From assembly GCA_013388645.1 (NCBI GenBank), contig JACAEV010000140.1, positions 9,700 to 73,699 on the forward strand: a stretch of DNA of 64,000 nt, in the 5' to 3' direction. The position numbers were made by a program, and so were the translations under genes. The DNA comes from Syntrophaceae bacterium. GTDB lineage: Bacteria; Desulfobacterota; BSN033; UBA1163. The notes under the pieces are model-generated. The model saw nothing but the letters and a program-made list of their open reading frames with translations. It made no database searches and was not told the DNA's origin. This document shows, piece after piece, positions 1-64,000 of the stretch (the stretch's first letter is position 1; each line of letters starts with the position of its first letter).

Positions 1-15
1 CAGAGAGTTCTATCC

Positions 16-2049
16 ATGACGAAGACAAGAGGCGATTCCTTCCTAAGAAAAGGCTACGGGTTACTCATAGCAATGGTCTCTTCGAGCAGGGCATCCAGTG
101 CCTTTTTCATCTGCCTGTTGGTCGTCGTGCTGGTCTACCGGATTCAACTTACGATTGGTTTGTTTAGCCATCCGGTCAAACCCTTTGATTTTAATCCAAC
201 AGATCACTCCCTCGGAATCATGCTTGCTTCTTTGGCCTATGATCTCTCTCTTGTCTTGGTCTGTTTCTTACTGTGTTGGCTCCTCTCTCAAATGACCAAT
301 TTGACGAAACGGAATGCCCTCTCTCCTGTTTTAACAATTTCAGGAGTTTTCTTTTTACATATTGTTTTATTGATCCTTATTCTCATCCATGGAGTTCATG
401 GCCGCCTGCTGTTTGACGTTCAGACAGGGTTTGATATGTCCGCGGTTAAAGAAGCCTTTTCAGGTATTTCATTGGTTGAAACCATTCAACTCATTGAGAT
501 AAGTGATTATGCATTTCTCCTCCTTCCCTTTGGACTTTTTTGGATGGTTTTTCTATTCCCACTTGGTTTAAGGGTTTGGATGGCGGGCGTTTCAATGGCC
601 TTGGTCATCTTTTTATTGTTGATTTCTTTGCTTGCAACTCACGACGGAGGCAAACCGATTCCTGCAGAAATACGCCTGAATCCAACACTTTTCCTCCTCT
701 ACGATGTGGCAGAAAATATTTTTTTCCATCCGTCTGTTAAAGCCCGAGAGGCCAGTATGCTTGGAGGAAATAGAGCGGGGGTCCGGCTCTCTCGCTCTAT
801 GGAATATCATCCACTGAGACCGAAAAAAAACCTGCCCGTTGAAAAAACGCATCCATGGAATATCCTCTTTTTTGTCATGGAATCCGTAGGGTCCCGATAT
901 ATCTTTCATGCGGGGGAGGGCCATCCTCTGCCCATGCCATTTCTACATCAGATTTCTAAAGGGGGCTGGTTTTTAAAGAATCACTACACGACATCGAATG
1001 TGAGCACCAAGGCCATTTTTTCTTTATTCAGTGGGGTTTATGATTTTTTTAAACGTGAGAATTTCGGCACTCGTGTGGATGCCGAGATTCCCGCTCTCTA
1101 TAATTGGGTCGGAGAGAGATATGATCGTTTTTTGGTCACCCCTTCTTCCATCTCCTGGTACTTTCCAACCCAGTTTATCAAAAATAGTGGTCTTCAGGAA
1201 ATACATAGTTATGAAAATCTGAAATTTAAAATCAAGGAAGAATTTCATTCCTTGGGCCATTATATTGCAAGAGATGAAGTTCAGACAGTCGATTTCTTTA
1301 TCCAACGATTGACCAAAGCGAGGGAGCCTTTCTTAGGAATCTATATCAGCTTTGTTGCCCATTTCCCCTATTTTGACTATGGCGAGGAATACCGGATCAT
1401 GCACGAGGAGGGACGTCTGATCAGTCGATATTATAATAATTTGAATCTACTGGATCATATGGTGAAGCGTGTGGTGGATCACCTAAAAACACAGGGGCTG
1501 TTGGAGCGTACCATATTGGTCATCGTGGGGGATCACGGACAGGCCTTTGGCCAGCACCATTCTAATAATTTTATGCATTATCGATACAGCTATAATGAAA
1601 ACCTTGAGACTCCAGCGATCTTTTATCAACCGGCGCTTTTTAAGCCTAAGGCATTTGAGTTTCCTACCAGTCATGTGGATATTTTGCCCACCCTCCTTGA
1701 TGCCATGGGCATTCCTTATCCTCCCGAGGTCTTTGATGGAGAATCCCTTTTTCGTGATCCGTTGAAAAAAAGATCTATTTATTTTTATGGTTATGAAGAA
1801 TCCATTTCTTCATTGGACTCGAGTCTTATCAAGGTTCAATACTCGTTAAAAAAAAATAGATGCTGGGTCTATGATTTAAAACGTGATCCCGATGAGAAAA
1901 CCCCTCTCGATTGCTCTCACTACCCGCTTCACGTGGAGGCCCTTCATCAGTTTGTCAGCGGCCACGATGAGCATCTCTTGAAATATAATGTAGGTTTGAA
2001 AGAGAAAAGAAAAATGTCTGGGATTCAATCTCCTGTTATCATCGAATAG
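16..2049 (+). CDS. Membrane-anchored sulfatase/alkaline-phosphatase superfamily protein (LtaS / phosphoglycerol- or phosphoethanolamine-transferase-like)
   Basis: N-terminal ~220 aa is multi-pass hydrophobic; C-terminal domain carries sulfatase-family motifs (VMESVGSRY, VIVGDHGQAFGQHH). The ORF is open to position 1, so the 5' end may be truncated by the window. Confidence 0.6.
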   Translation: MTKTRGDSFLRKGYGLLIAMVSSSRASSAFFICLLVVVLVYRIQLTIGLFSHPVKPFDFNPTDHSLGIMLASLAYDLSLVLVCFLLCWLLSQMTNLTKRNALSPVLTISGVFFLHIVLLILILIHGVHGRLLFDVQTGFDMSAVKEAFSGISLVETIQLIEISDYAFLLLPFGLFWMVFLFPLGLRVWMAGVSMALVIFLLLISLLATHDGGKPIPAEIRLNPTLFLLYDVAENIFFHPSVKAREASMLGGNRAGVRLSRSMEYHPLRPKKNLPVEKTHPWNILFFVMESVGSRYIFHAGEGHPLPMPFLHQISKGGWFLKNHYTTSNVSTKAIFSLFSGVYDFFKRENFGTRVDAEIPALYNWVGERYDRFLVTPSSISWYFPTQFIKNSGLQEIHSYENLKFKIKEEFHSLGHYIARDEVQTVDFFIQRLTKAREPFLGIYISFVAHFPYFDYGEEYRIMHEEGRLISRYYNNLNLLDHMVKRVVDHLKTQGLLERTILVIVGDHGQAFGQHHSNNFMHYRYSYNENLETPAIFYQPALFKPKAFEFPTSHVDILPTLLDAMGIPYPPEVFDGESLFRDPLKKRSIYFYGYEESISSLDSSLIKVQYSLKKNRCWVYDLKRDPDEKTPLDCSHYPLHVEALHQFVSGHDEHLLKYNVGLKEKRKMSGIQSPVIIE

Positions 2050-2099
2050 CCTTAGAATGTTTAAGGTCTTCACCATTGGAGTGTAAAAGGAGAGATAAG

Positions 2100-2576
2100 A
2101 TGTTGGAACTGAACGAGACGATCAAAGAGCATTTCCGCAACCCCAAAAATGTAGGTGAGATTGAGAATCCGGAAGGGATGGGGACGATTGATAACCCAGT
2201 GTGTGGGGATACTACCAAACTCTATCTCAGAATTAAAAATGGAGTCGTTGAAGAGGCTAAATTTCTCTCATTCGGCTGTGCCGTGACCATTGCCTCTGCC
2301 TCGGTATTTACTGAGAAGATCAAAGGTAAAGAAATTTCAAAACTCTTTTTGGGAACGGATGACGAAATCGTCCAGCGTCTGGTGGGTTTGATTGAGAATG
2401 AATTGGGGGAGATTCCTGCTGTGAAACTTCATTGTCCGCCTGCCACCGTTCAAGTGTTTCTTAATGCGATCCGTGGATATTTGGAAAAAGAAGGAAGGAT
2501 TGATTTGAGTTCAAGAGCCAGACGTTTGATTCCTAAAATATCGGAATACTACAAAAGAGGCGAGGAGAAAGATTGA
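2100..2576 (+). CDS. NifU/IscU-like Fe-S cluster assembly scaffold protein
   Basis: NPxCGD motif (IDNPVCGDTTKLYL) and GCAVTIASAS motif typical of the IscU/NifU N-terminal domain. Start moved to ATG 2100, which follows RBS AAAGGAGAG and is in frame with track ORF 2076..2576. Confidence 0.7.
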   Translation: MLELNETIKEHFRNPKNVGEIENPEGMGTIDNPVCGDTTKLYLRIKNGVVEEAKFLSFGCAVTIASASVFTEKIKGKEISKLFLGTDDEIVQRLVGLIENELGEIPAVKLHCPPATVQVFLNAIRGYLEKEGRIDLSSRARRLIPKISEYYKRGEEKD

Positions 2577-2580
2577 GGAG

Positions 2581-2892
2581 ATGCTCAATACTACCTATTG
2601 GGCAAAAGAGAGAGATCTGACCACCATAAAGAAAACGATTGAAAATTCATTGTGTTTTTCATTATTCCATCATGATAGACAGATTGGCTTTGGGCGAGTG
2701 ATCAGTGATTTTGCAACATACGCCATGTTCTTTGATATCATCATCGAAGGAAGCTTCAGGGAATCATCCATCCAAGGCCTAAGGCAGGTACTATGGACTT
2801 CGTTTGCGGAGGGGTTATATAGAAAATACGGCTTTAGGTCAATAAGCGAAAAGCCAATCGTGATGTTCAAGAATTTCCCGTTATCAACATAA
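2581..2892 (+). CDS. Small GNAT-like N-acetyltransferase domain protein (tentative)
   Basis: 103-aa ORF translationally coupled to the scaffold gene. The GFGRVISDFATYAMFFDI core resembles an acetyl-CoA-binding GNAT motif; the assignment is weak. Confidence 0.35.
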   Translation: MLNTTYWAKERDLTTIKKTIENSLCFSLFHHDRQIGFGRVISDFATYAMFFDIIIEGSFRESSIQGLRQVLWTSFAEGLYRKYGFRSISEKPIVMFKNFPLST

Positions 2893-2927
2893 AATGTAAA
2901 ATGGGTGATTCTACTTTTTCACCTTTT

Positions 2928-3106
2928 CATTTCCCATCTCTCAGTTTCTGGATTTCTTTCTGGACGTCTTTCCACATATGGCCGTGAAGTGTGAGGGTCA
3001 ACTTGCAGATGGGACAGGTCAAGAGGGCACCTTCGAACAAATCCTCAACAGAATATTCTGTTTTTCGGCCACAAACGGGACAACTGAAGGGTAATTTCTG
3101 CTCCAT
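2928..3106 (-). CDS. Small zinc-ribbon protein (59 aa; CPVCG...CPICK)
   Basis: Hand translation of the minus strand gives MEQKLPFSCPVCGRKTEYSVEDLFEGALLTCPICKLTLTLHGHMWKDVQKEIQKLRDGK. It is below the ORF-track size cut-off and lies downstream of, and co-oriented with, the radical SAM gene 3227..4396. Confidence 0.45.
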
Positions 3107-3226
3107 TTAATTTTGACTATGTAAATAGATGAAGGCTGGCATTTCGAATGCGGACATCGTTACCTTCTGACGATACGTACATCGGTACCGTTGCCGTTAG
3201 ACTATACCCTCCTTTTTTATGTATTT

Positions 3227-4396
3227 CTATCCCCAGATCCCGGGGATGGGTTTCCCACAATATCGACACTTTCCCTCCTTCAAGTGGATCTCTCCCACCA
3301 TATAACCTGTCCGTTGAATGATCATTTTCTTGCATTTTGGGCAGAAAGTGTTCTCGGCTGCATGTCCTGGAATATTTCCGATATAAACGTACTCGAGACC
3401 GGCGGATAAAGCGGCCTCTCGGGCCTTCTCTAAGGTCGAAACGGGTGTTGGGGGAAGAGTCTTAAGTTTGTACAAGGGATAGAATCGAGAGAAATGGATG
3501 GGCGTATCTGAACCCAATTCTTTTTTGATCCAGGTACACATTTCTTTTAGCACTGACATCTCATCATTTTTGGTGGGGATGATGAGGGTGGTGATCTCCA
3601 GGTGGACGTTCTCTTGTTTCAGCGTTTTCAGTGTTTCAAGCACTGGATGGAGTTCTCCGCCACACAATTCACGATAAAAACTCTCCGTAAATCCCTTTAA
3701 ATCAATATTGGCGGCATCCAACACTTTGCAGAGGTTTTTGAGGGGAGCTGGATTGATAAAACCATTGGAGTGGGTGACGTTGAGAAGACCTGCTTTCTTC
3801 ACGAGTAAACTGATATCTGACATATATTCATAGAAGATCATTGGCTCCACATAAGTGTAAGCCACTGACCGGGCTCCGATCTCTTTTGCTCTGCTCACGA
3901 TCAATTCTGGTGGGACGTCATAGCTATATACATCCTCTGGGGAGGCCTGGGAGATCTCCCAATTCTGACAGAACTTACATTGGAAGTTACACCCTGCAGT
4001 GGCGAGCGAAAAGGAGGTCGTTCCAGGAAGGACATGGAAGAAAGGTTTCTTTTCAACCGGATCTAAATGAACCGCACAAGGATTTCCGTAAACTAAGCTA
4101 TAGTATTTACCATCCCGATTTTCCCGTACCCGACAAATACCTCTTTTCCCTTTAGCAACGCGGCACCGATGTGGGCATAGTTCACACTGAATCTCCCCGC
4201 CTTCCAATGGAGTGTAATAGGGCGAGAGTTTTGTCTTGATCAGCCCCTTTTTGGCCATTTGGGCATGGGAGAATGTCGCAAGGCTCGATAAAGAAACCGA
4301 GGAAAGGACACAAAGACTGGCCCCACAGAGACGCAAAAATTCCCGTTTTGTGAGGAGAGGAATGGAAGTAATTGGATCGGCTTGCCATTTGTCCAT
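3227..4396 (-). CDS. Radical SAM enzyme, PflX/AmmeMemoRadiSam-like (PFL-activase-related), with Tat-type signal peptide
   Basis: CNFQCKFCQNWEISQ CxxxCxxC radical SAM motif and an N-terminal CELCPHRCRVAKGKRGICRV Cys motif. The C-terminus has CPKCK...CRYCG. The N-terminus (TKREFLRLCGASLCVLSSVSLSSLATFSHA) looks like a KR-variant twin-arginine signal. Confidence 0.75.
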   Translation of the reverse strand: MDKWQADPITSIPLLTKREFLRLCGASLCVLSSVSLSSLATFSHAQMAKKGLIKTKLSPYYTPLEGGEIQCELCPHRCRVAKGKRGICRVRENRDGKYYSLVYGNPCAVHLDPVEKKPFFHVLPGTTSFSLATAGCNFQCKFCQNWEISQASPEDVYSYDVPPELIVSRAKEIGARSVAYTYVEPMIFYEYMSDISLLVKKAGLLNVTHSNGFINPAPLKNLCKVLDAANIDLKGFTESFYRELCGGELHPVLETLKTLKQENVHLEITTLIIPTKNDEMSVLKEMCTWIKKELGSDTPIHFSRFYPLYKLKTLPPTPVSTLEKAREAALSAGLEYVYIGNIPGHAAENTFCPKCKKMIIQRTGYMVGEIHLKEGKCRYCGKPIPGIWG

Positions 4397-4489
4397 GGTA
4401 ATAAATTATAAAAGAATCCATTCCGTAGTCAATCTTTTTCAGATTTTTGATGCTTCACAATTAAGATAGGTTTTTATATAATATTTTTA

Positions 4490-5545
4490 ATGGAAATTAC
4501 ACGTCGAGGTTTTATTAAACATTCTTTTCTTCTTGGGAGTTCATTTCTTTTCTCTTCTTCCCCCGTTTATTCAGCGGTGAAGAAAGAAGTAAAATGGATT
4601 CCAGCCTATGAAAAATTGGAAATGGATGGGAAATTGGCTCAAAGGGTGAAGCAAGCCTATGCCATATTTGAAAATTGTCACCTCTGCCCCAAAAAGTGTG
4701 GGGTCAATCGTCAAAAGGGGGAAAAGGGGTTCTGCAAAGCTCCATTGAAACCGGTCATTTTCAGCTATCATCCTCACTTCGGCGAAGAGAGGGCTTTAGT
4801 TGGGGGAAAGGGTTCTGGAACTATATTCTTTTCCAACTGCAACCTTCGCTGTATCTTCTGCCAGAACTGGCCTATTTCTCATGAGGGAAGAGGGAAAGAA
4901 ATTCAAGATGAAGATCTGGCTGACGTGATGCTAAAACTCCAGAGCATGGGATGTCATAATATCAACCTTGTCACCCCTACCCATGTCATGCCCAATATCT
5001 TGAATGCCACGCGAATGGCCCTGAAGAAGGGCCTTCATATCCCTTTGGTTTACAATACCAGTGGCTATGAACGTTTAGAGATCGTGAAACTTTTGGAGGG
5101 GATTGTTGATCTCTATTTACCGGATTTGAAATATATGGATTCGGATAAGGCAGCGAAGTATTCAGCCGGGGCTTCTGATTATCCTGAAGTGGCAAAAAAA
5201 GCAATTCTTGAGATGAACCGGCAGGTAGGCGTTCTCCAATTGGATAAAGAGGGAATTGCGATTCGTGGTTTGATGATCCGACACTTGGTCATGCCCAACC
5301 GAGTGGCTGGGACAGAGAAATTCGTCAAATGGGTAGCTGAAGCCCTCCCGAAAAATACTTACGTCAATATCATGGCTCAATATCGTGTAGAGTATAAAGC
5401 TTATGATTATCCAGAGATTGCTCGTGGAATTACCGTTCAGGAATTTATGGAGGCAATGGATTGGGCTGAAAAATATGGATTGACCAACCTCGACCCTCAA
5501 TCAGTAGCACTCAAGAATTTTTATCACCAACGCCGATCAAACTAA
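4490..5545 (+). CDS. Radical SAM enzyme, PflX-like (paralogue of 3227..4396), with canonical Tat signal peptide
   Basis: MEITRRGFIKHSFLLGSSFLFSSSPVYSA is an RRxFIK twin-arginine motif followed by a hydrophobic core and an AxA-like site. CNLRCIFCQNWPISH radical SAM motif. CHLCPKKCGVNRQKGEKGFCK N-terminal Cys motif. Divergent from 3227..4396 across a shared AT-rich promoter region. Confidence 0.75.
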   Translation: MEITRRGFIKHSFLLGSSFLFSSSPVYSAVKKEVKWIPAYEKLEMDGKLAQRVKQAYAIFENCHLCPKKCGVNRQKGEKGFCKAPLKPVIFSYHPHFGEERALVGGKGSGTIFFSNCNLRCIFCQNWPISHEGRGKEIQDEDLADVMLKLQSMGCHNINLVTPTHVMPNILNATRMALKKGLHIPLVYNTSGYERLEIVKLLEGIVDLYLPDLKYMDSDKAAKYSAGASDYPEVAKKAILEMNRQVGVLQLDKEGIAIRGLMIRHLVMPNRVAGTEKFVKWVAEALPKNTYVNIMAQYRVEYKAYDYPEIARGITVQEFMEAMDWAEKYGLTNLDPQSVALKNFYHQRRSN

Positions 5546-5978
5546 ACCCGTATGGAAATATCGGATTAAATACAATAAACCCCCTGAGAGAGGCTGGGCT
5601 TTTAAACCTGAGCTCGGTGATCGATAAGGATCTAAAACTTTCTATATTAACTATCCCCGGTTTAAATACTGGGGCTTTTTAATTGGATCAATTGCGATCA
5701 AACTGGGTTAAAATGCGAGGATTATTAGCACATTAATCCATTCGATTTTATTTGGTATTTTAAATTGGCAATAAGATGCGAATAAAAACCTCTCAAATAT
5801 AAGTTTTCGTTCTATTCTCACCCGTATAACCAAAATCCAGTTTATTTGTAACCAAATAATTTCATTAATATTTTTAGCTAACCTTTTTGAATAAGGACCC
5901 AAGAATTGTGGTATTAAAATTGCTCTATTTTAACCAAAAACCATTAATAAGTCGTTGACTGAGGGAAGGTTGATTCAA

Positions 5979-6119
5979 ATGTGGCAAAACTGGATCATTG
6001 GTTTATTAGGAACTTGGTTAATCGTTGCGTCTTTTATTATCGATGGGAATCTTATTAATCAATTAGTTGTTGGGATTGCTGTTGCCATTTTAGGTTTTTG
6101 GAAAGCTATTCAAGGTTAA
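5979..6119 (+). CDS. 46-aa hydrophobic two-helix membrane peptide (MWQNWIIGLLGTWLIVASFIIDGNLINQLVVGIAVAILGFWKAIQG)
   Basis: ATG is preceded by GAGGGAAGG. The stop lies 19 nt before the radical SAM gene 6139, whose own RBS TAAGGAGG follows, consistent with translational coupling. The peptide is Gly/Trp-rich with two predicted TM helices and is not in the ORF track (<60 aa). Confidence 0.35.
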   Translation: MWQNWIIGLLGTWLIVASFIIDGNLINQLVVGIAVAILGFWKAIQG

Positions 6120-6138
6120 TTGATAAGGAGGATGCGAA

Positions 6139-7560
6139 ATGAACTTTTCAGAACAAATCAAAGATCTTACCGGTCAACAGGTTTCCAGGATGATTGTTGA
6201 ACTTTTAAGTAGGGTTTCTGATGAGCGGTTGATTCAATTGACTTATTTAGGAGAAAAATTGACATCTGATTATGAGATTTTAGGGGCCATCAAAGGCGTC
6301 AGAAATATGCTTGAAACTCCAGGACATCCTTCAAAAAAATTGTTCAGAGAGGTTCTGGAGTATCTCCCCCCCAAAAATCGAACCATTGTCTTTAATACTC
6401 TCTTTCACAACGCCTGGTTTATGGGAAATAGAAAAAGGGATCAATTTGAAAAGGAGCATGGATTTCGACCTCCCTTTGTCATGATTCTTAGCCCCACCTG
6501 GCAATGTAATTTGAGATGCGCGGGTTGCTATACTCTCGGTTACCAGAGATATCCCGGGCTTCCTTATGATCTAATTAAACGTATTTTGAGAGAATGTATG
6601 GATATTGGTCTTCACTTTATTACTGTCCTGGGAGGGGAACCCTTTATGTATCCTCATCTCTTTCAAATGATCGAAGATCACCCACAGATCTTTTTCCAGG
6701 TTTATACCAATGGGACATTGATGACCAGGGAGAAGGCAGAAAGGATCAGAGATTTAGGAAATGCCATGGTGGTCGTGAGCTGCGAAGGCTATGAGGAAGA
6801 GACGGATAAATGGAGAGGCCCTGGAGTCTATAAAAAGATCATGGAGGCAATGGATCATCTTCGTGAGGCACACGTCCTTTTTGGTTCTTCAGCAACCGTC
6901 ACCAAGGATAATGTGCAGGTCGTCTCCTCTGAAAAGTGGGTGGACCATCTTTTGAAGAAGGGGATTATCGCCCAGAATTATTTTCTTTATATCCCTGTAA
7001 ATGGACAAGGGGATATCAATCTCATGGTCACTCCGGAGCAACGAGACCATCTCCGGAAACAGGTCATTAAATTCAGAAGAACCAAACCGATGTTTATCCT
7101 TGATTTTTGGAATGATGGGCCTCATGTCCGTGGATGTATTGCCGGAGGGAGGAGATACTTTCATATTAATGCGAATGGAGATGTCGAGCCTTGTGTTTAT
7201 ACCCACGTGGCCATGGACAATATTAAGAATGTTTCTTTAGCGGAGGCACTCGATAGCCCTCTCTTCAGGGCCATTCGAAGGAGACAGCCCCATAATGAGA
7301 ATCATCTCAGGCCCTGCATGATCATCGACAATCCTGAACGACTGAGAGAAATTATTGAGGAGACCCATCCTTATTTTACACACCCCGGGGCAGAGGAAGT
7401 TGTGACCACCATGAAAGAGGAGATGGATGCCTATGCTGCAAGATTTGCAGTCTATGCAGATAAGGTCTGGAGAGAAGAGTATCTCAAGCCATCGACTATT
7501 TCAACGAGTTGCGCTTCCTCCAGCATCGGAGTTTCCATGGCGATGAAATCCGGCTCGTAA
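6139..7560 (+). CDS. Radical SAM domain protein with C-terminal auxiliary Cys cluster (HpnH-related/SPASM-like family), ~115-aa N-terminal extension
   Basis: WQCNLRCAGCY CxxxCxxC motif in a context (FVMILSPTWQCNLRCAGC, ITVLGGEPF) resembling adenosylhopane synthase HpnH. C-terminal GCIAGG...VEPCVYTH...RPCMIID Cys residues. Confidence 0.65.
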   Translation: MNFSEQIKDLTGQQVSRMIVELLSRVSDERLIQLTYLGEKLTSDYEILGAIKGVRNMLETPGHPSKKLFREVLEYLPPKNRTIVFNTLFHNAWFMGNRKRDQFEKEHGFRPPFVMILSPTWQCNLRCAGCYTLGYQRYPGLPYDLIKRILRECMDIGLHFITVLGGEPFMYPHLFQMIEDHPQIFFQVYTNGTLMTREKAERIRDLGNAMVVVSCEGYEEETDKWRGPGVYKKIMEAMDHLREAHVLFGSSATVTKDNVQVVSSEKWVDHLLKKGIIAQNYFLYIPVNGQGDINLMVTPEQRDHLRKQVIKFRRTKPMFILDFWNDGPHVRGCIAGGRRYFHINANGDVEPCVYTHVAMDNIKNVSLAEALDSPLFRAIRRRQPHNENHLRPCMIIDNPERLREIIEETHPYFTHPGAEEVVTTMKEEMDAYAARFAVYADKVWREEYLKPSTISTSCASSSIGVSMAMKSGS

Positions 7561-7806
7561 TTACCAAGGAGTCCATAATTGAAAAGACATATCGTTCTGA
7601 AAATCTCCCCTTTTGCCAAAGAGGGGTAATTCCTCCCTTTGCAAAAGGGAGGGGAGGAGGGATTTGGTCTTCAATGTCCATACAATTATGGACTGATTAG
7701 TATATCTTCTCAGCTTTGGGTCTTCTGATTGCGTTGGCATTCCTTTAACTCCCTGTCACTCCATTGACAACATCAATTTTTTTGTTATATTGAAGCGACA
7801 TTTTAG

Positions 7807-8427
7807 GTGTTGAAGATGAACTCTTATAAGAGTTTTAAAGAACTGAGCCGACATGAAGTGGACGGCAAAGACTATCGAACCAGGATTCAATTGAGAGATC
7901 CGCGCGTTCTGATCATGGCGCCTCATGGGGGAAAGATTGAGCCCGCTACAGAGATCATTGCTGAAGCGATTGCGGGTGAGGATTACTCCTTTTATAGCTT
8001 CGAAGGTTTGAAGGAAGATAGTCAAAAGCTTCATATCGAGAGCCATCTTTTTGATGAACCCAAGGCGCTCAAAGCCGTTGAAAAGGCTGATGTGGTGGTG
8101 ACCGTCCACGGACAGATTGATCAGAAAAAAGAGTTTGTGATGGTAGGAGGGCTCCATGACAGCTTAAGATTAGAGATCATACGGCAATTAGAGACGGCAG
8201 GTTTTCAAACCCGAACACCCACCGAAGGGCTGATGGGCACGGACCCACAGAATATCTGTAATCGAGGAAAATCAAAGCAGGGAGTCCAGTTAGAGGTCAG
8301 TCGAAAGGTTCGTGATTTGCTTAGAGCAAATAAGAATGAACTTCAAAAGTTTGTTAATGCGGTGCGAAAAGCGATTCAGATCTATTTAATTAGCGAGAAC
8401 TTCAATGCATCAATTTCCTGTGAGTGA
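7807..8427 (+). CDS. Poly-gamma-glutamate hydrolase family protein (YjqB/PghP-like, UPF0714)
   Basis: RVLIMAPHGGKIEPATEIIAEAIAGEDYSFYSFEGL and VTVHGQ motifs match the YjqB/PghP zinc-hydrolase family. Confidence 0.55.
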   Translation: MLKMNSYKSFKELSRHEVDGKDYRTRIQLRDPRVLIMAPHGGKIEPATEIIAEAIAGEDYSFYSFEGLKEDSQKLHIESHLFDEPKALKAVEKADVVVTVHGQIDQKKEFVMVGGLHDSLRLEIIRQLETAGFQTRTPTEGLMGTDPQNICNRGKSKQGVQLEVSRKVRDLLRANKNELQKFVNAVRKAIQIYLISENFNASISCE

Positions 8428-8761
8428 AGAGAAGAATAAGTGGCTTCAAGATAAGATGGAGACCCTCGGTATCCACGAAAAGGATATGGAAGAGCGATTC
8501 GTCCGATCCTCCGGCAGCGGTGGACAGAAGGTGAACAAGACCTCTACCTGTGTCTATCTCAAACATATTCCAACAGGAATTGAAATAAAATGCATGGAAG
8601 AAAGAAGTCAATCTCTCAATCGGTTTCTTGCCAGACGCGAACTGGTGAGAAGGATCGAAAAGTTGTCAGGGAAGTTGACCTCTGAAGAGATAAAGATTGA
8701 AAAGATAAAGCGGCAAAAGTTAAAAAGAAGGAAAAGGGCAAGGCAGAAATATTCGCTATAG
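8405..8761 (+). CDS. arfB: ArfB-like peptidyl-tRNA hydrolase (class I release-factor GGQ domain with basic C-terminal tail)
   Basis: SSGSGGQKVNKTSTCVYLKH GGQ motif. C-terminal tail EKIKRQKLKRRKRARQKY is Lys/Arg-rich like the ArfB ribosome-binding tail. Overlaps the upstream gene by 23 nt. Confidence 0.6.
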   Translation: MHQFPVSEEKNKWLQDKMETLGIHEKDMEERFVRSSGSGGQKVNKTSTCVYLKHIPTGIEIKCMEERSQSLNRFLARRELVRRIEKLSGKLTSEEIKIEKIKRQKLKRRKRARQKYSL

Positions 8762-8768
8762 GTCAAGG

Positions 8769-9362
8769 TTGAAGTTGCGGAGGGAGAAACTTGTGGAGAA
8801 AGAGATTGCGAAATTTATGTATGAGATGGGTCAGCTTAAAAGGGTGAAGCGGTCAGGGTGGTGGATTGCTGGCGTGAAGGACCCTGAGAGTGTGGCAGAA
8901 CATACATTCAGGACGGCGGCCATTGCTTATCTTCTTGCTCATTTAGAAGGAGTGGATATTGAAAAAGCAGTCCTCATGGCGTTATTTCATGATATGCCAG
9001 AGACGAGAACCAACGACGCCCATCGAATTGTCCGAAGGTATGTAAACTGGAAAGAGGTTGATAACCAGGCAGTGAGGGATCAATCAAAAAGACTTCCTGA
9101 CGAGATCCAAGCACAGATGGTCAATCTATTGGGAGAGTTTGAAAAAGAGGTGTCTCCGGAAGCAAAAGTAGTTCGTGATGCAGATCTTCTCGAATGTATC
9201 TTGCAGGCACGTGAATATCACGCCTTAGGATATACGGATGTGGCGGATTGGATTTTTAATGCTCAGACCGCTCTCAAAACAGAATCGGCAAAGAAGTTAG
9301 CTTCGGAATGTCTTAAGACTGAACCCAAAGAATGGTGGCAAGGGTTGAAAGCAAAAGAATAA
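8769..9362 (+). CDS. HD-domain phosphohydrolase (YfbR-like 5'-deoxynucleotidase family)
   Basis: AEHTFRTAAIAYLLAH...LFHDMPETRTND H-HD-D metal-binding motifs. The track start is TTG; an in-frame ATG at 8817 is an alternative start. Confidence 0.65.
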   Translation: MKLRREKLVEKEIAKFMYEMGQLKRVKRSGWWIAGVKDPESVAEHTFRTAAIAYLLAHLEGVDIEKAVLMALFHDMPETRTNDAHRIVRRYVNWKEVDNQAVRDQSKRLPDEIQAQMVNLLGEFEKEVSPEAKVVRDADLLECILQAREYHALGYTDVADWIFNAQTALKTESAKKLASECLKTEPKEWWQGLKAKE

Positions 9363-9378
9363 GGGGAGATGGAAGAAG

Positions 9379-11058
9379 ATGAAGAAAAGGCTTTTGGTCG
9401 TTGGAGGGGTCGCCGCTGGCCCCAAAGCCGCAGCCAAGGCAAGAAGATGTGATCCTGAGATGGAGATTGCTATTTATCAAGAAGAGGATGAAATCTCCTA
9501 TGCGGGATGTGGACTTCCTTACTATATTAGCGGAGTTATACAAGAAAGAGAGGATTTGATCTCACGCACGCCAGGCAAGTTTGCCCTGGAAGGGATAAAA
9601 ATATTGAAAAATCGCAGGATCGAAAAAATTGATATCAGCGACCATGTTATCATTGGTAAAAGGATTGGTTCCGGAGAGACCTTTACAGATCGTTTTGATC
9701 AATTGGTCATCGCAACAGGAGCCTATCCGATTCGGCCTAAAATCGAAGGGATTCATTTGGGCAATGTTTTCTATCTTCGTTCCATCTTGGATGCCGATGC
9801 CATTTATGAAAGGATACAATCTGGAGGTATTCAAAACGTTACGATTGTTGGAGGGGGTTATATTGGGCTGGAGATGGCTGAATCACTCATCCATTTAGGG
9901 AAAAAGGTGACCATCGTTGAGTTGGCTCCCCAAATTTTAACACTCTTCGATGAAGATTTTGCTGGCATATTGAGACAATATTTAGAGAGGAAGGGGGTGA
10001 ACGTTTTTACCTCAGAGGGAATCCAAGCACTGGAAGGGAAGGGAGGAAGAGTGTCCCACGTCACTACTGTGTCAAAGGAGATAGAAACGGATATGGTTTT
10101 GATGAGTCTTGGGATTCGACCTCAGGTTGAGCTGGCCAAACAGGCTGGATTAAGAATTGGGGAGACAGGGGCGATCTGGGTGAATGAGAAAATGGAGACA
10201 AGTATTGAGGGAATTTATGCCGCAGGTGATTGTGCGGAGACGACCCATCTCATCACAGGGAAAAAGGTTTGGATCCCTTTAGGGTCGACTGCCAACAAAC
10301 AGGGCAGAGTGGTCGGAGTAAATGTCTGCGGTGGAAATGCGATCTTTCCAGGGGTGATGGGGACAACGGTCTTTAAAACCTTTGACTTCAATGTAGCTAA
10401 GACAGGATTGAGCATGAGAGAGGCAGAAATGGAAGGATTTCGTCCTATTCAAGCCATTGTGAGGGGGTATGATCGTGCTCACTATTATCCAGGGGAAAAA
10501 GAATCGACGTTAAAGGTCATCGCAGACAAAGGGACGGGTCGAATTCTTGGAGGTCAGGCAATCGGTGAGGGGCCCTCGGATAAATTCATTGATATCCTGG
10601 CAATGGCCCTTCATGATAAAATGACATGCCGGGAATTAGTCAATGTGGATTTAGCTTATGCCCCTCCTTTCAGTCCTGTTCTTTCGCCCATCATCGTGGC
10701 GGCCAACGTGTTATCGAACAAACTGGATGGAAACGTTGAGGGCATTTCAGCTGCAGAGGTGAGAGAGAAGCTTGAAACACAGAAAAAAAATTTCCAGGTT
10801 ATCGATGTCAGAGAAGAGGACGAGGTGAAAGAAAAGCGAATTCCTAACACCACTTGGATCCCATACGGAGACCTCAAAAATAGGATGGGTGAACTCGATA
10901 GAGAAAAAGAGATTGTCGTCCATTGCGAGTCAGGTCTCCGATCTTATAAAGCCTGTCTCAAACTTCAACACGAAGGTTTCCAGGATGTGAAGAACATCGA
11001 TGGAGGCATGCTCTGTTGGTGCTATGATGTAGAGCCTGAAGGTAATGAAAAAGGGTAA
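9379..11058 (+). CDS. CoA-disulfide reductase / NAD(P)H persulfide reductase-like flavoprotein with C-terminal rhodanese domain
   Basis: N-terminal LLVVGGVAAGPKAA FAD fold and SYAGCGLPY redox-active Cys of the NADH oxidase/CoADR family. C-terminal rhodanese with VVHCESGLRS active-site Cys loop. Confidence 0.8.
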   Translation: MKKRLLVVGGVAAGPKAAAKARRCDPEMEIAIYQEEDEISYAGCGLPYYISGVIQEREDLISRTPGKFALEGIKILKNRRIEKIDISDHVIIGKRIGSGETFTDRFDQLVIATGAYPIRPKIEGIHLGNVFYLRSILDADAIYERIQSGGIQNVTIVGGGYIGLEMAESLIHLGKKVTIVELAPQILTLFDEDFAGILRQYLERKGVNVFTSEGIQALEGKGGRVSHVTTVSKEIETDMVLMSLGIRPQVELAKQAGLRIGETGAIWVNEKMETSIEGIYAAGDCAETTHLITGKKVWIPLGSTANKQGRVVGVNVCGGNAIFPGVMGTTVFKTFDFNVAKTGLSMREAEMEGFRPIQAIVRGYDRAHYYPGEKESTLKVIADKGTGRILGGQAIGEGPSDKFIDILAMALHDKMTCRELVNVDLAYAPPFSPVLSPIIVAANVLSNKLDGNVEGISAAEVREKLETQKKNFQVIDVREEDEVKEKRIPNTTWIPYGDLKNRMGELDREKEIVVHCESGLRSYKACLKLQHEGFQDVKNIDGGMLCWCYDVEPEGNEKG

Positions 11059-11138
11059 ATGAGAGAAACGGGTTCGATGCTCAAAAGAAGGCGATGCCCC
11101 CTTACTTTCAAAAGCGGGAACCATTCCTTTGAGCACCC

Positions 11139-12425
11139 TCATTGAAGCACATCGGTGGAATCTTCTACGATTTCCCATATCGTAGGGGATGAAGGATCTG
11201 AGAGGTCTCGGATTCGTCCGTGTTCGTCACCCACCATGGGACATAATGGATATCCGGTATGGGTCTCAACGATGATCCCACTACTTCCATCCGAGAGGAC
11301 GACCCTCCTTCCCGCAGCCAGCACATTTAACAGCAGCAGGAAGGATGAGACATACTCCTTGTGAAGTTTTCCTGATAAGGCTTCTCTGATCAGAATCGTC
11401 GCTGCTTTAGCAACAGATAACGCTTGCCGATAGGGACGGACAGTGCGGAGAGCATCGTAGACATCGGCGACGGCGACAAGGAGGCTTGCAAAATGTAATG
11501 TGTGCTGGGGAAGACGTTGCTGAATCTTTGGATATCCGGATTGATTGGCCCCCATATGGTGTTGATAGGCGACTACCGGAAGGAGAGGGTTGGCGGATTC
11601 TACGCCGGGGATATCCAGAAGGAGTTGAGCACCGCAGAATGGGTGCCTCTCCATAAGAAGCCGCTCATGCGGTTCAAGAGGGCCATTGCGGTTTAAGATT
11701 TCTTTAGGGACTTCTTTCTTTCCAAGATCGTGGCAGAGGGCAGCCATGGAGATGGCATTGACCATTTCATCGGGGAGTCGGAGCGCCCGTGCCAGAGCGG
11801 ATGAAAGAACACAAACATTGAGGGCATGAGTAAAGGTGTAGTCGTCGAAGTTCTTCATTTCACGGATCGGCTCAAAAAGTTCTCTACCCACTGCCAATCG
11901 GGCAACAATTGCACATACGACCTCTCTGGCTCGAACGAGACCTTCGGGTTTTTTGGATTCAAGATCTGAGAGGACTCCTTGGGCTTCGGCGAGGAATCCC
12001 AGATACCCCGTGACCGCCCGAGTTAAAACAGAACTGGGCGTGACCTTTCTTTCTAATTTCAGGGAACCGGTGATGATTTTTAAACTCCGGTAAGGGGTTC
12101 GTTCCTTAGCCACCACCGTTTCGATCCATAAGGTGAGATCATCCTCTCTCGCATCCGGTTCAATTTGAATACTCTCAAATCCAAGTTGCTGGAGTGATTG
12201 AAAGAGAGCGCTGTAGGAAATGGGAATGTTTTCGATCCTCCGGTCTTCGACAATCGTATCATTTCCGAGGAAAGTAATCCTCACTGGCCGTCCCCAAGCA
12301 GCCAGTTTTTGAGAAGCTTGCTTAGCCGATTGGAGAATCTGTTTGGCCCCAGGAGGATAGATTCGGCGCATCCGAAAGAGAGCCCCAAGGTTGCAAAGAA
12401 AATAATCAAGGGCATCCTGCCCCAT
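11139..12425 (-). CDS. HD-GYP domain c-di-GMP phosphodiesterase with novel N-terminal domain
   Basis: HALNVCVLSSALA...LCHDLGK...HHMGANQSGYPKI are the HD and GYP motifs. The N-terminal ~100 aa are paralogous to the N-terminus of the upstream 609-aa protein. The start overlaps that gene by 20 nt. Confidence 0.8.
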   Translation of the reverse strand: MGQDALDYFLCNLGALFRMRRIYPPGAKQILQSAKQASQKLAAWGRPVRITFLGNDTIVEDRRIENIPISYSALFQSLQQLGFESIQIEPDAREDDLTLWIETVVAKERTPYRSLKIITGSLKLERKVTPSSVLTRAVTGYLGFLAEAQGVLSDLESKKPEGLVRAREVVCAIVARLAVGRELFEPIREMKNFDDYTFTHALNVCVLSSALARALRLPDEMVNAISMAALCHDLGKKEVPKEILNRNGPLEPHERLLMERHPFCGAQLLLDIPGVESANPLLPVVAYQHHMGANQSGYPKIQQRLPQHTLHFASLLVAVADVYDALRTVRPYRQALSVAKAATILIREALSGKLHKEYVSSFLLLLNVLAAGRRVVLSDGSSGIIVETHTGYPLCPMVGDEHGRIRDLSDPSSPTIWEIVEDSTDVLQ

Positions 12426-14235
12426 AGCTTTTCTCCCTTTTGGGTGGATACCAGTGGTTCTGGGAAATCAACCCCCCTCTTTCCCGCTCTCCCTTTTGGT
12501 TAGAGAGGTAGGTCTGGACTCTCTTCAGGGCTCTCAGGGCTTCACTACTCACCTTTGGATGAGGGTGATTTAAAAGAGCCTGAAGAGGACGAAGCACCTG
12601 AGGAAGTCCTTGCTGTCCGAGAACGATGGCAAGATTACGGGCAACGTACCAGGGACTGATGCGCGACTTTACCACAAAGGTTGGGGTTGCGGCTGAAGAG
12701 AAGCAGGAGAGGAGGTTGACGAGAAAATGGCGTTTGGAAATTTGTTCCTCTTCAGCCAGGGCCTTTAATGCCGTTTCGAGGAGACATTTTTCATGGTTCA
12801 CGGCAAAGGTGATGAGAGCATGCTGCTCCGGGAAAGAGGTTTTCGTAATGGCTGAAAGGCCTTTTTTAAATAAGTCTTTGACAAGGGAAGGAACGGAATC
12901 GAGCAGTTCTGGGAAGGTTCGATCCACCAGTCTGATAAAACCGAGAACACGCAGCGGACCCAACTGCTCCACACGTGCCTCGATACGGTTGAGGAGCCTT
13001 TTCTTAAAATCTTCTCCTTCCTCCAAGGCCAGGGCGAGAATCAGTTGATCCAAATATTCATCGGGGTCCTTCAACAAAAACGGTGTTTCCTCCTCCGGGC
13101 AAATCGTGGAAGAGGGATGAACCAAAAATTCAAGTGACTCGGAATACTCTGAATCCATAAAAGGGTTTTCTGATAGATTGATAATAAGATCCTCTACGGT
13201 CTTCCACACCTCCGCCGTAAACCCAGCATCCTTACCCGGAGATAACCTTGACTTGATCAATGTGAGGATTTCATCCGTTTTAGTGATTGGGGCAAAACGC
13301 CGGTATACCTCTACAAATCGATGAGTTCCTTGCTCGCCCAATGCAGCCAGCCCCGCGAGAAGATCGATAAATCGCTCTCCATCGATTTCCTTCAATAATG
13401 AGGCTTTCCCGAGTCCCAATCGCTTGGACTCCTGACCTTCGCGTCCTACGATTCGAACAAGATCTCTGACAGAGAGGAGCTTCCCCATTTGTGCAAGGTA
13501 ATTGAGGATGTCTTCCCGTTGACCTTCTGGAAGAAGGGATAGCGCATCCTCCAAACGCTCACCCAACATGAGCAAAAATTTCGTAAACCCCTCTGAATCG
13601 CCAAATCCCGATTCCGTCCACTCCTCCTTTGCGATTTCCCAGAATTCTTCAGAAGCAAGGGCAATGGCAAGCTGTTCAGTAGGGGCTTCGTGGCTCATGA
13701 GAGCAAGCCAAGCTTGGCGACGTCTTCGTTCCGGGTTTTCCTTAGAATCTTTCACTGCATCCGTAATCTCACTATGGATCTGATCCAGCTTCAGGGGCTC
13801 AATGTCGATAGTGAATACCTCAGAACGAAGTTGATGTCGGAGTTCTTGTCCTTCTAATTTGAGCGTGGAAATCACCCGAGCAAAACCCCAGACATCGTCA
13901 AGGGTCGCTTCTTTTGTCCAGAATATCTGAAGCACCTTTCTTGCATGCAACATCGAAGCAAGAGGGGTTGCCTTCCCAGCAATGAATTCTCCTGAAACGA
14001 CGAGCTCCTTGGAGGTGACCCCGATCGTAAGACTGCCTGTTGAATCGAACGGGACAGAATTTAGGACATTTTTAGCGACTTCGAGAAGGGTGGGGTGCTT
14101 GTTGGGATAGATGCGAACGCCGCGAATGAGGTGGACCAGATTTAAGGCAAATACCTCAACCTTTTTGGCGACTGTAGAAACTTCATTATTTTTCGATTCT
14201 ATCATGAATAACCTAAAAAAACCCAAACCAATCAA
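12406..14235 (-). CDS. 609-aa HEAT-repeat protein sharing its N-terminal domain with the HD-GYP protein
   Basis: C-terminal PWYVARNLAIVLGQQGLPQVLRPLQALLNHPHPKVSSEALRAL looks like HEAT/PBS-lyase repeats. N-terminal LIRGVRIYPNKHPTLLEVAK aligns with LFRMRRIYPPGAKQILQSAK of the HD-GYP protein. Confidence 0.45.
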   Translation of the reverse strand: MIGLGFFRLFMIESKNNEVSTVAKKVEVFALNLVHLIRGVRIYPNKHPTLLEVAKNVLNSVPFDSTGSLTIGVTSKELVVSGEFIAGKATPLASMLHARKVLQIFWTKEATLDDVWGFARVISTLKLEGQELRHQLRSEVFTIDIEPLKLDQIHSEITDAVKDSKENPERRRRQAWLALMSHEAPTEQLAIALASEEFWEIAKEEWTESGFGDSEGFTKFLLMLGERLEDALSLLPEGQREDILNYLAQMGKLLSVRDLVRIVGREGQESKRLGLGKASLLKEIDGERFIDLLAGLAALGEQGTHRFVEVYRRFAPITKTDEILTLIKSRLSPGKDAGFTAEVWKTVEDLIINLSENPFMDSEYSESLEFLVHPSSTICPEEETPFLLKDPDEYLDQLILALALEEGEDFKKRLLNRIEARVEQLGPLRVLGFIRLVDRTFPELLDSVPSLVKDLFKKGLSAITKTSFPEQHALITFAVNHEKCLLETALKALAEEEQISKRHFLVNLLSCFSSAATPTFVVKSRISPWYVARNLAIVLGQQGLPQVLRPLQALLNHPHPKVSSEALRALKRVQTYLSNQKGERERGGLISQNHWYPPKREKSYGAGCP

Positions 14236-14470
14236 ATTTTTATATTATCGCCAAAGGCGATCCGGCCTGCGGTTCCTAAATAAGCAAGTTCAATGCCAGC
14301 ACCGAAAAAGTGGCTTAACCCCTTATTTTATTTAAATATATTCAATTTGTAATATTAATTTTTTGACCGAATAATGACTTTTTTTGTCACCTAAAAAGAA
14401 GTCATGATGGCAATGTTATTTCATCGGCCCTTCAAGGAGTGTCAAGAATTACGGCGGGATTTTGGTCTGG

Positions 14471-15112
14471 TTAAGACACAATTATCTCATTCACATATTT
14501 TATCCAATCATATCCATAGGCGTCTTCATAGACCAATCTCAAGGGGAAACCATGTTTCTGGGGAAGCGTTTTACCGTTTACACGGTAGGCTAAAAAGATT
14601 TTTTTTTGATCAAGTGCCTTTGTAGGGATCCTCACACGCTTTTCGTAGGCCCCTATGATGTCAACATATTGCGCCTCTTTTCTGATCTGCGTCTCCTGGA
14701 GCAAACTCTTTAAATGAACACCTGTCCAACGACCATTATTGGAAAAGAAGCCGGGACAGATGAGAAGAACCGTCTCAGTTATTGAGGGATAATTAAGAAT
14801 TTGGTCATAACTCAAAGAAAGGGGTTGATTGACTTTACCCGCCACCTTCAGGCGATAAGTTTTTAAATCGATCGCTACATCGGTTGGTCCCATCGTCCCA
14901 AATGTTTTAAGCGGATCGATTTCGAGATTTCGAGTGTCAATCTCTTCCGGGTTCATATTCTTCAATTCTTCTCTTGATGCCCCTTTTGGGAGAAGCTTTT
15001 TTGCTTTGGCCCAGCAGATTGTGAAGGGATTGAGAATGAGGTTTGAAAAAGAAACCCATAGCCACGTTCTTAGTAGTTTTCTTCTCGTCCACATAAATAA
15101 ATAATAAAACAA
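14471..15112 (-). CDS. Sulfite-oxidase-family molybdopterin-binding domain protein (YedY/MsrP-like) with Tat signal
   Basis: LLICPGFFSNNGRWTGVHLKSLL...FLAYRVNGKTLPQKHGFPLRLVYEDAYGYDWIKYVNEIIV matches the Mo-co oxidoreductase fold. N-terminal MWTRRKLLRTWLWVSF is a twin-arginine motif, so the true start is probably the second Met. Confidence 0.55.
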   Translation of the reverse strand: MFYYLFMWTRRKLLRTWLWVSFSNLILNPFTICWAKAKKLLPKGASREELKNMNPEEIDTRNLEIDPLKTFGTMGPTDVAIDLKTYRLKVAGKVNQPLSLSYDQILNYPSITETVLLICPGFFSNNGRWTGVHLKSLLQETQIRKEAQYVDIIGAYEKRVRIPTKALDQKKIFLAYRVNGKTLPQKHGFPLRLVYEDAYGYDWIKYVNEIIVS

Positions 15113-15249
15113 TTTTTATGATAAGAAAAGGAGGTCGAAGATAGTGAATGTGATCTTGTTTTTTGACAAGCCTTTCTTACTGACTATTATAGGGATGACC
15201 GAAGCATTAAGCTTTGGGCACAGAAATGATATGGCTACCTTTTATGCAT

Positions 15250-16587
15250 TCATCCACGTGTAGAGTTCGTGGTCTTCTGCGTAGGTGGATAAAGGTACGA
15301 TTCGTATCGCACTTCTGGAATGATATTCCCACCAGATGGGAAGATCGCTACATCCGCTTGAGGCAACTTTTGAGAGACCTTCTCGATGGCATCCTGAATG
15401 GTAGAGGCGTACGAAAATTTCATCATCTTCACCTGCTCAGGTGAAAGACCCTCCGTGACATGTATCACCGTAAATTTTTCGGCCAATTCTTTAAAATAGA
15501 CCACTTGCATGATGTAAGAAATCCCAAAGGATTTGAGATGGTCGGGGACCTTGCCCTCGAGTAGCCGACGATGAAAATCCGCCGCTGTTTCATCGCTCGC
15601 CATTTCTTTGACCAATGGCATGATCGAGCCAGCCTCTTTCTGCGGAGCAACCCAGATGATAGCACCTCCTGACCGTGTGCAGAAACCTGACATGGTCAAT
15701 GCCTTTGTCGCCTGGACTCCTACTTCTAACGGGAAGGCCGAGGTGATGGTGACGTCTGCTAATTTCGAAAGGGGAATAGTATAGAGAGAGGTAGAAAACT
15801 TGGAGGCTTCCCTGTGTTCTAATTCCGGATTTCCTGTAAAGGCTTTGATTACCTCTTTCTTCTCATTGATGATGAAATCGAGTTTGAATGCCATTCGAGA
15901 TAATTTTCCCGCATCCAAAATCTCTTCATAGAACGGGTTTCCATCAAGGAGGTTAACTCTACTGTTGCGATGGCGCATCCAAGTGAAATGATGGCTGGCT
16001 ACCGAGCGATAGGAACATACTCCGGGCATGACGATCTTGTATCCCCCTCCGAATCCAGCGATGGGATGTGGCATACATTCGCCGACACCGATGATCAGAT
16101 CAGCAAAAGCGACATATCGATTGATTTCCACCAGTGTTCCTCGATGCGTTCTCCCAATGATGACATTGTCAGAGGCGTGGGGATCGTGAGGGAAAATGCG
16201 ACCCTTCAAGCGAGTAAATGCCTCTTTGCCCACCTTCTTTTCCAATTGTTCCAATATGGGAATGGGATGAGTTCCCAAAGCGCAGATCCCTGTAACCCGA
16301 TTATCCGGAATGCCGGCCCGATTAAGCCGATTTAAAATTTCAGGCAATGCCAAATGAACCGGTGTGGGCCGTTGAAGATCATCAAATAATAGGACGACCT
16401 CCATCCCCGGACGCGCCAATTCTTCAATCTTAGGTGATCCAATAGGGTGATCCAGAGCGAGTTTGATTTCTTGGATCGGATCTTTAACTCCCTGGATGGG
16501 TAGTTTGTCCTCAGCGGAAGTTAAGTTCCATCCCTTGGGGATAGAAAATGCTTTCCTCTCATTTTCATAGTTCAGATAACAAGACAT
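15250..16587 (-). CDS. LarA-like (DUF2088) lactate-racemase-domain protein
   Basis: ALGTHPIP and HPIAGFGGGYKIVMPG motifs resemble the nickel-pincer-cofactor-binding motifs of LarA-family racemases/epimerases. Confidence 0.6.
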   Translation of the reverse strand: MSCYLNYENERKAFSIPKGWNLTSAEDKLPIQGVKDPIQEIKLALDHPIGSPKIEELARPGMEVVLLFDDLQRPTPVHLALPEILNRLNRAGIPDNRVTGICALGTHPIPILEQLEKKVGKEAFTRLKGRIFPHDPHASDNVIIGRTHRGTLVEINRYVAFADLIIGVGECMPHPIAGFGGGYKIVMPGVCSYRSVASHHFTWMRHRNSRVNLLDGNPFYEEILDAGKLSRMAFKLDFIINEKKEVIKAFTGNPELEHREASKFSTSLYTIPLSKLADVTITSAFPLEVGVQATKALTMSGFCTRSGGAIIWVAPQKEAGSIMPLVKEMASDETAADFHRRLLEGKVPDHLKSFGISYIMQVVYFKELAEKFTVIHVTEGLSPEQVKMMKFSYASTIQDAIEKVSQKLPQADVAIFPSGGNIIPEVRYESYLYPPTQKTTNSTRG

Positions 16588-16693
16588 GGCGATCTCTCTT
16601 TTCTATAAGGCTTTAGGGGCTAACTCATTTTAACCATATTAACATTTCACCATGAAAGATGCAAACTGTAATCTTGACAAACTCAAGGTTACT

Positions 16694-16708
16694 GGGGTAC
16701 AGTACCCC
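16694..16708. promoter_or_regulatory. Perfect 7-1-7 palindrome GGGGTAC-A-GTACCCC at the 5' end of the GntR gene (candidate autoregulatory operator)
   Basis: Read directly from the sequence. It lies in the divergent larA-like/gntR intergenic region and contains the GT-N-AC core typical of GntR-family operators. Confidence 0.4.
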
Positions 16709-16710
16709 TG

Positions 16711-17436
16711 ATGCGACGACTGGTGATCAAGGATACGAAAACGATGCGGAGAAGAATCTATGAATATCTTCGGGAACAACTCTTGAATGGAGAGATCGCC
16801 CCTCGTGAGCATTTAATCGAAGGGAAGATTGCTAAAGAGATTGGAACATCGAGAACTCCAGTCAGAGAAGCTCTCCACGGCCTCGAGTTGGAAGGGTTAA
16901 TTGAATCCATCCCAAGGGTAGGGTATGTAGTGAAAGCCATCAGTGAACAAGAGGTGGAGGAGATCTGTGAGATCAGGATGGCCATCGAAGGGGTAGCCGC
17001 ACGCTGGGCGATGGAGAAGGACCATCCAAAATTAATGGAAGAACTTAAAAAAAATATTTCCCTCTCAAACGAGAAAGTGTCAAAGGGAGACGCTCGAGCC
17101 TTTATTGATCTGGATGCTCGATTTCATGAAATCATTGCTAAGCACAGTGGAAGTCAACGCCTCTTAGAATTGGCTCAAAACCTAAGACGACACATGCTTC
17201 GATACAGGTTACGAAGCATTTATTCGATGGATAATGTTGTAAGAGCAATTAAAGGACACAAAGGAATTCTCCGGGCAATCCAAAAAGGAGACATTGGAGA
17301 GGTCAATCAAGCCATTCGTGGTCATATGGAGCAGGTGAAAAAGGATGTCTTGAGATATGCCTTTAAAGAAACAGGGTTCGAGGGATCGAGGGGTCAAGGA
17401 GTCAAGCGATCGAGTGATAAAAGAATAAACACTTAA
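16711..17436 (+). CDS. GntR-family transcriptional regulator (FCD-type C-terminal domain)
   Basis: Winged-HTH region EHLIEGKIAKEIGTSRTPVREALHGLELEGLIESIPRVGYVV. The likely true start is the second Met at 16744 (MRRRIYEYL), which would leave the palindrome upstream. Confidence 0.8.
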   Translation: MRRLVIKDTKTMRRRIYEYLREQLLNGEIAPREHLIEGKIAKEIGTSRTPVREALHGLELEGLIESIPRVGYVVKAISEQEVEEICEIRMAIEGVAARWAMEKDHPKLMEELKKNISLSNEKVSKGDARAFIDLDARFHEIIAKHSGSQRLLELAQNLRRHMLRYRLRSIYSMDNVVRAIKGHKGILRAIQKGDIGEVNQAIRGHMEQVKKDVLRYAFKETGFEGSRGQGVKRSSDKRINT

Positions 17437-17478
17437 AACCTCGAATCCTGGAACCCTTGAATCTTTGGTTGGTTAGAT

Positions 17479-18030
17479 ATGATTGAAATCAAATTTAGAG
17501 GCCGCGGAGGGCAAGGGGCTGTTAGTGCTTCAGAGATTTTGGGCAGAGCCCTTTTTCTTGATGGGAAATACCCCCAATGCTTTTCATTGTTTGGAGGGGA
17601 GCGCCGAGGAGCTCCGGTGGTTGGATTCCTACGGGTCGACGAAGAGCCAATCCTCTTGAAATGTCAGATCTATCATCCGGATCATATCATTATTTTTGAC
17701 CCTTCATTAATTAACGAAGATGAAATTTTACAGGAGCTCAAACCAGGGGGAATGGTTCTGGTCAATATCAATGAGGAGATGGATTTCCTTCAATCCCTCA
17801 GGAAATTCAAAATCGGGTTCGTCAATGCCAGCTTGATAGCTAAAGATACGGGGGTAGGAAGCACCCTGAATACCGTGATGTTAGGAGCGTATATCCATTT
17901 GACGAATCTGGTCAAGATGGACACCTTGGTTGAAGCAGTGAAAACAATGGTCCCCTCCAAAATGGAGGAAAATATCCAAGCTGTCAAAGAAGGTTATCGC
18001 CAGGTAAAAATATTTGAGGTAGAGGAATAG
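17479..18030 (+). CDS. 2-oxoacid:ferredoxin oxidoreductase gamma subunit
   Basis: MIEIKFRGRGGQGAVSASEILGRA is the canonical PorC/KorC N-terminus. Confidence 0.8.
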   Translation: MIEIKFRGRGGQGAVSASEILGRALFLDGKYPQCFSLFGGERRGAPVVGFLRVDEEPILLKCQIYHPDHIIIFDPSLINEDEILQELKPGGMVLVNINEEMDFLQSLRKFKIGFVNASLIAKDTGVGSTLNTVMLGAYIHLTNLVKMDTLVEAVKTMVPSKMEENIQAVKEGYRQVKIFEVEE

Positions 18031-18035
18031 GGCGA

Positions 18036-19763
18036 TTGAATACAAATCATGAACCATCTTCCGAGTATGTGATTCCCATCTCCTTTGGAAGTACGGAAAT
18101 CATTGAAACAGGGAATTGGGGTTTTCTCAAACCTCAAACTTCCTTCATGACCGCTCCTTGCCAGGAGTCCTGCCCTGCAGGAAACCCCATTCCGCAATTT
18201 CTATACTTGGCAACTGATGGCCGATATCACGAAGCGCTTCAAATCCTTTTAAGAGAGAACCCTTTCCCTGGAGTATGCGGAAGGGTCTGTTTTCATCCCT
18301 GTGAGACCGACTGCAACCGAGCTCAGTATGATGAACCCGTTTCTATTCGTTCGATGGAAAGATATGTATCGGATGTAGCGGCGAATCAGCCTTTGAATCT
18401 TAAACCCGTCAGGAATGAGGGTTCAAAAAGGGTGGCTATTGTGGGGGCTGGTCCGGCAGGACTTTCATGCGCCTATTTCCTCTCTCTCTTAGGTCACCCA
18501 AGCACGATTTTTGAGAGCCAGAAGGAGCCAGGTGGAGTGATGCGCTGGGGAATTCCTGGATATCGCCTGCCGAAATCTATATTGAGAAAAGAGATTCAGA
18601 GGATTCTTTGTCTTCCCATTCAGATTAAGACGAATATCATTGTGGGCGAAGATATTTCTTTTGATGAATTAACTCAATTTGACGCTGTTTTTCTCTCTCC
18701 AGGGGCGGGGTTAAATACTTCCCTCTCTATTGAGGGAGAAGATTTGAAACAGGTTTGGATGGGTCAGGATTTTTTAGGGCGAATTAATTCAAAAGAGAAA
18801 GTCACTTTAGGAAAAGAATGTATTGTGATCGGAGGCGGCAATACCGCGATGGATGTTGCCCGGTCTGCCCTGCGTCTCGGTTCCAAAGTGACGGTCGCTT
18901 ATCGAAGAACCAAAGGGGAAATGCCAGCGATTCGGGATGAGATCATTGAGGCAGAGGAAGAAGGAGTCCGATTTGAATTCCTGATTCAACCTGTGAAAAT
19001 AAACCGTCTCCAAAATAAAAAGTTGGCTGTAACATTCCAGCGAATGAAGCTTAGCGGTCTGGATCCAAGCGGCCGACCTAAACCGATCCCAGTGAAAAGA
19101 AAATTTATCACCATGGAAACGGATCAACTGATCACTGCGGTGGGTGAACAGGTCGATCTTTCATGGATTCCTCAGGATCTTATTAAGAATGGTTTGATTG
19201 AAGGGAATCCCTCTTCTAAGATATTCGGAGGGGGAGATGCTATTGACCAGCCGCGGACAGTCGTCCACGCTATTTCTTCGGGGAAAAAAGCTGCCATTTC
19301 CATTGACCTTTGTTTGAGGGGGGAGTCGGTGAATCAGGTTTTTTCTAAAATTAAGGTTGGAAATAAAGGCGCTGTTTCGATGGGGGCTTATCTTAAAGGA
19401 AGAGAGGATGGAGAATGGCCGGAGGAACAACGGATCATCACCTATGAGCAGATCAATACCCTCTACTTTGAATCCAGCAGAAGAGTGAGGATGCGAAAGC
19501 GAAGCGATGATAAAAGGCTAAAAGGTTTTTCAGAGGTCAATTTAAGTTTTACTTCAAAAGAAGCCCATTTTTCAGCTTCGAGATGCTTTTCCTGCGGTAC
19601 GTGTAATTATTGTTACAACTGCTATTTTTTCTGTCCGGAGGGAGTGATTTCCCTCGATCCTGTTCAGAGAAGAAGAATCGTTGACTTTGAACACTGCAAA
19701 GGGTGTGGAACCTGTGCCAAGGTCTGCCCAAAGAGTGTTGTGGTGATGAAGGAAGTCGGTTAG
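18036..19763 (+). CDS. GltD/SudA-like NAD(P)H-dependent Fe-S flavoprotein fused to a PorD-type 2x[4Fe-4S] ferredoxin domain (occupies the delta-subunit position)
   Basis: N-terminal CQESCP...CGRVCFHPCETDC Cys cluster like glutamate synthase small subunit. VAIVGAGPAGLSCAYFL and IVIGGGNTAMDVA dinucleotide folds. C-terminal CFSCGTCNYCYNCYFFCP and CKGCGTCAKVCP ferredoxin motifs. Confidence 0.75.
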   Translation: MNTNHEPSSEYVIPISFGSTEIIETGNWGFLKPQTSFMTAPCQESCPAGNPIPQFLYLATDGRYHEALQILLRENPFPGVCGRVCFHPCETDCNRAQYDEPVSIRSMERYVSDVAANQPLNLKPVRNEGSKRVAIVGAGPAGLSCAYFLSLLGHPSTIFESQKEPGGVMRWGIPGYRLPKSILRKEIQRILCLPIQIKTNIIVGEDISFDELTQFDAVFLSPGAGLNTSLSIEGEDLKQVWMGQDFLGRINSKEKVTLGKECIVIGGGNTAMDVARSALRLGSKVTVAYRRTKGEMPAIRDEIIEAEEEGVRFEFLIQPVKINRLQNKKLAVTFQRMKLSGLDPSGRPKPIPVKRKFITMETDQLITAVGEQVDLSWIPQDLIKNGLIEGNPSSKIFGGGDAIDQPRTVVHAISSGKKAAISIDLCLRGESVNQVFSKIKVGNKGAVSMGAYLKGREDGEWPEEQRIITYEQINTLYFESSRRVRMRKRSDDKRLKGFSEVNLSFTSKEAHFSASRCFSCGTCNYCYNCYFFCPEGVISLDPVQRRRIVDFEHCKGCGTCAKVCPKSVVVMKEVG

Positions 19764-19830
19764 AAATGTTTAATCCGTTCTGCAGTGCTGCGGTACTGCA
19801 GTCATGCTGTGTATAAGTGAAGGAATAAGT

Positions 19831-20979
19831 ATGAAAGATTTTCTAACCGGAAATCATGCGGTGGCCCATGCAGTTAAACTTTGTCGGACCCCCCTGATCG
19901 CAGCTTACCCGATTACTCCTCAGACGGCCATCTACGAGAAACTTTCTGAATGGGAGGCATCGGGTGTGTTGAAGGGAATCATGATGCGGACAGAATCCGA
20001 ACATTCCGCAATGGCCTCCTGTATCGCGGCCTCCTTAACTGGAGTGAGGACCTTTACTGCTACTTCCTCTCAAGGGATTGCCCTCATGCATGAGATGCTT
20101 CATTTTGCTGCTGGCTGTCGTGCTCCAGTGGTTATGGCCAATGTCAATCGACTCTTGGCCGCTCCATGGGGATTCTGGGCTGACCAGTTAGATAGCCTTT
20201 CTCAGAGAGATACAGGATGGATTCAGTTTTACTGTGAAAATGGTCAGGAAGCCCTCGATACGGTCATTCAGTCTTACAAAATTGCGGAACAGGTTTATCT
20301 TCCAGCGATGGTTTCTCTGGAAGCCTTCTTTGTCTCCCATTTTATGGAGCCTGTGGACATTCCAGAACAGGAACAAGTCGATCGATTCCTTCCCCCTCTG
20401 GACCTTCCGCATAAGTTCGATATTGATAAGCCCGGATTTTTCGTCCCGGTGGTTTCGTCCGAATTATATCGGAAATATAAACATATGGCTCAGGAGTCCA
20501 TGGACTCTGTGAAAGAGATTGCCGTGAAAGTCGATCAAGAATTTAAGGAGGAATTTGGACGGGGTTATGGGATGATTGAGTCGGTTGCGCTGGAAGATGC
20601 GGAGGTAGCTCTTGTGACAGCGGGATCGATTACAAGCACAGCGAGGCTGGCCATAAAAAATCTTCGTAAACAAGGGAACAAGGTTGGCTTACTAAAGGTG
20701 CGCCTCTTTAGACCTTTTCCTGTGGAGGCAATTCAAGTGGCCCTAAAAGGGAAGAAAAAAATCGCAATCATTGATCGAAACCTCTCTCTTGGAAGCGGTG
20801 GGATATTCTGCCAAGAGTTGAGAGCAACTTTGATTCACTCTCCTGACCACCCCCTTACCTATAGTTATATTGCTGGAATAGGGGGGACAGATGTGACCCC
20901 TGAAGTCATTCAAAAAATTGCTATGGAAGTGATGAGTCGAACGGAACCAGTAGACAAGCCGATGTGGGTTATGGAATAG
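19831..20979 (+). CDS. 2-oxoacid:ferredoxin oxidoreductase alpha subunit
   Basis: LTGNHAVAHAVKLCRTPLIAAYPITPQT and the TESEHSAMASCIAASLTG motif. Start set at ATG 19831 (MKDFLTGN), in frame with the track ORF. Confidence 0.85.
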   Translation: MKDFLTGNHAVAHAVKLCRTPLIAAYPITPQTAIYEKLSEWEASGVLKGIMMRTESEHSAMASCIAASLTGVRTFTATSSQGIALMHEMLHFAAGCRAPVVMANVNRLLAAPWGFWADQLDSLSQRDTGWIQFYCENGQEALDTVIQSYKIAEQVYLPAMVSLEAFFVSHFMEPVDIPEQEQVDRFLPPLDLPHKFDIDKPGFFVPVVSSELYRKYKHMAQESMDSVKEIAVKVDQEFKEEFGRGYGMIESVALEDAEVALVTAGSITSTARLAIKNLRKQGNKVGLLKVRLFRPFPVEAIQVALKGKKKIAIIDRNLSLGSGGIFCQELRATLIHSPDHPLTYSYIAGIGGTDVTPEVIQKIAMEVMSRTEPVDKPMWVME

Positions 20980-20994
20980 TAGTGAATTACAGAA

Positions 20995-21110
20995 ACAAAT
21001 CCAAAACTCAAAAGGTTATATAGTTTTGAGTTTTGACGTTTGAATATTTGAGTTTGTTTAGAGTTTAGGGTTTCGAGTTTAGGGTTTAACTTCTTTGTTT
21101 CGGATTTTTC
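20995..21110. repeat. Intergenic palindromic element family A (tandem heptamers GTTTAGR / YCTAAAC); core 21052..21087
   Basis: The 36-nt core gtttgtttagagtttagggtttcgagtttagggttt is repeated with one mismatch at 50238..50273. A flanking 12-bp perfect hairpin caaaactcaaaa/ttttgagttttg lies just after the alpha-subunit stop. Confidence 0.7.
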
Positions 21111-21118
21111 GATAACTT

Positions 21119-22036
21119 ATGTTACCAGGCTGTGAGAGACGTATGATTCAACCAGAGCAACAACCCAACTTACTTCGGTCGGGTCATGCAGCCTGTGCGG
21201 GTTGCGGACTTGCTATCGGCATGAAACTGGTGCTTCAAGCCATGGGACCTCGAACCATAGCGGTGATTGTTCCATCCTGTGAAGGAGCTATCGGAGGAGT
21301 ATATCCTTATACTTCTTATGGGGTCCCGACCATCCATTCTGCTTTTGAAATTGCCGCTCCCACTGCAGCCGGGATCGCTAATGCCTTAAAAATTCAAGGA
21401 AGGGATGATATTCAAGTGTTGGCTTTTGCTGGAGATGGCGGAACGTTTGATATTGGTTTAGCATCTCTTTCAGGGGCAACCAAAAATAACGAGGATATCA
21501 TTTATGTCTGTCTCGATAACGAGGCCTACATGAATACCGGAATTCAGGTCAGCTCTGCCACTCCTTCCTATGCGTGGACAGGGACAACCCCCGAAGGGAA
21601 CCCCCGACGAAAGAAGAATATCATGGAGATCATGGCTGCCCATTACAATCCTTATTCAGCGACGGCGACGATCGGTTTTCCCCGCGATCTCCAGCAAAAA
21701 ATTACTAAAGCAAAAAACATCCGGGGGACAAAATTCATTCATCTGCTTGTCCCTTGCCCAACGGGTTGGAGGACACCATCCGACATTTCCCCTGAATTAT
21801 CCATTCTCGCTGTGGAGACGAAGGTTTTTCCCCTTTATGAGGTGGAAGATGGGAAGAGATATACCATCAACTATGAACCACGCCATCTCCCTATCCAGGA
21901 ATACCTTGTGAAACAGGGAAGATTTAGACATTTAAAGGAGGAGCAGATTAGAAAGATTCAAAGAGATGTGGATGAGGAGTGGGAGAAATTAAAACAAAGA
22001 GCAAGACCTTCCCCAAAAACAAGGGCTTTTAGTTAA
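21119..22036 (+). CDS. 2-oxoacid:ferredoxin oxidoreductase beta subunit (TPP-binding)
   Basis: GCGLAIGMKLV...AFAGDGGTFDIGLASLSGA...CLDNEAYMNTG thiamine-diphosphate-binding motifs. Confidence 0.85.
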   Translation: MLPGCERRMIQPEQQPNLLRSGHAACAGCGLAIGMKLVLQAMGPRTIAVIVPSCEGAIGGVYPYTSYGVPTIHSAFEIAAPTAAGIANALKIQGRDDIQVLAFAGDGGTFDIGLASLSGATKNNEDIIYVCLDNEAYMNTGIQVSSATPSYAWTGTTPEGNPRRKKNIMEIMAAHYNPYSATATIGFPRDLQQKITKAKNIRGTKFIHLLVPCPTGWRTPSDISPELSILAVETKVFPLYEVEDGKRYTINYEPRHLPIQEYLVKQGRFRHLKEEQIRKIQRDVDEEWEKLKQRARPSPKTRAFS

Positions 22037-22396
22037 GGTCAAGAAGCCAATGGTATACAAGGAACGACGAACAAAGAACGATAAACAGAGAGTATGAAGC
22101 AGTAGTTCTCGATCATCGTTTAACGTTCGATATGCCTTAAGGAAGCTTAAATCCTCAGTGATTGTTTCAAATAATACAAAGGAACGCTAATGCTTTTGGA
22201 AAAGGAGAGATTTTTAAAAAATTATTTTAAAATCCCCCGTTATTCCCTTTTGCCAAAGGAGGATAAGAAAGCCAATAACCAGGGATTACCAGGAAGCGAA
22301 TGTTTTATTGACCAGAAGTGGAAACACAAGGGGTTGGGTTTAGAGGTTGACCAGCCACAACGACCTCATTTACAACCCCATTGAAGAGAGGTGACC

Positions 22397-23068
22397 ATGA
22401 GAAAAATATTTTTTGTTTTAATGGTTTTCCTAACGATGGCATGGAATATCGCTGTGGCTGCTGAGAGGGACGTGGAGATTCAGGGAAAGACATTAACCTC
22501 AAAGAAACCACCCTTCGCTATCACCTTACCTGGCGCATTTAACCTCGCTCATTCTTCTTCATACGAAAATCCCAGAGAGAACTCTCTGACCCGTGTCTTT
22601 TTCCTCGTGAATGCAAAAGAGAAGCAGGTTGAAGAGATGCTCATCCTTCAGATTGCAGATAAAACGAATCCCCAAGCAGACCCAATGACCGTGCCCCCAT
22701 TGAAGCCTTATGCAGAGAAAAGATTGTATTCGAAAGGAAAAGTGAAAAAGGGAGAATTAGAGGTCGATTACCTGATTCAACTTATGGCATGGAATCCTGA
22801 GGCCCCTTCGCTTCAACCCATTTTGAAAAAAGGGTTCATCATTTCACCCATCTGGGCTCTTCAAGGACAATTTCTATTTCTTTATCAGGGAGAGCATGCT
22901 GCCTACTTCAGGTATTCAAAGAATATCAATTCCTTTGGGACAAAGGTCTCAGAAAAAGGAGAGGATTGGGGAAAAGAGATCATCAAAGGAAATGAAAAGA
23001 GAGTCTACGAAACTTTTCAAAAAATGTTTTTGGAAATGATCCATTCTATTCAAATAAAAAACCTATAG
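22397..23068 (+). CDS. Secreted hypothetical protein (signal peptide)
   Basis: MRKIFFVLMVFLTMAWNIAVAAE N-terminal signal. RBS AGAGAGGTG precedes ATG 22397. No recognisable domain. Confidence 0.45.
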   Translation: MRKIFFVLMVFLTMAWNIAVAAERDVEIQGKTLTSKKPPFAITLPGAFNLAHSSSYENPRENSLTRVFFLVNAKEKQVEEMLILQIADKTNPQADPMTVPPLKPYAEKRLYSKGKVKKGELEVDYLIQLMAWNPEAPSLQPILKKGFIISPIWALQGQFLFLYQGEHAAYFRYSKNINSFGTKVSEKGEDWGKEIIKGNEKRVYETFQKMFLEMIHSIQIKNL

Positions 23069-23160
23069 GAGTAAATCCAAAAGGGTAATTTAATGGAGTC
23101 TGGAACCTTGGAGTGATGGAATAATGAGGAAAGAGCAAAAACAGATGGAGGTTATAGCCG

Positions 23161-24075
23161 TTGCAGAAGATCTTTTCGATGAAAGAGGCTGTCTTACGGT
23201 TCGTTGAGGACGGCGACTCCATTGTCATGGGTGCCGCCTTAGAGGCAGCCATACCATTTGCCTTCGGACATGAAATCATCCGACAGGAGAAAAAGAATCT
23301 TACCCTGGTTGGACCTATTTCCGATATGCTCTTTGATCAAATGATCGGTTCTGGATGTATTCATAAGGTGGCGGCTGCATGGATTGGAAATGTAATCATG
23401 GGTGTTGGATATAACATGAGAAGGGCTGTTGAGGAAGGCATTCCCAGGAAAGTGGAGGTAGATGATTATACGAATTTTACCATTTCATTAGCTCTTCATG
23501 CAGGAGCCCTCGGTATCCCTTTTATTCCAACAAAAAGCCTTTTAGGCACAGGGATGATGTCAGGAAGAATGCCATTCCAGGAGATGGATTGTCCTTATAC
23601 AAAAGAAAAACTCGCTTTAGTCCCAGCCCTAAACCCCGATGTAGCAGTTGTCCAAGCACAAAGAGCAGATGAGGAAGGAAATACACATTATTGGGGCGGA
23701 AGCGGTGTGACGAAAGAAGCCGCCCTTTCTGCTCGCAAGGTGATCGTGGTAACGGAAGAAGTTGTAAGTAAAAAAGTGATTCGGCGAGACCCGAATCGAA
23801 CCCTCATCCCCGGGTTTTTGGTCCATGCTGTTATTCATGAACCTTGGGGAGCGCATCCGTCTCCCATGCAGGGTTATTATAATCGAGATCATGAAAAATA
23901 TATGAGCTATTATCAAGAATCTAAGGAAAGAGAGGGATATCTGAGATGGCTTGATAAATGGGTCTTTGGTGTGAAAGACAGAGGAGAATATCTCAAGCTT
24001 TTAGGTGAAGAGAAGATGAAATCACTTTTAATCAAGCGCCGCAGAAAATCACTGACGGTGGATTATGGATACTAA
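23161..24075 (+). CDS. Class I CoA-transferase subunit A (glutaconate/3-oxoacid CoA-transferase alpha-like)
   Basis: AVLRFVEDGDSIVMGAALEAAIPFAFGHEIIRQ and VAAAWIGNV motifs typical of AtoD/GctA-type alpha subunits. Confidence 0.75.
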   Translation: MQKIFSMKEAVLRFVEDGDSIVMGAALEAAIPFAFGHEIIRQEKKNLTLVGPISDMLFDQMIGSGCIHKVAAAWIGNVIMGVGYNMRRAVEEGIPRKVEVDDYTNFTISLALHAGALGIPFIPTKSLLGTGMMSGRMPFQEMDCPYTKEKLALVPALNPDVAVVQAQRADEEGNTHYWGGSGVTKEAALSARKVIVVTEEVVSKKVIRRDPNRTLIPGFLVHAVIHEPWGAHPSPMQGYYNRDHEKYMSYYQESKEREGYLRWLDKWVFGVKDRGEYLKLLGEEKMKSLLIKRRRKSLTVDYGY

Positions 24076-24084
24076 AAAAGTGGA

Positions 24085-24175
24085 AAATTGGAATGATGGA
24101 TTGTTGGAATGCTGGGTAAATAAGGGAACATTTTGGTTTTCATATCATTCCAGTATTCCATTATTCCTGATCATA
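24085..24175. repeat. Intergenic palindromic element family B (GGAATRNTGG / CCANYATTCC units)
   Basis: Imperfect hairpin ggaatgatggattgttggaatgctgg ... catatcattccagtattccattattcc. A second copy lies at 46125..46235 and a half-copy around 23100..23135. Confidence 0.6.
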
Positions 24176-24177
24176 TT

Positions 24178-24990
24178 ATGATCGAGTGTGATCGAAGTGG
24201 AGAGCCCAACTTGCGAGCGGCTGATTACACAATGCAGGAACTAATGGTGGTGGCTGGGGCGCGGGAAATTCGCGACGACGATGTGGTCTTTGTGGGGATG
24301 AGACTTCCGCTTTTAGCTTTCCAATTGGCTAAGGCCACTCACGCTCCTCATGCCATCGGGATCTTTGAAAACGGAATTTTAAGAGATAAACCAGCAGGCG
24401 ATGCCCTTTACACGATGGGAGATACCCCCAATATTGAAGGTGCAATTTGGACCACTTCGATGATGGACATCATGTCCCTTTTACAAAGCGGAAAAGTAAG
24501 TTTAGGTTTTATTGGTGGTGCGGAGGTAGACCGTTTCGGCAATCTTAATACTACTTACATTGGAGGAAAAGAAAGGGTTAGAATTCGACTTCCAGGAAGT
24601 GGAGGGGGAAGCGACATCGCTTCGCTTGCTGGAAGGGTGATCATCATGATGAGCCATGAGAGGCGACGGTTTGTGGAGAGAGTCAGTTATATTACCTCCC
24701 CTGGCTTTGGGGACGGTGAGAATTGGAGAGAGAGAAACGGTTTGAAGGGAGGAGGGCCATGTGCTGTCATTACAACCAAGGGAATATTGAGATTTGATTC
24801 TAAAACAAAAGAGATGGTTCTTGACTCGGTTCACCCAGGAGTCATAGTGGAGGAAGTCCTTGAAAATACCGGATGGAATTTAAATTATAAATCAAGAATT
24901 AAAGAAACAGACCCACCTACACGGTTGGAACTTCGAACGATAAGAAGATTTGATCCAACTGGTTTTTGGACAAGAAACGGCATGAAGTGA
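24178..24990 (+). CDS. Class I CoA-transferase subunit B (GctB-like)
   Basis: AADYT...GMRLPLLAFQLAK, GFIGGAEVDRFGNLNTTYIGG, LPGSGGGSDIASLAGRVIIMMSHERRRF. The track start 24133 lies inside the palindromic element; ATG 24178 (or 24232) is the likely start. Confidence 0.75.
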   Translation: MIECDRSGEPNLRAADYTMQELMVVAGAREIRDDDVVFVGMRLPLLAFQLAKATHAPHAIGIFENGILRDKPAGDALYTMGDTPNIEGAIWTTSMMDIMSLLQSGKVSLGFIGGAEVDRFGNLNTTYIGGKERVRIRLPGSGGGSDIASLAGRVIIMMSHERRRFVERVSYITSPGFGDGENWRERNGLKGGGPCAVITTKGILRFDSKTKEMVLDSVHPGVIVEEVLENTGWNLNYKSRIKETDPPTRLELRTIRRFDPTGFWTRNGMK

Positions 24991-25158
24991 TAATTTTTTA
25001 ACCACGCCTTAAAAAATTTTAAATTTTCTGTTTTTTAAATCAAATTCACTCTTAAAAAAATAATCTAATAATTTCAATAGGTTAATTTGATTCAGCAAAT
25101 TATAAAATTTGTGCCAATTTTTGGCAATTATTTTGCATAATTCTTATTCGAGGTTTTT

Positions 25159-25950
25159 ATGTCCGAGATATTCCTTGGAGACCTTGCCCAAGTAAAGCTT
25201 TTTGACATCCTAAAACCCTTATTGATGGGGAAAAAAACGGGTAAATTGTCCTTCAGGGGCAAGGAGAATGGTGAAATGTACTTAGAATCGGGTAACATTG
25301 TTCATGCAAAAGCCCCTGATTCTTCAGGAGAATATGGTTTTTTTACCCTTATGGGATGGAAGGCGGGGAGAATATCATTCGAACCGGACGAACCCCCACC
25401 GGAGAAAACCATTCCAATCCCCTCTGAACAGTTACTGTTAAATTGGTCTACAAAAAAGATAGAATGGGAGAGGATTCGAGAGATCATTCATTCTAACAAT
25501 GCTGTTTTTTCGCTTTCTTCTCAGAATAATGGAGAAAGCAAGACGATCAGTGCCGATCAGTGGAGCGTATTGGTTTTATCGAATGGATCAAGGAATGTTT
25601 CAGAAATTGCCAAAACGCTTAATTGGGATGAGTTCAAGGTCATCCGGACCATTTATAAACTTGTCCAAGCAGGGTTATTGGAGCAAGCGGGAGAACCAAA
25701 ACCGGTAAAGAAAAAATTGGTGCGGGAAACTTTTTTCTCACTCATTGAGAATGAATTGCGAAAAGTCATGGGAGCTGTTTCTCCCTTCGTGGTGGAGGAT
25801 AAACTCGTTGAATTCGGAGAGAAGAGGGATTCCTTTCCCCAAGAGAAATTATTATCTTTTGTGGAAGCCTTAGGGGAGGAGATCCCTCAGGACGATAGAA
25901 GAAAAGAATTTAAGAAGGCGGTCATGGAATTTTTCTCAAGCGAAAAATAA
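25159..25950 (+). CDS. DUF4388 (PATAN-like) domain protein
   Basis: LAQVKLFDILKPLLMGKKTGKLSFRGKENGEMYLESGNIVHA matches the DUF4388/PatA-N-terminal signature. Confidence 0.55.
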   Translation: MSEIFLGDLAQVKLFDILKPLLMGKKTGKLSFRGKENGEMYLESGNIVHAKAPDSSGEYGFFTLMGWKAGRISFEPDEPPPEKTIPIPSEQLLLNWSTKKIEWERIREIIHSNNAVFSLSSQNNGESKTISADQWSVLVLSNGSRNVSEIAKTLNWDEFKVIRTIYKLVQAGLLEQAGEPKPVKKKLVRETFFSLIENELRKVMGAVSPFVVEDKLVEFGEKRDSFPQEKLLSFVEALGEEIPQDDRRKEFKKAVMEFFSSEK

Positions 25951-26000
25951 AATATTTTTAGAATCTGTCCACTGGACAGGGAATTTAAAAGGAGGGATTT

Positions 26001-26957
26001 ATGGCAGTTAAAAAGAAAAGTGGATTGGGTCTGCTACCAAAATTATTGATCGGGACCTTAATTCCGATTTTGGTAGCCTTTTTAGTGATCTGGGTGATCG
26101 TCTTTTCCAGTATCCGTATAGGAAATTTTCAGATTACGAGCGTCAAGGACATCGGCTCTGAGAGCCTGAAGGAACTCAGTACTACCTCTTTAAGAGAGTC
26201 TAAGGCCTCATTGGATAAGTTGGGAGAGAAAATCATTAAGGAGAAGGCCATCGATGTGGCGACACAAATTGAGATTTTTATAAAATCCCATCCCAAGATG
26301 AAACGGGAGGATTTATTGAAGGATCCGTGGTTAAAGTCTATTGCTGTCCAAAAAGTGGGAGAGACAGGCTATACAGCGGTCCATGATAACAACGGCATTA
26401 ACCACTTCCATGTGAATCCCCAAATCGTCGGAACAGATTTGCATGATCTCTCTGCAAAACTCCCTGCATTTTGGAAGATTCTGGAAGCGAGCCTCAAGGG
26501 GCCTGCTTCGGGTTATTATGACTGGAAAGATGCGGATGGAAAAATTCGGCCCAAGTATATGTATCTGTCTCCTGTTAAAGATACCGATCTGATCGTGGCA
26601 GCGACCACCTATATTGATGAGTTTTCAAGACCTGCCAAAGCTTTCGAAGGAAAAATAAAACAGATTGAAGGCAGATATTTGGATGCTTATGAGAGCCGAA
26701 TTAAAATATTCTACATCATTATTTTATTTGTTCTTCTTATTTTGTTGGTAAGAATCTATTTCTATGCACGTTCAGTCGTCCATCCCATTCGATATCTTTC
26801 AGAGGTGGCCAATAAAATTAGTATGGGAGAACTGGACACGCCCGTCCAGATTAAGCAGAAAGGGGAAGTCGGTACTTTGGCTGAGTCGATCGAACGTATG
26901 CAGACCAGTGTCAAGGCGGCCATCGAGCGACTGCAGAAAAGGAGAGAGGCCAAATAA
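26001..26957 (+). CDS. Membrane sensor-like protein: TM, periplasmic domain, TM, HAMP; no output domain
   Basis: Two hydrophobic segments flank a ~200-aa extracytoplasmic region. The C-terminal HPIRYLSEVANKISMGELDTPVQIKQKGEVGTLAESIERMQ is a HAMP domain. Confidence 0.5.
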   Translation: MAVKKKSGLGLLPKLLIGTLIPILVAFLVIWVIVFSSIRIGNFQITSVKDIGSESLKELSTTSLRESKASLDKLGEKIIKEKAIDVATQIEIFIKSHPKMKREDLLKDPWLKSIAVQKVGETGYTAVHDNNGINHFHVNPQIVGTDLHDLSAKLPAFWKILEASLKGPASGYYDWKDADGKIRPKYMYLSPVKDTDLIVAATTYIDEFSRPAKAFEGKIKQIEGRYLDAYESRIKIFYIIILFVLLILLVRIYFYARSVVHPIRYLSEVANKISMGELDTPVQIKQKGEVGTLAESIERMQTSVKAAIERLQKRREAK

Positions 26958-27051
26958 GAATGGAGTTTTTAACCTCGAAGTTTTTAAGTTGGGTGATTTT
27001 CAAAAACTCTGAACTACGAACTCATCACTCCGAACTTATAAGGGGGAAGCC

Positions 27052-28188
27052 ATGATATATCCTAAAGGAGAAGTGATCCATCGAAATTTATCGACTGCCT
27101 TCACAGATTTGAATGCCCTCTTGGCGACATTAAAATCAGGAAATTTTAGTGGCGTGGTTGAAATCGAATTCCCTGAAAACAGAGGCGCCATCTTTGTCGA
27201 CTCCGGAGAAATTATTAATGCCGAGGCCAAACCGGGGGATGGTTCAAAAGGGATGGTCGGGCATGAGGCAATCCAGTCCCTGCTCACCTTTTCGAAGGAA
27301 AAAAGTGGGTCTATTAATATTTATCAACTGGCTCCTGAGAGAGTGGCCATCGTGGCCAGCAACCTTCAACATGAAGTTCTTTTCAAAGGGCTCTCGACGG
27401 ATTTTACGCGTTTAGATCGATTGCTCCTGAAATTGAGAGAAGAAAAACACAATGGTTTTATAGAAATTCTGACAAAAGAGAACCAAACCATGGGCGTGTT
27501 GTTCCTTGAAGGCGGAGAACCCGTCGAGATGTTTACACCCTCCGAATCGGGGCCTTCCGTTTTCGGCCGAAAATCAATTCCGATATTTGTGGAGAATGCT
27601 ATTAAACAGGGAGCGATCTTTGATGTTTACAGAAGTCAGGGTAAAATTTTGAAGAAGGAAATAAAGGAAAAAGAGGTAAAAGAAAAAGAGATCAAAGAGA
27701 TAAAAGAGGGAAAAGAAACAGAGGTAAAAGAAACAAAAGAAATGAAGGAGACAAAAGAAGCAAAAGAAATCAAAGTTACAGGTAGGGGAGAAGAAATTAA
27801 GGAACTTATTTTGATTTTTCAGGATATTCTCTCCAAGGCAGAAAAATTAATTAATGGAGCCTCAAAGGATAAAGAAGTATTTTATAAAGCTTTTAAAGAA
27901 TCCCTTATAGAAAAATCAGAGGTATTTCCTTTCCTTGATCCATTTGCCGGTGAATTTGCATTTCGGGGGGGAGTGATTCAATTCACAGGAGAGGTGGGAG
28001 CAAAAGATTTTACTAAGGGAATCGTAGAATGCCTGGTGGCTACTCTATCACACCTCGAGCAGGAATTAACAAAAGAAAAGATGCTTCCTTTAAAGCTGAA
28101 AGCGGGCATAGAATCCTCTCTGGAGCAGCATAAGGAGGTGTTGAAGCGGTTAGGAGTGGCGGATATTACCTCTAATATTTTCAAATAG
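27052..28188 (+). CDS. Tandem DUF4388 (PATAN-like) domain protein with internal Lys/Glu repeat linker
   Basis: Two DUF4388-like units (SGNFSGVVEIEFPENRGAIFVDSGEIINAE; HNGFIEILTKENQTMGVLFLEGGEPVEM). A ~45-aa KE(I/V)KE repeat is encoded by tandem AAAGAR-rich DNA at 27650..27780. The C-terminal segment resembles the C-terminus of the 25159 protein. Confidence 0.5.
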   Translation: MIYPKGEVIHRNLSTAFTDLNALLATLKSGNFSGVVEIEFPENRGAIFVDSGEIINAEAKPGDGSKGMVGHEAIQSLLTFSKEKSGSINIYQLAPERVAIVASNLQHEVLFKGLSTDFTRLDRLLLKLREEKHNGFIEILTKENQTMGVLFLEGGEPVEMFTPSESGPSVFGRKSIPIFVENAIKQGAIFDVYRSQGKILKKEIKEKEVKEKEIKEIKEGKETEVKETKEMKETKEAKEIKVTGRGEEIKELILIFQDILSKAEKLINGASKDKEVFYKAFKESLIEKSEVFPFLDPFAGEFAFRGGVIQFTGEVGAKDFTKGIVECLVATLSHLEQELTKEKMLPLKLKAGIESSLEQHKEVLKRLGVADITSNIFK

Positions 28189-28333
28189 AGTTCTACCTAT
28201 CCAATTTAAGGGGTCAAGATAGACAAAAATGGTTGTTTAATATAATCATTAGACTACCTTGCTGATACTCGACCCTTTCTGTAAATCTTACCTATCCATT
28301 TTATTGTTATCTTTAATCTATTGTCGATTTTCC

Positions 28334-28413
28334 TTGACAAAATTTTTGTTCCATTTATACTTGTTAAAAAATTCTCAAGATAGGGAAAGGGAGAATTCAT
28401 ATTTGTTCCCTAT
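28334..28413 (+). promoter_or_regulatory. Candidate sigma70-like promoter (TTGACA-N16-TATACT) followed by inverted repeat ATAGGGAA-N18-TTCCCTAT, upstream of TRAP dctP
   Basis: -35 at 28334..28339, -10 at 28356..28361 and the inverted repeat at 28380..28413 were read from the sequence. They sit in a 380-bp intergenic region ahead of the dctP start at 28568. Confidence 0.3.
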
Positions 28414-28567
28414 TATTTTTAGGGGTGGTCAACTGTATGTTTTTAATTTGGACTTTTTATGTCAAAAATGTTAGGAAGGGGGTGGTTCTAAGAACAGAGT
28501 GGATTAAGGCTTTTTTTGTGACCATTTGATTTTAATTTTTATTAAATTACAAAAGGAGGTTAGGAAG

Positions 28568-29578
28568 ATGAGACGTTGGAAGATGATCAGTTTCGTTCTT
28601 TGTTTGTCGTTGATTGGATTTGTTGCTTCACCTGCATTGGCGCAGATTAAGCTAAATTACTCCGTGTTTTTTCCTGCCCCACATAAGAATGCTGTCCTTG
28701 CAACGGATTGGGCCAAAGAGATCGAAAAGAGGACAGGTGGGAAGGTTCAAATTACCGTTTTTCCAGGTGGAACATTGACACCTGCTGATAAGTGCTACGA
28801 TGGGGTGGTAAAAGGAATATCAGATATTGGTTTTTCAGTGATGGCCTACACCAGGGGAAAGTTCCCTTTGACAGAGGTTTCCGATTTGCCAATGGGTATG
28901 AAAACTGGGTTGGTCGCCACAAAAGTGATCAATGACTATTTTAAAAAATTTAAACCTAAAGAATTTGATGAAGTGAAAGTCATGTATCTCCATGGTCATG
29001 GTCCTGGGATCATTCATAGTAAAAAAGAAATCAAGACACTCGGAGATCTCAAAGGGGTCAAAATCCGCTGCACGGGAATGGCGGCAAAGATCGTTCAAGC
29101 CCTTGGGGCTACTCCAGTGGCCATGCCCATGGGTGAAACCTACGATGCTTTGAGCAGAGGCGTGGTTGATGCCTCCATGTCGCCACAAGAAGCACTGCAG
29201 GGCTGGAAATGGGGAGAAGTCGTGAAGTTTACCATTGAAAACTTTGGATCCTCTTACAGTACAGGGATGTTCGTTGTAATGAATAAAGATAAGTGGAATT
29301 CTTTACCCCCGGACATTCAGAAGATCATCGAACAGGTGAATGAAGAATATATTGAAAAACAGGGGAAGGTTTGGGATGAAATCGATAAAGCGGGAAGAGA
29401 TTATACGATTGCTCGTGGTAACAAAATCATTTCTCTTTCAGCGGATGAAGATAGAAAGTGGGAAAAGGCTGTCAAACCCCTTCTCGATGAATACAAGAAG
29501 AATATGAAGGATAAGGGCCTCCCTGGGGATGAAGTGCTGAGTTTCTATTTCCAGACCATCTATAAATATCAAAAGTAA
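28568..29578 (+). CDS. dctP: TRAP transporter substrate-binding protein (DctP family)
   Basis: Signal peptide MRRWKMISFVLCLSLIGFVASPALAQ and DctP-fold motifs. RBS AAAGGAGG precedes ATG 28568. Confidence 0.8.
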   Translation: MRRWKMISFVLCLSLIGFVASPALAQIKLNYSVFFPAPHKNAVLATDWAKEIEKRTGGKVQITVFPGGTLTPADKCYDGVVKGISDIGFSVMAYTRGKFPLTEVSDLPMGMKTGLVATKVINDYFKKFKPKEFDEVKVMYLHGHGPGIIHSKKEIKTLGDLKGVKIRCTGMAAKIVQALGATPVAMPMGETYDALSRGVVDASMSPQEALQGWKWGEVVKFTIENFGSSYSTGMFVVMNKDKWNSLPPDIQKIIEQVNEEYIEKQGKVWDEIDKAGRDYTIARGNKIISLSADEDRKWEKAVKPLLDEYKKNMKDKGLPGDEVLSFYFQTIYKYQK

Positions 29579-29587
29579 GTCAGAAAG

Positions 29588-29629
29588 AGGGGGAGGGAGG
29601 AGATATCAATATCCCATCCCCCTTTTTTA
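29588..29629 (+). terminator. Intrinsic-terminator-like GC-rich hairpin plus T7 tract between dctP and dctQ
   Basis: GGGGGAGGGAGGAGATATCAATATCCCATCCCCC followed by TTTTTTT. Confidence 0.45.
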
Positions 29630-29665
29630 TTGGATTTAAGTTTTTTCGTTGAAGAGGAGCGATCC

Positions 29666-30148
29666 ATGGAAGGATTTTTAAAAATGGTCAATGGAATAAG
29701 CCGATACTTCAATATCATTGCGGGAATGAGTCTAACATTCCTCATGCTCTTAACCATCCTGGATGTTATTTTAAGAGGGTTTAGAAGTCCTGTCCCGGGC
29801 ACCTATGAAGTGGTGGCTTTTGCAGGGGCGGTCGTCATTGGATTTTCTATGCCCATGACCTCTTGGTTGAGAGCCCATATTTTTGTCGATTTTTTTATTT
29901 TAAGATTTTCCAAAAAAGTAAGAGACGTCTTCAACATTGCCACGAGATGCGTGGTCATCATTTTATTTTTCTTGATCGGCTGGAACATGTTCAAGTATGC
30001 AATGGATTTACAAAAGTCAGGAGAGGTTTCCCTCACTTTACAAATGCCTTTCTACCCGGTCGCTTATGGCGTAGGGGTTTGTTGTTTCATTCAATGCCTT
30101 GTGATGGTATGCGATATCGTGAAGATCTTTGGAGGGGAATATGAATGA
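29666..30148 (+). CDS. dctQ: TRAP transporter small permease (DctQ family)
   Basis: ~160-aa protein with four hydrophobic helices between dctP and dctM. RBS GAGGAG precedes ATG 29666. Confidence 0.7.
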   Translation: MEGFLKMVNGISRYFNIIAGMSLTFLMLLTILDVILRGFRSPVPGTYEVVAFAGAVVIGFSMPMTSWLRAHIFVDFFILRFSKKVRDVFNIATRCVVIILFFLIGWNMFKYAMDLQKSGEVSLTLQMPFYPVAYGVGVCCFIQCLVMVCDIVKIFGGEYE

Positions 30149-31442
30149 AGTGATGATTGGTATTATTGGACTGGCTGTCGTGCTGGTATTGTTTCTGACC
30201 GGCATTGAGCTTGGTTTTGCCATGGCCCTGGTTGGGTTTCTGGGTTTTAGTTATATCGTTTCTTTCAAAGCTGGATTAAACTTGATTGCAAAGGATATCT
30301 TCGATGTCTTTGCTTCTTATGGGTTTACTGTCATTCCCCTCTTTGTCCTCATGGGTCAGATCGCATTCAATGCCGGTATTGCAAAGAGGTTGTACAATAC
30401 TGCCTATCGTTTTATTGGACATGTCCCAGGAGGGATGGCCATGGCCACGGTTGCAGGAGCGACAGCATTTAAAGCGATTTGTGGTTCATCTCCTGCGACA
30501 GCAGCCACCTTTGCCAGCGTGGCTGTCCCTGAAATGGATCGATATAATTATGACAAAAAATTATCTACAGGAATTGTTGCCACGGTGGGAACCCTGGGCA
30601 TCCTGATTCCGCCCAGTGTTACGCTGATTGTATTTGGGATCATTACAGAGCAATCTATCGGAAAACTATTTCTGGCTGGACTGATTCCGGGATTAATCAT
30701 CGCCTTCTTTTTTATTTGCATCATTTATGTATGGTGTAAGATTAACCCGAGTTTAGGGCCTAAGGGCGAAAAATCAACATGGAAGGAAAGGTTGGCCTCG
30801 CTACCAGAGTTTGCCCTGGTCGTGGTTATCTTCTTATTGATGATTTGGGGATTGATGAAAGGGTTCTTTACACCGACCGAGGCAGGGAGCGTTGGGACGG
30901 CGGCTGTTCTTCTTATGTCTATTTTAAGAAGGGACATTAATTTTAAAGGTTTCATCAAATCGGTAGCAGAGTCTTTACGCACTGCCTGTATGGTTCTCAT
31001 GCTGATCGCCGGATCTACTATCTTAGGCCATTTTCTCGCCGTTACAAAAATTCCAATGATCGCAGCCGATTGGGTGGTGGGACTCCCTCTCAACAAATAC
31101 ATTATTATGATTATTATCAGTTTAATTTACCAGACGGGGGGATCTTTTATTGATGACCTGGCTTTCATGGTTCTTGCTACGCCGATATTCTATCCTGTCA
31201 TTATCAAATTGGGTTTTGATCCAATATGGTTCGGTATGATCATTGCCATTACGGTCATGATCGGGGTCGTCATCCCTCCTGTGGCGATCAATGTCTTTGT
31301 AGTAAAAAATATCACCAAAACTCCATTTAATGTGATTTACAAGGGAGTCTATCCCTTTTTGATCAGCCTTGGAGTTTGCGGGGCATTACTCTTTCTTTTC
31401 CCGGAACTCGCCACTTGGCTTCCTTCTGTATTGATGAAGTAG
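30141..31442 (+). CDS. dctM: TRAP transporter large permease (DctM family)
   Basis: ~430-aa polytopic membrane protein with the DctM signature. Overlaps dctQ by 8 nt. RBS GGAGGGG precedes ATG 30141. Confidence 0.8.
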   Translation: MNEVMIGIIGLAVVLVLFLTGIELGFAMALVGFLGFSYIVSFKAGLNLIAKDIFDVFASYGFTVIPLFVLMGQIAFNAGIAKRLYNTAYRFIGHVPGGMAMATVAGATAFKAICGSSPATAATFASVAVPEMDRYNYDKKLSTGIVATVGTLGILIPPSVTLIVFGIITEQSIGKLFLAGLIPGLIIAFFFICIIYVWCKINPSLGPKGEKSTWKERLASLPEFALVVVIFLLMIWGLMKGFFTPTEAGSVGTAAVLLMSILRRDINFKGFIKSVAESLRTACMVLMLIAGSTILGHFLAVTKIPMIAADWVVGLPLNKYIIMIIISLIYQTGGSFIDDLAFMVLATPIFYPVIIKLGFDPIWFGMIIAITVMIGVVIPPVAINVFVVKNITKTPFNVIYKGVYPFLISLGVCGALLFLFPELATWLPSVLMK

Positions 31443-31536
31443 GCAATCACCGGAAGCATTTCGCCTTGATAAACACCTTTCTTGAGGTTTAAGGATCGCT
31501 TCACTAAAGGTTGAGGAACCGAATTTTCCTCCCGCC

Positions 31537-32844
31537 TTAAGTTTCTTTTTTGGGGACACTTCTCCAACGTGACTTCCGGTATCTTATCTTCAATTCTTTG
31601 GGCCACCATGGTAATAAGTCAGAGGGCACTGTTTCTCGAAGAAGTCGCGGAACCCTTTCTCCCTTGGCCTGAGCTTCGATTCCAAATAGGAGGACAGCCT
31701 CTTTGAAATATTTTTTCATCCTCAGCCTCTTGGGAATGATCCCTTTTTGAATCGAATTTCTTATAATGGATTGGGCCATTAAGATCTGGCAAGCCATTTC
31801 CTTTGATCCTCTTGGAAAAGAGAACGGAGTGAGGATTTGATCAATGGCCCACCGGATGGTTTGCATCCGATAAAGATATTTTTCTCTTTTTCCAAGAAAA
31901 GGATGCTCGGGGGTGATCGATCGAAGGAAAGGAGTTAAAAGGAGGGCAAATAGAATGGATTCCGATACTTGACTTCCACCTCTAATCAATTGGTCCACCA
32001 GATCGAAAAGGGATAGAAAAAAATTTTTATTTTTTCCCTTGGAAAGGCTGCGATCCCCAAACGTCCTTTCGAGGTCGGGGAAAAGAGAAAATAGCAGACC
32101 TGTTTGAAGCATGAGTTGGAGGGAAGGCTTTGCCACACCTTCCTTCAGCTCCCGTAGAAACTCATCTCGAAGCCGGGAAGGGGAACATTTTCGTATCTCC
32201 TCCCGATTCCGGAGAATAGCCTGGTAAGTAGGTTCTTCAATAGAGAATCCGGTTCGGGCGGCATGGCGAATGACCCGAATCATTCGGACAGGATCTTGCT
32301 CAAACCTTTCATCCGGACTCCCGATGGTCCGAATGATTTGCCGTTCGAGGTCAACCATTCCACCGACATAGTCGATAATAGAGAAATCTGAGATATTATA
32401 AAAAAGGCCATTAATGGTGATGTCTCGGCGTTGGGCATCCTCTGCCGGGGTGCCAAAACTCTCCTTCCGTACGATCTCTCCTTCTTCTGTCTCGATTTCT
32501 TCAAATTCGGAGCGACTCCTAAAAGTGGAGACCTCTATCACCTTCCCGCCTTTAAAAAATACATGAACCAATCTGAACCTTCGGCCAACGATACGGCTGT
32601 TTTTAAAGAGAGCGTGAATTTCAAGGGGATGAGCATTGGTGACCACATCGAAATCTATTGGGATCTTTCCCAGCAGAAGATCCCGAACACTCCCTCCAAC
32701 GAGATAAGCTAAAAAACCATTCCGATGAAGGCGGTAAAGGACTTTTAAGGCTTCTTCATCAATATTTTTTCTTGAAATCGGATGGTTGGCTCTTGGAATG
32801 ATGAGAGGGGTCATTTGAAGATTTGAATCGCTCCGGGTGTACAA
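31537..32844 (-). CDS. pcnB: Poly(A) polymerase / tRNA nucleotidyltransferase family protein (PcnB-like)
   Basis: LVGGSVRDLLLGKIPIDFDVVTNAHP and RRFRLVHVFF are nucleotidyltransferase head-domain motifs. Confidence 0.7.
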   Translation of the reverse strand: MYTRSDSNLQMTPLIIPRANHPISRKNIDEEALKVLYRLHRNGFLAYLVGGSVRDLLLGKIPIDFDVVTNAHPLEIHALFKNSRIVGRRFRLVHVFFKGGKVIEVSTFRSRSEFEEIETEEGEIVRKESFGTPAEDAQRRDITINGLFYNISDFSIIDYVGGMVDLERQIIRTIGSPDERFEQDPVRMIRVIRHAARTGFSIEEPTYQAILRNREEIRKCSPSRLRDEFLRELKEGVAKPSLQLMLQTGLLFSLFPDLERTFGDRSLSKGKNKNFFLSLFDLVDQLIRGGSQVSESILFALLLTPFLRSITPEHPFLGKREKYLYRMQTIRWAIDQILTPFSFPRGSKEMACQILMAQSIIRNSIQKGIIPKRLRMKKYFKEAVLLFGIEAQAKGERVPRLLRETVPSDLLPWWPKELKIRYRKSRWRSVPKKET

Positions 32845-33188
32845 ACTTTAACGCATCGAGGATTTCCACGACAAAGGTCACAATGAAAAGCCTCTTCCCC
32901 CAAGATAGGCAGAGCATCAAAAGGACAGCATTCTGCCCTTTTTCTATCCCAAATAAATTTCTTTCTCTCTGGAGTCATCTTTAACCTTTCAGCATTAAGA
33001 CACTTCATCTTTTTGCACTGGCGGCATAGAACAGGCGTATGCAGGCTGGTGTCAAGATCATCTTTATCGATATGAATTGCTGATTTCTCTGGATTGATGA
33101 TTCCAAGATGAAAGAGAGAGCAAACCATTTCACAAAGATGGCAGCCACTGCATTTCTCTTTATTCACTTCGATTCTCATTATTTTCAA
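32811..33188 (-). CDS. 4Fe-4S dicluster ferredoxin-domain protein (partner of AOR)
   Basis: CSGCHLCEMVC...CRQC...CDLCRGNPRCVKVCTPGAI Cys motifs. Immediately downstream of the AOR gene on the same strand. Confidence 0.6.
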   Translation of the reverse strand: MKIMRIEVNKEKCSGCHLCEMVCSLFHLGIINPEKSAIHIDKDDLDTSLHTPVLCRQCKKMKCLNAERLKMTPERKKFIWDRKRAECCPFDALPILGEEAFHCDLCRGNPRCVKVCTPGAIQIFK

Positions 33189-33323
33189 GATGATTTATCT
33201 TCAGTCTAAAAGTTATGGGAAGGATGGAGGTTTAGGCAAAAGGTAAGGTCATTGGCCTGAAGAATCTTAAGACTTAACCTCTTGAACTGATGCCAAACAG
33301 GCCTCCTTACCCTTATCCTAACC

Positions 33324-35240
33324 TCACTCCTTCTTGATTAACCCCAATTTTTCCAATTTCTTTCTTTTAGGTATCCCATTTTCATCCCAGCCGTGAAGTC
33401 GATAATATTCATTTAGCATCCCATCAAATTCTTCATGAGAAATGACTTCTCCTTTTGCCGGTCCCTCTGGAATGGGTTCTTCAAAGTACCTTTTCGGTAA
33501 GGTGTCCTCTTTCCGGGTTATCCCATCTTTGACCAGCATCATTCTTTCTAAGGTATAAATCCTTTCTCCAATGATTTTTAACTCCTTTGGGGTAAAGGCC
33601 AAACCGGTCGAGAGAGCGATCAGCTTAGAGAATTCATTATATTGGGGAGCGTGAGGGCTTGAGAAAACAGTGAGGAAGTGGCAAAAACCCAAAGCATCGC
33701 AGAGAGCATTGAAGATCTCATGCCACCATATCATTCTTGCCTTACCCGAGTAAGCAGAGAATTGGTCGCTGACCCGCCCCCCATAGATCTTTTTCAGGAT
33801 TTTCTCGGGAAGGCCGAGGATATCCAAAGAGGGGCGACTTCTCATGTGGCAGGCTCCTCGCGTAGAGGTCGCCATCCCCAAGGCAAAACTTTTGGGAAGT
33901 CTCTCATCGGTCATTTCAATTGGAAAATTTTTAATGTCAAGAAGGTAATCTTTAGAAACTTCTCCGAAAATCCTCTTAGCAAAAGCGCCTTCTGCCAACC
34001 TATTTCCGAACCCTTTCCTCTGGGCAATCTGATGGATAAGTTTAAGAATCGTTTTCCCATCTCCCCAATTCAATGGGATTTCTGTCATTTTCTGATCGAT
34101 GATCCCCCGTTGAAAGAGTTCCATCACCCAGGCCAAATAGGAGCCGGTTGAAATGGTGTCAAGGCCATAGCGATTGCAGAGCTCGGTGGCAGAGAGGATA
34201 TTCTGAAGATTAAAATTTCCCAACTTCGATCCTAATGAACCAATGGAGGCATATTCAGGCCCCTCGCCCTTTGTCCCTTTATACTGTCCTTCTTCGATAG
34301 AGAATCGGTGCCGGCAATGAGCAGGGCAACCAAAACAGGAAAGCATTCCTGTGGAGAATGGTTCCAATGCCTCCGCTTCCAAGGCATACCCCTGTTCGCC
34401 AATCGTTGTCAATTGATTATTGCGGATGCTCAAAAAACCCATGGCATTTGCATATTGGAAGAGAAGAGGCGTTCCATATCTCCCAAGGGCTTGTACCCAT
34501 TTTGAATTCATCAGTTTCTTTAAGGTTCTTAAATAATATTTGAGATAATTTTTGGGGTCGGAAAGGGTGATGTCCAGGTTTCCCCTCACCGCCACTGCCT
34601 TCAAGTTCTTCGAACCCATGACCGCACCCATCCCTGTTCTTCCAGCAGAATTTTTCATGCCAGTGCGGATGGCAGAGAATCTGACCAAATTTTCTCCAGC
34701 AGAGCCGATACAGGCGACCTGGATTTTTTCATCTCCCAACTCTTGACGAATGATTCTTTGCGTGTCAACCGTATCAAGGCCCCAGAGTTTTTGTGCATCT
34801 CGAATTTCCACATTTCGATTTTTAATAAAGAGATAGATCGGTTTTCGACTTCTCCCTTTGATCAGCAGGTGACTTAAGCCTGCTTTGACCAATTCCGCTC
34901 CAAAATCTCCTCCCATATTCGAATCACCAAGATGGCCTGACTCTGGTGATTTGGCCGTGATGTTGATTCGGGATCCGAAGCCAAGGATCCCGGTGAGAAG
35001 ACCCGCTCCGAAGATCAGGGGGTTTTCTGGGGAAAGTGGATCAAGATCAGGTGAATAGGATTGAGAGAGGAGATACATATTGATTCCCCTTCCCCCCAAG
35101 AATTTATTTCTCAGATCCAGAGGGATAGGGAGGATCTCTACCGAATCTTTATTCAGATGAAGAAGGGCTATTTTTCTTCCAAGAACCATTCTACCGGGAT
35201 TATAACAGAATTGGCCTGAAAAGGCGTAATTTCTATCCAT
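33324..35240 (-). CDS. Tungsten-containing aldehyde:ferredoxin oxidoreductase (AOR family)
   Basis: N-terminal AOR_N domain (LGGRGINMYLL, GAGLLTG) and a ~600-aa length with conserved AOR C-terminal motifs. Confidence 0.85.
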   Translation of the reverse strand: MDRNYAFSGQFCYNPGRMVLGRKIALLHLNKDSVEILPIPLDLRNKFLGGRGINMYLLSQSYSPDLDPLSPENPLIFGAGLLTGILGFGSRINITAKSPESGHLGDSNMGGDFGAELVKAGLSHLLIKGRSRKPIYLFIKNRNVEIRDAQKLWGLDTVDTQRIIRQELGDEKIQVACIGSAGENLVRFSAIRTGMKNSAGRTGMGAVMGSKNLKAVAVRGNLDITLSDPKNYLKYYLRTLKKLMNSKWVQALGRYGTPLLFQYANAMGFLSIRNNQLTTIGEQGYALEAEALEPFSTGMLSCFGCPAHCRHRFSIEEGQYKGTKGEGPEYASIGSLGSKLGNFNLQNILSATELCNRYGLDTISTGSYLAWVMELFQRGIIDQKMTEIPLNWGDGKTILKLIHQIAQRKGFGNRLAEGAFAKRIFGEVSKDYLLDIKNFPIEMTDERLPKSFALGMATSTRGACHMRSRPSLDILGLPEKILKKIYGGRVSDQFSAYSGKARMIWWHEIFNALCDALGFCHFLTVFSSPHAPQYNEFSKLIALSTGLAFTPKELKIIGERIYTLERMMLVKDGITRKEDTLPKRYFEEPIPEGPAKGEVISHEEFDGMLNEYYRLHGWDENGIPKRKKLEKLGLIKKE

Positions 35241-35355
35241 TAACGTTTTATCTACTAATAGGCGTTCAGGTGGCTCTTGACAAATGAGTGAAATCGGAAA
35301 AGAATATTATTATAAATGTTGAAGTTTCAAAATTTTTAAACGAGCGGGGGTCAAA

Positions 35356-35550
35356 ATGAAAATACAGGAAGTAAGATCAAAGGCGAAGGCCTTGGGATTG
35401 AAAAGCACCTTTGGGCTATCGAAGGCAGAACTGATTCGAAGGGTTCAAAAGGCTGAAGGGAATTTTGATTGTTTCGGAACGGCCAAGGGCTATTGCGACC
35501 AATTTCAATGTTGTTTCAGAGAGGATTGTTTTAAATTTATCAAGAGTTAA
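35356..35550 (+). CDS. Small hypothetical protein with Rho-N/SAP-like helix pair and C-terminal Cys cluster (CFGTAKGYCDQFQCCFREDC)
   Basis: 64-aa ORF from the track with no confident family. Confidence 0.3.
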   Translation: MKIQEVRSKAKALGLKSTFGLSKAELIRRVQKAEGNFDCFGTAKGYCDQFQCCFREDCFKFIKS

Positions 35551-35621
35551 TTTTTTTGGCTGTGCCCGAAGGTTAATGCCTTTTTGCCTTGCAAAGTTAT
35601 TCAACGAAAGGAGGATTCGTT

Positions 35622-36200
35622 ATGGCAAAACAAATTCAATGGGAAACTTCACTCACGACGGCTAAGGGTAAGGCAAAGAAAGAGAGAAAACTGATTTTGA
35701 TGGACTTTTATAACAATCTCTGAATTGGGTGCCAACAGCTGGCAGCTGTTACTTATCCCGATTCGAATGTTTGTGCATCGGTAGAAAATAATTTCATCCC
35801 ACTTCAAATCGATTTCAACAAGAACAAAGCCCTGGTAAAACGATTTAGCGTTAAATGGACTCCCACTGTTGCCATTTTAGATTCGGAGGGCGAGGAGCAC
35901 CATCGTTTTGTCGGATATCTTCCTCCGGAGGATTTCATTGCACAGATCCTTCTCGGCAAGGGGAAGGTTGAATTCAATCTTGATCGCTTCGAACAATCCA
36001 TACAGTGTTTCCTGGAAGTTCTCGTTCGCTATTCCAAAACAGATGCCGCGCCTGAGGCACAATACTATCTCGGTGTTGCCAAGTATAAAGCAACCCATGA
36101 TCCCAAACAATTGAAATTGGGATTGGAGGTGCTGCAAAGGGATTATCCGAATAGCGAGTGGACTAAGAAGGCCCAGGTATACGGACTGATTCCTGGGTAG
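35622..36200 (+). CDS. Thioredoxin-fold selenoprotein with UxxC redox motif (in-frame TGA 35721..35723 read as selenocysteine)
   Basis: RBS AAAGGAGG precedes ATG 35622. The ORF reaches TGA at codon 34, at the exact position of the first Cys of a thioredoxin-like CxxC motif (DFYNNL-U-IGCQQ). The same frame then runs 159 codons without any Met to TAG 36198..36200. A stem-loop AACAGC/UGGCA/GCUGUU begins 10 nt after the TGA. Confidence 0.6.
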
Positions 36201-36222
36201 ATTTTATTTTGCAGACGCCATT

Positions 36223-37041
36223 TTAATGGATAGAAAATCGCCAGGCACAGTACCAATCTGGACGGGGAGGATCAGGAGGGCATCCCAAACATTCTGTCTG
36301 AATCCGAGAATCGATGGTCGCTGCAAAAGTTCGGTACTCAATGATGCCGATGGATTTGCAAGGATAATCTTCTAAGCCTTTGAGCCTGCGGGAAGCCTGG
36401 ACCCGACAGTCGATCATGCGGAAGACAAAGGAGTCCGATTTTTCTTCCACGAAATCCTGTTTATTGATACGGGCGTATAACCGAAATTGAAGTGCTGTTT
36501 TGAGAGCATCCAATCCACCCTGTTGTGGCAAGTCCAATAGGGTTTTGATATGGTAAGCTTCATAAGGAGAAAATCGGGTCCAGCAGGTATCATTACATCG
36601 TTTTGCATCAAAAATTCCAAACTTTTTTTCAACAGTCTGGAACCATACTCCGTCATTGGCCAACCAATTGAGGGCAAGGGAATCTAAGAGCTCATTCAAC
36701 TGATTTTCGTCCATCCGATATAAAACCGCTGGTATTCCTTGTTGTAGTTCAATGTTGAGAAGTTTAGCAACCCGTTTCAATTGAATTGCTAAACTGGTTG
36801 CCCCAACCTCTTTTTCCATCTCAAGGGCAACTTCCATTCCATATTGGTACTCCACTTCCTTGAGCCAATAACCATAATGAACCAGAGTACGCCAAAAGGC
36901 ATCTAAAATCCAACGAATCAGAAATTCCTTTTCAAGTTTTGTCGATAATTCCATTCTCTTTTTATTCTCCTCCATTTCCTCTCTCTTTTTCTGTTCGCCA
37001 AGGTCATTCAGAATGATAAAGCAGAGGTGACACCATGGCAA
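36223..37041 (-). CDS. Hypothetical protein with C-terminal Cys-rich region
   Basis: Track ORF; last gene of a minus-strand operon. Start uncertain (overlaps the upstream gene by 34 nt). Confidence 0.35.
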   Translation of the reverse strand: MPWCHLCFIILNDLGEQKKREEMEENKKRMELSTKLEKEFLIRWILDAFWRTLVHYGYWLKEVEYQYGMEVALEMEKEVGATSLAIQLKRVAKLLNIELQQGIPAVLYRMDENQLNELLDSLALNWLANDGVWFQTVEKKFGIFDAKRCNDTCWTRFSPYEAYHIKTLLDLPQQGGLDALKTALQFRLYARINKQDFVEEKSDSFVFRMIDCRVQASRRLKGLEDYPCKSIGIIEYRTFAATIDSRIQTECLGCPPDPPRPDWYCAWRFSIH

Positions 37042-37670
37042 CGGGAAGCCGTGCTGATCAATATTAGCCGGTTTGACTTTTTCTTTTTTTTAATATCCTC
37101 CAACAAGTCCAACAGCGCTTTGGTTCGAAATCCTCCCACTCCTGGGCCGAGTTGTTCACTTCGGATTACCATTGATTCAAAAGGCCCTCTCAAATCTTTT
37201 AAAATCTGATAAAGAGGTTTTTCACGCCTTTTCCCGGTTGCCGTGCAATATCGAGAAGGTTCCGGGCAATCTTCAGAACATAAGAAATCAGCAAGGCTGG
37301 TATAGAGATCGCCTGTTTTGCCTATCATGGGGTTGGGCAATCCAGGAAGGGCAGGGACTTTAATCCTTTTGGCCCCGATAGGTTTCAGCTGGGATAAAAT
37401 GAATTCGAAAGCAAAGTGAAGGGGGAGGGCAGCGATAATATAGTCGGCCTTTAAACCTTTTGATAAAAATTGATTTAGATAGAGTATCCCGTCACAGACT
37501 GCAGTTTGAATTGGAAGCCGAGAGACTTTTTGGAGTGCCTTTTTATTTTTATCAACAACGATGATTCTTGAACGAGCATTTTTTTGAGAGAGTTTTTCTG
37601 CAGCCCGGCCTCCAAAACGGCCACATCCGATGATGAGGAATGAAGGTGAACGATTAGAATAAGACATCAA
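37008..37670 (-). CDS. Rossmann-fold NAD(P)-binding protein (TrkA-N-like GxGxxG) with C-terminal CxxxCx6C cluster
   Basis: FLIIGCGRFGGRAAEKL dinucleotide-binding fold and FLCSEDCPEPSRYC Cys motif. Function unknown. Confidence 0.4.
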   Translation of the reverse strand: MMSYSNRSPSFLIIGCGRFGGRAAEKLSQKNARSRIIVVDKNKKALQKVSRLPIQTAVCDGILYLNQFLSKGLKADYIIAALPLHFAFEFILSQLKPIGAKRIKVPALPGLPNPMIGKTGDLYTSLADFLCSEDCPEPSRYCTATGKRREKPLYQILKDLRGPFESMVIRSEQLGPGVGGFRTKALLDLLEDIKKKKKSNRLILISTASRCHGVTSALSF

Positions 37671-37709
37671 AATACTTTTTTATCAATAAAAAATAATCAG
37701 ATTTTTGAA

Positions 37710-38753
37710 CTACCTCTGTGAAAAGGTGTCCCATGCGGACTTCTTTCCAGCGGAAACCATCGCACGTATATTCTCAGGGGGCGCATTGACAGGGACCGTG
37801 CAACCTGAGGATAAGATGTAATTCCCCTTCGTGCCTGCAACCGATATCATCAGACGCAAACTTTCTTTTTCCACTTTCTCTGGATTTCCGAATACTAATA
37901 CATCGGTTGGATCAAGATTGCCCATCAGACCAATGTCCTCCCCCAGAATCTTTCGGGCTTCATCCATATTAACTTTACTATCCAAACTTAAACAGTCCAC
38001 CCCCGTCCCCATCATTGTTTCCAGTCGGTCAGTGGTATCACCGCATATGTGCATAATGATTTTAGCTCCCAACTTCTTAAGAGCGGAGACAACCTTAGTT
38101 GTATAGGGTTGGGCGAAAGTCATCCATATTTTAGAGGAGATCACATCACCGGATGACATGGGATCTGAAATGAAAAGGACATCCGCCCCGGCATGAAGGA
38201 GAGCTGTTCCCCAAACGATTTGAGTGGATACACAAAGTTCTAATAGGTCTTTTACAGATTGGGGACTTTTATAAACGTCTGTTAAAATTTTATCAGGACT
38301 TCGAAGCATGGAGGCATGTCGAAAAGGAGCTTGAAGATAACCTAAAACCGGGATCTCCTTTCCGACTTTTCCCTTAAGCAGATATATCCCTTCTAATACA
38401 ATTGGCATACGGCCATCCTTGTATGGGTCAGGGATTTTAAGCTTTGGAAGATCTTTCTTATAGTCCTTTATTGCGAACTCGATGACGGAGGGGAACGCAT
38501 CTTCCGGGAACTTTAGCTTTGATCCCATAGCCTCAGACTCACAGTGAATGCCTCCAAGGTCTCGCACCATGTCATAATCAAATTCCTGAACGCAGAGGTA
38601 TTGAGAATGGGCATACTTGCTTGCATCAAGAATAGCCTCATAAGCTTTAAATCCAGCTTGACGCACACACCACTCCCTCACGAGAGGAAATACTGGAATT
38701 CTATCAGGTTTCTGTCCATCCAAAACAGACATAATTCTTTCGTAAGAATTCAT
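37710..38753 (-). CDS. Uroporphyrinogen decarboxylase (URO-D) superfamily protein, MtaA/MtbA-like methyltransferase type
   Basis: DRIPVFPLVREWCV N-terminus and overall URO-D fold motifs. Confidence 0.7.
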   Translation of the reverse strand: MNSYERIMSVLDGQKPDRIPVFPLVREWCVRQAGFKAYEAILDASKYAHSQYLCVQEFDYDMVRDLGGIHCESEAMGSKLKFPEDAFPSVIEFAIKDYKKDLPKLKIPDPYKDGRMPIVLEGIYLLKGKVGKEIPVLGYLQAPFRHASMLRSPDKILTDVYKSPQSVKDLLELCVSTQIVWGTALLHAGADVLFISDPMSSGDVISSKIWMTFAQPYTTKVVSALKKLGAKIIMHICGDTTDRLETMMGTGVDCLSLDSKVNMDEARKILGEDIGLMGNLDPTDVLVFGNPEKVEKESLRLMISVAGTKGNYILSSGCTVPVNAPPENIRAMVSAGKKSAWDTFSQR

Positions 38754-38769
38754 CTCTTCTTTTTGCTCC

Positions 38770-39284
38770 TCAATCGTCTATTTTCCTACTTTCATTCCGG
38801 AGTCTTAAAATAATCTCTGAAGCGATCTTGGCAGCAATTCCACAAACTTCTGGACATCCCTTTCGACTATGGCCACCCATACTGTGAAAGTTCTCTCTTT
38901 CCTCCGGGATATGCATCCGATAAACTTTTCCAAATCGGATTCGATGAATTTCTTGACACAAGGTATGACCTATTTTCTCCTTGAATTTTGCGAACATTTC
39001 CATGGCGGGCTCCATCGCCTTCTGATATTGCTCCTTGTCCTCAAGTTTTTCGCGCCCAACGACTGTACCGATTGCCATCAATGAACCCAATAAAGCACCA
39101 CAGGTCTCGCCCTGGCGAGCAACGCCACCTGCGAGGGTGCTTGCGGATTTAAAAACCTCTTTATTCCCAATTTGTAATTTCTCTTGCAAAGCTGCAAGAA
39201 CGGATTGGCTTCACCCAAAATAATCCATATCATATTGAAGGGCCAATTTAAAAATTTCTTCGGCTAGATGGTTTTCTTTTTCCA
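38770..39284 (-). CDS. C_GCAxxG_C_C-family putative redox protein, selenocysteine-containing variant (in-frame TGA at 39210..39212, minus strand)
   Basis: Minus-strand ATG at 39284 with RBS GAGGTGA gives MEKENHLAEEIFKLALQYDMDYFG-TGA-SQSVLAAL... The TGA replaces the conserved first Cys, and ETCGALLG plus the C-terminal GCPEVCG complete the family signature. A hairpin UUCUUGCA/GCUU/UGCAAGAA starts 10 nt after the TGA. Frame continuity across a T-homopolymer near 39178..39182 follows the ORF track, which implies one more T than I count in the printed text. Confidence 0.5.
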
Positions 39285-39437
39285 TTCATCACCTCGGCTG
39301 GGGCGGAGTATAAAACCCTTGACTTCATTAATATTTGTTCCCAACTTCGTACTATTCGTAATTAAAAAAAAAGATATTGTCAAGAAGCCAAATTAAAATC
39401 AAAAAAAGCGCTTGACTTTTTTAGAGGATGAATTAAA

Positions 39438-39457
39438 CTGGTCTGAAGTTAGACCAG
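39438..39457. promoter_or_regulatory. FadR/GntR-type operator-like inverted repeat CTGGTCT-N6-AGACCAG overlapping a TTGACT-N16-TAAACT promoter
   Basis: Read from the sequence ~45 nt upstream of the GntR/FadR-family gene. It contains the TGGT...ACCA half-sites characteristic of FadR-subfamily operators. Confidence 0.45.
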
Positions 39458-39500
39458 ATTTTAAAAAGCATTTAAATTGATAAGGACAAAAATTAGGAAG

Positions 39501-40304
39501 ATGTATTCCTTTAAAGCGATCAAAAAAGATTCATTATCTCAGCGGATAGAAAAAGATATCAAAAACGCAATCGCCTCTCGAATTTATAAACCTCTTGAAA
39601 AATTGCCTTCCGAAAGGGATCTTATGGGTCAATTCAATGTCAGTCGTACCACCATCCGGGAGGCTTTAATGAGTTTACAGAGCAGCGGTTTGATTTTTGT
39701 AAAAAGAGGAATGAATGCAGGCGCCTATGTAGCTGAGATCAATCCGGATCCAATCACAGAGAATTTTCAAAACCTGATTAAATTTGGAAAGATTAACTTT
39801 GTTCATCTTACAGAGGCACGGTTATATATCGAACCCGAAGCTGCCAGAATTGCAGCCATTTGCAGATCAGAGAAAGATCTTGCGACACTTAACGAGCTCC
39901 TGGCAAAAGCCGAGGCCAGTAATCAGACTTCAGTCAAAGAGGCGCGCTTGATCAATGTCCGTTTCCATGTGGAAGTTGCAAAGGTTACTCAAAATCCGAT
40001 TATCATTTTTATCTCAGAGTCCGTCACACAAGTCTTTTCGGCAGGTCTGATTGAGCGGACGAAACTCAGTAAAGCGGATGTGTTGAAAAATATTGATGCC
40101 CATCGATATATCTTGGATTCGATCATTCGAAAGGATGAAAAAGAAGCCTATGAAAGAGCCAAGAGCCATATTTTAGGGGTTTACCATACCTATCGCCGGA
40201 TTATCCCTAACGTTCCCCGAAGCGATATCAGGGGACTCGAAAACCGGTTGGGGGATTTTAAAAAGGACGGAAAAGGCAAATCCAGGGTGACTTTCAGGGG
40301 ATGA
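39501..40304 (+). CDS. GntR/FadR-family transcriptional regulator
   Basis: LPSERDLMGQFNVSRTTIREALMSLQSSGLIFVKRGMNAGAYVA winged HTH and an FCD-like C-terminal domain. ATG 39501 is in frame with the TTG-initiated track ORF. Confidence 0.75.
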   Translation: MYSFKAIKKDSLSQRIEKDIKNAIASRIYKPLEKLPSERDLMGQFNVSRTTIREALMSLQSSGLIFVKRGMNAGAYVAEINPDPITENFQNLIKFGKINFVHLTEARLYIEPEAARIAAICRSEKDLATLNELLAKAEASNQTSVKEARLINVRFHVEVAKVTQNPIIIFISESVTQVFSAGLIERTKLSKADVLKNIDAHRYILDSIIRKDEKEAYERAKSHILGVYHTYRRIIPNVPRSDIRGLENRLGDFKKDGKGKSRVTFRG

Positions 40305-40494
40305 GGATCATTTGCCAGAGCCGATTGGATATCGAGATGGATATAATTTAATCCTGAGAAAATCGGGAGGGCGAAAGGATCGGAATGGAAAGGCAGTCTC
40401 CATTCAGAACGGGAAGGTGGGAGGGAGAGAAAGAAGAATGTGGAAAAAGAAAAAAGTTGGAATTAATTTTTTAACCAAGAAAGGAGGAGAGACC

Positions 40495-41481
40495 ATGATG
40501 AAAAGAGTTTCATTGCTTGAGTTGGCGGGGGTTGTGATTCTCATTACGACTTTTGTTCTATTTGGGGGGACAGAGATTTCATGGGCTCAAAAGTCCGTTA
40601 GAATTTCTATCGCCACAGGTGGAACAGGCGGGGTCTGGTATCCCTATGGGGGAGCCATGGCCAATGTGATTTCGAAATACCTTTCTGAGGTTGAAGCAAC
40701 GGCCGAAGTCACCGCCGCTTCCGTGGACAATGCGAGGTTATTGGGAGCTGGTAAGGTTGATGTTGCTTTCATATTCGGAGACGTTGGTTACGATGCGTTT
40801 TTGGGGAAGGGGGTCTTTAAAGAAAAAATACCCACCATGCGTTGCATCGCTTCCCTATACCCCTCCGTGACTCATATCGTAACCCGGGAGGGGACGGGAA
40901 TCGAAAAAGTTGCGGACCTAAAGGGGAAAAGAATTTCGACAGGGGCTCCTGGAAGCGCAACGGAGGTCATCGCCAATAGAATCCTGGAGGCTTATGGAGT
41001 GGATCCTGACCGAGACATAAAAAAGGATCGACTGAGTGTGGCGGAGTCTGTGGGGGCATTAAAAGATAGAAAAGTGGACGCTTTTTTCTGGACCGGAGGG
41101 ATTCCAACCTCTGCGATCATGGACATCTGTGCCACTCCTGGCATCAAGGCAAAGCTATTAGAGAACGCTGAGGCGCTTCCGAAACTGATATCCAAATTCG
41201 GTCCGATTTATTACAAGAGCATATGCCCTAAGAATACCTATCCGGGAATTGACTATGATGTGGCCACCGTGACAGCAGGCAATTTTCTATCCTGTCTCGA
41301 AAAGGTGGATGAGAAGCTGGTCTATAGTATTATCAAGACACTTTTTGATCACCGGGACGAATTAATTAAAACCCATAAAGTCGCTCTGCAGCTCAAATTA
41401 GAGGATGCAGTGGAAGGATCTCCTTATCCATACCACCCGGGGGCCATCAAGTACTATAAAGAAAAAGGGGTTTGGAAATGA
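40495..41481 (+). CDS. TAXI-family TRAP transporter solute receptor
   Basis: Signal peptide MMKRVSLLELAGVVILITTFVLFGG and ISIATGGTGGVWYPYGGAMANVIS, typical of TAXI-type periplasmic binding proteins. RBS AAGGAGGAG precedes ATG 40495. Confidence 0.7.
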   Translation: MMKRVSLLELAGVVILITTFVLFGGTEISWAQKSVRISIATGGTGGVWYPYGGAMANVISKYLSEVEATAEVTAASVDNARLLGAGKVDVAFIFGDVGYDAFLGKGVFKEKIPTMRCIASLYPSVTHIVTREGTGIEKVADLKGKRISTGAPGSATEVIANRILEAYGVDPDRDIKKDRLSVAESVGALKDRKVDAFFWTGGIPTSAIMDICATPGIKAKLLENAEALPKLISKFGPIYYKSICPKNTYPGIDYDVATVTAGNFLSCLEKVDEKLVYSIIKTLFDHRDELIKTHKVALQLKLEDAVEGSPYPYHPGAIKYYKEKGVWK

Positions 41482-41497
41482 GGGGGAGGGGGGAAGG

Positions 41498-42859
41498 ATG
41501 GAAGAGATATTGGCAAAGATCGTTCATCACCTCACGAAGACCCAATTCGATGATCTTCCTGCCACTGTTATTGATCATACAAAGAAATTTATTGTTGATT
41601 CATTTGGTGTGGCAATTGCTGGAGGATCCGCTCCTGGATGCAAAGAGGTAGCGGACCTTGTTCGATCATGGGGAGGGAAACCAGAGGCCACCCTCTTGGG
41701 ATATGAGGGGAAAGTTCCTTCTCCTTCAGCCGCTTTTGCCAATAGTGTGATGATGCATGCGTTGGATTTCGATGATACCTTGGATGAATCAGCGCTACAT
41801 GCCCATGTGACTGTTTTGCCATCTGCGTTAGCTGTGGCAGAGGCCATGGGTGGAGTCTCGGGGAAAGATCTCATCACTGCGGTGACTTTAGGCGTAGACT
41901 TAGTTTGTCGGTTGGGATTAGCTACACGGAGGCCATTATCGTGGGTCCGTACAGCGACCTGTGGATCCTTCGGAGCGGCTGCTGCCTCAGGAAAAATATT
42001 AAGATTGGATAAAGAAGAAATGTGGAACGCTCTTGGGGTGGTTTATAGTCAAGCTTCTGGGAACGCACAATGCCTTATTGATGGAGGACTCGTCAAACGG
42101 ATGCAACCTGGTTTTTCTGCAAAAGCTGGGGTCTTTTCTGTTTTTTTAGCAAAGAAGGGAATTACAGGAGCCAAAGATCTCTTTGAAGGGCCATATGGAT
42201 TTTTTAATCTCTATGAGGGAGGCGATTATGACCGAGAGAGCATATTGACAGGATTTGGAAAACAATTTGAAGGGGTGAAATTGAGCATTAAGCCTTATCC
42301 CTCCTGTCGCATGACCCATGCCTCCATCGATGCGGCCATTGCGGTAAGAGAAAATTATAAGATCAACCCATCCGAGATTGAAGAGGTGGTCGTCCGCGTT
42401 TCCCCAATGGTGTTTAATATGGTTGGATCTCCATTTGTCATTCGTGAAAATCCCCAGGTGGATGCTCAATTCAGCATCCCCTATAATGTGGCAGTGGGAA
42501 TGATCAAAGGAGAGGTCTTCTTAAAAGATTTCGACGAGCGCTACATCAGGGATCCTCAAGTTCTCGAATTATCCAGGAAAATAAGAGTGGAGATTGATCC
42601 AGGTTTACCGGAAAGAGATATGATGTCTGCGGATCTCCAGGTGAAGACCAAGAATAACATTTTCTATAAGAAAGTCGATAAGGTAAAAGGAAATCCTTTA
42701 AATCCTATGGATATGAATGAATGTGTCAAAAAATTTATGAAATGTATTGAGTATAGTGAAAATCCCAATATGGAGAAAAAGGCCAAGGAGATCTTGGACG
42801 CTTTAATCGATCTCGACCAGTTGAGGGATATTAGTGTTCTGATGCGGTTATTTGTATAA
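41498..42859 (+). CDS. MmgE/PrpD-family protein (2-methylcitrate dehydratase / cis-aconitate decarboxylase superfamily)
   Basis: The N-terminal region (ILAKIVHHLTKTQFDDLPATVIDHTKKFIVDSFGVAIAG) and ~450-aa length are consistent with the PrpD fold. Confidence 0.7.
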   Translation: MEEILAKIVHHLTKTQFDDLPATVIDHTKKFIVDSFGVAIAGGSAPGCKEVADLVRSWGGKPEATLLGYEGKVPSPSAAFANSVMMHALDFDDTLDESALHAHVTVLPSALAVAEAMGGVSGKDLITAVTLGVDLVCRLGLATRRPLSWVRTATCGSFGAAAASGKILRLDKEEMWNALGVVYSQASGNAQCLIDGGLVKRMQPGFSAKAGVFSVFLAKKGITGAKDLFEGPYGFFNLYEGGDYDRESILTGFGKQFEGVKLSIKPYPSCRMTHASIDAAIAVRENYKINPSEIEEVVVRVSPMVFNMVGSPFVIRENPQVDAQFSIPYNVAVGMIKGEVFLKDFDERYIRDPQVLELSRKIRVEIDPGLPERDMMSADLQVKTKNNIFYKKVDKVKGNPLNPMDMNECVKKFMKCIEYSENPNMEKKAKEILDALIDLDQLRDISVLMRLFV

Positions 42860-42968
42860 AGATCTCAAATTAAATGCAGAAAGAATAGAGGTGGAGAACT
42901 TTTGGGCCTCCGTTGAAGAGGCCCTCTTCATTTTTTAAGGAAAATTTATTAAAGGGAAGGGATCGAAT

Positions 42969-44414
42969 GTGACTCGTAAGGCATCTCCTGAAGTAACGAA
43001 ATTGGTGGATGAATTGGCAACGATTGTAACTAAGAAATATGTGTCAGCTCATATTTTTGAGAGGATAAAAAGTTCAATCGATACCTTTCCTTATGAAGCA
43101 GAGAAAGAGAATCTGCCCTATGCGATTGTGATGCCAAAATCGAAGAACGAGGTTAGTGAGATTTTGAAGTATGCCAATCGAAGAGAAATCCCTGTATTTA
43201 TCCGAGGGTCAGGGACTTCTTTTACCGGTGCTTCACGGTACCATATTCCAGGCATCGTCATCAACACACATCGAATGAATGACATAGAAGTCTTTGAAGA
43301 CTTTGGTTTTTTTGAATGCGGACCAGGATGTATTTGTGAATCAGTAGCGAAGGAGATCGAAACGCGAGGTTACTTCCTTCCATTTGCCCCTGGCAGTCGA
43401 TTAATTGCAAGCATGGGTGGATTAATTGCCAATAATACCAGCGCTCATATCGTCGATGCCAGTGTTGGAAAGCCTGGGGATTATGTGCTTGGCCTCGAAG
43501 TGGTGCTTCCAAATGGGGAGATCATAGAGACGGGAACGAAAGGGTTACGAAGACCAGCGGGCACGGACTTGACCAAGTGGTTTGTAGGAGGGGATGGACT
43601 TTTAGGTGTGGTGACCAGGATCCGGATGAGACTTGCCCCCGCATTTGAAAGGGCCTATGGGATTGCGATTTACCAAGATCTCAAATCCCTCGCAAAGGGT
43701 GTTCAGAGAATATATAGGGAGAGGCGGCCCCTTCCTTTATTTATGGAATTTATGGAGAAGGAGACCGCTAAAATTGGATATAAGATTAAGGGGCTTGAAA
43801 TTCCAAAAGGATCGGTCATTCTGTTTGTGAGCACAGGAAATTCAAAAGAGGAGGCCTCTCAGAAGGCCGAACAGATATTGAGTTCGCTACGTGCTGAGAA
43901 TCCGATGGAGGCCCAACTCATTAAAGATATCGAGTTATGGGAAAAACTTTGGTCATCTCGTGAAGTGATTGGGTCTTACCTCATGCAAGAAAGCGGAAAT
44001 CAATGGTCTTCTGCCGAAGTGGTCTCCAATCTCATGGAACTTGAAGCGTGTATGGAGGATGCGTCCCATTTCAATCAAGATTTACCGGTGCTCAGCCAAT
44101 TGACTCTCTATCTGTTTGGACACATTGGAGGTTTGACGATGCACCCTGGTGTGATCATCCCTAAAGAATGGGATAATGAGAAAAAGAAGAGGGCGGTTGA
44201 TGAGAAATTTCAGAGAGAGGCTGAATTAAATCTAAAGTATCATACCTGTGGCGGGGAGTGGGGCCAATTTGCGAAACGGGCGCCCTTTTTTATCATGCGG
44301 TATGGAGAAGAGAGTTATGAATTGATGAAGAAAATTAAGAAAACTTTTGATCCCAATAATATACTCAATCCGGGAGTTTTGGAGGGGGACTTCAACAATA
44401 AGGAGAATGGATGA
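42969..44414 (+). CDS. FAD-linked oxidase (GlcD / D-lactate dehydrogenase-like FAD-binding subunit)
   Basis: FAD_binding_4 motifs VFIRGSGTSFTGAS and GGDGLLGVVTRIRMRL. GTG start. Confidence 0.75.
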   Translation: MTRKASPEVTKLVDELATIVTKKYVSAHIFERIKSSIDTFPYEAEKENLPYAIVMPKSKNEVSEILKYANRREIPVFIRGSGTSFTGASRYHIPGIVINTHRMNDIEVFEDFGFFECGPGCICESVAKEIETRGYFLPFAPGSRLIASMGGLIANNTSAHIVDASVGKPGDYVLGLEVVLPNGEIIETGTKGLRRPAGTDLTKWFVGGDGLLGVVTRIRMRLAPAFERAYGIAIYQDLKSLAKGVQRIYRERRPLPLFMEFMEKETAKIGYKIKGLEIPKGSVILFVSTGNSKEEASQKAEQILSSLRAENPMEAQLIKDIELWEKLWSSREVIGSYLMQESGNQWSSAEVVSNLMELEACMEDASHFNQDLPVLSQLTLYLFGHIGGLTMHPGVIIPKEWDNEKKKRAVDEKFQREAELNLKYHTCGGEWGQFAKRAPFFIMRYGEESYELMKKIKKTFDPNNILNPGVLEGDFNNKENG

Positions 44415-45631
44415 ATCAAAGGAAGGTGGCCAGAGATCTTCACAGCATAGATGAAGAAGAATATATTGAGGATTTAAAGGGAATTATCCTTGATGCCGCA
44501 AAGAGGTGCAGGAACTGCAATTATTGTTTTACGATTTGTCCTTTGTTCCATTCGACACGCGGGTTTATGAGTCAAACTCCTTCTGGCATTATGCAATCGA
44601 TCAACTATGCCTTAAAATGGGACGTCTTTAAGGGAGAAGATCAAGAAATTTTACGAGATCTTTTGTATCTTTGTACGACATGTAACGGATGTGTTCTACG
44701 ATGCAAATCCAAAGCAACGGGGCTCCCCGTTTTAGATGCAATCGAGGCGGGAAGAAAATTATTGAGGGAGATGATGATTGGCCCTCTCCCACAACAGAGA
44801 AAACCTCTAAAAGATATCTATTTATATGGCAATCCCTATGGGGAAAAGCCTGAGAGAAGAGTCGATTGGACGAAGGGATTGAAGGTGAAAATAATCCCTC
44901 CCGAGAGAGCAGAGGTTTTATTTTATGTGGGATGTACCACTGCCTACGAACCTAGCCTGCATCTGATAGGAAAAAGTCTGGTCAGACTGCTTCAATCCCT
45001 TCATGTCGATTTTGGAATTTTAAACGAAGAGGTTTGCTGTGGGGAACCTGCCAGAAGGATGGGGGATGAGGGTCTATTTCAAGAAATGATGAACCGAAAC
45101 CTCGATCAATTTAAGAGTTATGGCATAAAAACGATCGTATCCATCTCACCCCATTGTTTTAATACTTTCTTGAATGAATATCCAACCATCCAGGAGGAGA
45201 TAAAAATTCAACATTACACAGAGTTCTTGGCAGAGGCATTCAAAGGGAAGAAGCCATTGTTCAAGAAAGAAATCTCCTCTGTCATTACCTATCATGACCC
45301 CTGTTACCTTGGTAAACATAATCAGATTTTCAACGCCCCGAGGGAACTTTTGCAGATGATCCCTGGGGTGAAATTGGTTGAGATGAAGATGACAAGGGAA
45401 GAGAGTCTCTGTTGTGGGGGCGGAGGGGGAAGAATGTTTGCCGAGGTGGAGGAGGAACGAAGGTTATCCGATATGCGAATCACTCAAGCTCTGGAGGCCG
45501 GGGCAAATATCATTGCCACCGCGTGTCCTTGGTGTTACAAAATGCTCCAAAATTCGATTCAGGATTCTAATCTCGAGGATAAGATAAGGGCTAAAGATAT
45601 CTCAATCATTTTAAGTGAAGCCTTGAATTGA
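44411..45631 (+). CDS. Fe-S oxidoreductase with two 4Fe-4S motifs and two CCG domains (GlcF/LutA/HdrD-like)
   Basis: CRNCNYCFTICP and CTTCNGCVLRC ferredoxin motifs. CCGEPA and CCGGGGG cysteine-rich CCG domains. Overlaps the FAD oxidase gene by 4 nt. Confidence 0.75.
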   Translation: MNQRKVARDLHSIDEEEYIEDLKGIILDAAKRCRNCNYCFTICPLFHSTRGFMSQTPSGIMQSINYALKWDVFKGEDQEILRDLLYLCTTCNGCVLRCKSKATGLPVLDAIEAGRKLLREMMIGPLPQQRKPLKDIYLYGNPYGEKPERRVDWTKGLKVKIIPPERAEVLFYVGCTTAYEPSLHLIGKSLVRLLQSLHVDFGILNEEVCCGEPARRMGDEGLFQEMMNRNLDQFKSYGIKTIVSISPHCFNTFLNEYPTIQEEIKIQHYTEFLAEAFKGKKPLFKKEISSVITYHDPCYLGKHNQIFNAPRELLQMIPGVKLVEMKMTREESLCCGGGGGRMFAEVEEERRLSDMRITQALEAGANIIATACPWCYKMLQNSIQDSNLEDKIRAKDISIILSEALN

Positions 45632-45688
45632 TTAAAAACCAATTTTTTTTATTTCCACTGGCCGCATCCCATCAGTTCTAAAAAGCAT

Positions 45689-46099
45689 TTAATGGTCTTT
45701 TGGGAGTTCGCACAGTTCAATGAGGACGCCGCTTGAAGATTTTGGGTGCACAAAAGCAACTTTGGTGCCATGAGCCCCGGGTCGGGGTTTTTGGTCGATC
45801 AACGTCGCACCTTTCTCAAGATAGGCTTTCACCTCTTTTTCTACATCATCCACTTCAAAACAGATGTGATGAATCCCCTGTCCCTTCGTCTCTAAAAATT
45901 TAACAAGAGGTGAATCTGGCTCCGCAGGCTGAACCAATTCAATATTCGACTCCCCGATCTTAAAAAAACCCACCCTCGTTTTCTGGGCAGTGACCATCTC
46001 CACCCCGGAGAGGGTAAGACCCATCACATTTTGATAGAACTTGGCTGCTTCTTCGATGTTATTTACTGCAATAGCAATATGGTTAATCTTTTTTAGCAT
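45689..46099 (-). CDS. Methylmalonyl-CoA epimerase (VOC/glyoxalase-fold)
   Basis: HIAIAVNNIEEAAKFY...GIHHICFEV metal-binding VOC motifs. ~135-aa length and position in the mutase cluster. Confidence 0.65.
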   Translation of the reverse strand: MLKKINHIAIAVNNIEEAAKFYQNVMGLTLSGVEMVTAQKTRVGFFKIGESNIELVQPAEPDSPLVKFLETKGQGIHHICFEVDDVEKEVKAYLEKGATLIDQKPRPGAHGTKVAFVHPKSSSGVLIELCELPKDH

Positions 46100-46124
46100 T
46101 CTATCATCCTCCTTATTAGTCTAT

Positions 46125-46235
46125 ACGCATAGAGTGAATAGCCGTAGGATGATGGAATGTTGGAATAATGGAATAATGAAAAAACAGCCTTTTATTAAAA
46201 CCCATTATTCCAATATTCCACTATTCCAATTGTAC
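46125..46235. repeat. Intergenic palindromic element family B, second copy
   Basis: ggatgatggaatgttggaataatggaataatg ... cattattccaatattccactattccaat, an imperfect hairpin related to 24085..24175. Confidence 0.6.
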
Positions 46236-46619
46236 ATTTCTATGAATGTATTTAATAATATCTTCGGTGGAGGCGCCGGGTTGAAAGATCTCCCGAATCC
46301 CAGCCTTTTTTAGTCCCGGGATATCATCCACGGGTATAATCCCGCCCCCAAAAACAAGGATATCTTCAGCCTTTTTATCTCTAAGAATCTGAACCACTTT
46401 CGGGAAAAGATTGTTGTGGGCACCGGAGAGGCTGGAGAGACCGACAACATCCACATCTTCTTGAATCGCTGCGTTGGCAATCTGTTCAGGGGTTTGCCGT
46501 ATGCCTGTATAGATCACCTCCATCCCTGCATCTCGAAGAGCTCGTGCAATGACTTTTGCCCCTCGATCATGCCCATCCAATCCTGGTTTTGCGATCAGTA
46601 CTCGGATCTTTCGGGCCAT
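46221..46619 (-). CDS. Methylmalonyl-CoA mutase small subunit, cobalamin-binding domain (stand-alone)
   Basis: [35 protein letters not shown]12-binding DxHxxG motif. RBS GGAGGAG precedes ATG 46619. Confidence 0.8.
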
Positions 46620-46771
46620 TTCTCTCCTCCGTCGAAAGTTCGGAGACAATCATTTTGTAGTTTCTTGGTCTGATAGTCTCACAATCTTTAACTATACGAC
46701 TAATAGACCAATTGACTATGTGACTATGTCACTAATGACTCCGAACTCCCAATTCCGAACTCTGAACTGTT

Positions 46772-48427
46772 TTATCGTTCTTTGTATTCCCCAAACACTT
46801 CTCTTAAAGTATCAGAAATCTCACCTAACGTGGCATAAACCTTGACCGCCTCTAAAATGGGAGGAACCACATTATCCGTCCCTTGAGCGGCTTTTTTCAG
46901 AAGGGCTAAAGTTTCCTTGACTTTCGTATTGTCTCTTTCTTTTTTGACCTTTGCCAGTTTTTCCTTCTGGTATTGTTCTACTTCAGGTTTGATACGAAGG
47001 ATATCTCGAAGAGGTTCCTCTTCAATCTGAAATTGGTTTAATCCGACAATGATTCGTTTCTTGGTTTCAATTTCCTTCTGATACTGATAGGCACTTTCAC
47101 CAATTTCTCCCTGTATAAAACCCGATTCGATGGCTTTGATCGCTCCCCCCATGGCTTCAATCTTTTCAATATATTCCATGGATTTTTTTTCTATCTCATC
47201 GGTAAGGGCTTCCACGGCATAGGACCCTCCCAAGGGATCGATCATATCGGCGACACCACTTTCATAAGCAATAAGCTGTTGGGTTCTCAAGGCAAGCCTG
47301 ACAGAATCTTCTGTGGGCAGAGCATAGGCTTCGTCTCTCGAATTGGTATGAAGGGACTGAGTTCCTCCCAATACAGCCGCCAGAGCCTGGAAGGCAACTC
47401 TCACTACATTGTTATCGGGTTGTTGAGCGGTGAGCGAACAACCGGCCGTCTGGGTATGAAACCGCAACATACACGACTCGTCCTTTTTCGCTTTAAATCG
47501 TTCCTTCATAATTTTCGCCCACAGCCTCCGAGCTGCTCTAAATTTCGCAATCTCTTCGATGAAAGTGTTGTGGCAGCAGAAGAAGAAAGCAAGCCTCGAA
47601 GCAAAAGAATCTACATCCAGCCCTGCCCGAATAGCTGCCTCCACATAAGCAATCCCATCGGCAAGAGTAAAGGCGACTTCCTGGACGGCGGTACAGCCTG
47701 CTTCGCGCATATGATAACCACTGATGCTGATGGTATTCCATCGGGGAACGCGATCTTTGCAAAATGCAAAAATATCAGTGACAATGCGCATCGATTCAAG
47801 AGGGGGATAGATATAAGTTCCCCTTGCTGCGTATTCTTTTAAAATGTCATTCTGAATCGTTCCCTGAAGGACTTCGCTTTTCACTCCCTGTTTTTCCGCC
47901 ACGGCGAGGTACATCGTTAGAAGGATGGCAGCCGTGGAATTGATAGTCATCGAAGTAGAGACCTTATCCAGAGGGATGCCATCAAATAGAATCTCCATGT
48001 CTTTCAAAGTATCAATGGCCACCCCGACCTTTCCCACTTCACCATCAGATAAGGGATGGTCAGAATCATAGCCGATTTGGGTGGGTAGATCGAAAGCCAC
48101 GCTTAAACCGGTTTGGCCATGTTCCAGAAGATATTTGTATCGTTTATTTGTCTCTTCAGGGGTGGCAAATCCTGCATACTGACGCATGGTCCAGAGACGG
48201 CCCCGATACATGGTGGGCTGGACTCCTCGTGTGAAAGGAAATTCGCCAGGAAATCCTAGATCCTCACAATAATCTAAGTCGGCCACGTCCAAAGGAGTGC
48301 AAAGGCGTTTCAATTCAATATGGGAGGTTGTTTTGAAAGAAGGTTCTCGTTCAGGGGCTTTGGAGATGACTTTGTTCAATGTGGTCTTTTCCCACCTTTC
48401 AAATTCTTCTCTGATGTTCTTAGCCAT
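46772..48427 (-). CDS. Methylmalonyl-CoA mutase large (catalytic) subunit
   Basis: 551-aa TIM-barrel subunit with [23 protein letters not shown] and related MCM motifs. Confidence 0.85.
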
Positions 48428-48538
48428 AATTCGCTCCCAGAAAAAGGGGACAGGCTACTTTTTAAAGAACTTACTTCGGGAAAGACTGCATATACTCTTA
48501 TTTCTCATGAAAAAGTAGCCTGTCCCCTTTTTTTATTC

Positions 48539-50113
48539 TTACAGTGGTATATTTCCATGCTTTCGCCAGGGATTGGTATCAACTTTTGTCTTCAAAATAT
48601 CGAGGGCTTGGATGATCTTGGGGCGAGTTTCCTCAGGTTCGATGATCTCATCGACATATCCTAATTCCGCTGCCTTATAGGGGCTTGCAAATTTCTCATG
48701 ATATTCGGCGACGAGTTGCTCGCGTGTCTCCTTAGGATCTTTAGCAGTTTTGAGTTCGTTTCGAAAGATGATATTGACCGCCCCATCTGCACCCATCACT
48801 GCAATTTCGGCAGTAGGGTAACAGTAATTGATATCACCCCGGATATGTTTACTCGACATCACATCATACGCCCCTCCGTAGCCTTTCCGGGTGATGATCG
48901 TGATCTTCGGGACTGTGGCTTCACAGAATGCGTAGAGGAGTTTCGATCCATGTCGAATAATTCCTCTTTCCTCCATATCCATTCCAGGAAGAAAACCCGG
49001 GACATCCACAAAGGTGACCAGAGGGATATTAAAACAATCACAAAAGCGTACGAATCGGCCAGCCTTCACCGAGGAGTCCGGGTCAAGAGAGCCGGCTAAC
49101 CAATTGGGCTGGTTGGCAATGATTCCTACTGGCATACCGTTGTAACGGGCAAATCCGATGACGATGTTCTTGGCCCAATCTTTCTGGACTTCAAGGAAGT
49201 AACCGTTATCCACGGTTGGGACGATCACTTTTTTCATGTCGTAGGCCTTTTTGGAATCTTCGGGGACGGCTGTTTTTAAAGATTCGTCCATTCGATTGGG
49301 GTCATCCGTGCATGCAATGACGGGTGGTTTTTCCCGATTATTCTGAGGGAGAAATCGGAGCAGTTCTTTGGTGAGACGAATGGTATCCTCGTCATTTTCT
49401 CCTGCAAAATGGGCTACACCACTCTTTTCCATATGGACTTTTGCTCCTCCTAAAAGTTCAGAGGTAATGGGCCTCCCATCGGCAGTCTCTGTCTTACCCA
49501 GGGCTGCCCGGATGACATCAGGCCCTGTGATGTGCATATAACTTGTTTTCTTCGTCATTAAAATGAAATCGGTCATGGCAGGGGAATAAACGGCTCCCCC
49601 TGCGCAGGGTCCCATGATGGCAGATATCTGTGGGATCACACCGGAGGCCAATACGTTCCTTAAAAAGATGTAGGCATAGCCTGCGAGACTCTCAACACCT
49701 TCTTGAATTCTTGCTCCTCCGGAATCATTTAAACCGATTATGGGTGCTCCTGTCTTCATCGCCAGATCCATGACCTTACAAATCTTTTCTGCAAAAGCCA
49801 TTCCCAGGGCACCGCCGAATACAGTGAAATCTTGAGAGAAAACATAGGTCAGCCGACCTTCGATCTTTCCATAACCTGTTACCACCCCATCCCCGAAAAA
49901 TTTCTTCTTCTCCATGCCAAAATCGGTGCAACGGTGGGTGACGAAGCGGTCCAGCTCAACAAACGTCCCGGGATCGAATAGAAGATCAATACGTTCACGG
50001 GCCGTCAGCTTTCCATCTTGGTGCTGCTTATCAATTCGCTCCTGCCCCCCTCCCAATAATGTTTCAGCCCTTCTTTTTTCTAATTCTTTACGTATCGCTT
50101 CAATTGACTTCAT
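48539..50113 (-). CDS. Acyl-CoA carboxylase carboxyltransferase subunit (propionyl-CoA carboxylase beta / methylmalonyl-CoA carboxyltransferase 12S-like)
   Basis: 524-aa protein with the N-terminal [13 protein letters not shown] motif and the duplicated crotonase-like carboxyltransferase fold. Confidence 0.85.
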
Positions 50114-50140
50114 GAACGAATTTCCCTCCTACAAAAAATA

Positions 50141-50275
50141 AACTCTAAATCTAAAACGCTAAATCCTAAATAAACTCAAAACTCAAAATCGAAATATCGA
50201 AACACCCCTTTTTGGGTTTAAAGTTTTGGACTTTGGGTTTGTTTAGAGTTTAGGGTTTCGAGTTTAGTGTTTCTT
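50141..50275. repeat. Intergenic palindromic element family A, second copy (core 50238..50273)
   Basis: Left arm is (CTAAAYN)n and right arm is gtttgtttagagtttagggtttcgagtttagtgttt. The right arm overlaps the meaB stop codon. Confidence 0.7.
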
Positions 50276-51217
50276 AAGTTCCTCTGCCATTACCTTTTCG
50301 GCTACAGAATAAGGATCGATTCGACGGTTCATCAGGTCTTCGATGATTTTATCCCATTGTCCTTCTTTTTCCATTTTTTCAATAAAATGGGCCATGACCT
50401 CCGTCTCAAGAATTTCTAAAAAGGTGGTCTTGGTTCTTTCTCTCAGTTTTTTTTCCAAGGCTTGGTTTTGCTCCAACGCCTGTTTATGACGGTAGATTCC
50501 ATAAACGAGTTCAAAAATCCCTTTTCCTAATATTGCCTCGGTTTTAAAAATGGGAGGCTCCCAACCATCCTCTCTTTTTCGACCCATTTCAAGAACCATC
50601 CGGAGATCTCGTTCCATTTTATCTGCCCCTTCCCGATCACATTTATTGATGACAAAAAGATCTCCAATTTCAATGATCCCAGCCTTAATGGCCTGTATGT
50701 CGTCTCCTAATCCTGGGACGAGGATGACAATGGAGGTGTGGGCGGTATTGACAATCTCCACCTCATCCTGTCCTACGCCCACAGTTTCAACCAGGATGAT
50801 ATCTTTTCCCATGGCATCCATGACATTAATAATATCTTGAGTCGAACGGGTCAATCCGCCCAAGCATCCTCGCGTCGCCAGGGAGCGAATAAATACCCCT
50901 TCGTCCGTGGCGTGGCGTTGCATCCGGATTCGGTCTCCTAAGATCGCACCGCCGGTGAAGGGGCTGGTGGGATCAACCGCCACAATTCCAACGGTTTTTC
51001 CTTCCTTGCGGAAGATATCCACCATTTTGTCAACGATGGTGGACTTGCCTGAGCCCGGTGGACCCGTGATCCCAATAATGTAAGCTCTCCCCGTCTTTGG
51101 ATAAAGTTCCTTTAAGGGTTCAAGTGCGCTGGGCATCCGATCGTCAATATCCCTCATCAATCTGGATGCCGCCCGAATATCCCCCTCTAAAATTCTTTGA
51201 GCTATACCCATAGGCAC
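50264..51217 (-). CDS. meaB: MeaB/ArgK methylmalonyl-CoA mutase-associated GTPase
   Basis: GITGPPGSGKST P-loop and the ArgK-family layout. Confidence 0.85.
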   Translation of the reverse strand: MPMGIAQRILEGDIRAASRLMRDIDDRMPSALEPLKELYPKTGRAYIIGITGPPGSGKSTIVDKMVDIFRKEGKTVGIVAVDPTSPFTGGAILGDRIRMQRHATDEGVFIRSLATRGCLGGLTRSTQDIINVMDAMGKDIILVETVGVGQDEVEIVNTAHTSIVILVPGLGDDIQAIKAGIIEIGDLFVINKCDREGADKMERDLRMVLEMGRKREDGWEPPIFKTEAILGKGIFELVYGIYRHKQALEQNQALEKKLRERTKTTFLEILETEVMAHFIEKMEKEGQWDKIIEDLMNRRIDPYSVAEKVMAEELKKH

Positions 51218-51417
51218 TTCAATATAGCAAAACTTTTTCTAAGTCTCAAGGAAATTTTAAATATAAAAATATTCAAATTTTGAGAAACCATAGCTTCACA
51301 TTTCTCCTATATTTTTAAGAAGAAAGAACAGAGGATTATCATTTAAAAGTCTATGTGGGAAAGAGAAAATTAGAGATCGATGGTGCTGATTGCTAAGATT
51401 TGAAGGCTAAAAGAGTC

Positions 51418-52371
51418 TTATTTTTCAGATCCCTCCTTTTCCCCCCTTCCAGGTTTACGTTTGAACAAGAAACCAAGTGACTTTTTAATTCCGTCAGTTG
51501 CTGAAAAATGCCCAACGGCATTTTTCATGTCAGTGATCTTAGAGAAGTTTTCAAAGATGATCTCTGGGGTGATGTCATCTGAGGGATCAAACCTAATGCC
51601 TTGCCCTTCTACTATTTGCACCCGCGAGAAATAACCGCCTCCAGCAGAAAGGATATAGCCGGTGGATTGGCACTGATCGCTACAAAGATAGGCTACCATG
51701 GCCGTAACCAGTTCAGATCTAAGAAAGGGGGAGATTTCCTTGGGAAAGAAACCTGAAGGCTCGTTTAGGCGGGTGGCGGCCGATGGAGCGATCGTATTGA
51801 TGAGAATGTTGTATTTCTGGGCTTCAAGCTTCAGGGAGTTCATGAACCCAATGATACCCATCTTGGCTGTAGAGTAATTTGTCTGTCCGAAATTCCCAAA
51901 CAGCCCAGCGACAGAGGTGGTCATGACGATTCTGCCATAGCTTTTTTCCTTCATCACGGGGAAGGCAGCCCGTGCGGTGTAAACCGTTCCCATCAAATGG
52001 ACCTTCATAACCAGATCAAAGTCATTCAATGACATTTTTAAAAATGTCTTATCTCTGAGGATTCCAGCGTTGCATACGAGGATATCGATGGTACCGAAGT
52101 TATCCAGAGCGGCCCTTATAATATTCTGTGCAGCTTCTGGGTCCGCTACGCTGTCGAAATTGGGCACTGCTTTCCCACCAGCAGCTTGGATTTCCTCTAC
52201 CACTCGCATTGCCGCCGTTTTGGATTGACCAACTCCATCCCAAGACCCTCCAAGGTCGTTGACGACGACCTTGGCTCCGCGGGAAGCCAGAAATATTGCA
52301 TAACTCCTTCCTAAACCCGCCCCTGCCCCGGTTACCACGGCCACCTTGTCTTTGAAACTAATATACATCAA
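51418..52371 (-). CDS. Short-chain dehydrogenase/reductase, MFE-2-type 3-hydroxyacyl-CoA dehydrogenase-like
   Basis: VAVVTGAGAGLGRSYA and the N-terminal layout of the peroxisomal multifunctional-enzyme SDR domain. Confidence 0.65.
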   Translation of the reverse strand: MMYISFKDKVAVVTGAGAGLGRSYAIFLASRGAKVVVNDLGGSWDGVGQSKTAAMRVVEEIQAAGGKAVPNFDSVADPEAAQNIIRAALDNFGTIDILVCNAGILRDKTFLKMSLNDFDLVMKVHLMGTVYTARAAFPVMKEKSYGRIVMTTSVAGLFGNFGQTNYSTAKMGIIGFMNSLKLEAQKYNILINTIAPSAATRLNEPSGFFPKEISPFLRSELVTAMVAYLCSDQCQSTGYILSAGGGYFSRVQIVEGQGIRFDPSDDITPEIIFENFSKITDMKNAVGHFSATDGIKKSLGFLFKRKPGRGEKEGSEK

Positions 52372-52666
52372 GTTCTTTCCTTTATTAAGAATTTTGAATG
52401 TAAAAAACCTTGGATTGTCTCCCTTAGACCTGACAAATTGTATTGTAGCATCAGAAGAGGAAATCCGTATAGAAATGCAATGGAGGAAAGTTTTTTGAAC
52501 ACCTTAAAGACGGAAGAGGCCTAAAATTGCAAATGGTTGTTTTCGCCCCTGAGTTATAAATCATGGGAAGAATATGCGATACTGTTTATGCCCAAAAAAC
52601 GCCAAACCCCTTTCTGTCCCTCCTGACATGATCCGTCTAAACCCAGTCATTCACTCCACCATTTTT

Positions 52667-53872
52667 TTAATCCCTACCTATAATAGCAATACTAGCTACA
52701 CTGTAATTTGGTAGTCCTCCCAAATTATGGGCAAGACCTAAATGAGCATTCTTAACCCTTCTTTCTTTAGGAACCCTCTCTAAGATTTGCTCATACAAAG
52801 CATAAATCATTCTTAATCCAGAAGCGCCAATAGGATGGCCAAAACATTTCAGTCCTCCATCCACCTGGCAGGGGAGTTCTCCGTCAAGATCATAAAAACC
52901 ATCCATCACATCATAGTAAGCTTTTCCTCTTTCAGACATATGAAGGTCTTCATAGCTCACAAACTCCGTAATAGAAAAGCAGTCGTGGATCTCTATCAGG
53001 CTTATTTCTTTCCTGGGATTCTTTACCCCCGCTTCTTCATAGGCCTTGAGACTTGCCCGCGTGGCGGTTTCTATATGGGCACCATCCCAATTAGTATAGA
53101 GACTTTCTTCGCCGGAAGTGCAAGCGATTTGCAAGGATTTCACCATTACAAAATCTTTATTTCGCTTGATGCTTTTTGCGATTTCGGGAGTGGTCACAAT
53201 CGCCGCAGCTGCTCCATCGCTTACACCACAACAATCAAAGAGGCCTAAGGGGTATGCGATCATGGGGGCTGCGATGATTTGTTCTTCGGTCACAACTTGT
53301 CGCAAGTGGGCTCTCGGATTCATCGCCCCATTTTTATGGCTTTTGGCAGAGATATGCGCTAAAGCCTGTTTTATTTTGTGCATAGGTAGACCATATTTTG
53401 CTGAGTAGGCGGTGGCCAACTGAGCAAACTGTCCTGGTGCTGTCCAGTTGGCTCCAATGGCAAAGTCCATGATCCCATATGTGCCCGCATTGGGCAGACC
53501 TGAGAAGCCTGTATCCTTGAGCTTCTCCACCCCCAGGGCCAAAGCAATATCGTAAGCACCAGATGCGACCGCATAGCAGGCGCCCCTGAATGCTTCCGTA
53601 GCAGTGGCACAAAAGTTCTCTGTTCTTGTGACAGGAATGAATGGCAATTTCAAAATAACTGCCATGGGTATGGCAGATTTACCTAAGTTCATCTCATCAT
53701 AGTGGGTGCCGAGATAAGCTGTTTGAATATCTTTTTTCTCAATTCCTGCATCTGCCAAGCACTCTCTAAAAGCCTCAACGATTAAATCCTCCCCACTTGC
53801 ATCCCACCTTTCACCAAATTTAGTGCAGCCCATGCCAATAATTACTATCTTGTTATTAATTCCGGTCGACAT
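52667..53872 (-). CDS. Thiolase-family protein (SCP-x/archaeal-type thiolase)
   Basis: IVIIGMGCTKFGER N-terminus with catalytic Cys. 401-aa thiolase fold. Confidence 0.75.
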   Translation of the reverse strand: MSTGINNKIVIIGMGCTKFGERWDASGEDLIVEAFRECLADAGIEKKDIQTAYLGTHYDEMNLGKSAIPMAVILKLPFIPVTRTENFCATATEAFRGACYAVASGAYDIALALGVEKLKDTGFSGLPNAGTYGIMDFAIGANWTAPGQFAQLATAYSAKYGLPMHKIKQALAHISAKSHKNGAMNPRAHLRQVVTEEQIIAAPMIAYPLGLFDCCGVSDGAAAAIVTTPEIAKSIKRNKDFVMVKSLQIACTSGEESLYTNWDGAHIETATRASLKAYEEAGVKNPRKEISLIEIHDCFSITEFVSYEDLHMSERGKAYYDVMDGFYDLDGELPCQVDGGLKCFGHPIGASGLRMIYALYEQILERVPKERRVKNAHLGLAHNLGGLPNYSVASIAIIGRD

Positions 53873-55333
53873 TTATCTTTCCCCCCTTTTCATGGGTCTC
53901 GCCTTCCAGAAATAATTAACAACATCTCTTTTTGGGTCATAATATTTTCGCCGAAAACTCATCGTTACAGGCATTCCTACGGATAACATATCTAAATCAC
54001 AATCTGTAAAATCAAACATAAATCTTCCACCCATATTGAATTCAACTGATCCATAGATGGCAGGGGGATGATATGAAGCAGCCAGGTTATCTCCGGTATA
54101 GCTGACAATGTGTCCTTTCTTGTCCGAAAAAAGGAAGTCTTCCATCTCAGAATCTCCCCTACAATCAGGGTTGACACAGATGTTCTGAGGTGGGTATTGA
54201 ACCGTACCGCACGTCTTGCATTTGGAACCCCAAAGACCTAAGATTGCTTTTCTTTTCCTCCAATTAAGGGACCAACGGGGCCACTGATCCACCTCGGAGC
54301 GCAATCCCAATTCTCCAGGCATTATTTCGCGCCAGATTAAATACTTACCGTATTTGTCAAGGTATTTTTTTTGGGCTAAATATTCAGAAATTCCTTTCTT
54401 GCCTCTTTTGTTCTCAATGTTTCCCGTAATCTCAAAGTAAAGGGCATCACATCCATTTCCAAAACTGACCACCATGATTTTGTCGCCCGGTTTAGCTTCT
54501 TCTAAGGCATTTACCAGCATGATTAAAGGGTGAGCGGTCCCTACATCTCCAATCTCAGCAAGAAGATTATTTTGCTCCATTTTTGGCGAGATATTTAATA
54601 TTTTGTTCAATTTTTTCCGTTCCGCTTCATAGTGACAAGGGTAGATGATTTTGGAGAAGTCCGAAATTTTTAATTGGGATTTTTCTAAAAGGCCTTTAAC
54701 GACCTCTGGAATCAATGTTTCATATCCCATATCTCGAACCCAACGATCCTCCCATTGCCGATCATATTTAGCGAATCCACCTCGGTAGTGATCCACAAAA
54801 TCATAAGTGGTAGAATAACTTCCCTTGAATTCAGCAATCACATCTTGGTCGCCGACCAGCAAGGCAACGGCTGCATCCCCAAAGATCATTTCTTGGATAG
54901 AACCAGGTTTGCCAAGACGACAATCAGAAGAAGAGACGATGATAGGATTGATTCTTTTTGATTCGACCCCCTCCAATGCCGACAAAAGAGCTGTTGTGCC
55001 AGCTTTAAGAGCGCCACCAAAATCTGCTGCTCTAATAGGGTCATTTAATGCTAAGGCCGCTGAAATAATCCCTGCGTTTAATCTCTCTTTATAAGGCGGA
55101 CTTGTCGAAGCAAAGTACACGCCTTGTATCCGGTACCTTTCTATACCCTCTAAACAATCAATTCCGGCTGCTACGGCCATAGTGATGGTGTCTTCATCAA
55201 AGTTTGCTATGGCTTTTTCCCCCTTGGCCTGAGTTATCACGGCAGGGTTTATCCAGCCCATCGCTTCCGATATATCCTTCCGTTTTAATCGATACCAAGG
55301 GATATACCCACCATAAGAACAAATTCCTAGCAT
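53873..55333 (-). CDS. HMG-CoA-synthase-like condensing-enzyme domain fused to DUF35 (zinc ribbon + OB fold)
   Basis: N-terminal ~350 aa are HMGCS/FabH-like. C-terminal CKTCGTVQYPP...CVNPDCRGD zinc ribbon and OB region. Abuts the thiolase gene with no gap. Confidence 0.6.
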   Translation of the reverse strand: MLGICSYGGYIPWYRLKRKDISEAMGWINPAVITQAKGEKAIANFDEDTITMAVAAGIDCLEGIERYRIQGVYFASTSPPYKERLNAGIISAALALNDPIRAADFGGALKAGTTALLSALEGVESKRINPIIVSSSDCRLGKPGSIQEMIFGDAAVALLVGDQDVIAEFKGSYSTTYDFVDHYRGGFAKYDRQWEDRWVRDMGYETLIPEVVKGLLEKSQLKISDFSKIIYPCHYEAERKKLNKILNISPKMEQNNLLAEIGDVGTAHPLIMLVNALEEAKPGDKIMVVSFGNGCDALYFEITGNIENKRGKKGISEYLAQKKYLDKYGKYLIWREIMPGELGLRSEVDQWPRWSLNWRKRKAILGLWGSKCKTCGTVQYPPQNICVNPDCRGDSEMEDFLFSDKKGHIVSYTGDNLAASYHPPAIYGSVEFNMGGRFMFDFTDCDLDMLSVGMPVTMSFRRKYYDPKRDVVNYFWKARPMKRGER

Positions 55334-55438
55334 TTCCTTTCTCCCAATGATTGAGAATGAATATTCATTAGTGAACTTAACCTCACTCTACCATTTAAAC
55401 TATAAAGCATCGAATTTTTTTCTTTCCTTCCAACTTTT

Positions 55439-56380
55439 TTAATTTTTATCAAGGCGAACTTCATGAATGAAGTCTTTGATTGATCTTTCCAAATCATAAC
55501 TTGGCTTATATCCGGTTTCGGTGCGAAGCCGGGAATCATCAAGATTGACGGGAATGGTTTTAACGATTTCAACGCTGTTTAAATTCGGATGAAAACTTAT
55601 TTTTGCATTGGGGATAATAGACCGAATCATTTCTACCAAATCTCTAGCAGCAAGTTTGATTCCAGACAAATTGTAGTTGATGGTCTTAATCTGTTCTTTA
55701 GGGGTAAATATTAGAGAACACAAGGCTTCTATTCCATCCTTATAGTACAGTACTGGCAAAATGGATTCCTCCTCGATCCACATTTCAAAGGGTTCTCCCT
55801 TGGCCGCTGCTTCAATCACCATTGGAATACATTGTGCGACCCCAGGTGTCTTGACTCCGGGGCCAATGATCTGGGGAAAACGAATACTTCTGAAGTCGAG
55901 ACCAAAGCGTCTTCGGTAAAAGGTCCCCAAATGTTCTCCGAACACCTTGGTTACACCATACATCCCAATGGGTCTTTGGATTGTTTCATCATCAATGACT
56001 TGCGGAAGATGGAGTCCATAGCTGGCAATCGAGGAGGAAAATATAAACCTCTCGACGTTACATATTCTTGCAGCTTCAAGGGCGTGAAAGATTCCACGGA
56101 CGTTTACCTCATAGGTCGCCCAAGGATCCTCCTCAGAGGGGGCAGATAGTCGAGCGGCCAAGTGAATAAGCCATTTTATATTATTATCCTTTAAAGCATT
56201 GATCAGATGTGCCTGACAAGTTACACTCCCAGGGATGAAAATGACTTTATCTAATTTTTTTTGTTTATTCAAAAGATCTGATTGAATATCCATTATAAAA
56301 ACCGAATGGCCTTTATCTAAAAGGTTTTTAGATAGTTTTAAACCGATAAAACCGCAACCGCCTGTAATGAGAATATTCAT
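55439..56380 (-). CDS. NAD-dependent epimerase/dehydratase family protein
   Basis: MNILITGGCGFIGLKLSKNLL Rossmann fold. RBS GGGGAAG precedes ATG 56380; the track ORF has a 51-codon upstream extension. Confidence 0.7.
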   Translation of the reverse strand: MNILITGGCGFIGLKLSKNLLDKGHSVFIMDIQSDLLNKQKKLDKVIFIPGSVTCQAHLINALKDNNIKWLIHLAARLSAPSEEDPWATYEVNVRGIFHALEAARICNVERFIFSSSIASYGLHLPQVIDDETIQRPIGMYGVTKVFGEHLGTFYRRRFGLDFRSIRFPQIIGPGVKTPGVAQCIPMVIEAAAKGEPFEMWIEEESILPVLYYKDGIEALCSLIFTPKEQIKTINYNLSGIKLAARDLVEMIRSIIPNAKISFHPNLNSVEIVKTIPVNLDDSRLRTETGYKPSYDLERSIKDFIHEVRLDKN

Positions 56381-56605
56381 CTTTCTTCCCCTTTTCTTTC
56401 TGAATAAAGCCGTATTGTTAAAAAATGTTTTTTTAATTAAATCAACTTGCACCCATTTTAAGGTTCTTGCAACCTCCGAATATGTAACAATGGCATACGC
56501 ATCGGACCTTGGTGAAACCAATATTTCCCACACTCATAAAACCCATTGGTTCCCTTTTTCCTACGGACTTTAATTTTCATCTTAGAAATTTTCCAATTTA
56601 ATGAC

Positions 56606-57889
56606 TCATCGAGAAAATAGGTTTGGGAGCCAAGTTGATAGCCATGGAAACAATGTGACTAAAATCAAAGTGAACACTAACATGAAAAAGTAAGGCACAT
56701 AGGACTTACACGTATCAGCGAAAGAGATCTTGAACATCCCGGAAACCACAAATATGTTAACTCCTACAGGGGGAGTTAAAAAGCCGATGTAAAGATTTAA
56801 CAAGAATACGCTGGCAAAATAAATCTCATCAATAGAGAATTTAATATAAAGTTGTTTTAAAATAGGGACAAGGATAACTGTAGCTGAAAGAACATCAACT
56901 AAACATCCAGTCACCAACAGAAATAAATTATTGAATAGCATGAATATCCATTTGTCCCGTACCATACCAAAAATTTGTTCGGCCCATAATTGAGGAATTT
57001 GCTCCAGGGATAAATACCGAGCCAGTACCGAGGCTCCCGAGACAAGAATAAGAACGACAGAGGTCGTTATCCCGGTTTCAACGGCCAGCATAGGGATTTG
57101 CCGAAATTTTAACCCTCGGTGGATGAAAAGCTCCACACAGACCGCATAGGCTGCAGCAACAGCCGCTGCTTCTGTCACCGTAAAGATGCCTCCATAAATT
57201 CCACCAAATATGATGATGGGCATTCCTAAAGCTGTCATTCCATTTTTTATGGACTTAATCATTTTTAAAAAATCAGGTTTTTGGAATTTCTGGTCCGGGA
57301 AAAATTTCTTACCCTTAAAATAAATATAGATGGAGAATAAAATCACAATAATAATTGCTGGGAGTACCCCTGAGAGGAATACTTTCATGACGGATACTTC
57401 GGCAACAAGGGCATAAATAAGGCCCGGGATAGTAGGAGGAATTAACATCCCTAATAAGGCGCTAGGGCCCAGAATTCCGCCGACAAAAGCTTTAGACCAC
57501 CCACGGCTTATCAAGGCCGGATACATAATTCCACCAATAGCTGCGAGAGTGGCAATGTCCGACCCTGTAATAGAACCAAAAAGGGCACAGCCAATGACCG
57601 TAGCAATCGCCAGACCAGAGGGGAAAAAGCCTACACAGGCATCTGCTATATCCAACAATTTTTTGGCCAATGTTCCTCGAGCCATGATGTTCCCTGCTAA
57701 TATAAAGTAGGGGGCAGCCGAATAGGAGTAGGGTTGAATACTGTAAAACATGTTTTGGACAACCACTCCCAGGGGAATATGTGCGATAAAGGCATAGACA
57801 AAGATGGAAGTGGCAATCATGGCAAAAGCCACGGGAACGGATATGAACATCATCATAACCATAACAAGGAGGACAATCAGTCCTTCCAT
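56606..57889 (-). CDS. dctM: TRAP transporter large permease (DctM family), second system
   Basis: 427-aa polytopic DctM-like protein. Confidence 0.8.
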   Translation of the reverse strand: MEGLIVLLVMVMMMFISVPVAFAMIATSIFVYAFIAHIPLGVVVQNMFYSIQPYSYSAAPYFILAGNIMARGTLAKKLLDIADACVGFFPSGLAIATVIGCALFGSITGSDIATLAAIGGIMYPALISRGWSKAFVGGILGPSALLGMLIPPTIPGLIYALVAEVSVMKVFLSGVLPAIIIVILFSIYIYFKGKKFFPDQKFQKPDFLKMIKSIKNGMTALGMPIIIFGGIYGGIFTVTEAAAVAAAYAVCVELFIHRGLKFRQIPMLAVETGITTSVVLILVSGASVLARYLSLEQIPQLWAEQIFGMVRDKWIFMLFNNLFLLVTGCLVDVLSATVILVPILKQLYIKFSIDEIYFASVFLLNLYIGFLTPPVGVNIFVVSGMFKISFADTCKSYVPYFFMLVFTLILVTLFPWLSTWLPNLFSR

Positions 57890-57979
57890 TATTTATCTCC
57901 TCCTTTATCAGGCAAATTGATCGAAAATGGAGACACCTGGATCAATTTTTTCCAGCAAGTCATTATCCGTTTTCTACAA

Positions 57980-58474
57980 TCATTTGCTCTTTTCATCCCC
58001 TTCACTTAAGGGTTTGAGAATTTTTATAAAATTTTCAGCAAACCGAAAAACGGCTATAAGGTAACCCAGAGGCATAACGATCAGGAGTATTCCCACGGGC
58101 AACCAATACAGAGATGTTAGCCTCTGGTCCCTTTTTAGGAAGTCGTCAACAAATTCGAAAGAAAGAACGAGAAGGATCGTCGTTACTCCTAAAGTCAATA
58201 GGTTCGCTACGAAATTCAAACTCTTTTTAGTCTTGGGAATAAATTGGATCACCATGTCAACACGCATGTGACTCCCTATGCGGGCACCAGGGCCGATTCC
58301 AATCGTGATGATAGCTAACAAAAGAAAACCGGCTATTTCCTCAACCCAACTCAAAGAGCTGCCAATGACATAGCGAAAAAAGACACCAACGACAGAAATT
58401 ATGACACTTCCCATAACGGCCGAGGCTAAAAAGGCATGCTCACACACCTCTACCCATCGACTGACAATCTTCAT
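57980..58474 (-). CDS. dctQ: TRAP transporter small permease (DctQ family), second system
   Basis: 164-aa four-helix protein between dctP and dctM. Confidence 0.7.
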   Translation of the reverse strand: MKIVSRWVEVCEHAFLASAVMGSVIISVVGVFFRYVIGSSLSWVEEIAGFLLLAIITIGIGPGARIGSHMRVDMVIQFIPKTKKSLNFVANLLTLGVTTILLVLSFEFVDDFLKRDQRLTSLYWLPVGILLIVMPLGYLIAVFRFAENFIKILKPLSEGDEKSK

Positions 58475-58598
58475 TTTTTCCCCTGTGGTTTTTACCTACC
58501 CAATTGACAATGTTGCCTGACTCCTCTCATTCTAAAATTATATTACGTCCGCGGTGTCCAAATCTACCCTTCATTTAAAGAGAGTATTTTAACATCAA

Positions 58599-59645
58599 TT
58601 ATTCTAATATTTCTTTATCATAATCACGGCCAAGAGATTTATATACAGTTCTCATAAACTGCCGGCCATCATGGGATTTCTCATCAACTTTTTTCTCATG
58701 ATCAATCACTACTTTTTTAGTTGCCGCAATCCAGCGAGCCTTTTCTTGTTGACTAATTGTCCAGACCTTAACTCCCTTGCTTTTTAGGAAATCAATTGCC
58801 TTGTCATCGAAATCCTTTGACTCTTTTTGCTGTTTAAAACAGGCTTCAACGGCTGCATCAATCACGATTTTTCTTAAGTCCTCAGGCATACTGGCGAGGG
58901 TTTTTTCTCTCATCCAAAAAATATAAGTCCCGAAAAGATGATCAGAGACTGTAATATTATTAATAACTTCGTGGAAACGATTTGCCACCATAATTCCAGG
59001 AGGTGTTGTGAGTCCTTCTATCACTTTTTGTTGGATTGATTGGAAAACCTCTGGAAAGGGAAGGGGAGGAGCATTCATGCCCAGAGCTTCAAGCGTACCT
59101 TTAATTGTATATGCTTGAGCTGCCCTAAGTTTTCTTCCTTTACATTCTTCCAAAGTTCGAATAGGTGGATCTTTGTAAGCCAAGGCGTTAAATCCATAGG
59201 GTATCCATCCCAAACCAATCAATCCATTACCTTTAAGGCTTTCCAGTATGAGTTTGGCACCTTCACTTCCAACCCACTTGTTGAAAAAAGTATCCCAATC
59301 CTTGATTAGAAAGGGGGTATACATTGTCATTGGTTTGGGGTCGAGCGAACCAGCAAGAGCACAACTTATAGTAGCAAATTGAAGTGTATTATTATTGATC
59401 TGGCTCACAATATCCATTTCTCCCCCTACTTGGCCACTATGGTACCATTTCCCTTTAATCTTCCCTTCTGATTTAGTCTCCAAGATTTTTAGAAATACTT
59501 CACCGCCTCTTGCATAAGGATGGGTTAAAGCCCCTGCGGTGGCACCTCTTAGTTCATAGACCTCTACGGCCTCACCCGAAGACGCCCAAAAGAATCCCAA
59601 TGTGATGATACATACCCAAGACAATATAATTCTTTTTGTTTTCAT
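58599..59645 (-). CDS. dctP: TRAP transporter substrate-binding protein (DctP family), second system
   Basis: Signal peptide MKTKRIILSWVCIITLGFFWASSGEA and the DctP fold. Confidence 0.8.
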   Translation of the reverse strand: MKTKRIILSWVCIITLGFFWASSGEAVEVYELRGATAGALTHPYARGGEVFLKILETKSEGKIKGKWYHSGQVGGEMDIVSQINNNTLQFATISCALAGSLDPKPMTMYTPFLIKDWDTFFNKWVGSEGAKLILESLKGNGLIGLGWIPYGFNALAYKDPPIRTLEECKGRKLRAAQAYTIKGTLEALGMNAPPLPFPEVFQSIQQKVIEGLTTPPGIMVANRFHEVINNITVSDHLFGTYIFWMREKTLASMPEDLRKIVIDAAVEACFKQQKESKDFDDKAIDFLKSKGVKVWTISQQEKARWIAATKKVVIDHEKKVDEKSHDGRQFMRTVYKSLGRDYDKEILE

Positions 59646-59841
59646 CTTAAGTCTCCTTTTTCTTTAAGGGTTATATGCAACTCCGATAAAGATTTTTGAA
59701 TAAATTCTTCTTAAAATAAATTCTTGGATCCCTTTTCGTTGAATTAACCTTCACCTCCTTTCATCATTTTCTAAAATTTAAACCTATGTATGCGACAACA
59801 ATTATCATCCTGTTGGTGAATTTTCTAAGAATTCAATATTC

Positions 59842-60249
59842 TTAGTCTCTTTGTACCAACTCAATGTAAACACCGTTGAACTCTTCCGGCTTGATCACAG
59901 CGACCATTGAACCCCTCGATCCTCTGATAATCTGATCCCAGACAAACTCTACTCCTTTTGAGCGAAGCTCCTGAAATGTTTTATCGAGATCTTCCACTTC
60001 AAATGCAATATGGTGGATCCCTTCGCCCCGTTCCTTGAGGAAATCGGCGGCGAGACCCGTATCGCCCGTTGTTTGGACCAATTCTATGTTGGTTTCCCCG
60101 ATTGGAAGGAAAGCCACTCTGTTGACAACGTTTTCTACTTTGACCTCTTCAATTTCTTTTATCTTCAAGCCCAAAAGAGATGTGTACTTCCTTATCCTTT
60201 CTTCCAAGTCCTTTACAACGATGCCAATATGCTCAATCTTTATTAACAT
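59842..60249 (-). CDS. VOC-family protein, methylmalonyl-CoA-epimerase-like (second copy)
   Basis: HIGIVVKDLEERIRKY...GIHHIAFEV. Paralogue of 45689..46099. Confidence 0.6.
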   Translation of the reverse strand: MLIKIEHIGIVVKDLEERIRKYTSLLGLKIKEIEEVKVENVVNRVAFLPIGETNIELVQTTGDTGLAADFLKERGEGIHHIAFEVEDLDKTFQELRSKGVEFVWDQIIRGSRGSMVAVIKPEEFNGVYIELVQRD

Positions 60250-60258
60250 CCATCGCTC

Positions 60259-61839
60259 CTATTTCTGAAATTCCCTTCTTAACCTGTAACCTGCTTTCTC
60301 TCGATCCCATGCATTAGCGATTCCTCTTCTTCGAAGTTCAAATTTCTGGGCCCGATCCGTAGGTGTCTTGGGAAACTCTTTCAAAAACTCCACATATCTG
60401 GGGACCATGAAATAAGCCATTCGCTCTTCACAGAATTTTATTAAGTCTTCAGGTTTAAGCTCCTTGTTGGGTCGAAGGATTATATAAATCTTGACATCGT
60501 CCTCACCAAGTTCAGACGGAACTGCTATAGCTGCAGACTCTAATACGCTTGGGTGGGAATTAACTATCTTTTCAATATCAAATGAAGATATGTTTTCTCC
60601 CCGGCGCCGGATGCAATCCTTCATACGGTCCACAAAATAAAAATAACCGTCCTCATCCTTGTATCCTCTATCCCCGGTATGGAACCATCCTCCTTCCCAA
60701 GCTTCTCTGGTTTTGTCAGGTTGCTTATAATACCCTAAGAACATGGAGTAAGGGATTTTTTCTTTCACTACAATTTCACCGGTTTGGCCCGCAGGAACTT
60801 CACGATTGTTTTCATCCCATATCGTGACTTCAGCAAAGCTGGTTGGTTTCCCGATTGATCCTACCCTAATATTATCTGGTGGATTACAGAGAGGAATCGC
60901 TCCGTTTTCAGTAGCACCATAACCCTCAATAATCTTTACATTGAACCGTTTCTCGAAATCCAACCAGATTTCTTTAGGGGCAGCCCCCCCAAAGGCAATT
61001 CGGGCAGGGTTATCATTATCGTCTTCACGCTCTGGTTGCTTCATCAGTATAGTAAGTATCCCACCGATGTAATTGAAGACAGTGGCTTTATATTGACGTA
61101 TTTCTGCCCAAAAACGAGAGGCCGAAAATTTCTCTCTTAGGACATAGGGACGCCCTGAACACAGAGCCCCCATGGTCGAATACATTTGGGCGTTCGCATG
61201 GAAAAGGGGTAGTGTGGTAAAGAAAATATCATCATCCCGATATTGAAGGATCTCATCGACCCAGACTTGAGCCGTGTTGATGTAATTGAAGTGGCTAATC
61301 ACGGCACCTTTTGGTGGGCCTGTAGTCCCTGAAGTATAAATGATTCCAAGGGGATCTCCATCCTTTATTTCTATTGTTGGTGGTTCTTTCTCTTCTGCTT
61401 TTTCCATGAGGTTTTTCAAAGAGTGAAAGTTCCCAGGTAGCGGAGCACCATCGTTATGTAAGATTTTCTGTTCAATGACTAGTAGATCTTTCTCAACAAA
61501 TGCATAAGCATCATAGAAACGCTCATTCACCACAATCAATTTTGAATCGGAATGATTAATGATATATCTTAATCCATCTCCACGAAGGTTAAAATTCAGA
61601 GGTACCATCACACCACCAATTTTTGCGAGTCCAAACCATAGATAGACGAATTCGGGGCAATTGGGAAGAAGAAAGCATACATGGTCTCCTTTTTTTACAC
61701 CCAACTCACGAAATAAATTGGCTGCTTTATTTACATTCTGATCTAACGTTGCAAAGTTAATAATCTGATCTCGAAAATATATAAAAGGTTCCCCTCCGTA
61801 ATTTTCCGCTCTGCTTTCTAAAAGCTTTTTAATTCTCAT
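60259..61839 (-). CDS. AMP-dependent acyl-CoA synthetase/ligase
   Basis: IIYTSGTTGPPKGAV AMP-binding motif and the ANL-superfamily layout. Confidence 0.8.
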   Translation of the reverse strand: MRIKKLLESRAENYGGEPFIYFRDQIINFATLDQNVNKAANLFRELGVKKGDHVCFLLPNCPEFVYLWFGLAKIGGVMVPLNFNLRGDGLRYIINHSDSKLIVVNERFYDAYAFVEKDLLVIEQKILHNDGAPLPGNFHSLKNLMEKAEEKEPPTIEIKDGDPLGIIYTSGTTGPPKGAVISHFNYINTAQVWVDEILQYRDDDIFFTTLPLFHANAQMYSTMGALCSGRPYVLREKFSASRFWAEIRQYKATVFNYIGGILTILMKQPEREDDNDNPARIAFGGAAPKEIWLDFEKRFNVKIIEGYGATENGAIPLCNPPDNIRVGSIGKPTSFAEVTIWDENNREVPAGQTGEIVVKEKIPYSMFLGYYKQPDKTREAWEGGWFHTGDRGYKDEDGYFYFVDRMKDCIRRRGENISSFDIEKIVNSHPSVLESAAIAVPSELGEDDVKIYIILRPNKELKPEDLIKFCEERMAYFMVPRYVEFLKEFPKTPTDRAQKFELRRRGIANAWDREKAGYRLRREFQK

Positions 61840-62043
61840 GCATTTTCTTTTAAATTTTTATAGTAGTACCATCGCTTGATTTAGTATTTTTTAACCTTAA
61901 AACGAAAAAAAATGCTTTAAACCAATGTTTATTATGTGGGATTACATAGCATTGAAAAAATATTATTTATTTTGTATGATACTATAAGTTGTATGTAAAT
62001 CCTCTAAAGCAAGGGTTTTGACATCCCCACTTCTGGGTAGCTA

Positions 62044-63624
62044 ATGAAAACATATGTATCCCTTAGAGATCTCCTCTATCATAATAAAAGACTAATTCCC
62101 CAAGAGATTTTAAATCGTTTACAAAACATTTCCAGGTCACCCTATCTCGAATTCCTCGAAAAAGATGAAGGCCAGCGCCGTTTAAAAATTTGGACAGATT
62201 TGATGATTAGGTCATTGGAGAACGATGAAGGGCAGAAAGCTTTTTTTATGGACACAGAAAGGGTAGGCTATGCTCGAGCAGTTCAGGGATTTAGAGTGGA
62301 AGACGTGCTTCATGTTTACGAAATTTTTCAAAAAGTCTTAGTAAAAATATTTCAAGAAGCAGTGACCCAAGAGATGATAGAAATAAGTTTATACAAAGAG
62401 GTTGAAAAGCTAAATCAGATCTTACTTCAATGTATCACTATTGTCTCCACCTCTTTCCTTAAAACTCGCGAGGAAATGATTACCGAGAAAGTTTCCCACC
62501 TTCAGAACCTTTTCGACTTCACACAGGAAATTGTTAAAACATTCGATTTGGAAAAAATTGCCAACCATATTCTTACCAAAATGACCTCTCTCTTCTGTGT
62601 GGAAGGTAGCATTTTGGTTATTTGTAGGGAAGAACAGATTCAACAAATCTATAATTATCCTTCCCAAAAAGAATTTAGTGATGTTATGTCAATTGTAAAA
62701 AAAATGTTAAGTCAGAAAACTCCCTTTTTCATTGATGAAGAAGGAGATATTTATAGGGAAATCAGTAGCTTCCTTCTCAAACGGGTTGTGTCAGTTCCTA
62801 TCCAGATACATGGGCAATGTTACGGTATCTTGACTCTTTGTAATGGCTCAAAGGGGTTCAAATTTACGAACAAGGAGCTCGAACTTCTATATCAATTTAT
62901 ATATATTATGGGTGTAGCGTTAGAAAATGCGTTTATGTTGGAAGAGATTGAACAAGGACGTCAAGAACTTCGTCTGCTTACAAACAAGATGATTACTTTG
63001 CAGGAAGAGGAACGTAAACGCCTAGCTGAAGACATTCATGATACACTAGCTCAAACGTTAACGGGAATCGGATATAAGATCCAGTTTTGTAAGGAACTTC
63101 TAAAGAGGAATCCCGCATTATTGATGGTGCAGTTCGATAGTCTGATAGAAAATATCAATCATGCTATTGATCAATCGAGAGAGATTATCTCAAGTTTGCG
63201 GCCTGACCTCATTGATACCATGGGGTTGGTTCCAGCTCTTAAACGCTATATTGAAAATTTTATGCAGGAGACAGACATAAGGGTTATCATGCATTTACCC
63301 AAACGAGTTAAATTGTCTTCGGGGGTAAGAATTTGCCTTTTTCGCATTGTTCAAGAGGCATTGACGAATGTATATAAACATGCTGAAACAAAGGTGGCTG
63401 AAGTTACCCTTAGACAAGATAAAGAAAACATCTTTTTAATTATAGAAGATAGGGGGAGGGGATTTAATCCATCTCACAGGGATTTTAGGAGAAAAGATCA
63501 AGGAACACTTGGACTTCTTTCTATGAAAGAAAGACTCGAAGCAATAGGAGGAATATTTGCCATTCATACTGGATTAAACAAAGGATGTAGAATCGAAGCA
63601 AAAATCCCCTTAAGCGAGGAATAA
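62044..63624 (+). CDS. GAF-domain sensor histidine kinase (HisKA_3/NarX-type)
   Basis: EERKRLAEDIHDTLAQTLTG H-box of the HisKA_3 family and a C-terminal HATPase (IEDRGRGF, GGIFAI). Large N-terminal GAF-like sensor region. Confidence 0.75.
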   Translation: MKTYVSLRDLLYHNKRLIPQEILNRLQNISRSPYLEFLEKDEGQRRLKIWTDLMIRSLENDEGQKAFFMDTERVGYARAVQGFRVEDVLHVYEIFQKVLVKIFQEAVTQEMIEISLYKEVEKLNQILLQCITIVSTSFLKTREEMITEKVSHLQNLFDFTQEIVKTFDLEKIANHILTKMTSLFCVEGSILVICREEQIQQIYNYPSQKEFSDVMSIVKKMLSQKTPFFIDEEGDIYREISSFLLKRVVSVPIQIHGQCYGILTLCNGSKGFKFTNKELELLYQFIYIMGVALENAFMLEEIEQGRQELRLLTNKMITLQEEERKRLAEDIHDTLAQTLTGIGYKIQFCKELLKRNPALLMVQFDSLIENINHAIDQSREIISSLRPDLIDTMGLVPALKRYIENFMQETDIRVIMHLPKRVKLSSGVRICLFRIVQEALTNVYKHAETKVAEVTLRQDKENIFLIIEDRGRGFNPSHRDFRRKDQGTLGLLSMKERLEAIGGIFAIHTGLNKGCRIEAKIPLSEE

Positions 63625-63644
63625 ATTCAATTAGGTAAGCCGTC

Positions 63645-64000
63645 ATGATAAAGGTAATGATTGTTGACGATCATATCGTAGTTAGAGAAGGACTAAAACA
63701 GCTAATTGGGCTCGAAGATGATATTGAAGTAATTGCAGAAGCTGACAACGGATTAGAATGTTTAAATCTTCTTGAAAAGACGTCTCCCGATCTCATTTTC
63801 ATGGATGTTAGAATGCCAGGTATCAGTGGAATTGAGACAAGCCGATTAATTTGCCAGAAATATCCACACATTAAAATTGTTATGCTTACTATTTATGAAG
63901 ATGATAAATATGTAGCCGAGGCCCTTCAGGCAGGAGCAAAAGGTTATATCTTGAAGAAGGTAAATCGAGACGAATTGACGAAGGTTATTCACCACGTCAT
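63645..64000 (+). CDS. NarL/LuxR-family response regulator (receiver domain; 3' end outside window)
   Basis: MIKVMIVDDHIVVREGL...LIFMDVRMPGISGIE receiver motifs. Truncated at the window edge. Confidence 0.75.
   Translation, partial: MIKVMIVDDHIVVREGLKQLIGLEDDIEVIAEADNGLECLNLLEKTSPDLIFMDVRMPGISGIETSRLICQKYPHIKIVMLTIYEDDKYVAEALQAGAKGYILKKVNRDELTKVIHHV

Follow-up and report, generated by a model that had tools for sequence, protein, structure and literature searches.

The locus considered here raises the question of what role a thiolase, encoded directly after an HMG-CoA-synthase-like protein fused to a DUF35 domain, might play in a bacterial gene block that ends in the methylmalonyl-CoA pathway. 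Within the window, by which is meant the whole 64-kb stretch of DNA that was analysed, a list of open reading frames combined with Pfam and NCBIfam scans confirmed 14 consecutive minus-strand genes from 61839 down to 45689, in the order originally predicted, and the domain assignments of that prediction all agreed with Pfam, NCBIfam and solved relatives. Every enzyme type in the block has already been described. It appears fairly probable that this block of an uncultured Syntrophaceae bacterium consists of two catabolic modules, which lead from TRAP-mediated uptake through ligation, oxidation and thiolysis to succinyl-CoA, with the fusion acting as a non-synthase partner of the thiolase.

Gene layout and the upper module

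The spacers, from ligase to epimerase, measure 9, 196, 124, 90, 222, 105, 0, 295, 200, 150, 111, 152 and 121 bp. The short gaps of the original prediction are therefore borne out in part, with gaps of up to 295 bp; tight coupling is limited to two junctions, ligase-VOC (9 bp) and fusion-thiolase (where the TAA of the fusion abuts the ATG of the thiolase and a Shine-Dalgarno sequence lies within the 3' end of the fusion).

The block opens with an ATP-dependent acyl-CoA ligase of the PRK06155/CaiC-like type (60259..61839; GenBank NWG03499.1; Pfam AMP-binding 269 bits), which scores 526 bits against NCBIfam PRK06155, under the cutoff of 722, and is 100% identical to a Syntrophaceae MAG protein. 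It is followed by a VOC-fold paralogue of methylmalonyl-CoA epimerase (59842..60249) that reaches 106.7 bits against TIGR03081, short of the 114.95 cutoff, and shares 39% identity with the block's own epimerase; the ligase and VOC genes recur as a pair in L031, the nearest relative, and in L120. The TRAP transporter consists of the solute-binding protein DctP (58599..59645; Pfam DctP 178 bits), the small permease DctQ (57980..58474; Pfam DctQ 77 bits) and the large permease DctM (56606..57889; Pfam DctM 316 bits, TIGR00786 332 bits). The best solved relative of DctP, 7bbr, reaches only 114 bits, too little for a ligand to be inferred from it. Next comes an extended SDR of the NAD epimerase/dehydratase family (55439..56383; Pfam Epimerase 130 bits), whose best solved relatives are of the L-threonine-3-dehydrogenase type (3a1n 146 bits, 4yr9 133 bits); the open reading frame extends to 56533, and its start was placed at the ATG that agrees with 313-aa orthologues. 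After the fusion and thiolase genes, the module closes with a second SDR (51418..52368), and here the earlier label of MFE-2-type was borne out, as its solved relatives (2et6 426 bits, 1gz6 and 1zbq 268 bits each) are (3R)-hydroxyacyl-CoA dehydrogenase domains of MFE-2. There are also natural fusions of pseudo-HMGS, DUF35 and MFE-2-type SDR, with or without SCP2 (e.g. P0250), in which the SDR domain is 55% identical to that of the window.

The predicted divergent regulators are present on the plus strand, as a sensor histidine kinase with GAF, HisKA_3 and HATPase_c domains in Pfam (62044..63624) and a NarL/GerE-type response regulator (63642..64000; Response_reg 116 bits). The latter is cut by the window end and is complete, at 218 aa and with a GerE domain, in an identical longer contig (L001). 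The pair also adjoins ligase orthologues in L031 and L119, and an alignment of these two loci with the window revealed a conserved element of about 55 nt in the kinase-ligase divergent spacer (61989..62043, no strand assigned). This element occurs as a single copy in the window and is a candidate operator or promoter.

The thiolase and its fused partner

The gene at 53873..55333 (GenBank NWG03493.1) encodes a pseudo-HMG-CoA synthase (residues 1 to about 340) fused to a DUF35 zinc-ribbon/OB domain (about 355-486), an assignment that draws on bit scores against solved homologues, namely PhlA (5m3k_A, 138 bits), archaeal HMGS (6esq_I, 107 bits) and archaeal DUF35 (6esq_E, 65 bits). The synthase-like half is thus nearer to PhlA than to the archaeal enzyme, and the best Foldseek matches of a model of the fusion were again PhlA, then archaeal HMGS and MucA, which at a pLDDT of 65 is supportive only. 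The catalytic E-C-H-N tetrad of archaeal HMGS has been defined (PMC12960953), and in the alignment to 6esq_I its members E82, C114, H238 and N270 correspond to T77, L109, P232 and D263 of the fusion. This loss is family-wide: none of the 120 closest homologues has the Glu, the Cys or the His, and among 129 fused representatives, reaching down to about 31% identity, Glu and Cys were each found in none and His in one. Conversely, the zinc-ribbon residues Cys372/375/386/391 are invariant among those 120 homologues. Judged by its residues, the HMGCS-like half is catalytically dead, and since the catalytic Glu, Cys and His have been lost the fusion would be a scaffold or CoA-binding partner and not a synthase.

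The thiolase itself (52667..53872) is of the SCP2/archaeal-ACAT type, scoring 638 bits against NCBIfam PRK06157 (cutoff 403); its closest solved relatives are 7yvy (187 bits) and archaeal ACAT 6esq_A (175 bits), ahead of BbsB (140 bits) and PhlC (68 bits). Its Cys88, His296 (in HDCF) and His346 (in GHP, at 344-347) are intact, and the HDxF and GHP/GHA motifs are present in 24 of 25 partner thiolases. By these motifs the thiolase appears to be a live enzyme.

The original prediction had likened the pair to the archaeal thiolase/HMGCS/DUF35 channelling complex and to Bbs-type thiolases. Taken literally, as a complex converting acetyl-CoA to HMG-CoA or as a benzoylsuccinyl-CoA thiolase, this is highly improbable. 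Homology to all three parts of the Methanothermococcus complex and the GenBank name of the fusion, 'hydroxymethylglutaryl-CoA synthase family protein', speak for it, but replacement of the tetrad (E82C/C114G/H238Q/N270D) in the archaeal complex abolishes HMG-CoA formation (PMC12960953), so the change from E-C-H-N to T-L-P-D contradicts an HMG-CoA-forming complex here. Moreover, no mevalonate-pathway gene is present in the window, the BbsB model, which has a cutoff of 750 bits, gives 138 bits, and bbs neighbours are absent.

As for the wider distribution of these genes, the block in its entirety is syntenic in the nearest lineage alone; only the fusion-thiolase pair is widely conserved, mostly amid beta-oxidation genes, as in Desulfatibacillum AK-01. 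Among 27 genome loci the two genes are adjacent wherever both fall inside the DNA examined, and a member of the pair detected alone is located at the end of its contig. In a count over 29 loci, the genes nearby include SDR (12), crotonase (11), 3HCDH (7), acyl-CoA dehydrogenases (7 and 5) and MaoC/MFE-2 hydratase (3).

The methylmalonyl-CoA genes and their link to the pair

The lower module begins with MeaB, the G-protein chaperone of B12 mutase (50264..51217; TIGR00750 352 bits, cutoff 241), which is 83% identical to its L031 orthologue across the 52 residues compared. An acyl-CoA carboxyltransferase of the PCC-beta/12S/MmdA type follows (48539..50113; Pfam Carboxyl_trans 657 bits; PCC beta 7ybu 680 bits, transcarboxylase 12S 1on3 554 bits), at 792 bits under the 999 cutoff of TIGR01117 mmdA. 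The mutase is split, as predicted, into a catalytic subunit that lacks a B12 domain (46772..48427; Pfam MM_CoA_mutase 778 bits) and a stand-alone cobalamin-binding subunit (46221..46619; TIGR00640 174 bits) in which the DxHxxG motif reads DGHDRG. The last gene encodes methylmalonyl-CoA epimerase (45689..46099; TIGR03081 154.9 bits, cutoff 114.95). The predicted absence of biotin carboxylase and BCCP holds over the whole 64-kb window in a Pfam search of all open reading frames of at least 110 aa, and since the same stretch has neither a biotin carrier nor a 5S subunit, it does not encode the carboxylation step in full.

Whether the two modules belong together is a separate matter. They could be unrelated neighbouring operons, with a regulated uptake and thiolysis unit (ligase to SDR) upstream of a methylmalonyl-CoA operon with a housekeeping role in a syntroph that metabolises propionate or odd-chain compounds, their shared strand being coincidental. 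The gap ahead of MeaB is 200 bp and AT-rich, and the operator-like element has no second copy there. Lower-module spacers are strongly structured, unlike those of the upper module (folding z of -4 to -5.8 versus -1.0 to +0.4), and the carboxyltransferase-mutase spacer holds a long terminator-like hairpin (48441..48532, minus strand; inverted repeat I1), whose stem of 23 bp is perfect and lies between an A-run and a U-run (MFE -40.7 kcal/mol, z -5.6); promoter and terminator scans performed no better than shuffles. In addition, L031 carries 3.6 kb of additional genes between the SDR and MeaB. The structured spacers, the hairpin and this insertion mean that the modules may be independent units, and near the pair a mutase is lacking in the majority of loci (roughly 27 of 32 lineages). 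On the other hand, the order of upper module then MeaB is kept in L031 despite the insertion, and in L028, L036/L037 and L017 the pair is accompanied by genes for the mutase, B12 subunit, carboxyltransferase and VOC protein, arranged in differing orders. The thiolase-methylmalonyl-CoA link of the original prediction thus recurs in independent gene orders, and as at least three other lineages, each with its own arrangement, have the mutase, carboxyltransferase and epimerase beside the pair, chance adjacency would not explain it. In peroxisomes, moreover, SCP2-type thiolases and MFE-2-type dehydrogenases are the enzymes that free propionyl-CoA from 2-methyl-branched substrates. Two unrelated operons are therefore an unlikely explanation.

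Somewhat less likely still is a scenario in which the methylmalonyl-CoA genes act on the primary substrate and not on propionyl-CoA. An imported substituted succinate or malonate (for example methylsuccinate or ethylmalonate, or an alkylsuccinate that hydrocarbon degraders have released) would be ligated, epimerised by the VOC protein, rearranged in its skeleton by the B12 mutase with MeaB, and relieved of its carboxyl group by the carboxyltransferase through removal or transfer, before the SDR and thiolase completed a round of beta-oxidation. Such a combination of enzymes has been proposed to process (1-methylalkyl)succinates in anaerobic alkane degraders. Translational coupling joins the ligase to a methylmalonyl-CoA-type epimerase paralogue, the DctP family is classically dicarboxylate-binding, and a carboxyltransferase that has no biotin carboxylase anywhere within 64 kb is consistent with decarboxylation or transcarboxylation. 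In L036/L037 and L028, one operon joins CoA-transferases, carboxyltransferase, acyl-CoA dehydrogenase, SDR, 3HCDH, crotonase, racemase and a VOC protein with the pair, and the mutase and B12 subunit are divergent, under a GntR regulator. The mutase, however, has residues that fit methylmalonyl-CoA itself, namely the Tyr in RQYAGF, the Arg in AARGTYIYP and the YH shared with the human and P. shermanii MCMs; in the alignments, 21 residues and GYHMREAG read as in human MCM, and HcmA differs in having Ile, Asp and Gln. In its signature residues the mutase is of the methylmalonyl-CoA type. The terminal epimerase clears its equivalog cutoff, and neither a glycyl-radical enzyme nor an acyl-CoA dehydrogenase or hydratase turned up in Pfam scans of the 64-kb window.

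The proposed pathway and known systems

In the two-module reading that we favour, the upper module, under control of the divergent GAF-kinase/NarL-type pair, would import a carboxylic acid by the TRAP transporter and convert it to a CoA thioester by the ligase, and the coupled VOC paralogue might set the configuration at C2, which is a guess. The MFE-2-type dehydrogenase would oxidise the 3-hydroxyl, perhaps, as a further guess, assisted by the threonine-dehydrogenase-like SDR, and the 3-oxoacyl-CoA would be cleaved by the thiolase in complex with the fusion encoded upstream. The lower module would then carry propionyl-CoA from thiolysis to succinyl-CoA, with the biotin-carrying partner of the carboxyltransferase encoded elsewhere. 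We infer the formation of the complex, the thiolytic direction, the propionyl-CoA product and the substrate.

The original outline of uptake, activation, shortening and methylmalonyl-CoA conversion remains the most economical one, but beta-oxidation-like shortening is incomplete as encoded, since Pfam scans of the block found neither acyl-CoA dehydrogenase nor enoyl-CoA hydratase. A short beta-hydroxy acid with a 2-methyl branch or an odd chain (for example 3-hydroxy-2-methylbutyrate or 3-hydroxyvalerate) would need neither enzyme and is our guess for the substrate, in keeping with the ligase orthologue of Bacillus tianshenii, which lies in a permease-thiolase-ligase-SDR operon that likewise lacks a dehydrogenase and a hydratase.

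All three parts of the Methanothermococcus complex are homologous to those of the window (thiolase 175, HMGS 107 and DUF35 65 bits). The ACAT/HMGS-DUF35 of P. fluorescens cleaves acetoacetyl-CoA and does not make HMG-CoA (PMC12960953), and it has the same features as the window pair. Complex formation and the substrate range of the thiolase are extrapolated from this distant characterised member. The fusion-thiolase pair agrees with a class of bacterial ACAT/HMGS-DUF35 systems, described in 2026, in which thiolysis takes place and HMG-CoA is not formed.

Gene content of the block and its surroundings

The block at 45689-61839 (minus strand) is real and coherent, and is made of known kinds of genes, namely an ACAT/HMGS-DUF35 pair, an MFE-2-type dehydrogenase, a TRAP system, and a split methylmalonyl-CoA mutase set. 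The gene calls, order, and strand of the original prediction were all confirmed by the ORF list, translations, and Pfam and NCBIfam scans; its sole inaccuracy was to call the gaps short, as the spacers of the minus-strand block measure 0-295 bp. The upper module consists of an acyl-CoA ligase (60259-61839), a VOC-fold protein (59842-60249), the TRAP components DctP (58599-59645), DctQ (57980-58474), and DctM (56606-57889), an extended SDR of the NAD-epimerase/dehydratase family (55439-56383), an HMGCS-like/DUF35 fusion of 486 aa (53873-55333), a thiolase (52667-53872), and a further SDR (51418-52368). The lower module, likewise on the minus strand, comprises MeaB (50264-51217), a carboxyltransferase (48539-50113), the mutase catalytic subunit (46772-48427), a stand-alone B12 subunit (46221-46619), and a methylmalonyl-CoA epimerase (45689-46099). 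Divergent from the block are a GAF/HisKA_3 kinase and a response regulator (62044-64000), the GerE output domain of the latter being visible in L001, a contig identical to the window but longer. The block proteins are 100% identical to the GenBank entries of a Syntrophaceae MAG, and the fusion is listed there as NWG03493.1, a ‘hydroxymethylglutaryl-CoA synthase family protein’.

In the lower module, MeaB (TIGR00750, 352 bits), the B12 subunit (TIGR00640, 174 bits), and the epimerase (TIGR03081, 154.9 against a cutoff of 114.95) all scored above their NCBIfam cutoffs, and the DxHxxG motif of the B12 subunit reads DGHDRG. The best solved relative of the mutase by score is HcmA, the 2-hydroxyisobutyryl-CoA mutase (588 bits, against 522 for human MCM). 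This match initially suggested a 2-hydroxyisobutyrate pathway (HcmAB, MeaH, and a ligase), which the ligase, MeaB, 3-hydroxyacyl-CoA dehydrogenase, and thiolase would fit. At the discriminating positions, which we take to be Tyr89, Arg207, and Tyr243-His244 in MCM (P. shermanii numbering) and Ile90 and Asp117 in HcmA, the mutase has the Tyr of RQYAGF, the Ala of SVAFD, the Arg of AARGTYIYP, and YH, together with GYHMREAG as in human MCM, and thus differs from the Ile, Gln, and Asp (in STDFD) of HcmA. By sequence, then, it bears methylmalonyl-CoA mutase residues where the two enzymes can be told apart, and the 2-hydroxyisobutyrate pathway was rejected because of these residues and the presence of both a carboxyltransferase and a bona fide epimerase. 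A literature search for signature residues of ethylmalonyl-CoA or alkylsuccinyl-CoA mutases gave nothing usable.

The carboxyltransferase is PCC-beta-like (680 bits, with 554 bits to the transcarboxylase 12S subunit), and its sequence would fit carboxylase, transcarboxylase, and decarboxylase alike. The reported absence of biotin carboxylase and BCCP genes held for the full 64 kb, as Pfam scans of all ORFs of at least 110 aa found neither these nor any Biotin_lipoyl, CPSase/ATP-grasp BC, or HMGL-like (5S) domain. Within the 64 kb the carboxyltransferase is the only part of a carboxylase or transcarboxylase, and genes for the biotin carrier, BC, or 5S components may lie elsewhere in the genome.

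Further groups of genes lie outside the block. A plus-strand cluster at 39477-45631 converges on the block, ending 57 bp from the epimerase stop, and encodes another organic-acid module: a GntR/FCD regulator, a TAXI-type solute-binding protein (NMT1_3), an MmgE/PrpD-family protein, a GlcD-like FAD oxidase, and a CCG/Fe-S protein. PrpD-family proteins also have ties to the chemistry of propionate or itaconate. A second TRAP DctPQM system closes a longer plus-strand run (16711-31442) that begins with another GntR/FCD regulator and continues with 2-oxoacid:ferredoxin oxidoreductase subunits, including a Fer4_20/Pyr_redox_2 protein, a 225-aa protein without a Pfam match, CoA-transferase A/B, and two DUF4388 genes that flank a Cache/HAMP protein. 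On the minus strand, 33324-35240 and 36223-38753 contain genes for a tungsten-type aldehyde:ferredoxin oxidoreductase and for DUF6125, TrkA_N-like, and URO-D-like (methyltransferase-type) proteins, and a LarA-family (lactate racemase-like) gene at 15250-16587 adjoins one for a molybdopterin-oxidoreductase-domain protein (14471-15112). At 16-7560 a sulfatase-domain protein is followed by a NifU-like protein and three proteins of the radical-SAM type, of which one has a SPASM domain; together they may constitute a sulfatase-maturation or peptide-modification set. Across the window no RNA family or riboswitch reached the Rfam gathering thresholds, and promoter and terminator consensus scans gave counts not above those of shuffled sequence.

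Probable linkage of the upper and lower modules

The persistence of the block can be followed through the loci of its relatives. The nearest of these, L031-L035 and L040, in which the fusion is 83-88% identical, retain the kinase and regulator together with the gene series that leads from ligase to SDR. A 3.6-kb insertion comes after the SDR in L031, with a 3-hydroxyisobutyrate-dehydrogenase-like gene, an SDR remnant, another SCP2-type thiolase, and an unfused DUF35 gene. The remnant, a 77-aa ORF (L031, 14664-14897) sharing 55% identity with residues 229-302 of the MFE-2-type SDR, is a duplicated C-terminal SDR fragment marking an insertion or rearrangement scar between SDR and MeaB. Since MeaB follows the insertion (83% identity across 52 residues before the contig ends), the upper-to-lower order persists in the nearest lineage. 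In the more distant loci L028, L036/L037, and L017, mutase, B12 subunit, carboxyltransferase, and VOC epimerase genes occur beside the fusion and thiolase in differing orders and orientations, and this repeated independent association supports a functional link of the pair to the lower-module genes. A metagenome scan anchored on the SDR turned up only some six close relatives and did not find the full block a second time.

Against a single operon stand the many loci of the pair, the majority, that have no mutase and the 200-bp gap before MeaB. The spacers of the two modules also differ in predicted structure. The distal spacers of the lower module (48428-48538, 46620-46771, and 46100-46220, minus strand) form very stable hairpins with z values of -4 to -5.8, that between carboxyltransferase and mutase (48428-48538) having a perfect 23-bp stem flanked by A7/U5 (MFE -40.7, z -5.6), and all eight spacers of the upper module are unremarkable (z -1.0 to +0.4). 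The hairpins are perhaps attenuators or REP-like elements, or serve as stabilisers between cistrons. Immediately upstream of where the kinase gene starts, an element of about 55 nt (61989-62043) that includes GCTACCCAGAAGTGGGGATG and AAAACCCTTGCTTTAGAGGATTT is conserved in the window, in L031, and in L119, a locus with an orthologous ligase, the other spacer sequence having diverged. An operator or a promoter could lie here, or a 5' leader. As no second copy was found in the window, an operator shared by both modules was rejected. Taken together, the hairpins, the spacer element, the gap before MeaB, and the mutase-less loci lead us to describe two modules. A rival view, that two unrelated operons lie side by side, would accommodate the same observations, and is in our estimation rather unlikely given the order kept in L031 and the recurrent association in other loci. 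We prefer the reading that the upper and lower modules are probably functionally linked, whether as one transcript or as two.

The fusion and thiolase in a catabolic setting

The fusion (53873-55333) combines an HMG-CoA synthase fold that has lost its catalytic residues with a DUF35 domain. Among solved proteins its N-terminal 340 residues are most similar to PhlA of the Pseudomonas PhlACB system (138 bits), with lower scores for the HMG-CoA synthase from the archaeal Methanothermococcus complex (107 bits) and MucA (65 bits), and its last 130 residues correspond to the archaeal DUF35 subunit (6esq_E, 65 bits) and to the Pfam domains zf-ChsH2 and OB_ChsH2_C. In alignment with the archaeal synthase, Glu82, Cys114, His238, and Asn270 correspond to Thr77, Leu109, Pro232, and Asp263; these four residues are the E-C-H-N tetrad as defined in PMC12960953, and replacing all of them abolishes HMG-CoA formation. 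None of the 120 closest homologues (64-88% identity across Desulfobacterota) has the Glu, the Cys, or the His at these positions, and the zinc-ribbon cysteines (Cys4) of their DUF35 part are invariant; such levels of identity point to strong purifying selection on the fusion. The wider family (577 clusters at 50% identity, E <= 1e-30) gives the same picture, as the 129 full-length fused representatives of 50%-identity clusters, reaching down to ~31% identity, include none with the Glu or the Cys and one with the His. Judged by these alignments, loss of the tetrad is not peculiar to the Syntrophaceae genome, and 128 of the best 150 family representatives share the length and full-length alignment of the fusion. 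An AlphaFold model from a shallow alignment (pLDDT 65, pTM 0.56) returned PhlA (E 1.7e-18), archaeal HMGS, and MucA as best folds in Foldseek, which is consistent with the PhlA/HMGS fold suggested by sequence and adds little to it.

The thiolase (52667-53872) retains the nucleophilic Cys88, HDCF at 296, and GHP at 345-347, and scores above the NCBIfam PRK06157 threshold (638 against 403 bits); its closest solved relatives are archaeal-type thiolases (175-187 bits, with 175 for archaeal ACAT 6esq_A). Its ATG directly follows the stop codon of the fusion, the Shine-Dalgarno sequence lying within the 3' end of the fusion gene. Across 27 loci of GTDB genomes the two genes are adjacent and co-oriented wherever the sequence covers both, and lone members occur at contig ends.

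When 369 ORFs neighbouring the pair in 29 loci were clustered and cluster representatives checked with Pfam, the recurrent neighbours, with the number of loci for each, were classical SDRs (12), crotonase-type hydratases (11), 3-hydroxyacyl-CoA dehydrogenases (7), acyl-CoA dehydrogenases (7+5), classical thiolases (4), MFE-2-type hydratases (3), and free DUF35 proteins (3). The pair of Desulfatibacillum AK-01 lies behind a sigma-54 activator, between two acyl-CoA dehydrogenases, an SDR, and a MaoC hot-dog pair. Natural fusions extend the association: one family representative of 911 aa (P0250) joins pseudo-HMGS and DUF35 to an MFE-2-type SDR, 55% identical to the window SDR, and to SCP2, another of 800 aa (P0261) adds an SDR, and a third of 722 aa (P0251) adds SCP2 domains. 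By Rosetta-stone logic they link the fusion to the dehydrogenase reaction as well as to lipid-carrier domains. Such context would put the complex where beta-oxidation ends, at its dehydrogenase and thiolase steps, and the neighbour and natural-fusion data together suggest that the pair is a working catabolic module and not an unrecruited intermediate.

The operons of the recurrent type found in L036/L037/L028 run from CoA-transferase III, a carboxyltransferase, and a long acyl-CoA dehydrogenase through the fusion, thiolase, SDR, 3HCDH, and crotonase to an Asp/Glu-racemase-family protein, an SDR, a VOC protein, and CoA-transferase III, with a GntR regulator, mutase, and B12 subunit divergent from them. 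This gene set resembles one proposed for alkylsuccinate processing.

As to the substrate, the Pfam scan found no acyl-CoA dehydrogenase, hydratase, or family III CoA-transferase in the block. The SDR (51418-52368) is of the MFE-2 (3R)-hydroxyacyl-CoA dehydrogenase type by its solved relatives, and the extended SDR (55439-56383) resembles L-threonine 3-dehydrogenases (146 bits), enzymes that oxidise a 3-hydroxy acid. The VOC-fold protein after the ligase (59842-60249) is a methylmalonyl-CoA epimerase paralogue, 39% identical to the block epimerase and just under the equivalog cutoff. It accompanies the ligase in L031 and in a further locus, L120, as well. Because the block contains neither acyl-CoA dehydrogenase nor enoyl-CoA hydratase, it is most simply matched by a substrate in which a 3-hydroxyl (or 3-oxo) group is already present, and a 2-methyl or odd-chain structure would explain both the epimerase paralogue and the propionyl-CoA module. 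We therefore suggest, tentatively, a substrate with these features.

The best model for the ligase (60259-61839), PRK06155 (generic ATP-dependent acyl-CoA ligase), scores below cutoff (526 against 722). The carnitine/crotonobetaine ligase of the JGI names was rejected, as the CaiC-type model NF005947 (PRK08008) gives 407 against a cutoff of 651, and CaiB, CaiD, and CaiA genes are absent. In L119 the ligase orthologue adjoins thiolases and DUF35 genes together with the same kinase/regulator pair, and in L121 of Bacillus tianshenii it belongs to a minimal permease-thiolase-ligase-SDR operon. DctP (58599-59645) has as its best solved relative 7bbr, a putative TRAP solute receptor, at only 114 bits, which gives no ligand.

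A rearrangement of substituted succinates or malonates, in which mutase and carboxyltransferase act on the primary substrate, would agree with the coupling of ligase and epimerase, with the DctP family, and with the L036-type operons; the MCM signature of the mutase speaks against it, and we regard it as improbable. To return to a 3-hydroxy or 3-oxo substrate, one may speculate further that pseudo-HMGS/DUF35 is no evolutionary leftover. It would instead be the scaffold that organises a metabolon of dehydrogenase and thiolase, with which anaerobic Desulfobacterota process hydroxy or 2-methyl-branched acyl-CoAs. Joined by the ligase-coupled epimerase paralogue, as a candidate 2-methyl-3-oxoacyl-CoA or substituted-malonyl-CoA epimerase, and by the threonine-dehydrogenase-like SDR, it would make up an uncharacterised pathway by which a beta-hydroxy acid from the environment yields acetyl-CoA and propionyl-CoA. 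We regard this proposal, too, as improbable.

Comparison with described systems

The original prediction had likened the pair to the archaeal thiolase/HMGCS/DUF35 channelling complex and to Bbs-type thiolases. All three folds are indeed homologous to those of the archaeal complex: the thiolase is closest to the archaeal type and has HDxF, and the DUF35 part has the Cys4 zinc ribbon and OB fold. The window fusion differs in that the defining catalytic tetrad is missing, DUF35 is fused and not free, and the setting is catabolic and not that of mevalonate synthesis, with no HMG-CoA reductase or mevalonate kinase detected by Pfam in the whole window. For these reasons channelling to HMG-CoA is impossible, and the archaeal analogy fails. 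The PhlACB and MucABC C-acetyltransferases (PDB 5m3k, 9vbo) provide, in PhlA, the best solved relative of the pseudo-HMGS, likewise without the tetrad. However, HDxF is missing from PhlC and MucB but present, as HDCF, in the window thiolase, which reaches only 68 bits against PhlC, and Pfam found no PKS/NRPS machinery in the window, neither type III PKS nor NRPS-PKS genes lying near the pair.

BbsAB of Geobacter metallireducens (PDB 7pxp) and the steroid side-chain systems Ltp2/ChsH2-DUF35 and Sal/Shy also pair an SCP2-type thiolase-fold enzyme with a DUF35 partner that it needs, and also occur in beta-oxidation-like catabolic operons. They differ from the window pair in having no pseudo-HMGS domain, and Ltp2 and Sal are Cys-less aldolases, whereas the window thiolase retains its Cys. 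The resemblance to BbsB itself is distant (140 bits in the PDB search, and 137.8 against a cutoff of 750 for the equivalog model NF053628), and bbs-type partners are missing from the block, so that a Bbs-type assignment did not survive. Homology of the folds notwithstanding, the sequences thus contradict a true HMG-CoA-forming or Bbs-type complex, which must be considered highly improbable. 

The lower module is akin to the methylmalonyl-CoA clusters of propionate-metabolising anaerobes, its MeaB, mutase, B12 subunit, and epimerase passing thresholds or bearing the expected signatures, but its mutase is split into two polypeptides and the biotin carrier and partner subunit are absent within 64 kb. 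The upper module recalls the peroxisomal system of MFE-2 and SCPx, with its MFE-2 (3R)-type SDR, SCP2-type thiolase, and fusion relatives that carry SCP2 domains. In the peroxisomal beta-oxidation of 2-methyl-branched acyl-CoAs by MFE-2 and SCPx thiolase, release of propionyl-CoA is the expected outcome. The window system is by contrast bacterial, made of separate polypeptides, and without an MFE-2 hydratase in the window, and it has a pseudo-HMGS/DUF35 scaffold where the SCPx thiolase bears an SCP2 fusion.

The closest described counterpart is the bacterial ACAT/HMGS-DUF35 class (PMC12960953, Nat Commun 2026). It is described as the dominant class, with 1,001 of the 1,030 mined loci in bacteria where genes for HMGS, ACAT, and DUF35 co-localise, and these 1,001 have no secondary-metabolism machinery adjacent. 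Its P. fluorescens member (PfACAT/HMGS-DUF35) has a fused HMGS-DUF35 without the tetrad and a thiolase that retains Cys, HDxF, and GHx; it turned acetyl-CoA into neither HMG-CoA nor acetoacetyl-CoA, and cleaved acetoacetyl-CoA thiolytically (PMC12960953). In its sequence the window pair has every feature of this class, taken here from the published description: HMGS-DUF35 in one polypeptide, loss of the tetrad, retention of thiolase Cys/HDxF/GHx, and absence of PKS/NRPS neighbours. Since it belongs with this class and departs from the archaeal, PhlACB, MucABC, and BbsB systems, the architecture had been recognised correctly and the functional analogue wrongly.

Aside from this context of the thiolase class, the locus is ordinary anaerobic acid catabolism, and the added value is modest. 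It defines operons and a candidate two-component regulator for experimenters, and cautions annotators against reading ‘HMG-CoA synthase family protein’ in such genomes as a sign of mevalonate synthesis. PMC12960953 gave the complex no pathway, left its physiological role open, and termed it an ‘evolutionary intermediate’. The difference is that the Desulfobacterota pairs, that of the window included, lie in catabolic operons of the beta-oxidation type, are occasionally fused to MFE-2-type dehydrogenase or SCP2 domains, and repeatedly neighbour B12 mutase, carboxyltransferase, and epimerase genes, a context that puts the class in the working catabolism of anaerobes, as a widespread Desulfobacterota module recurrently tied to propionyl-CoA metabolism.
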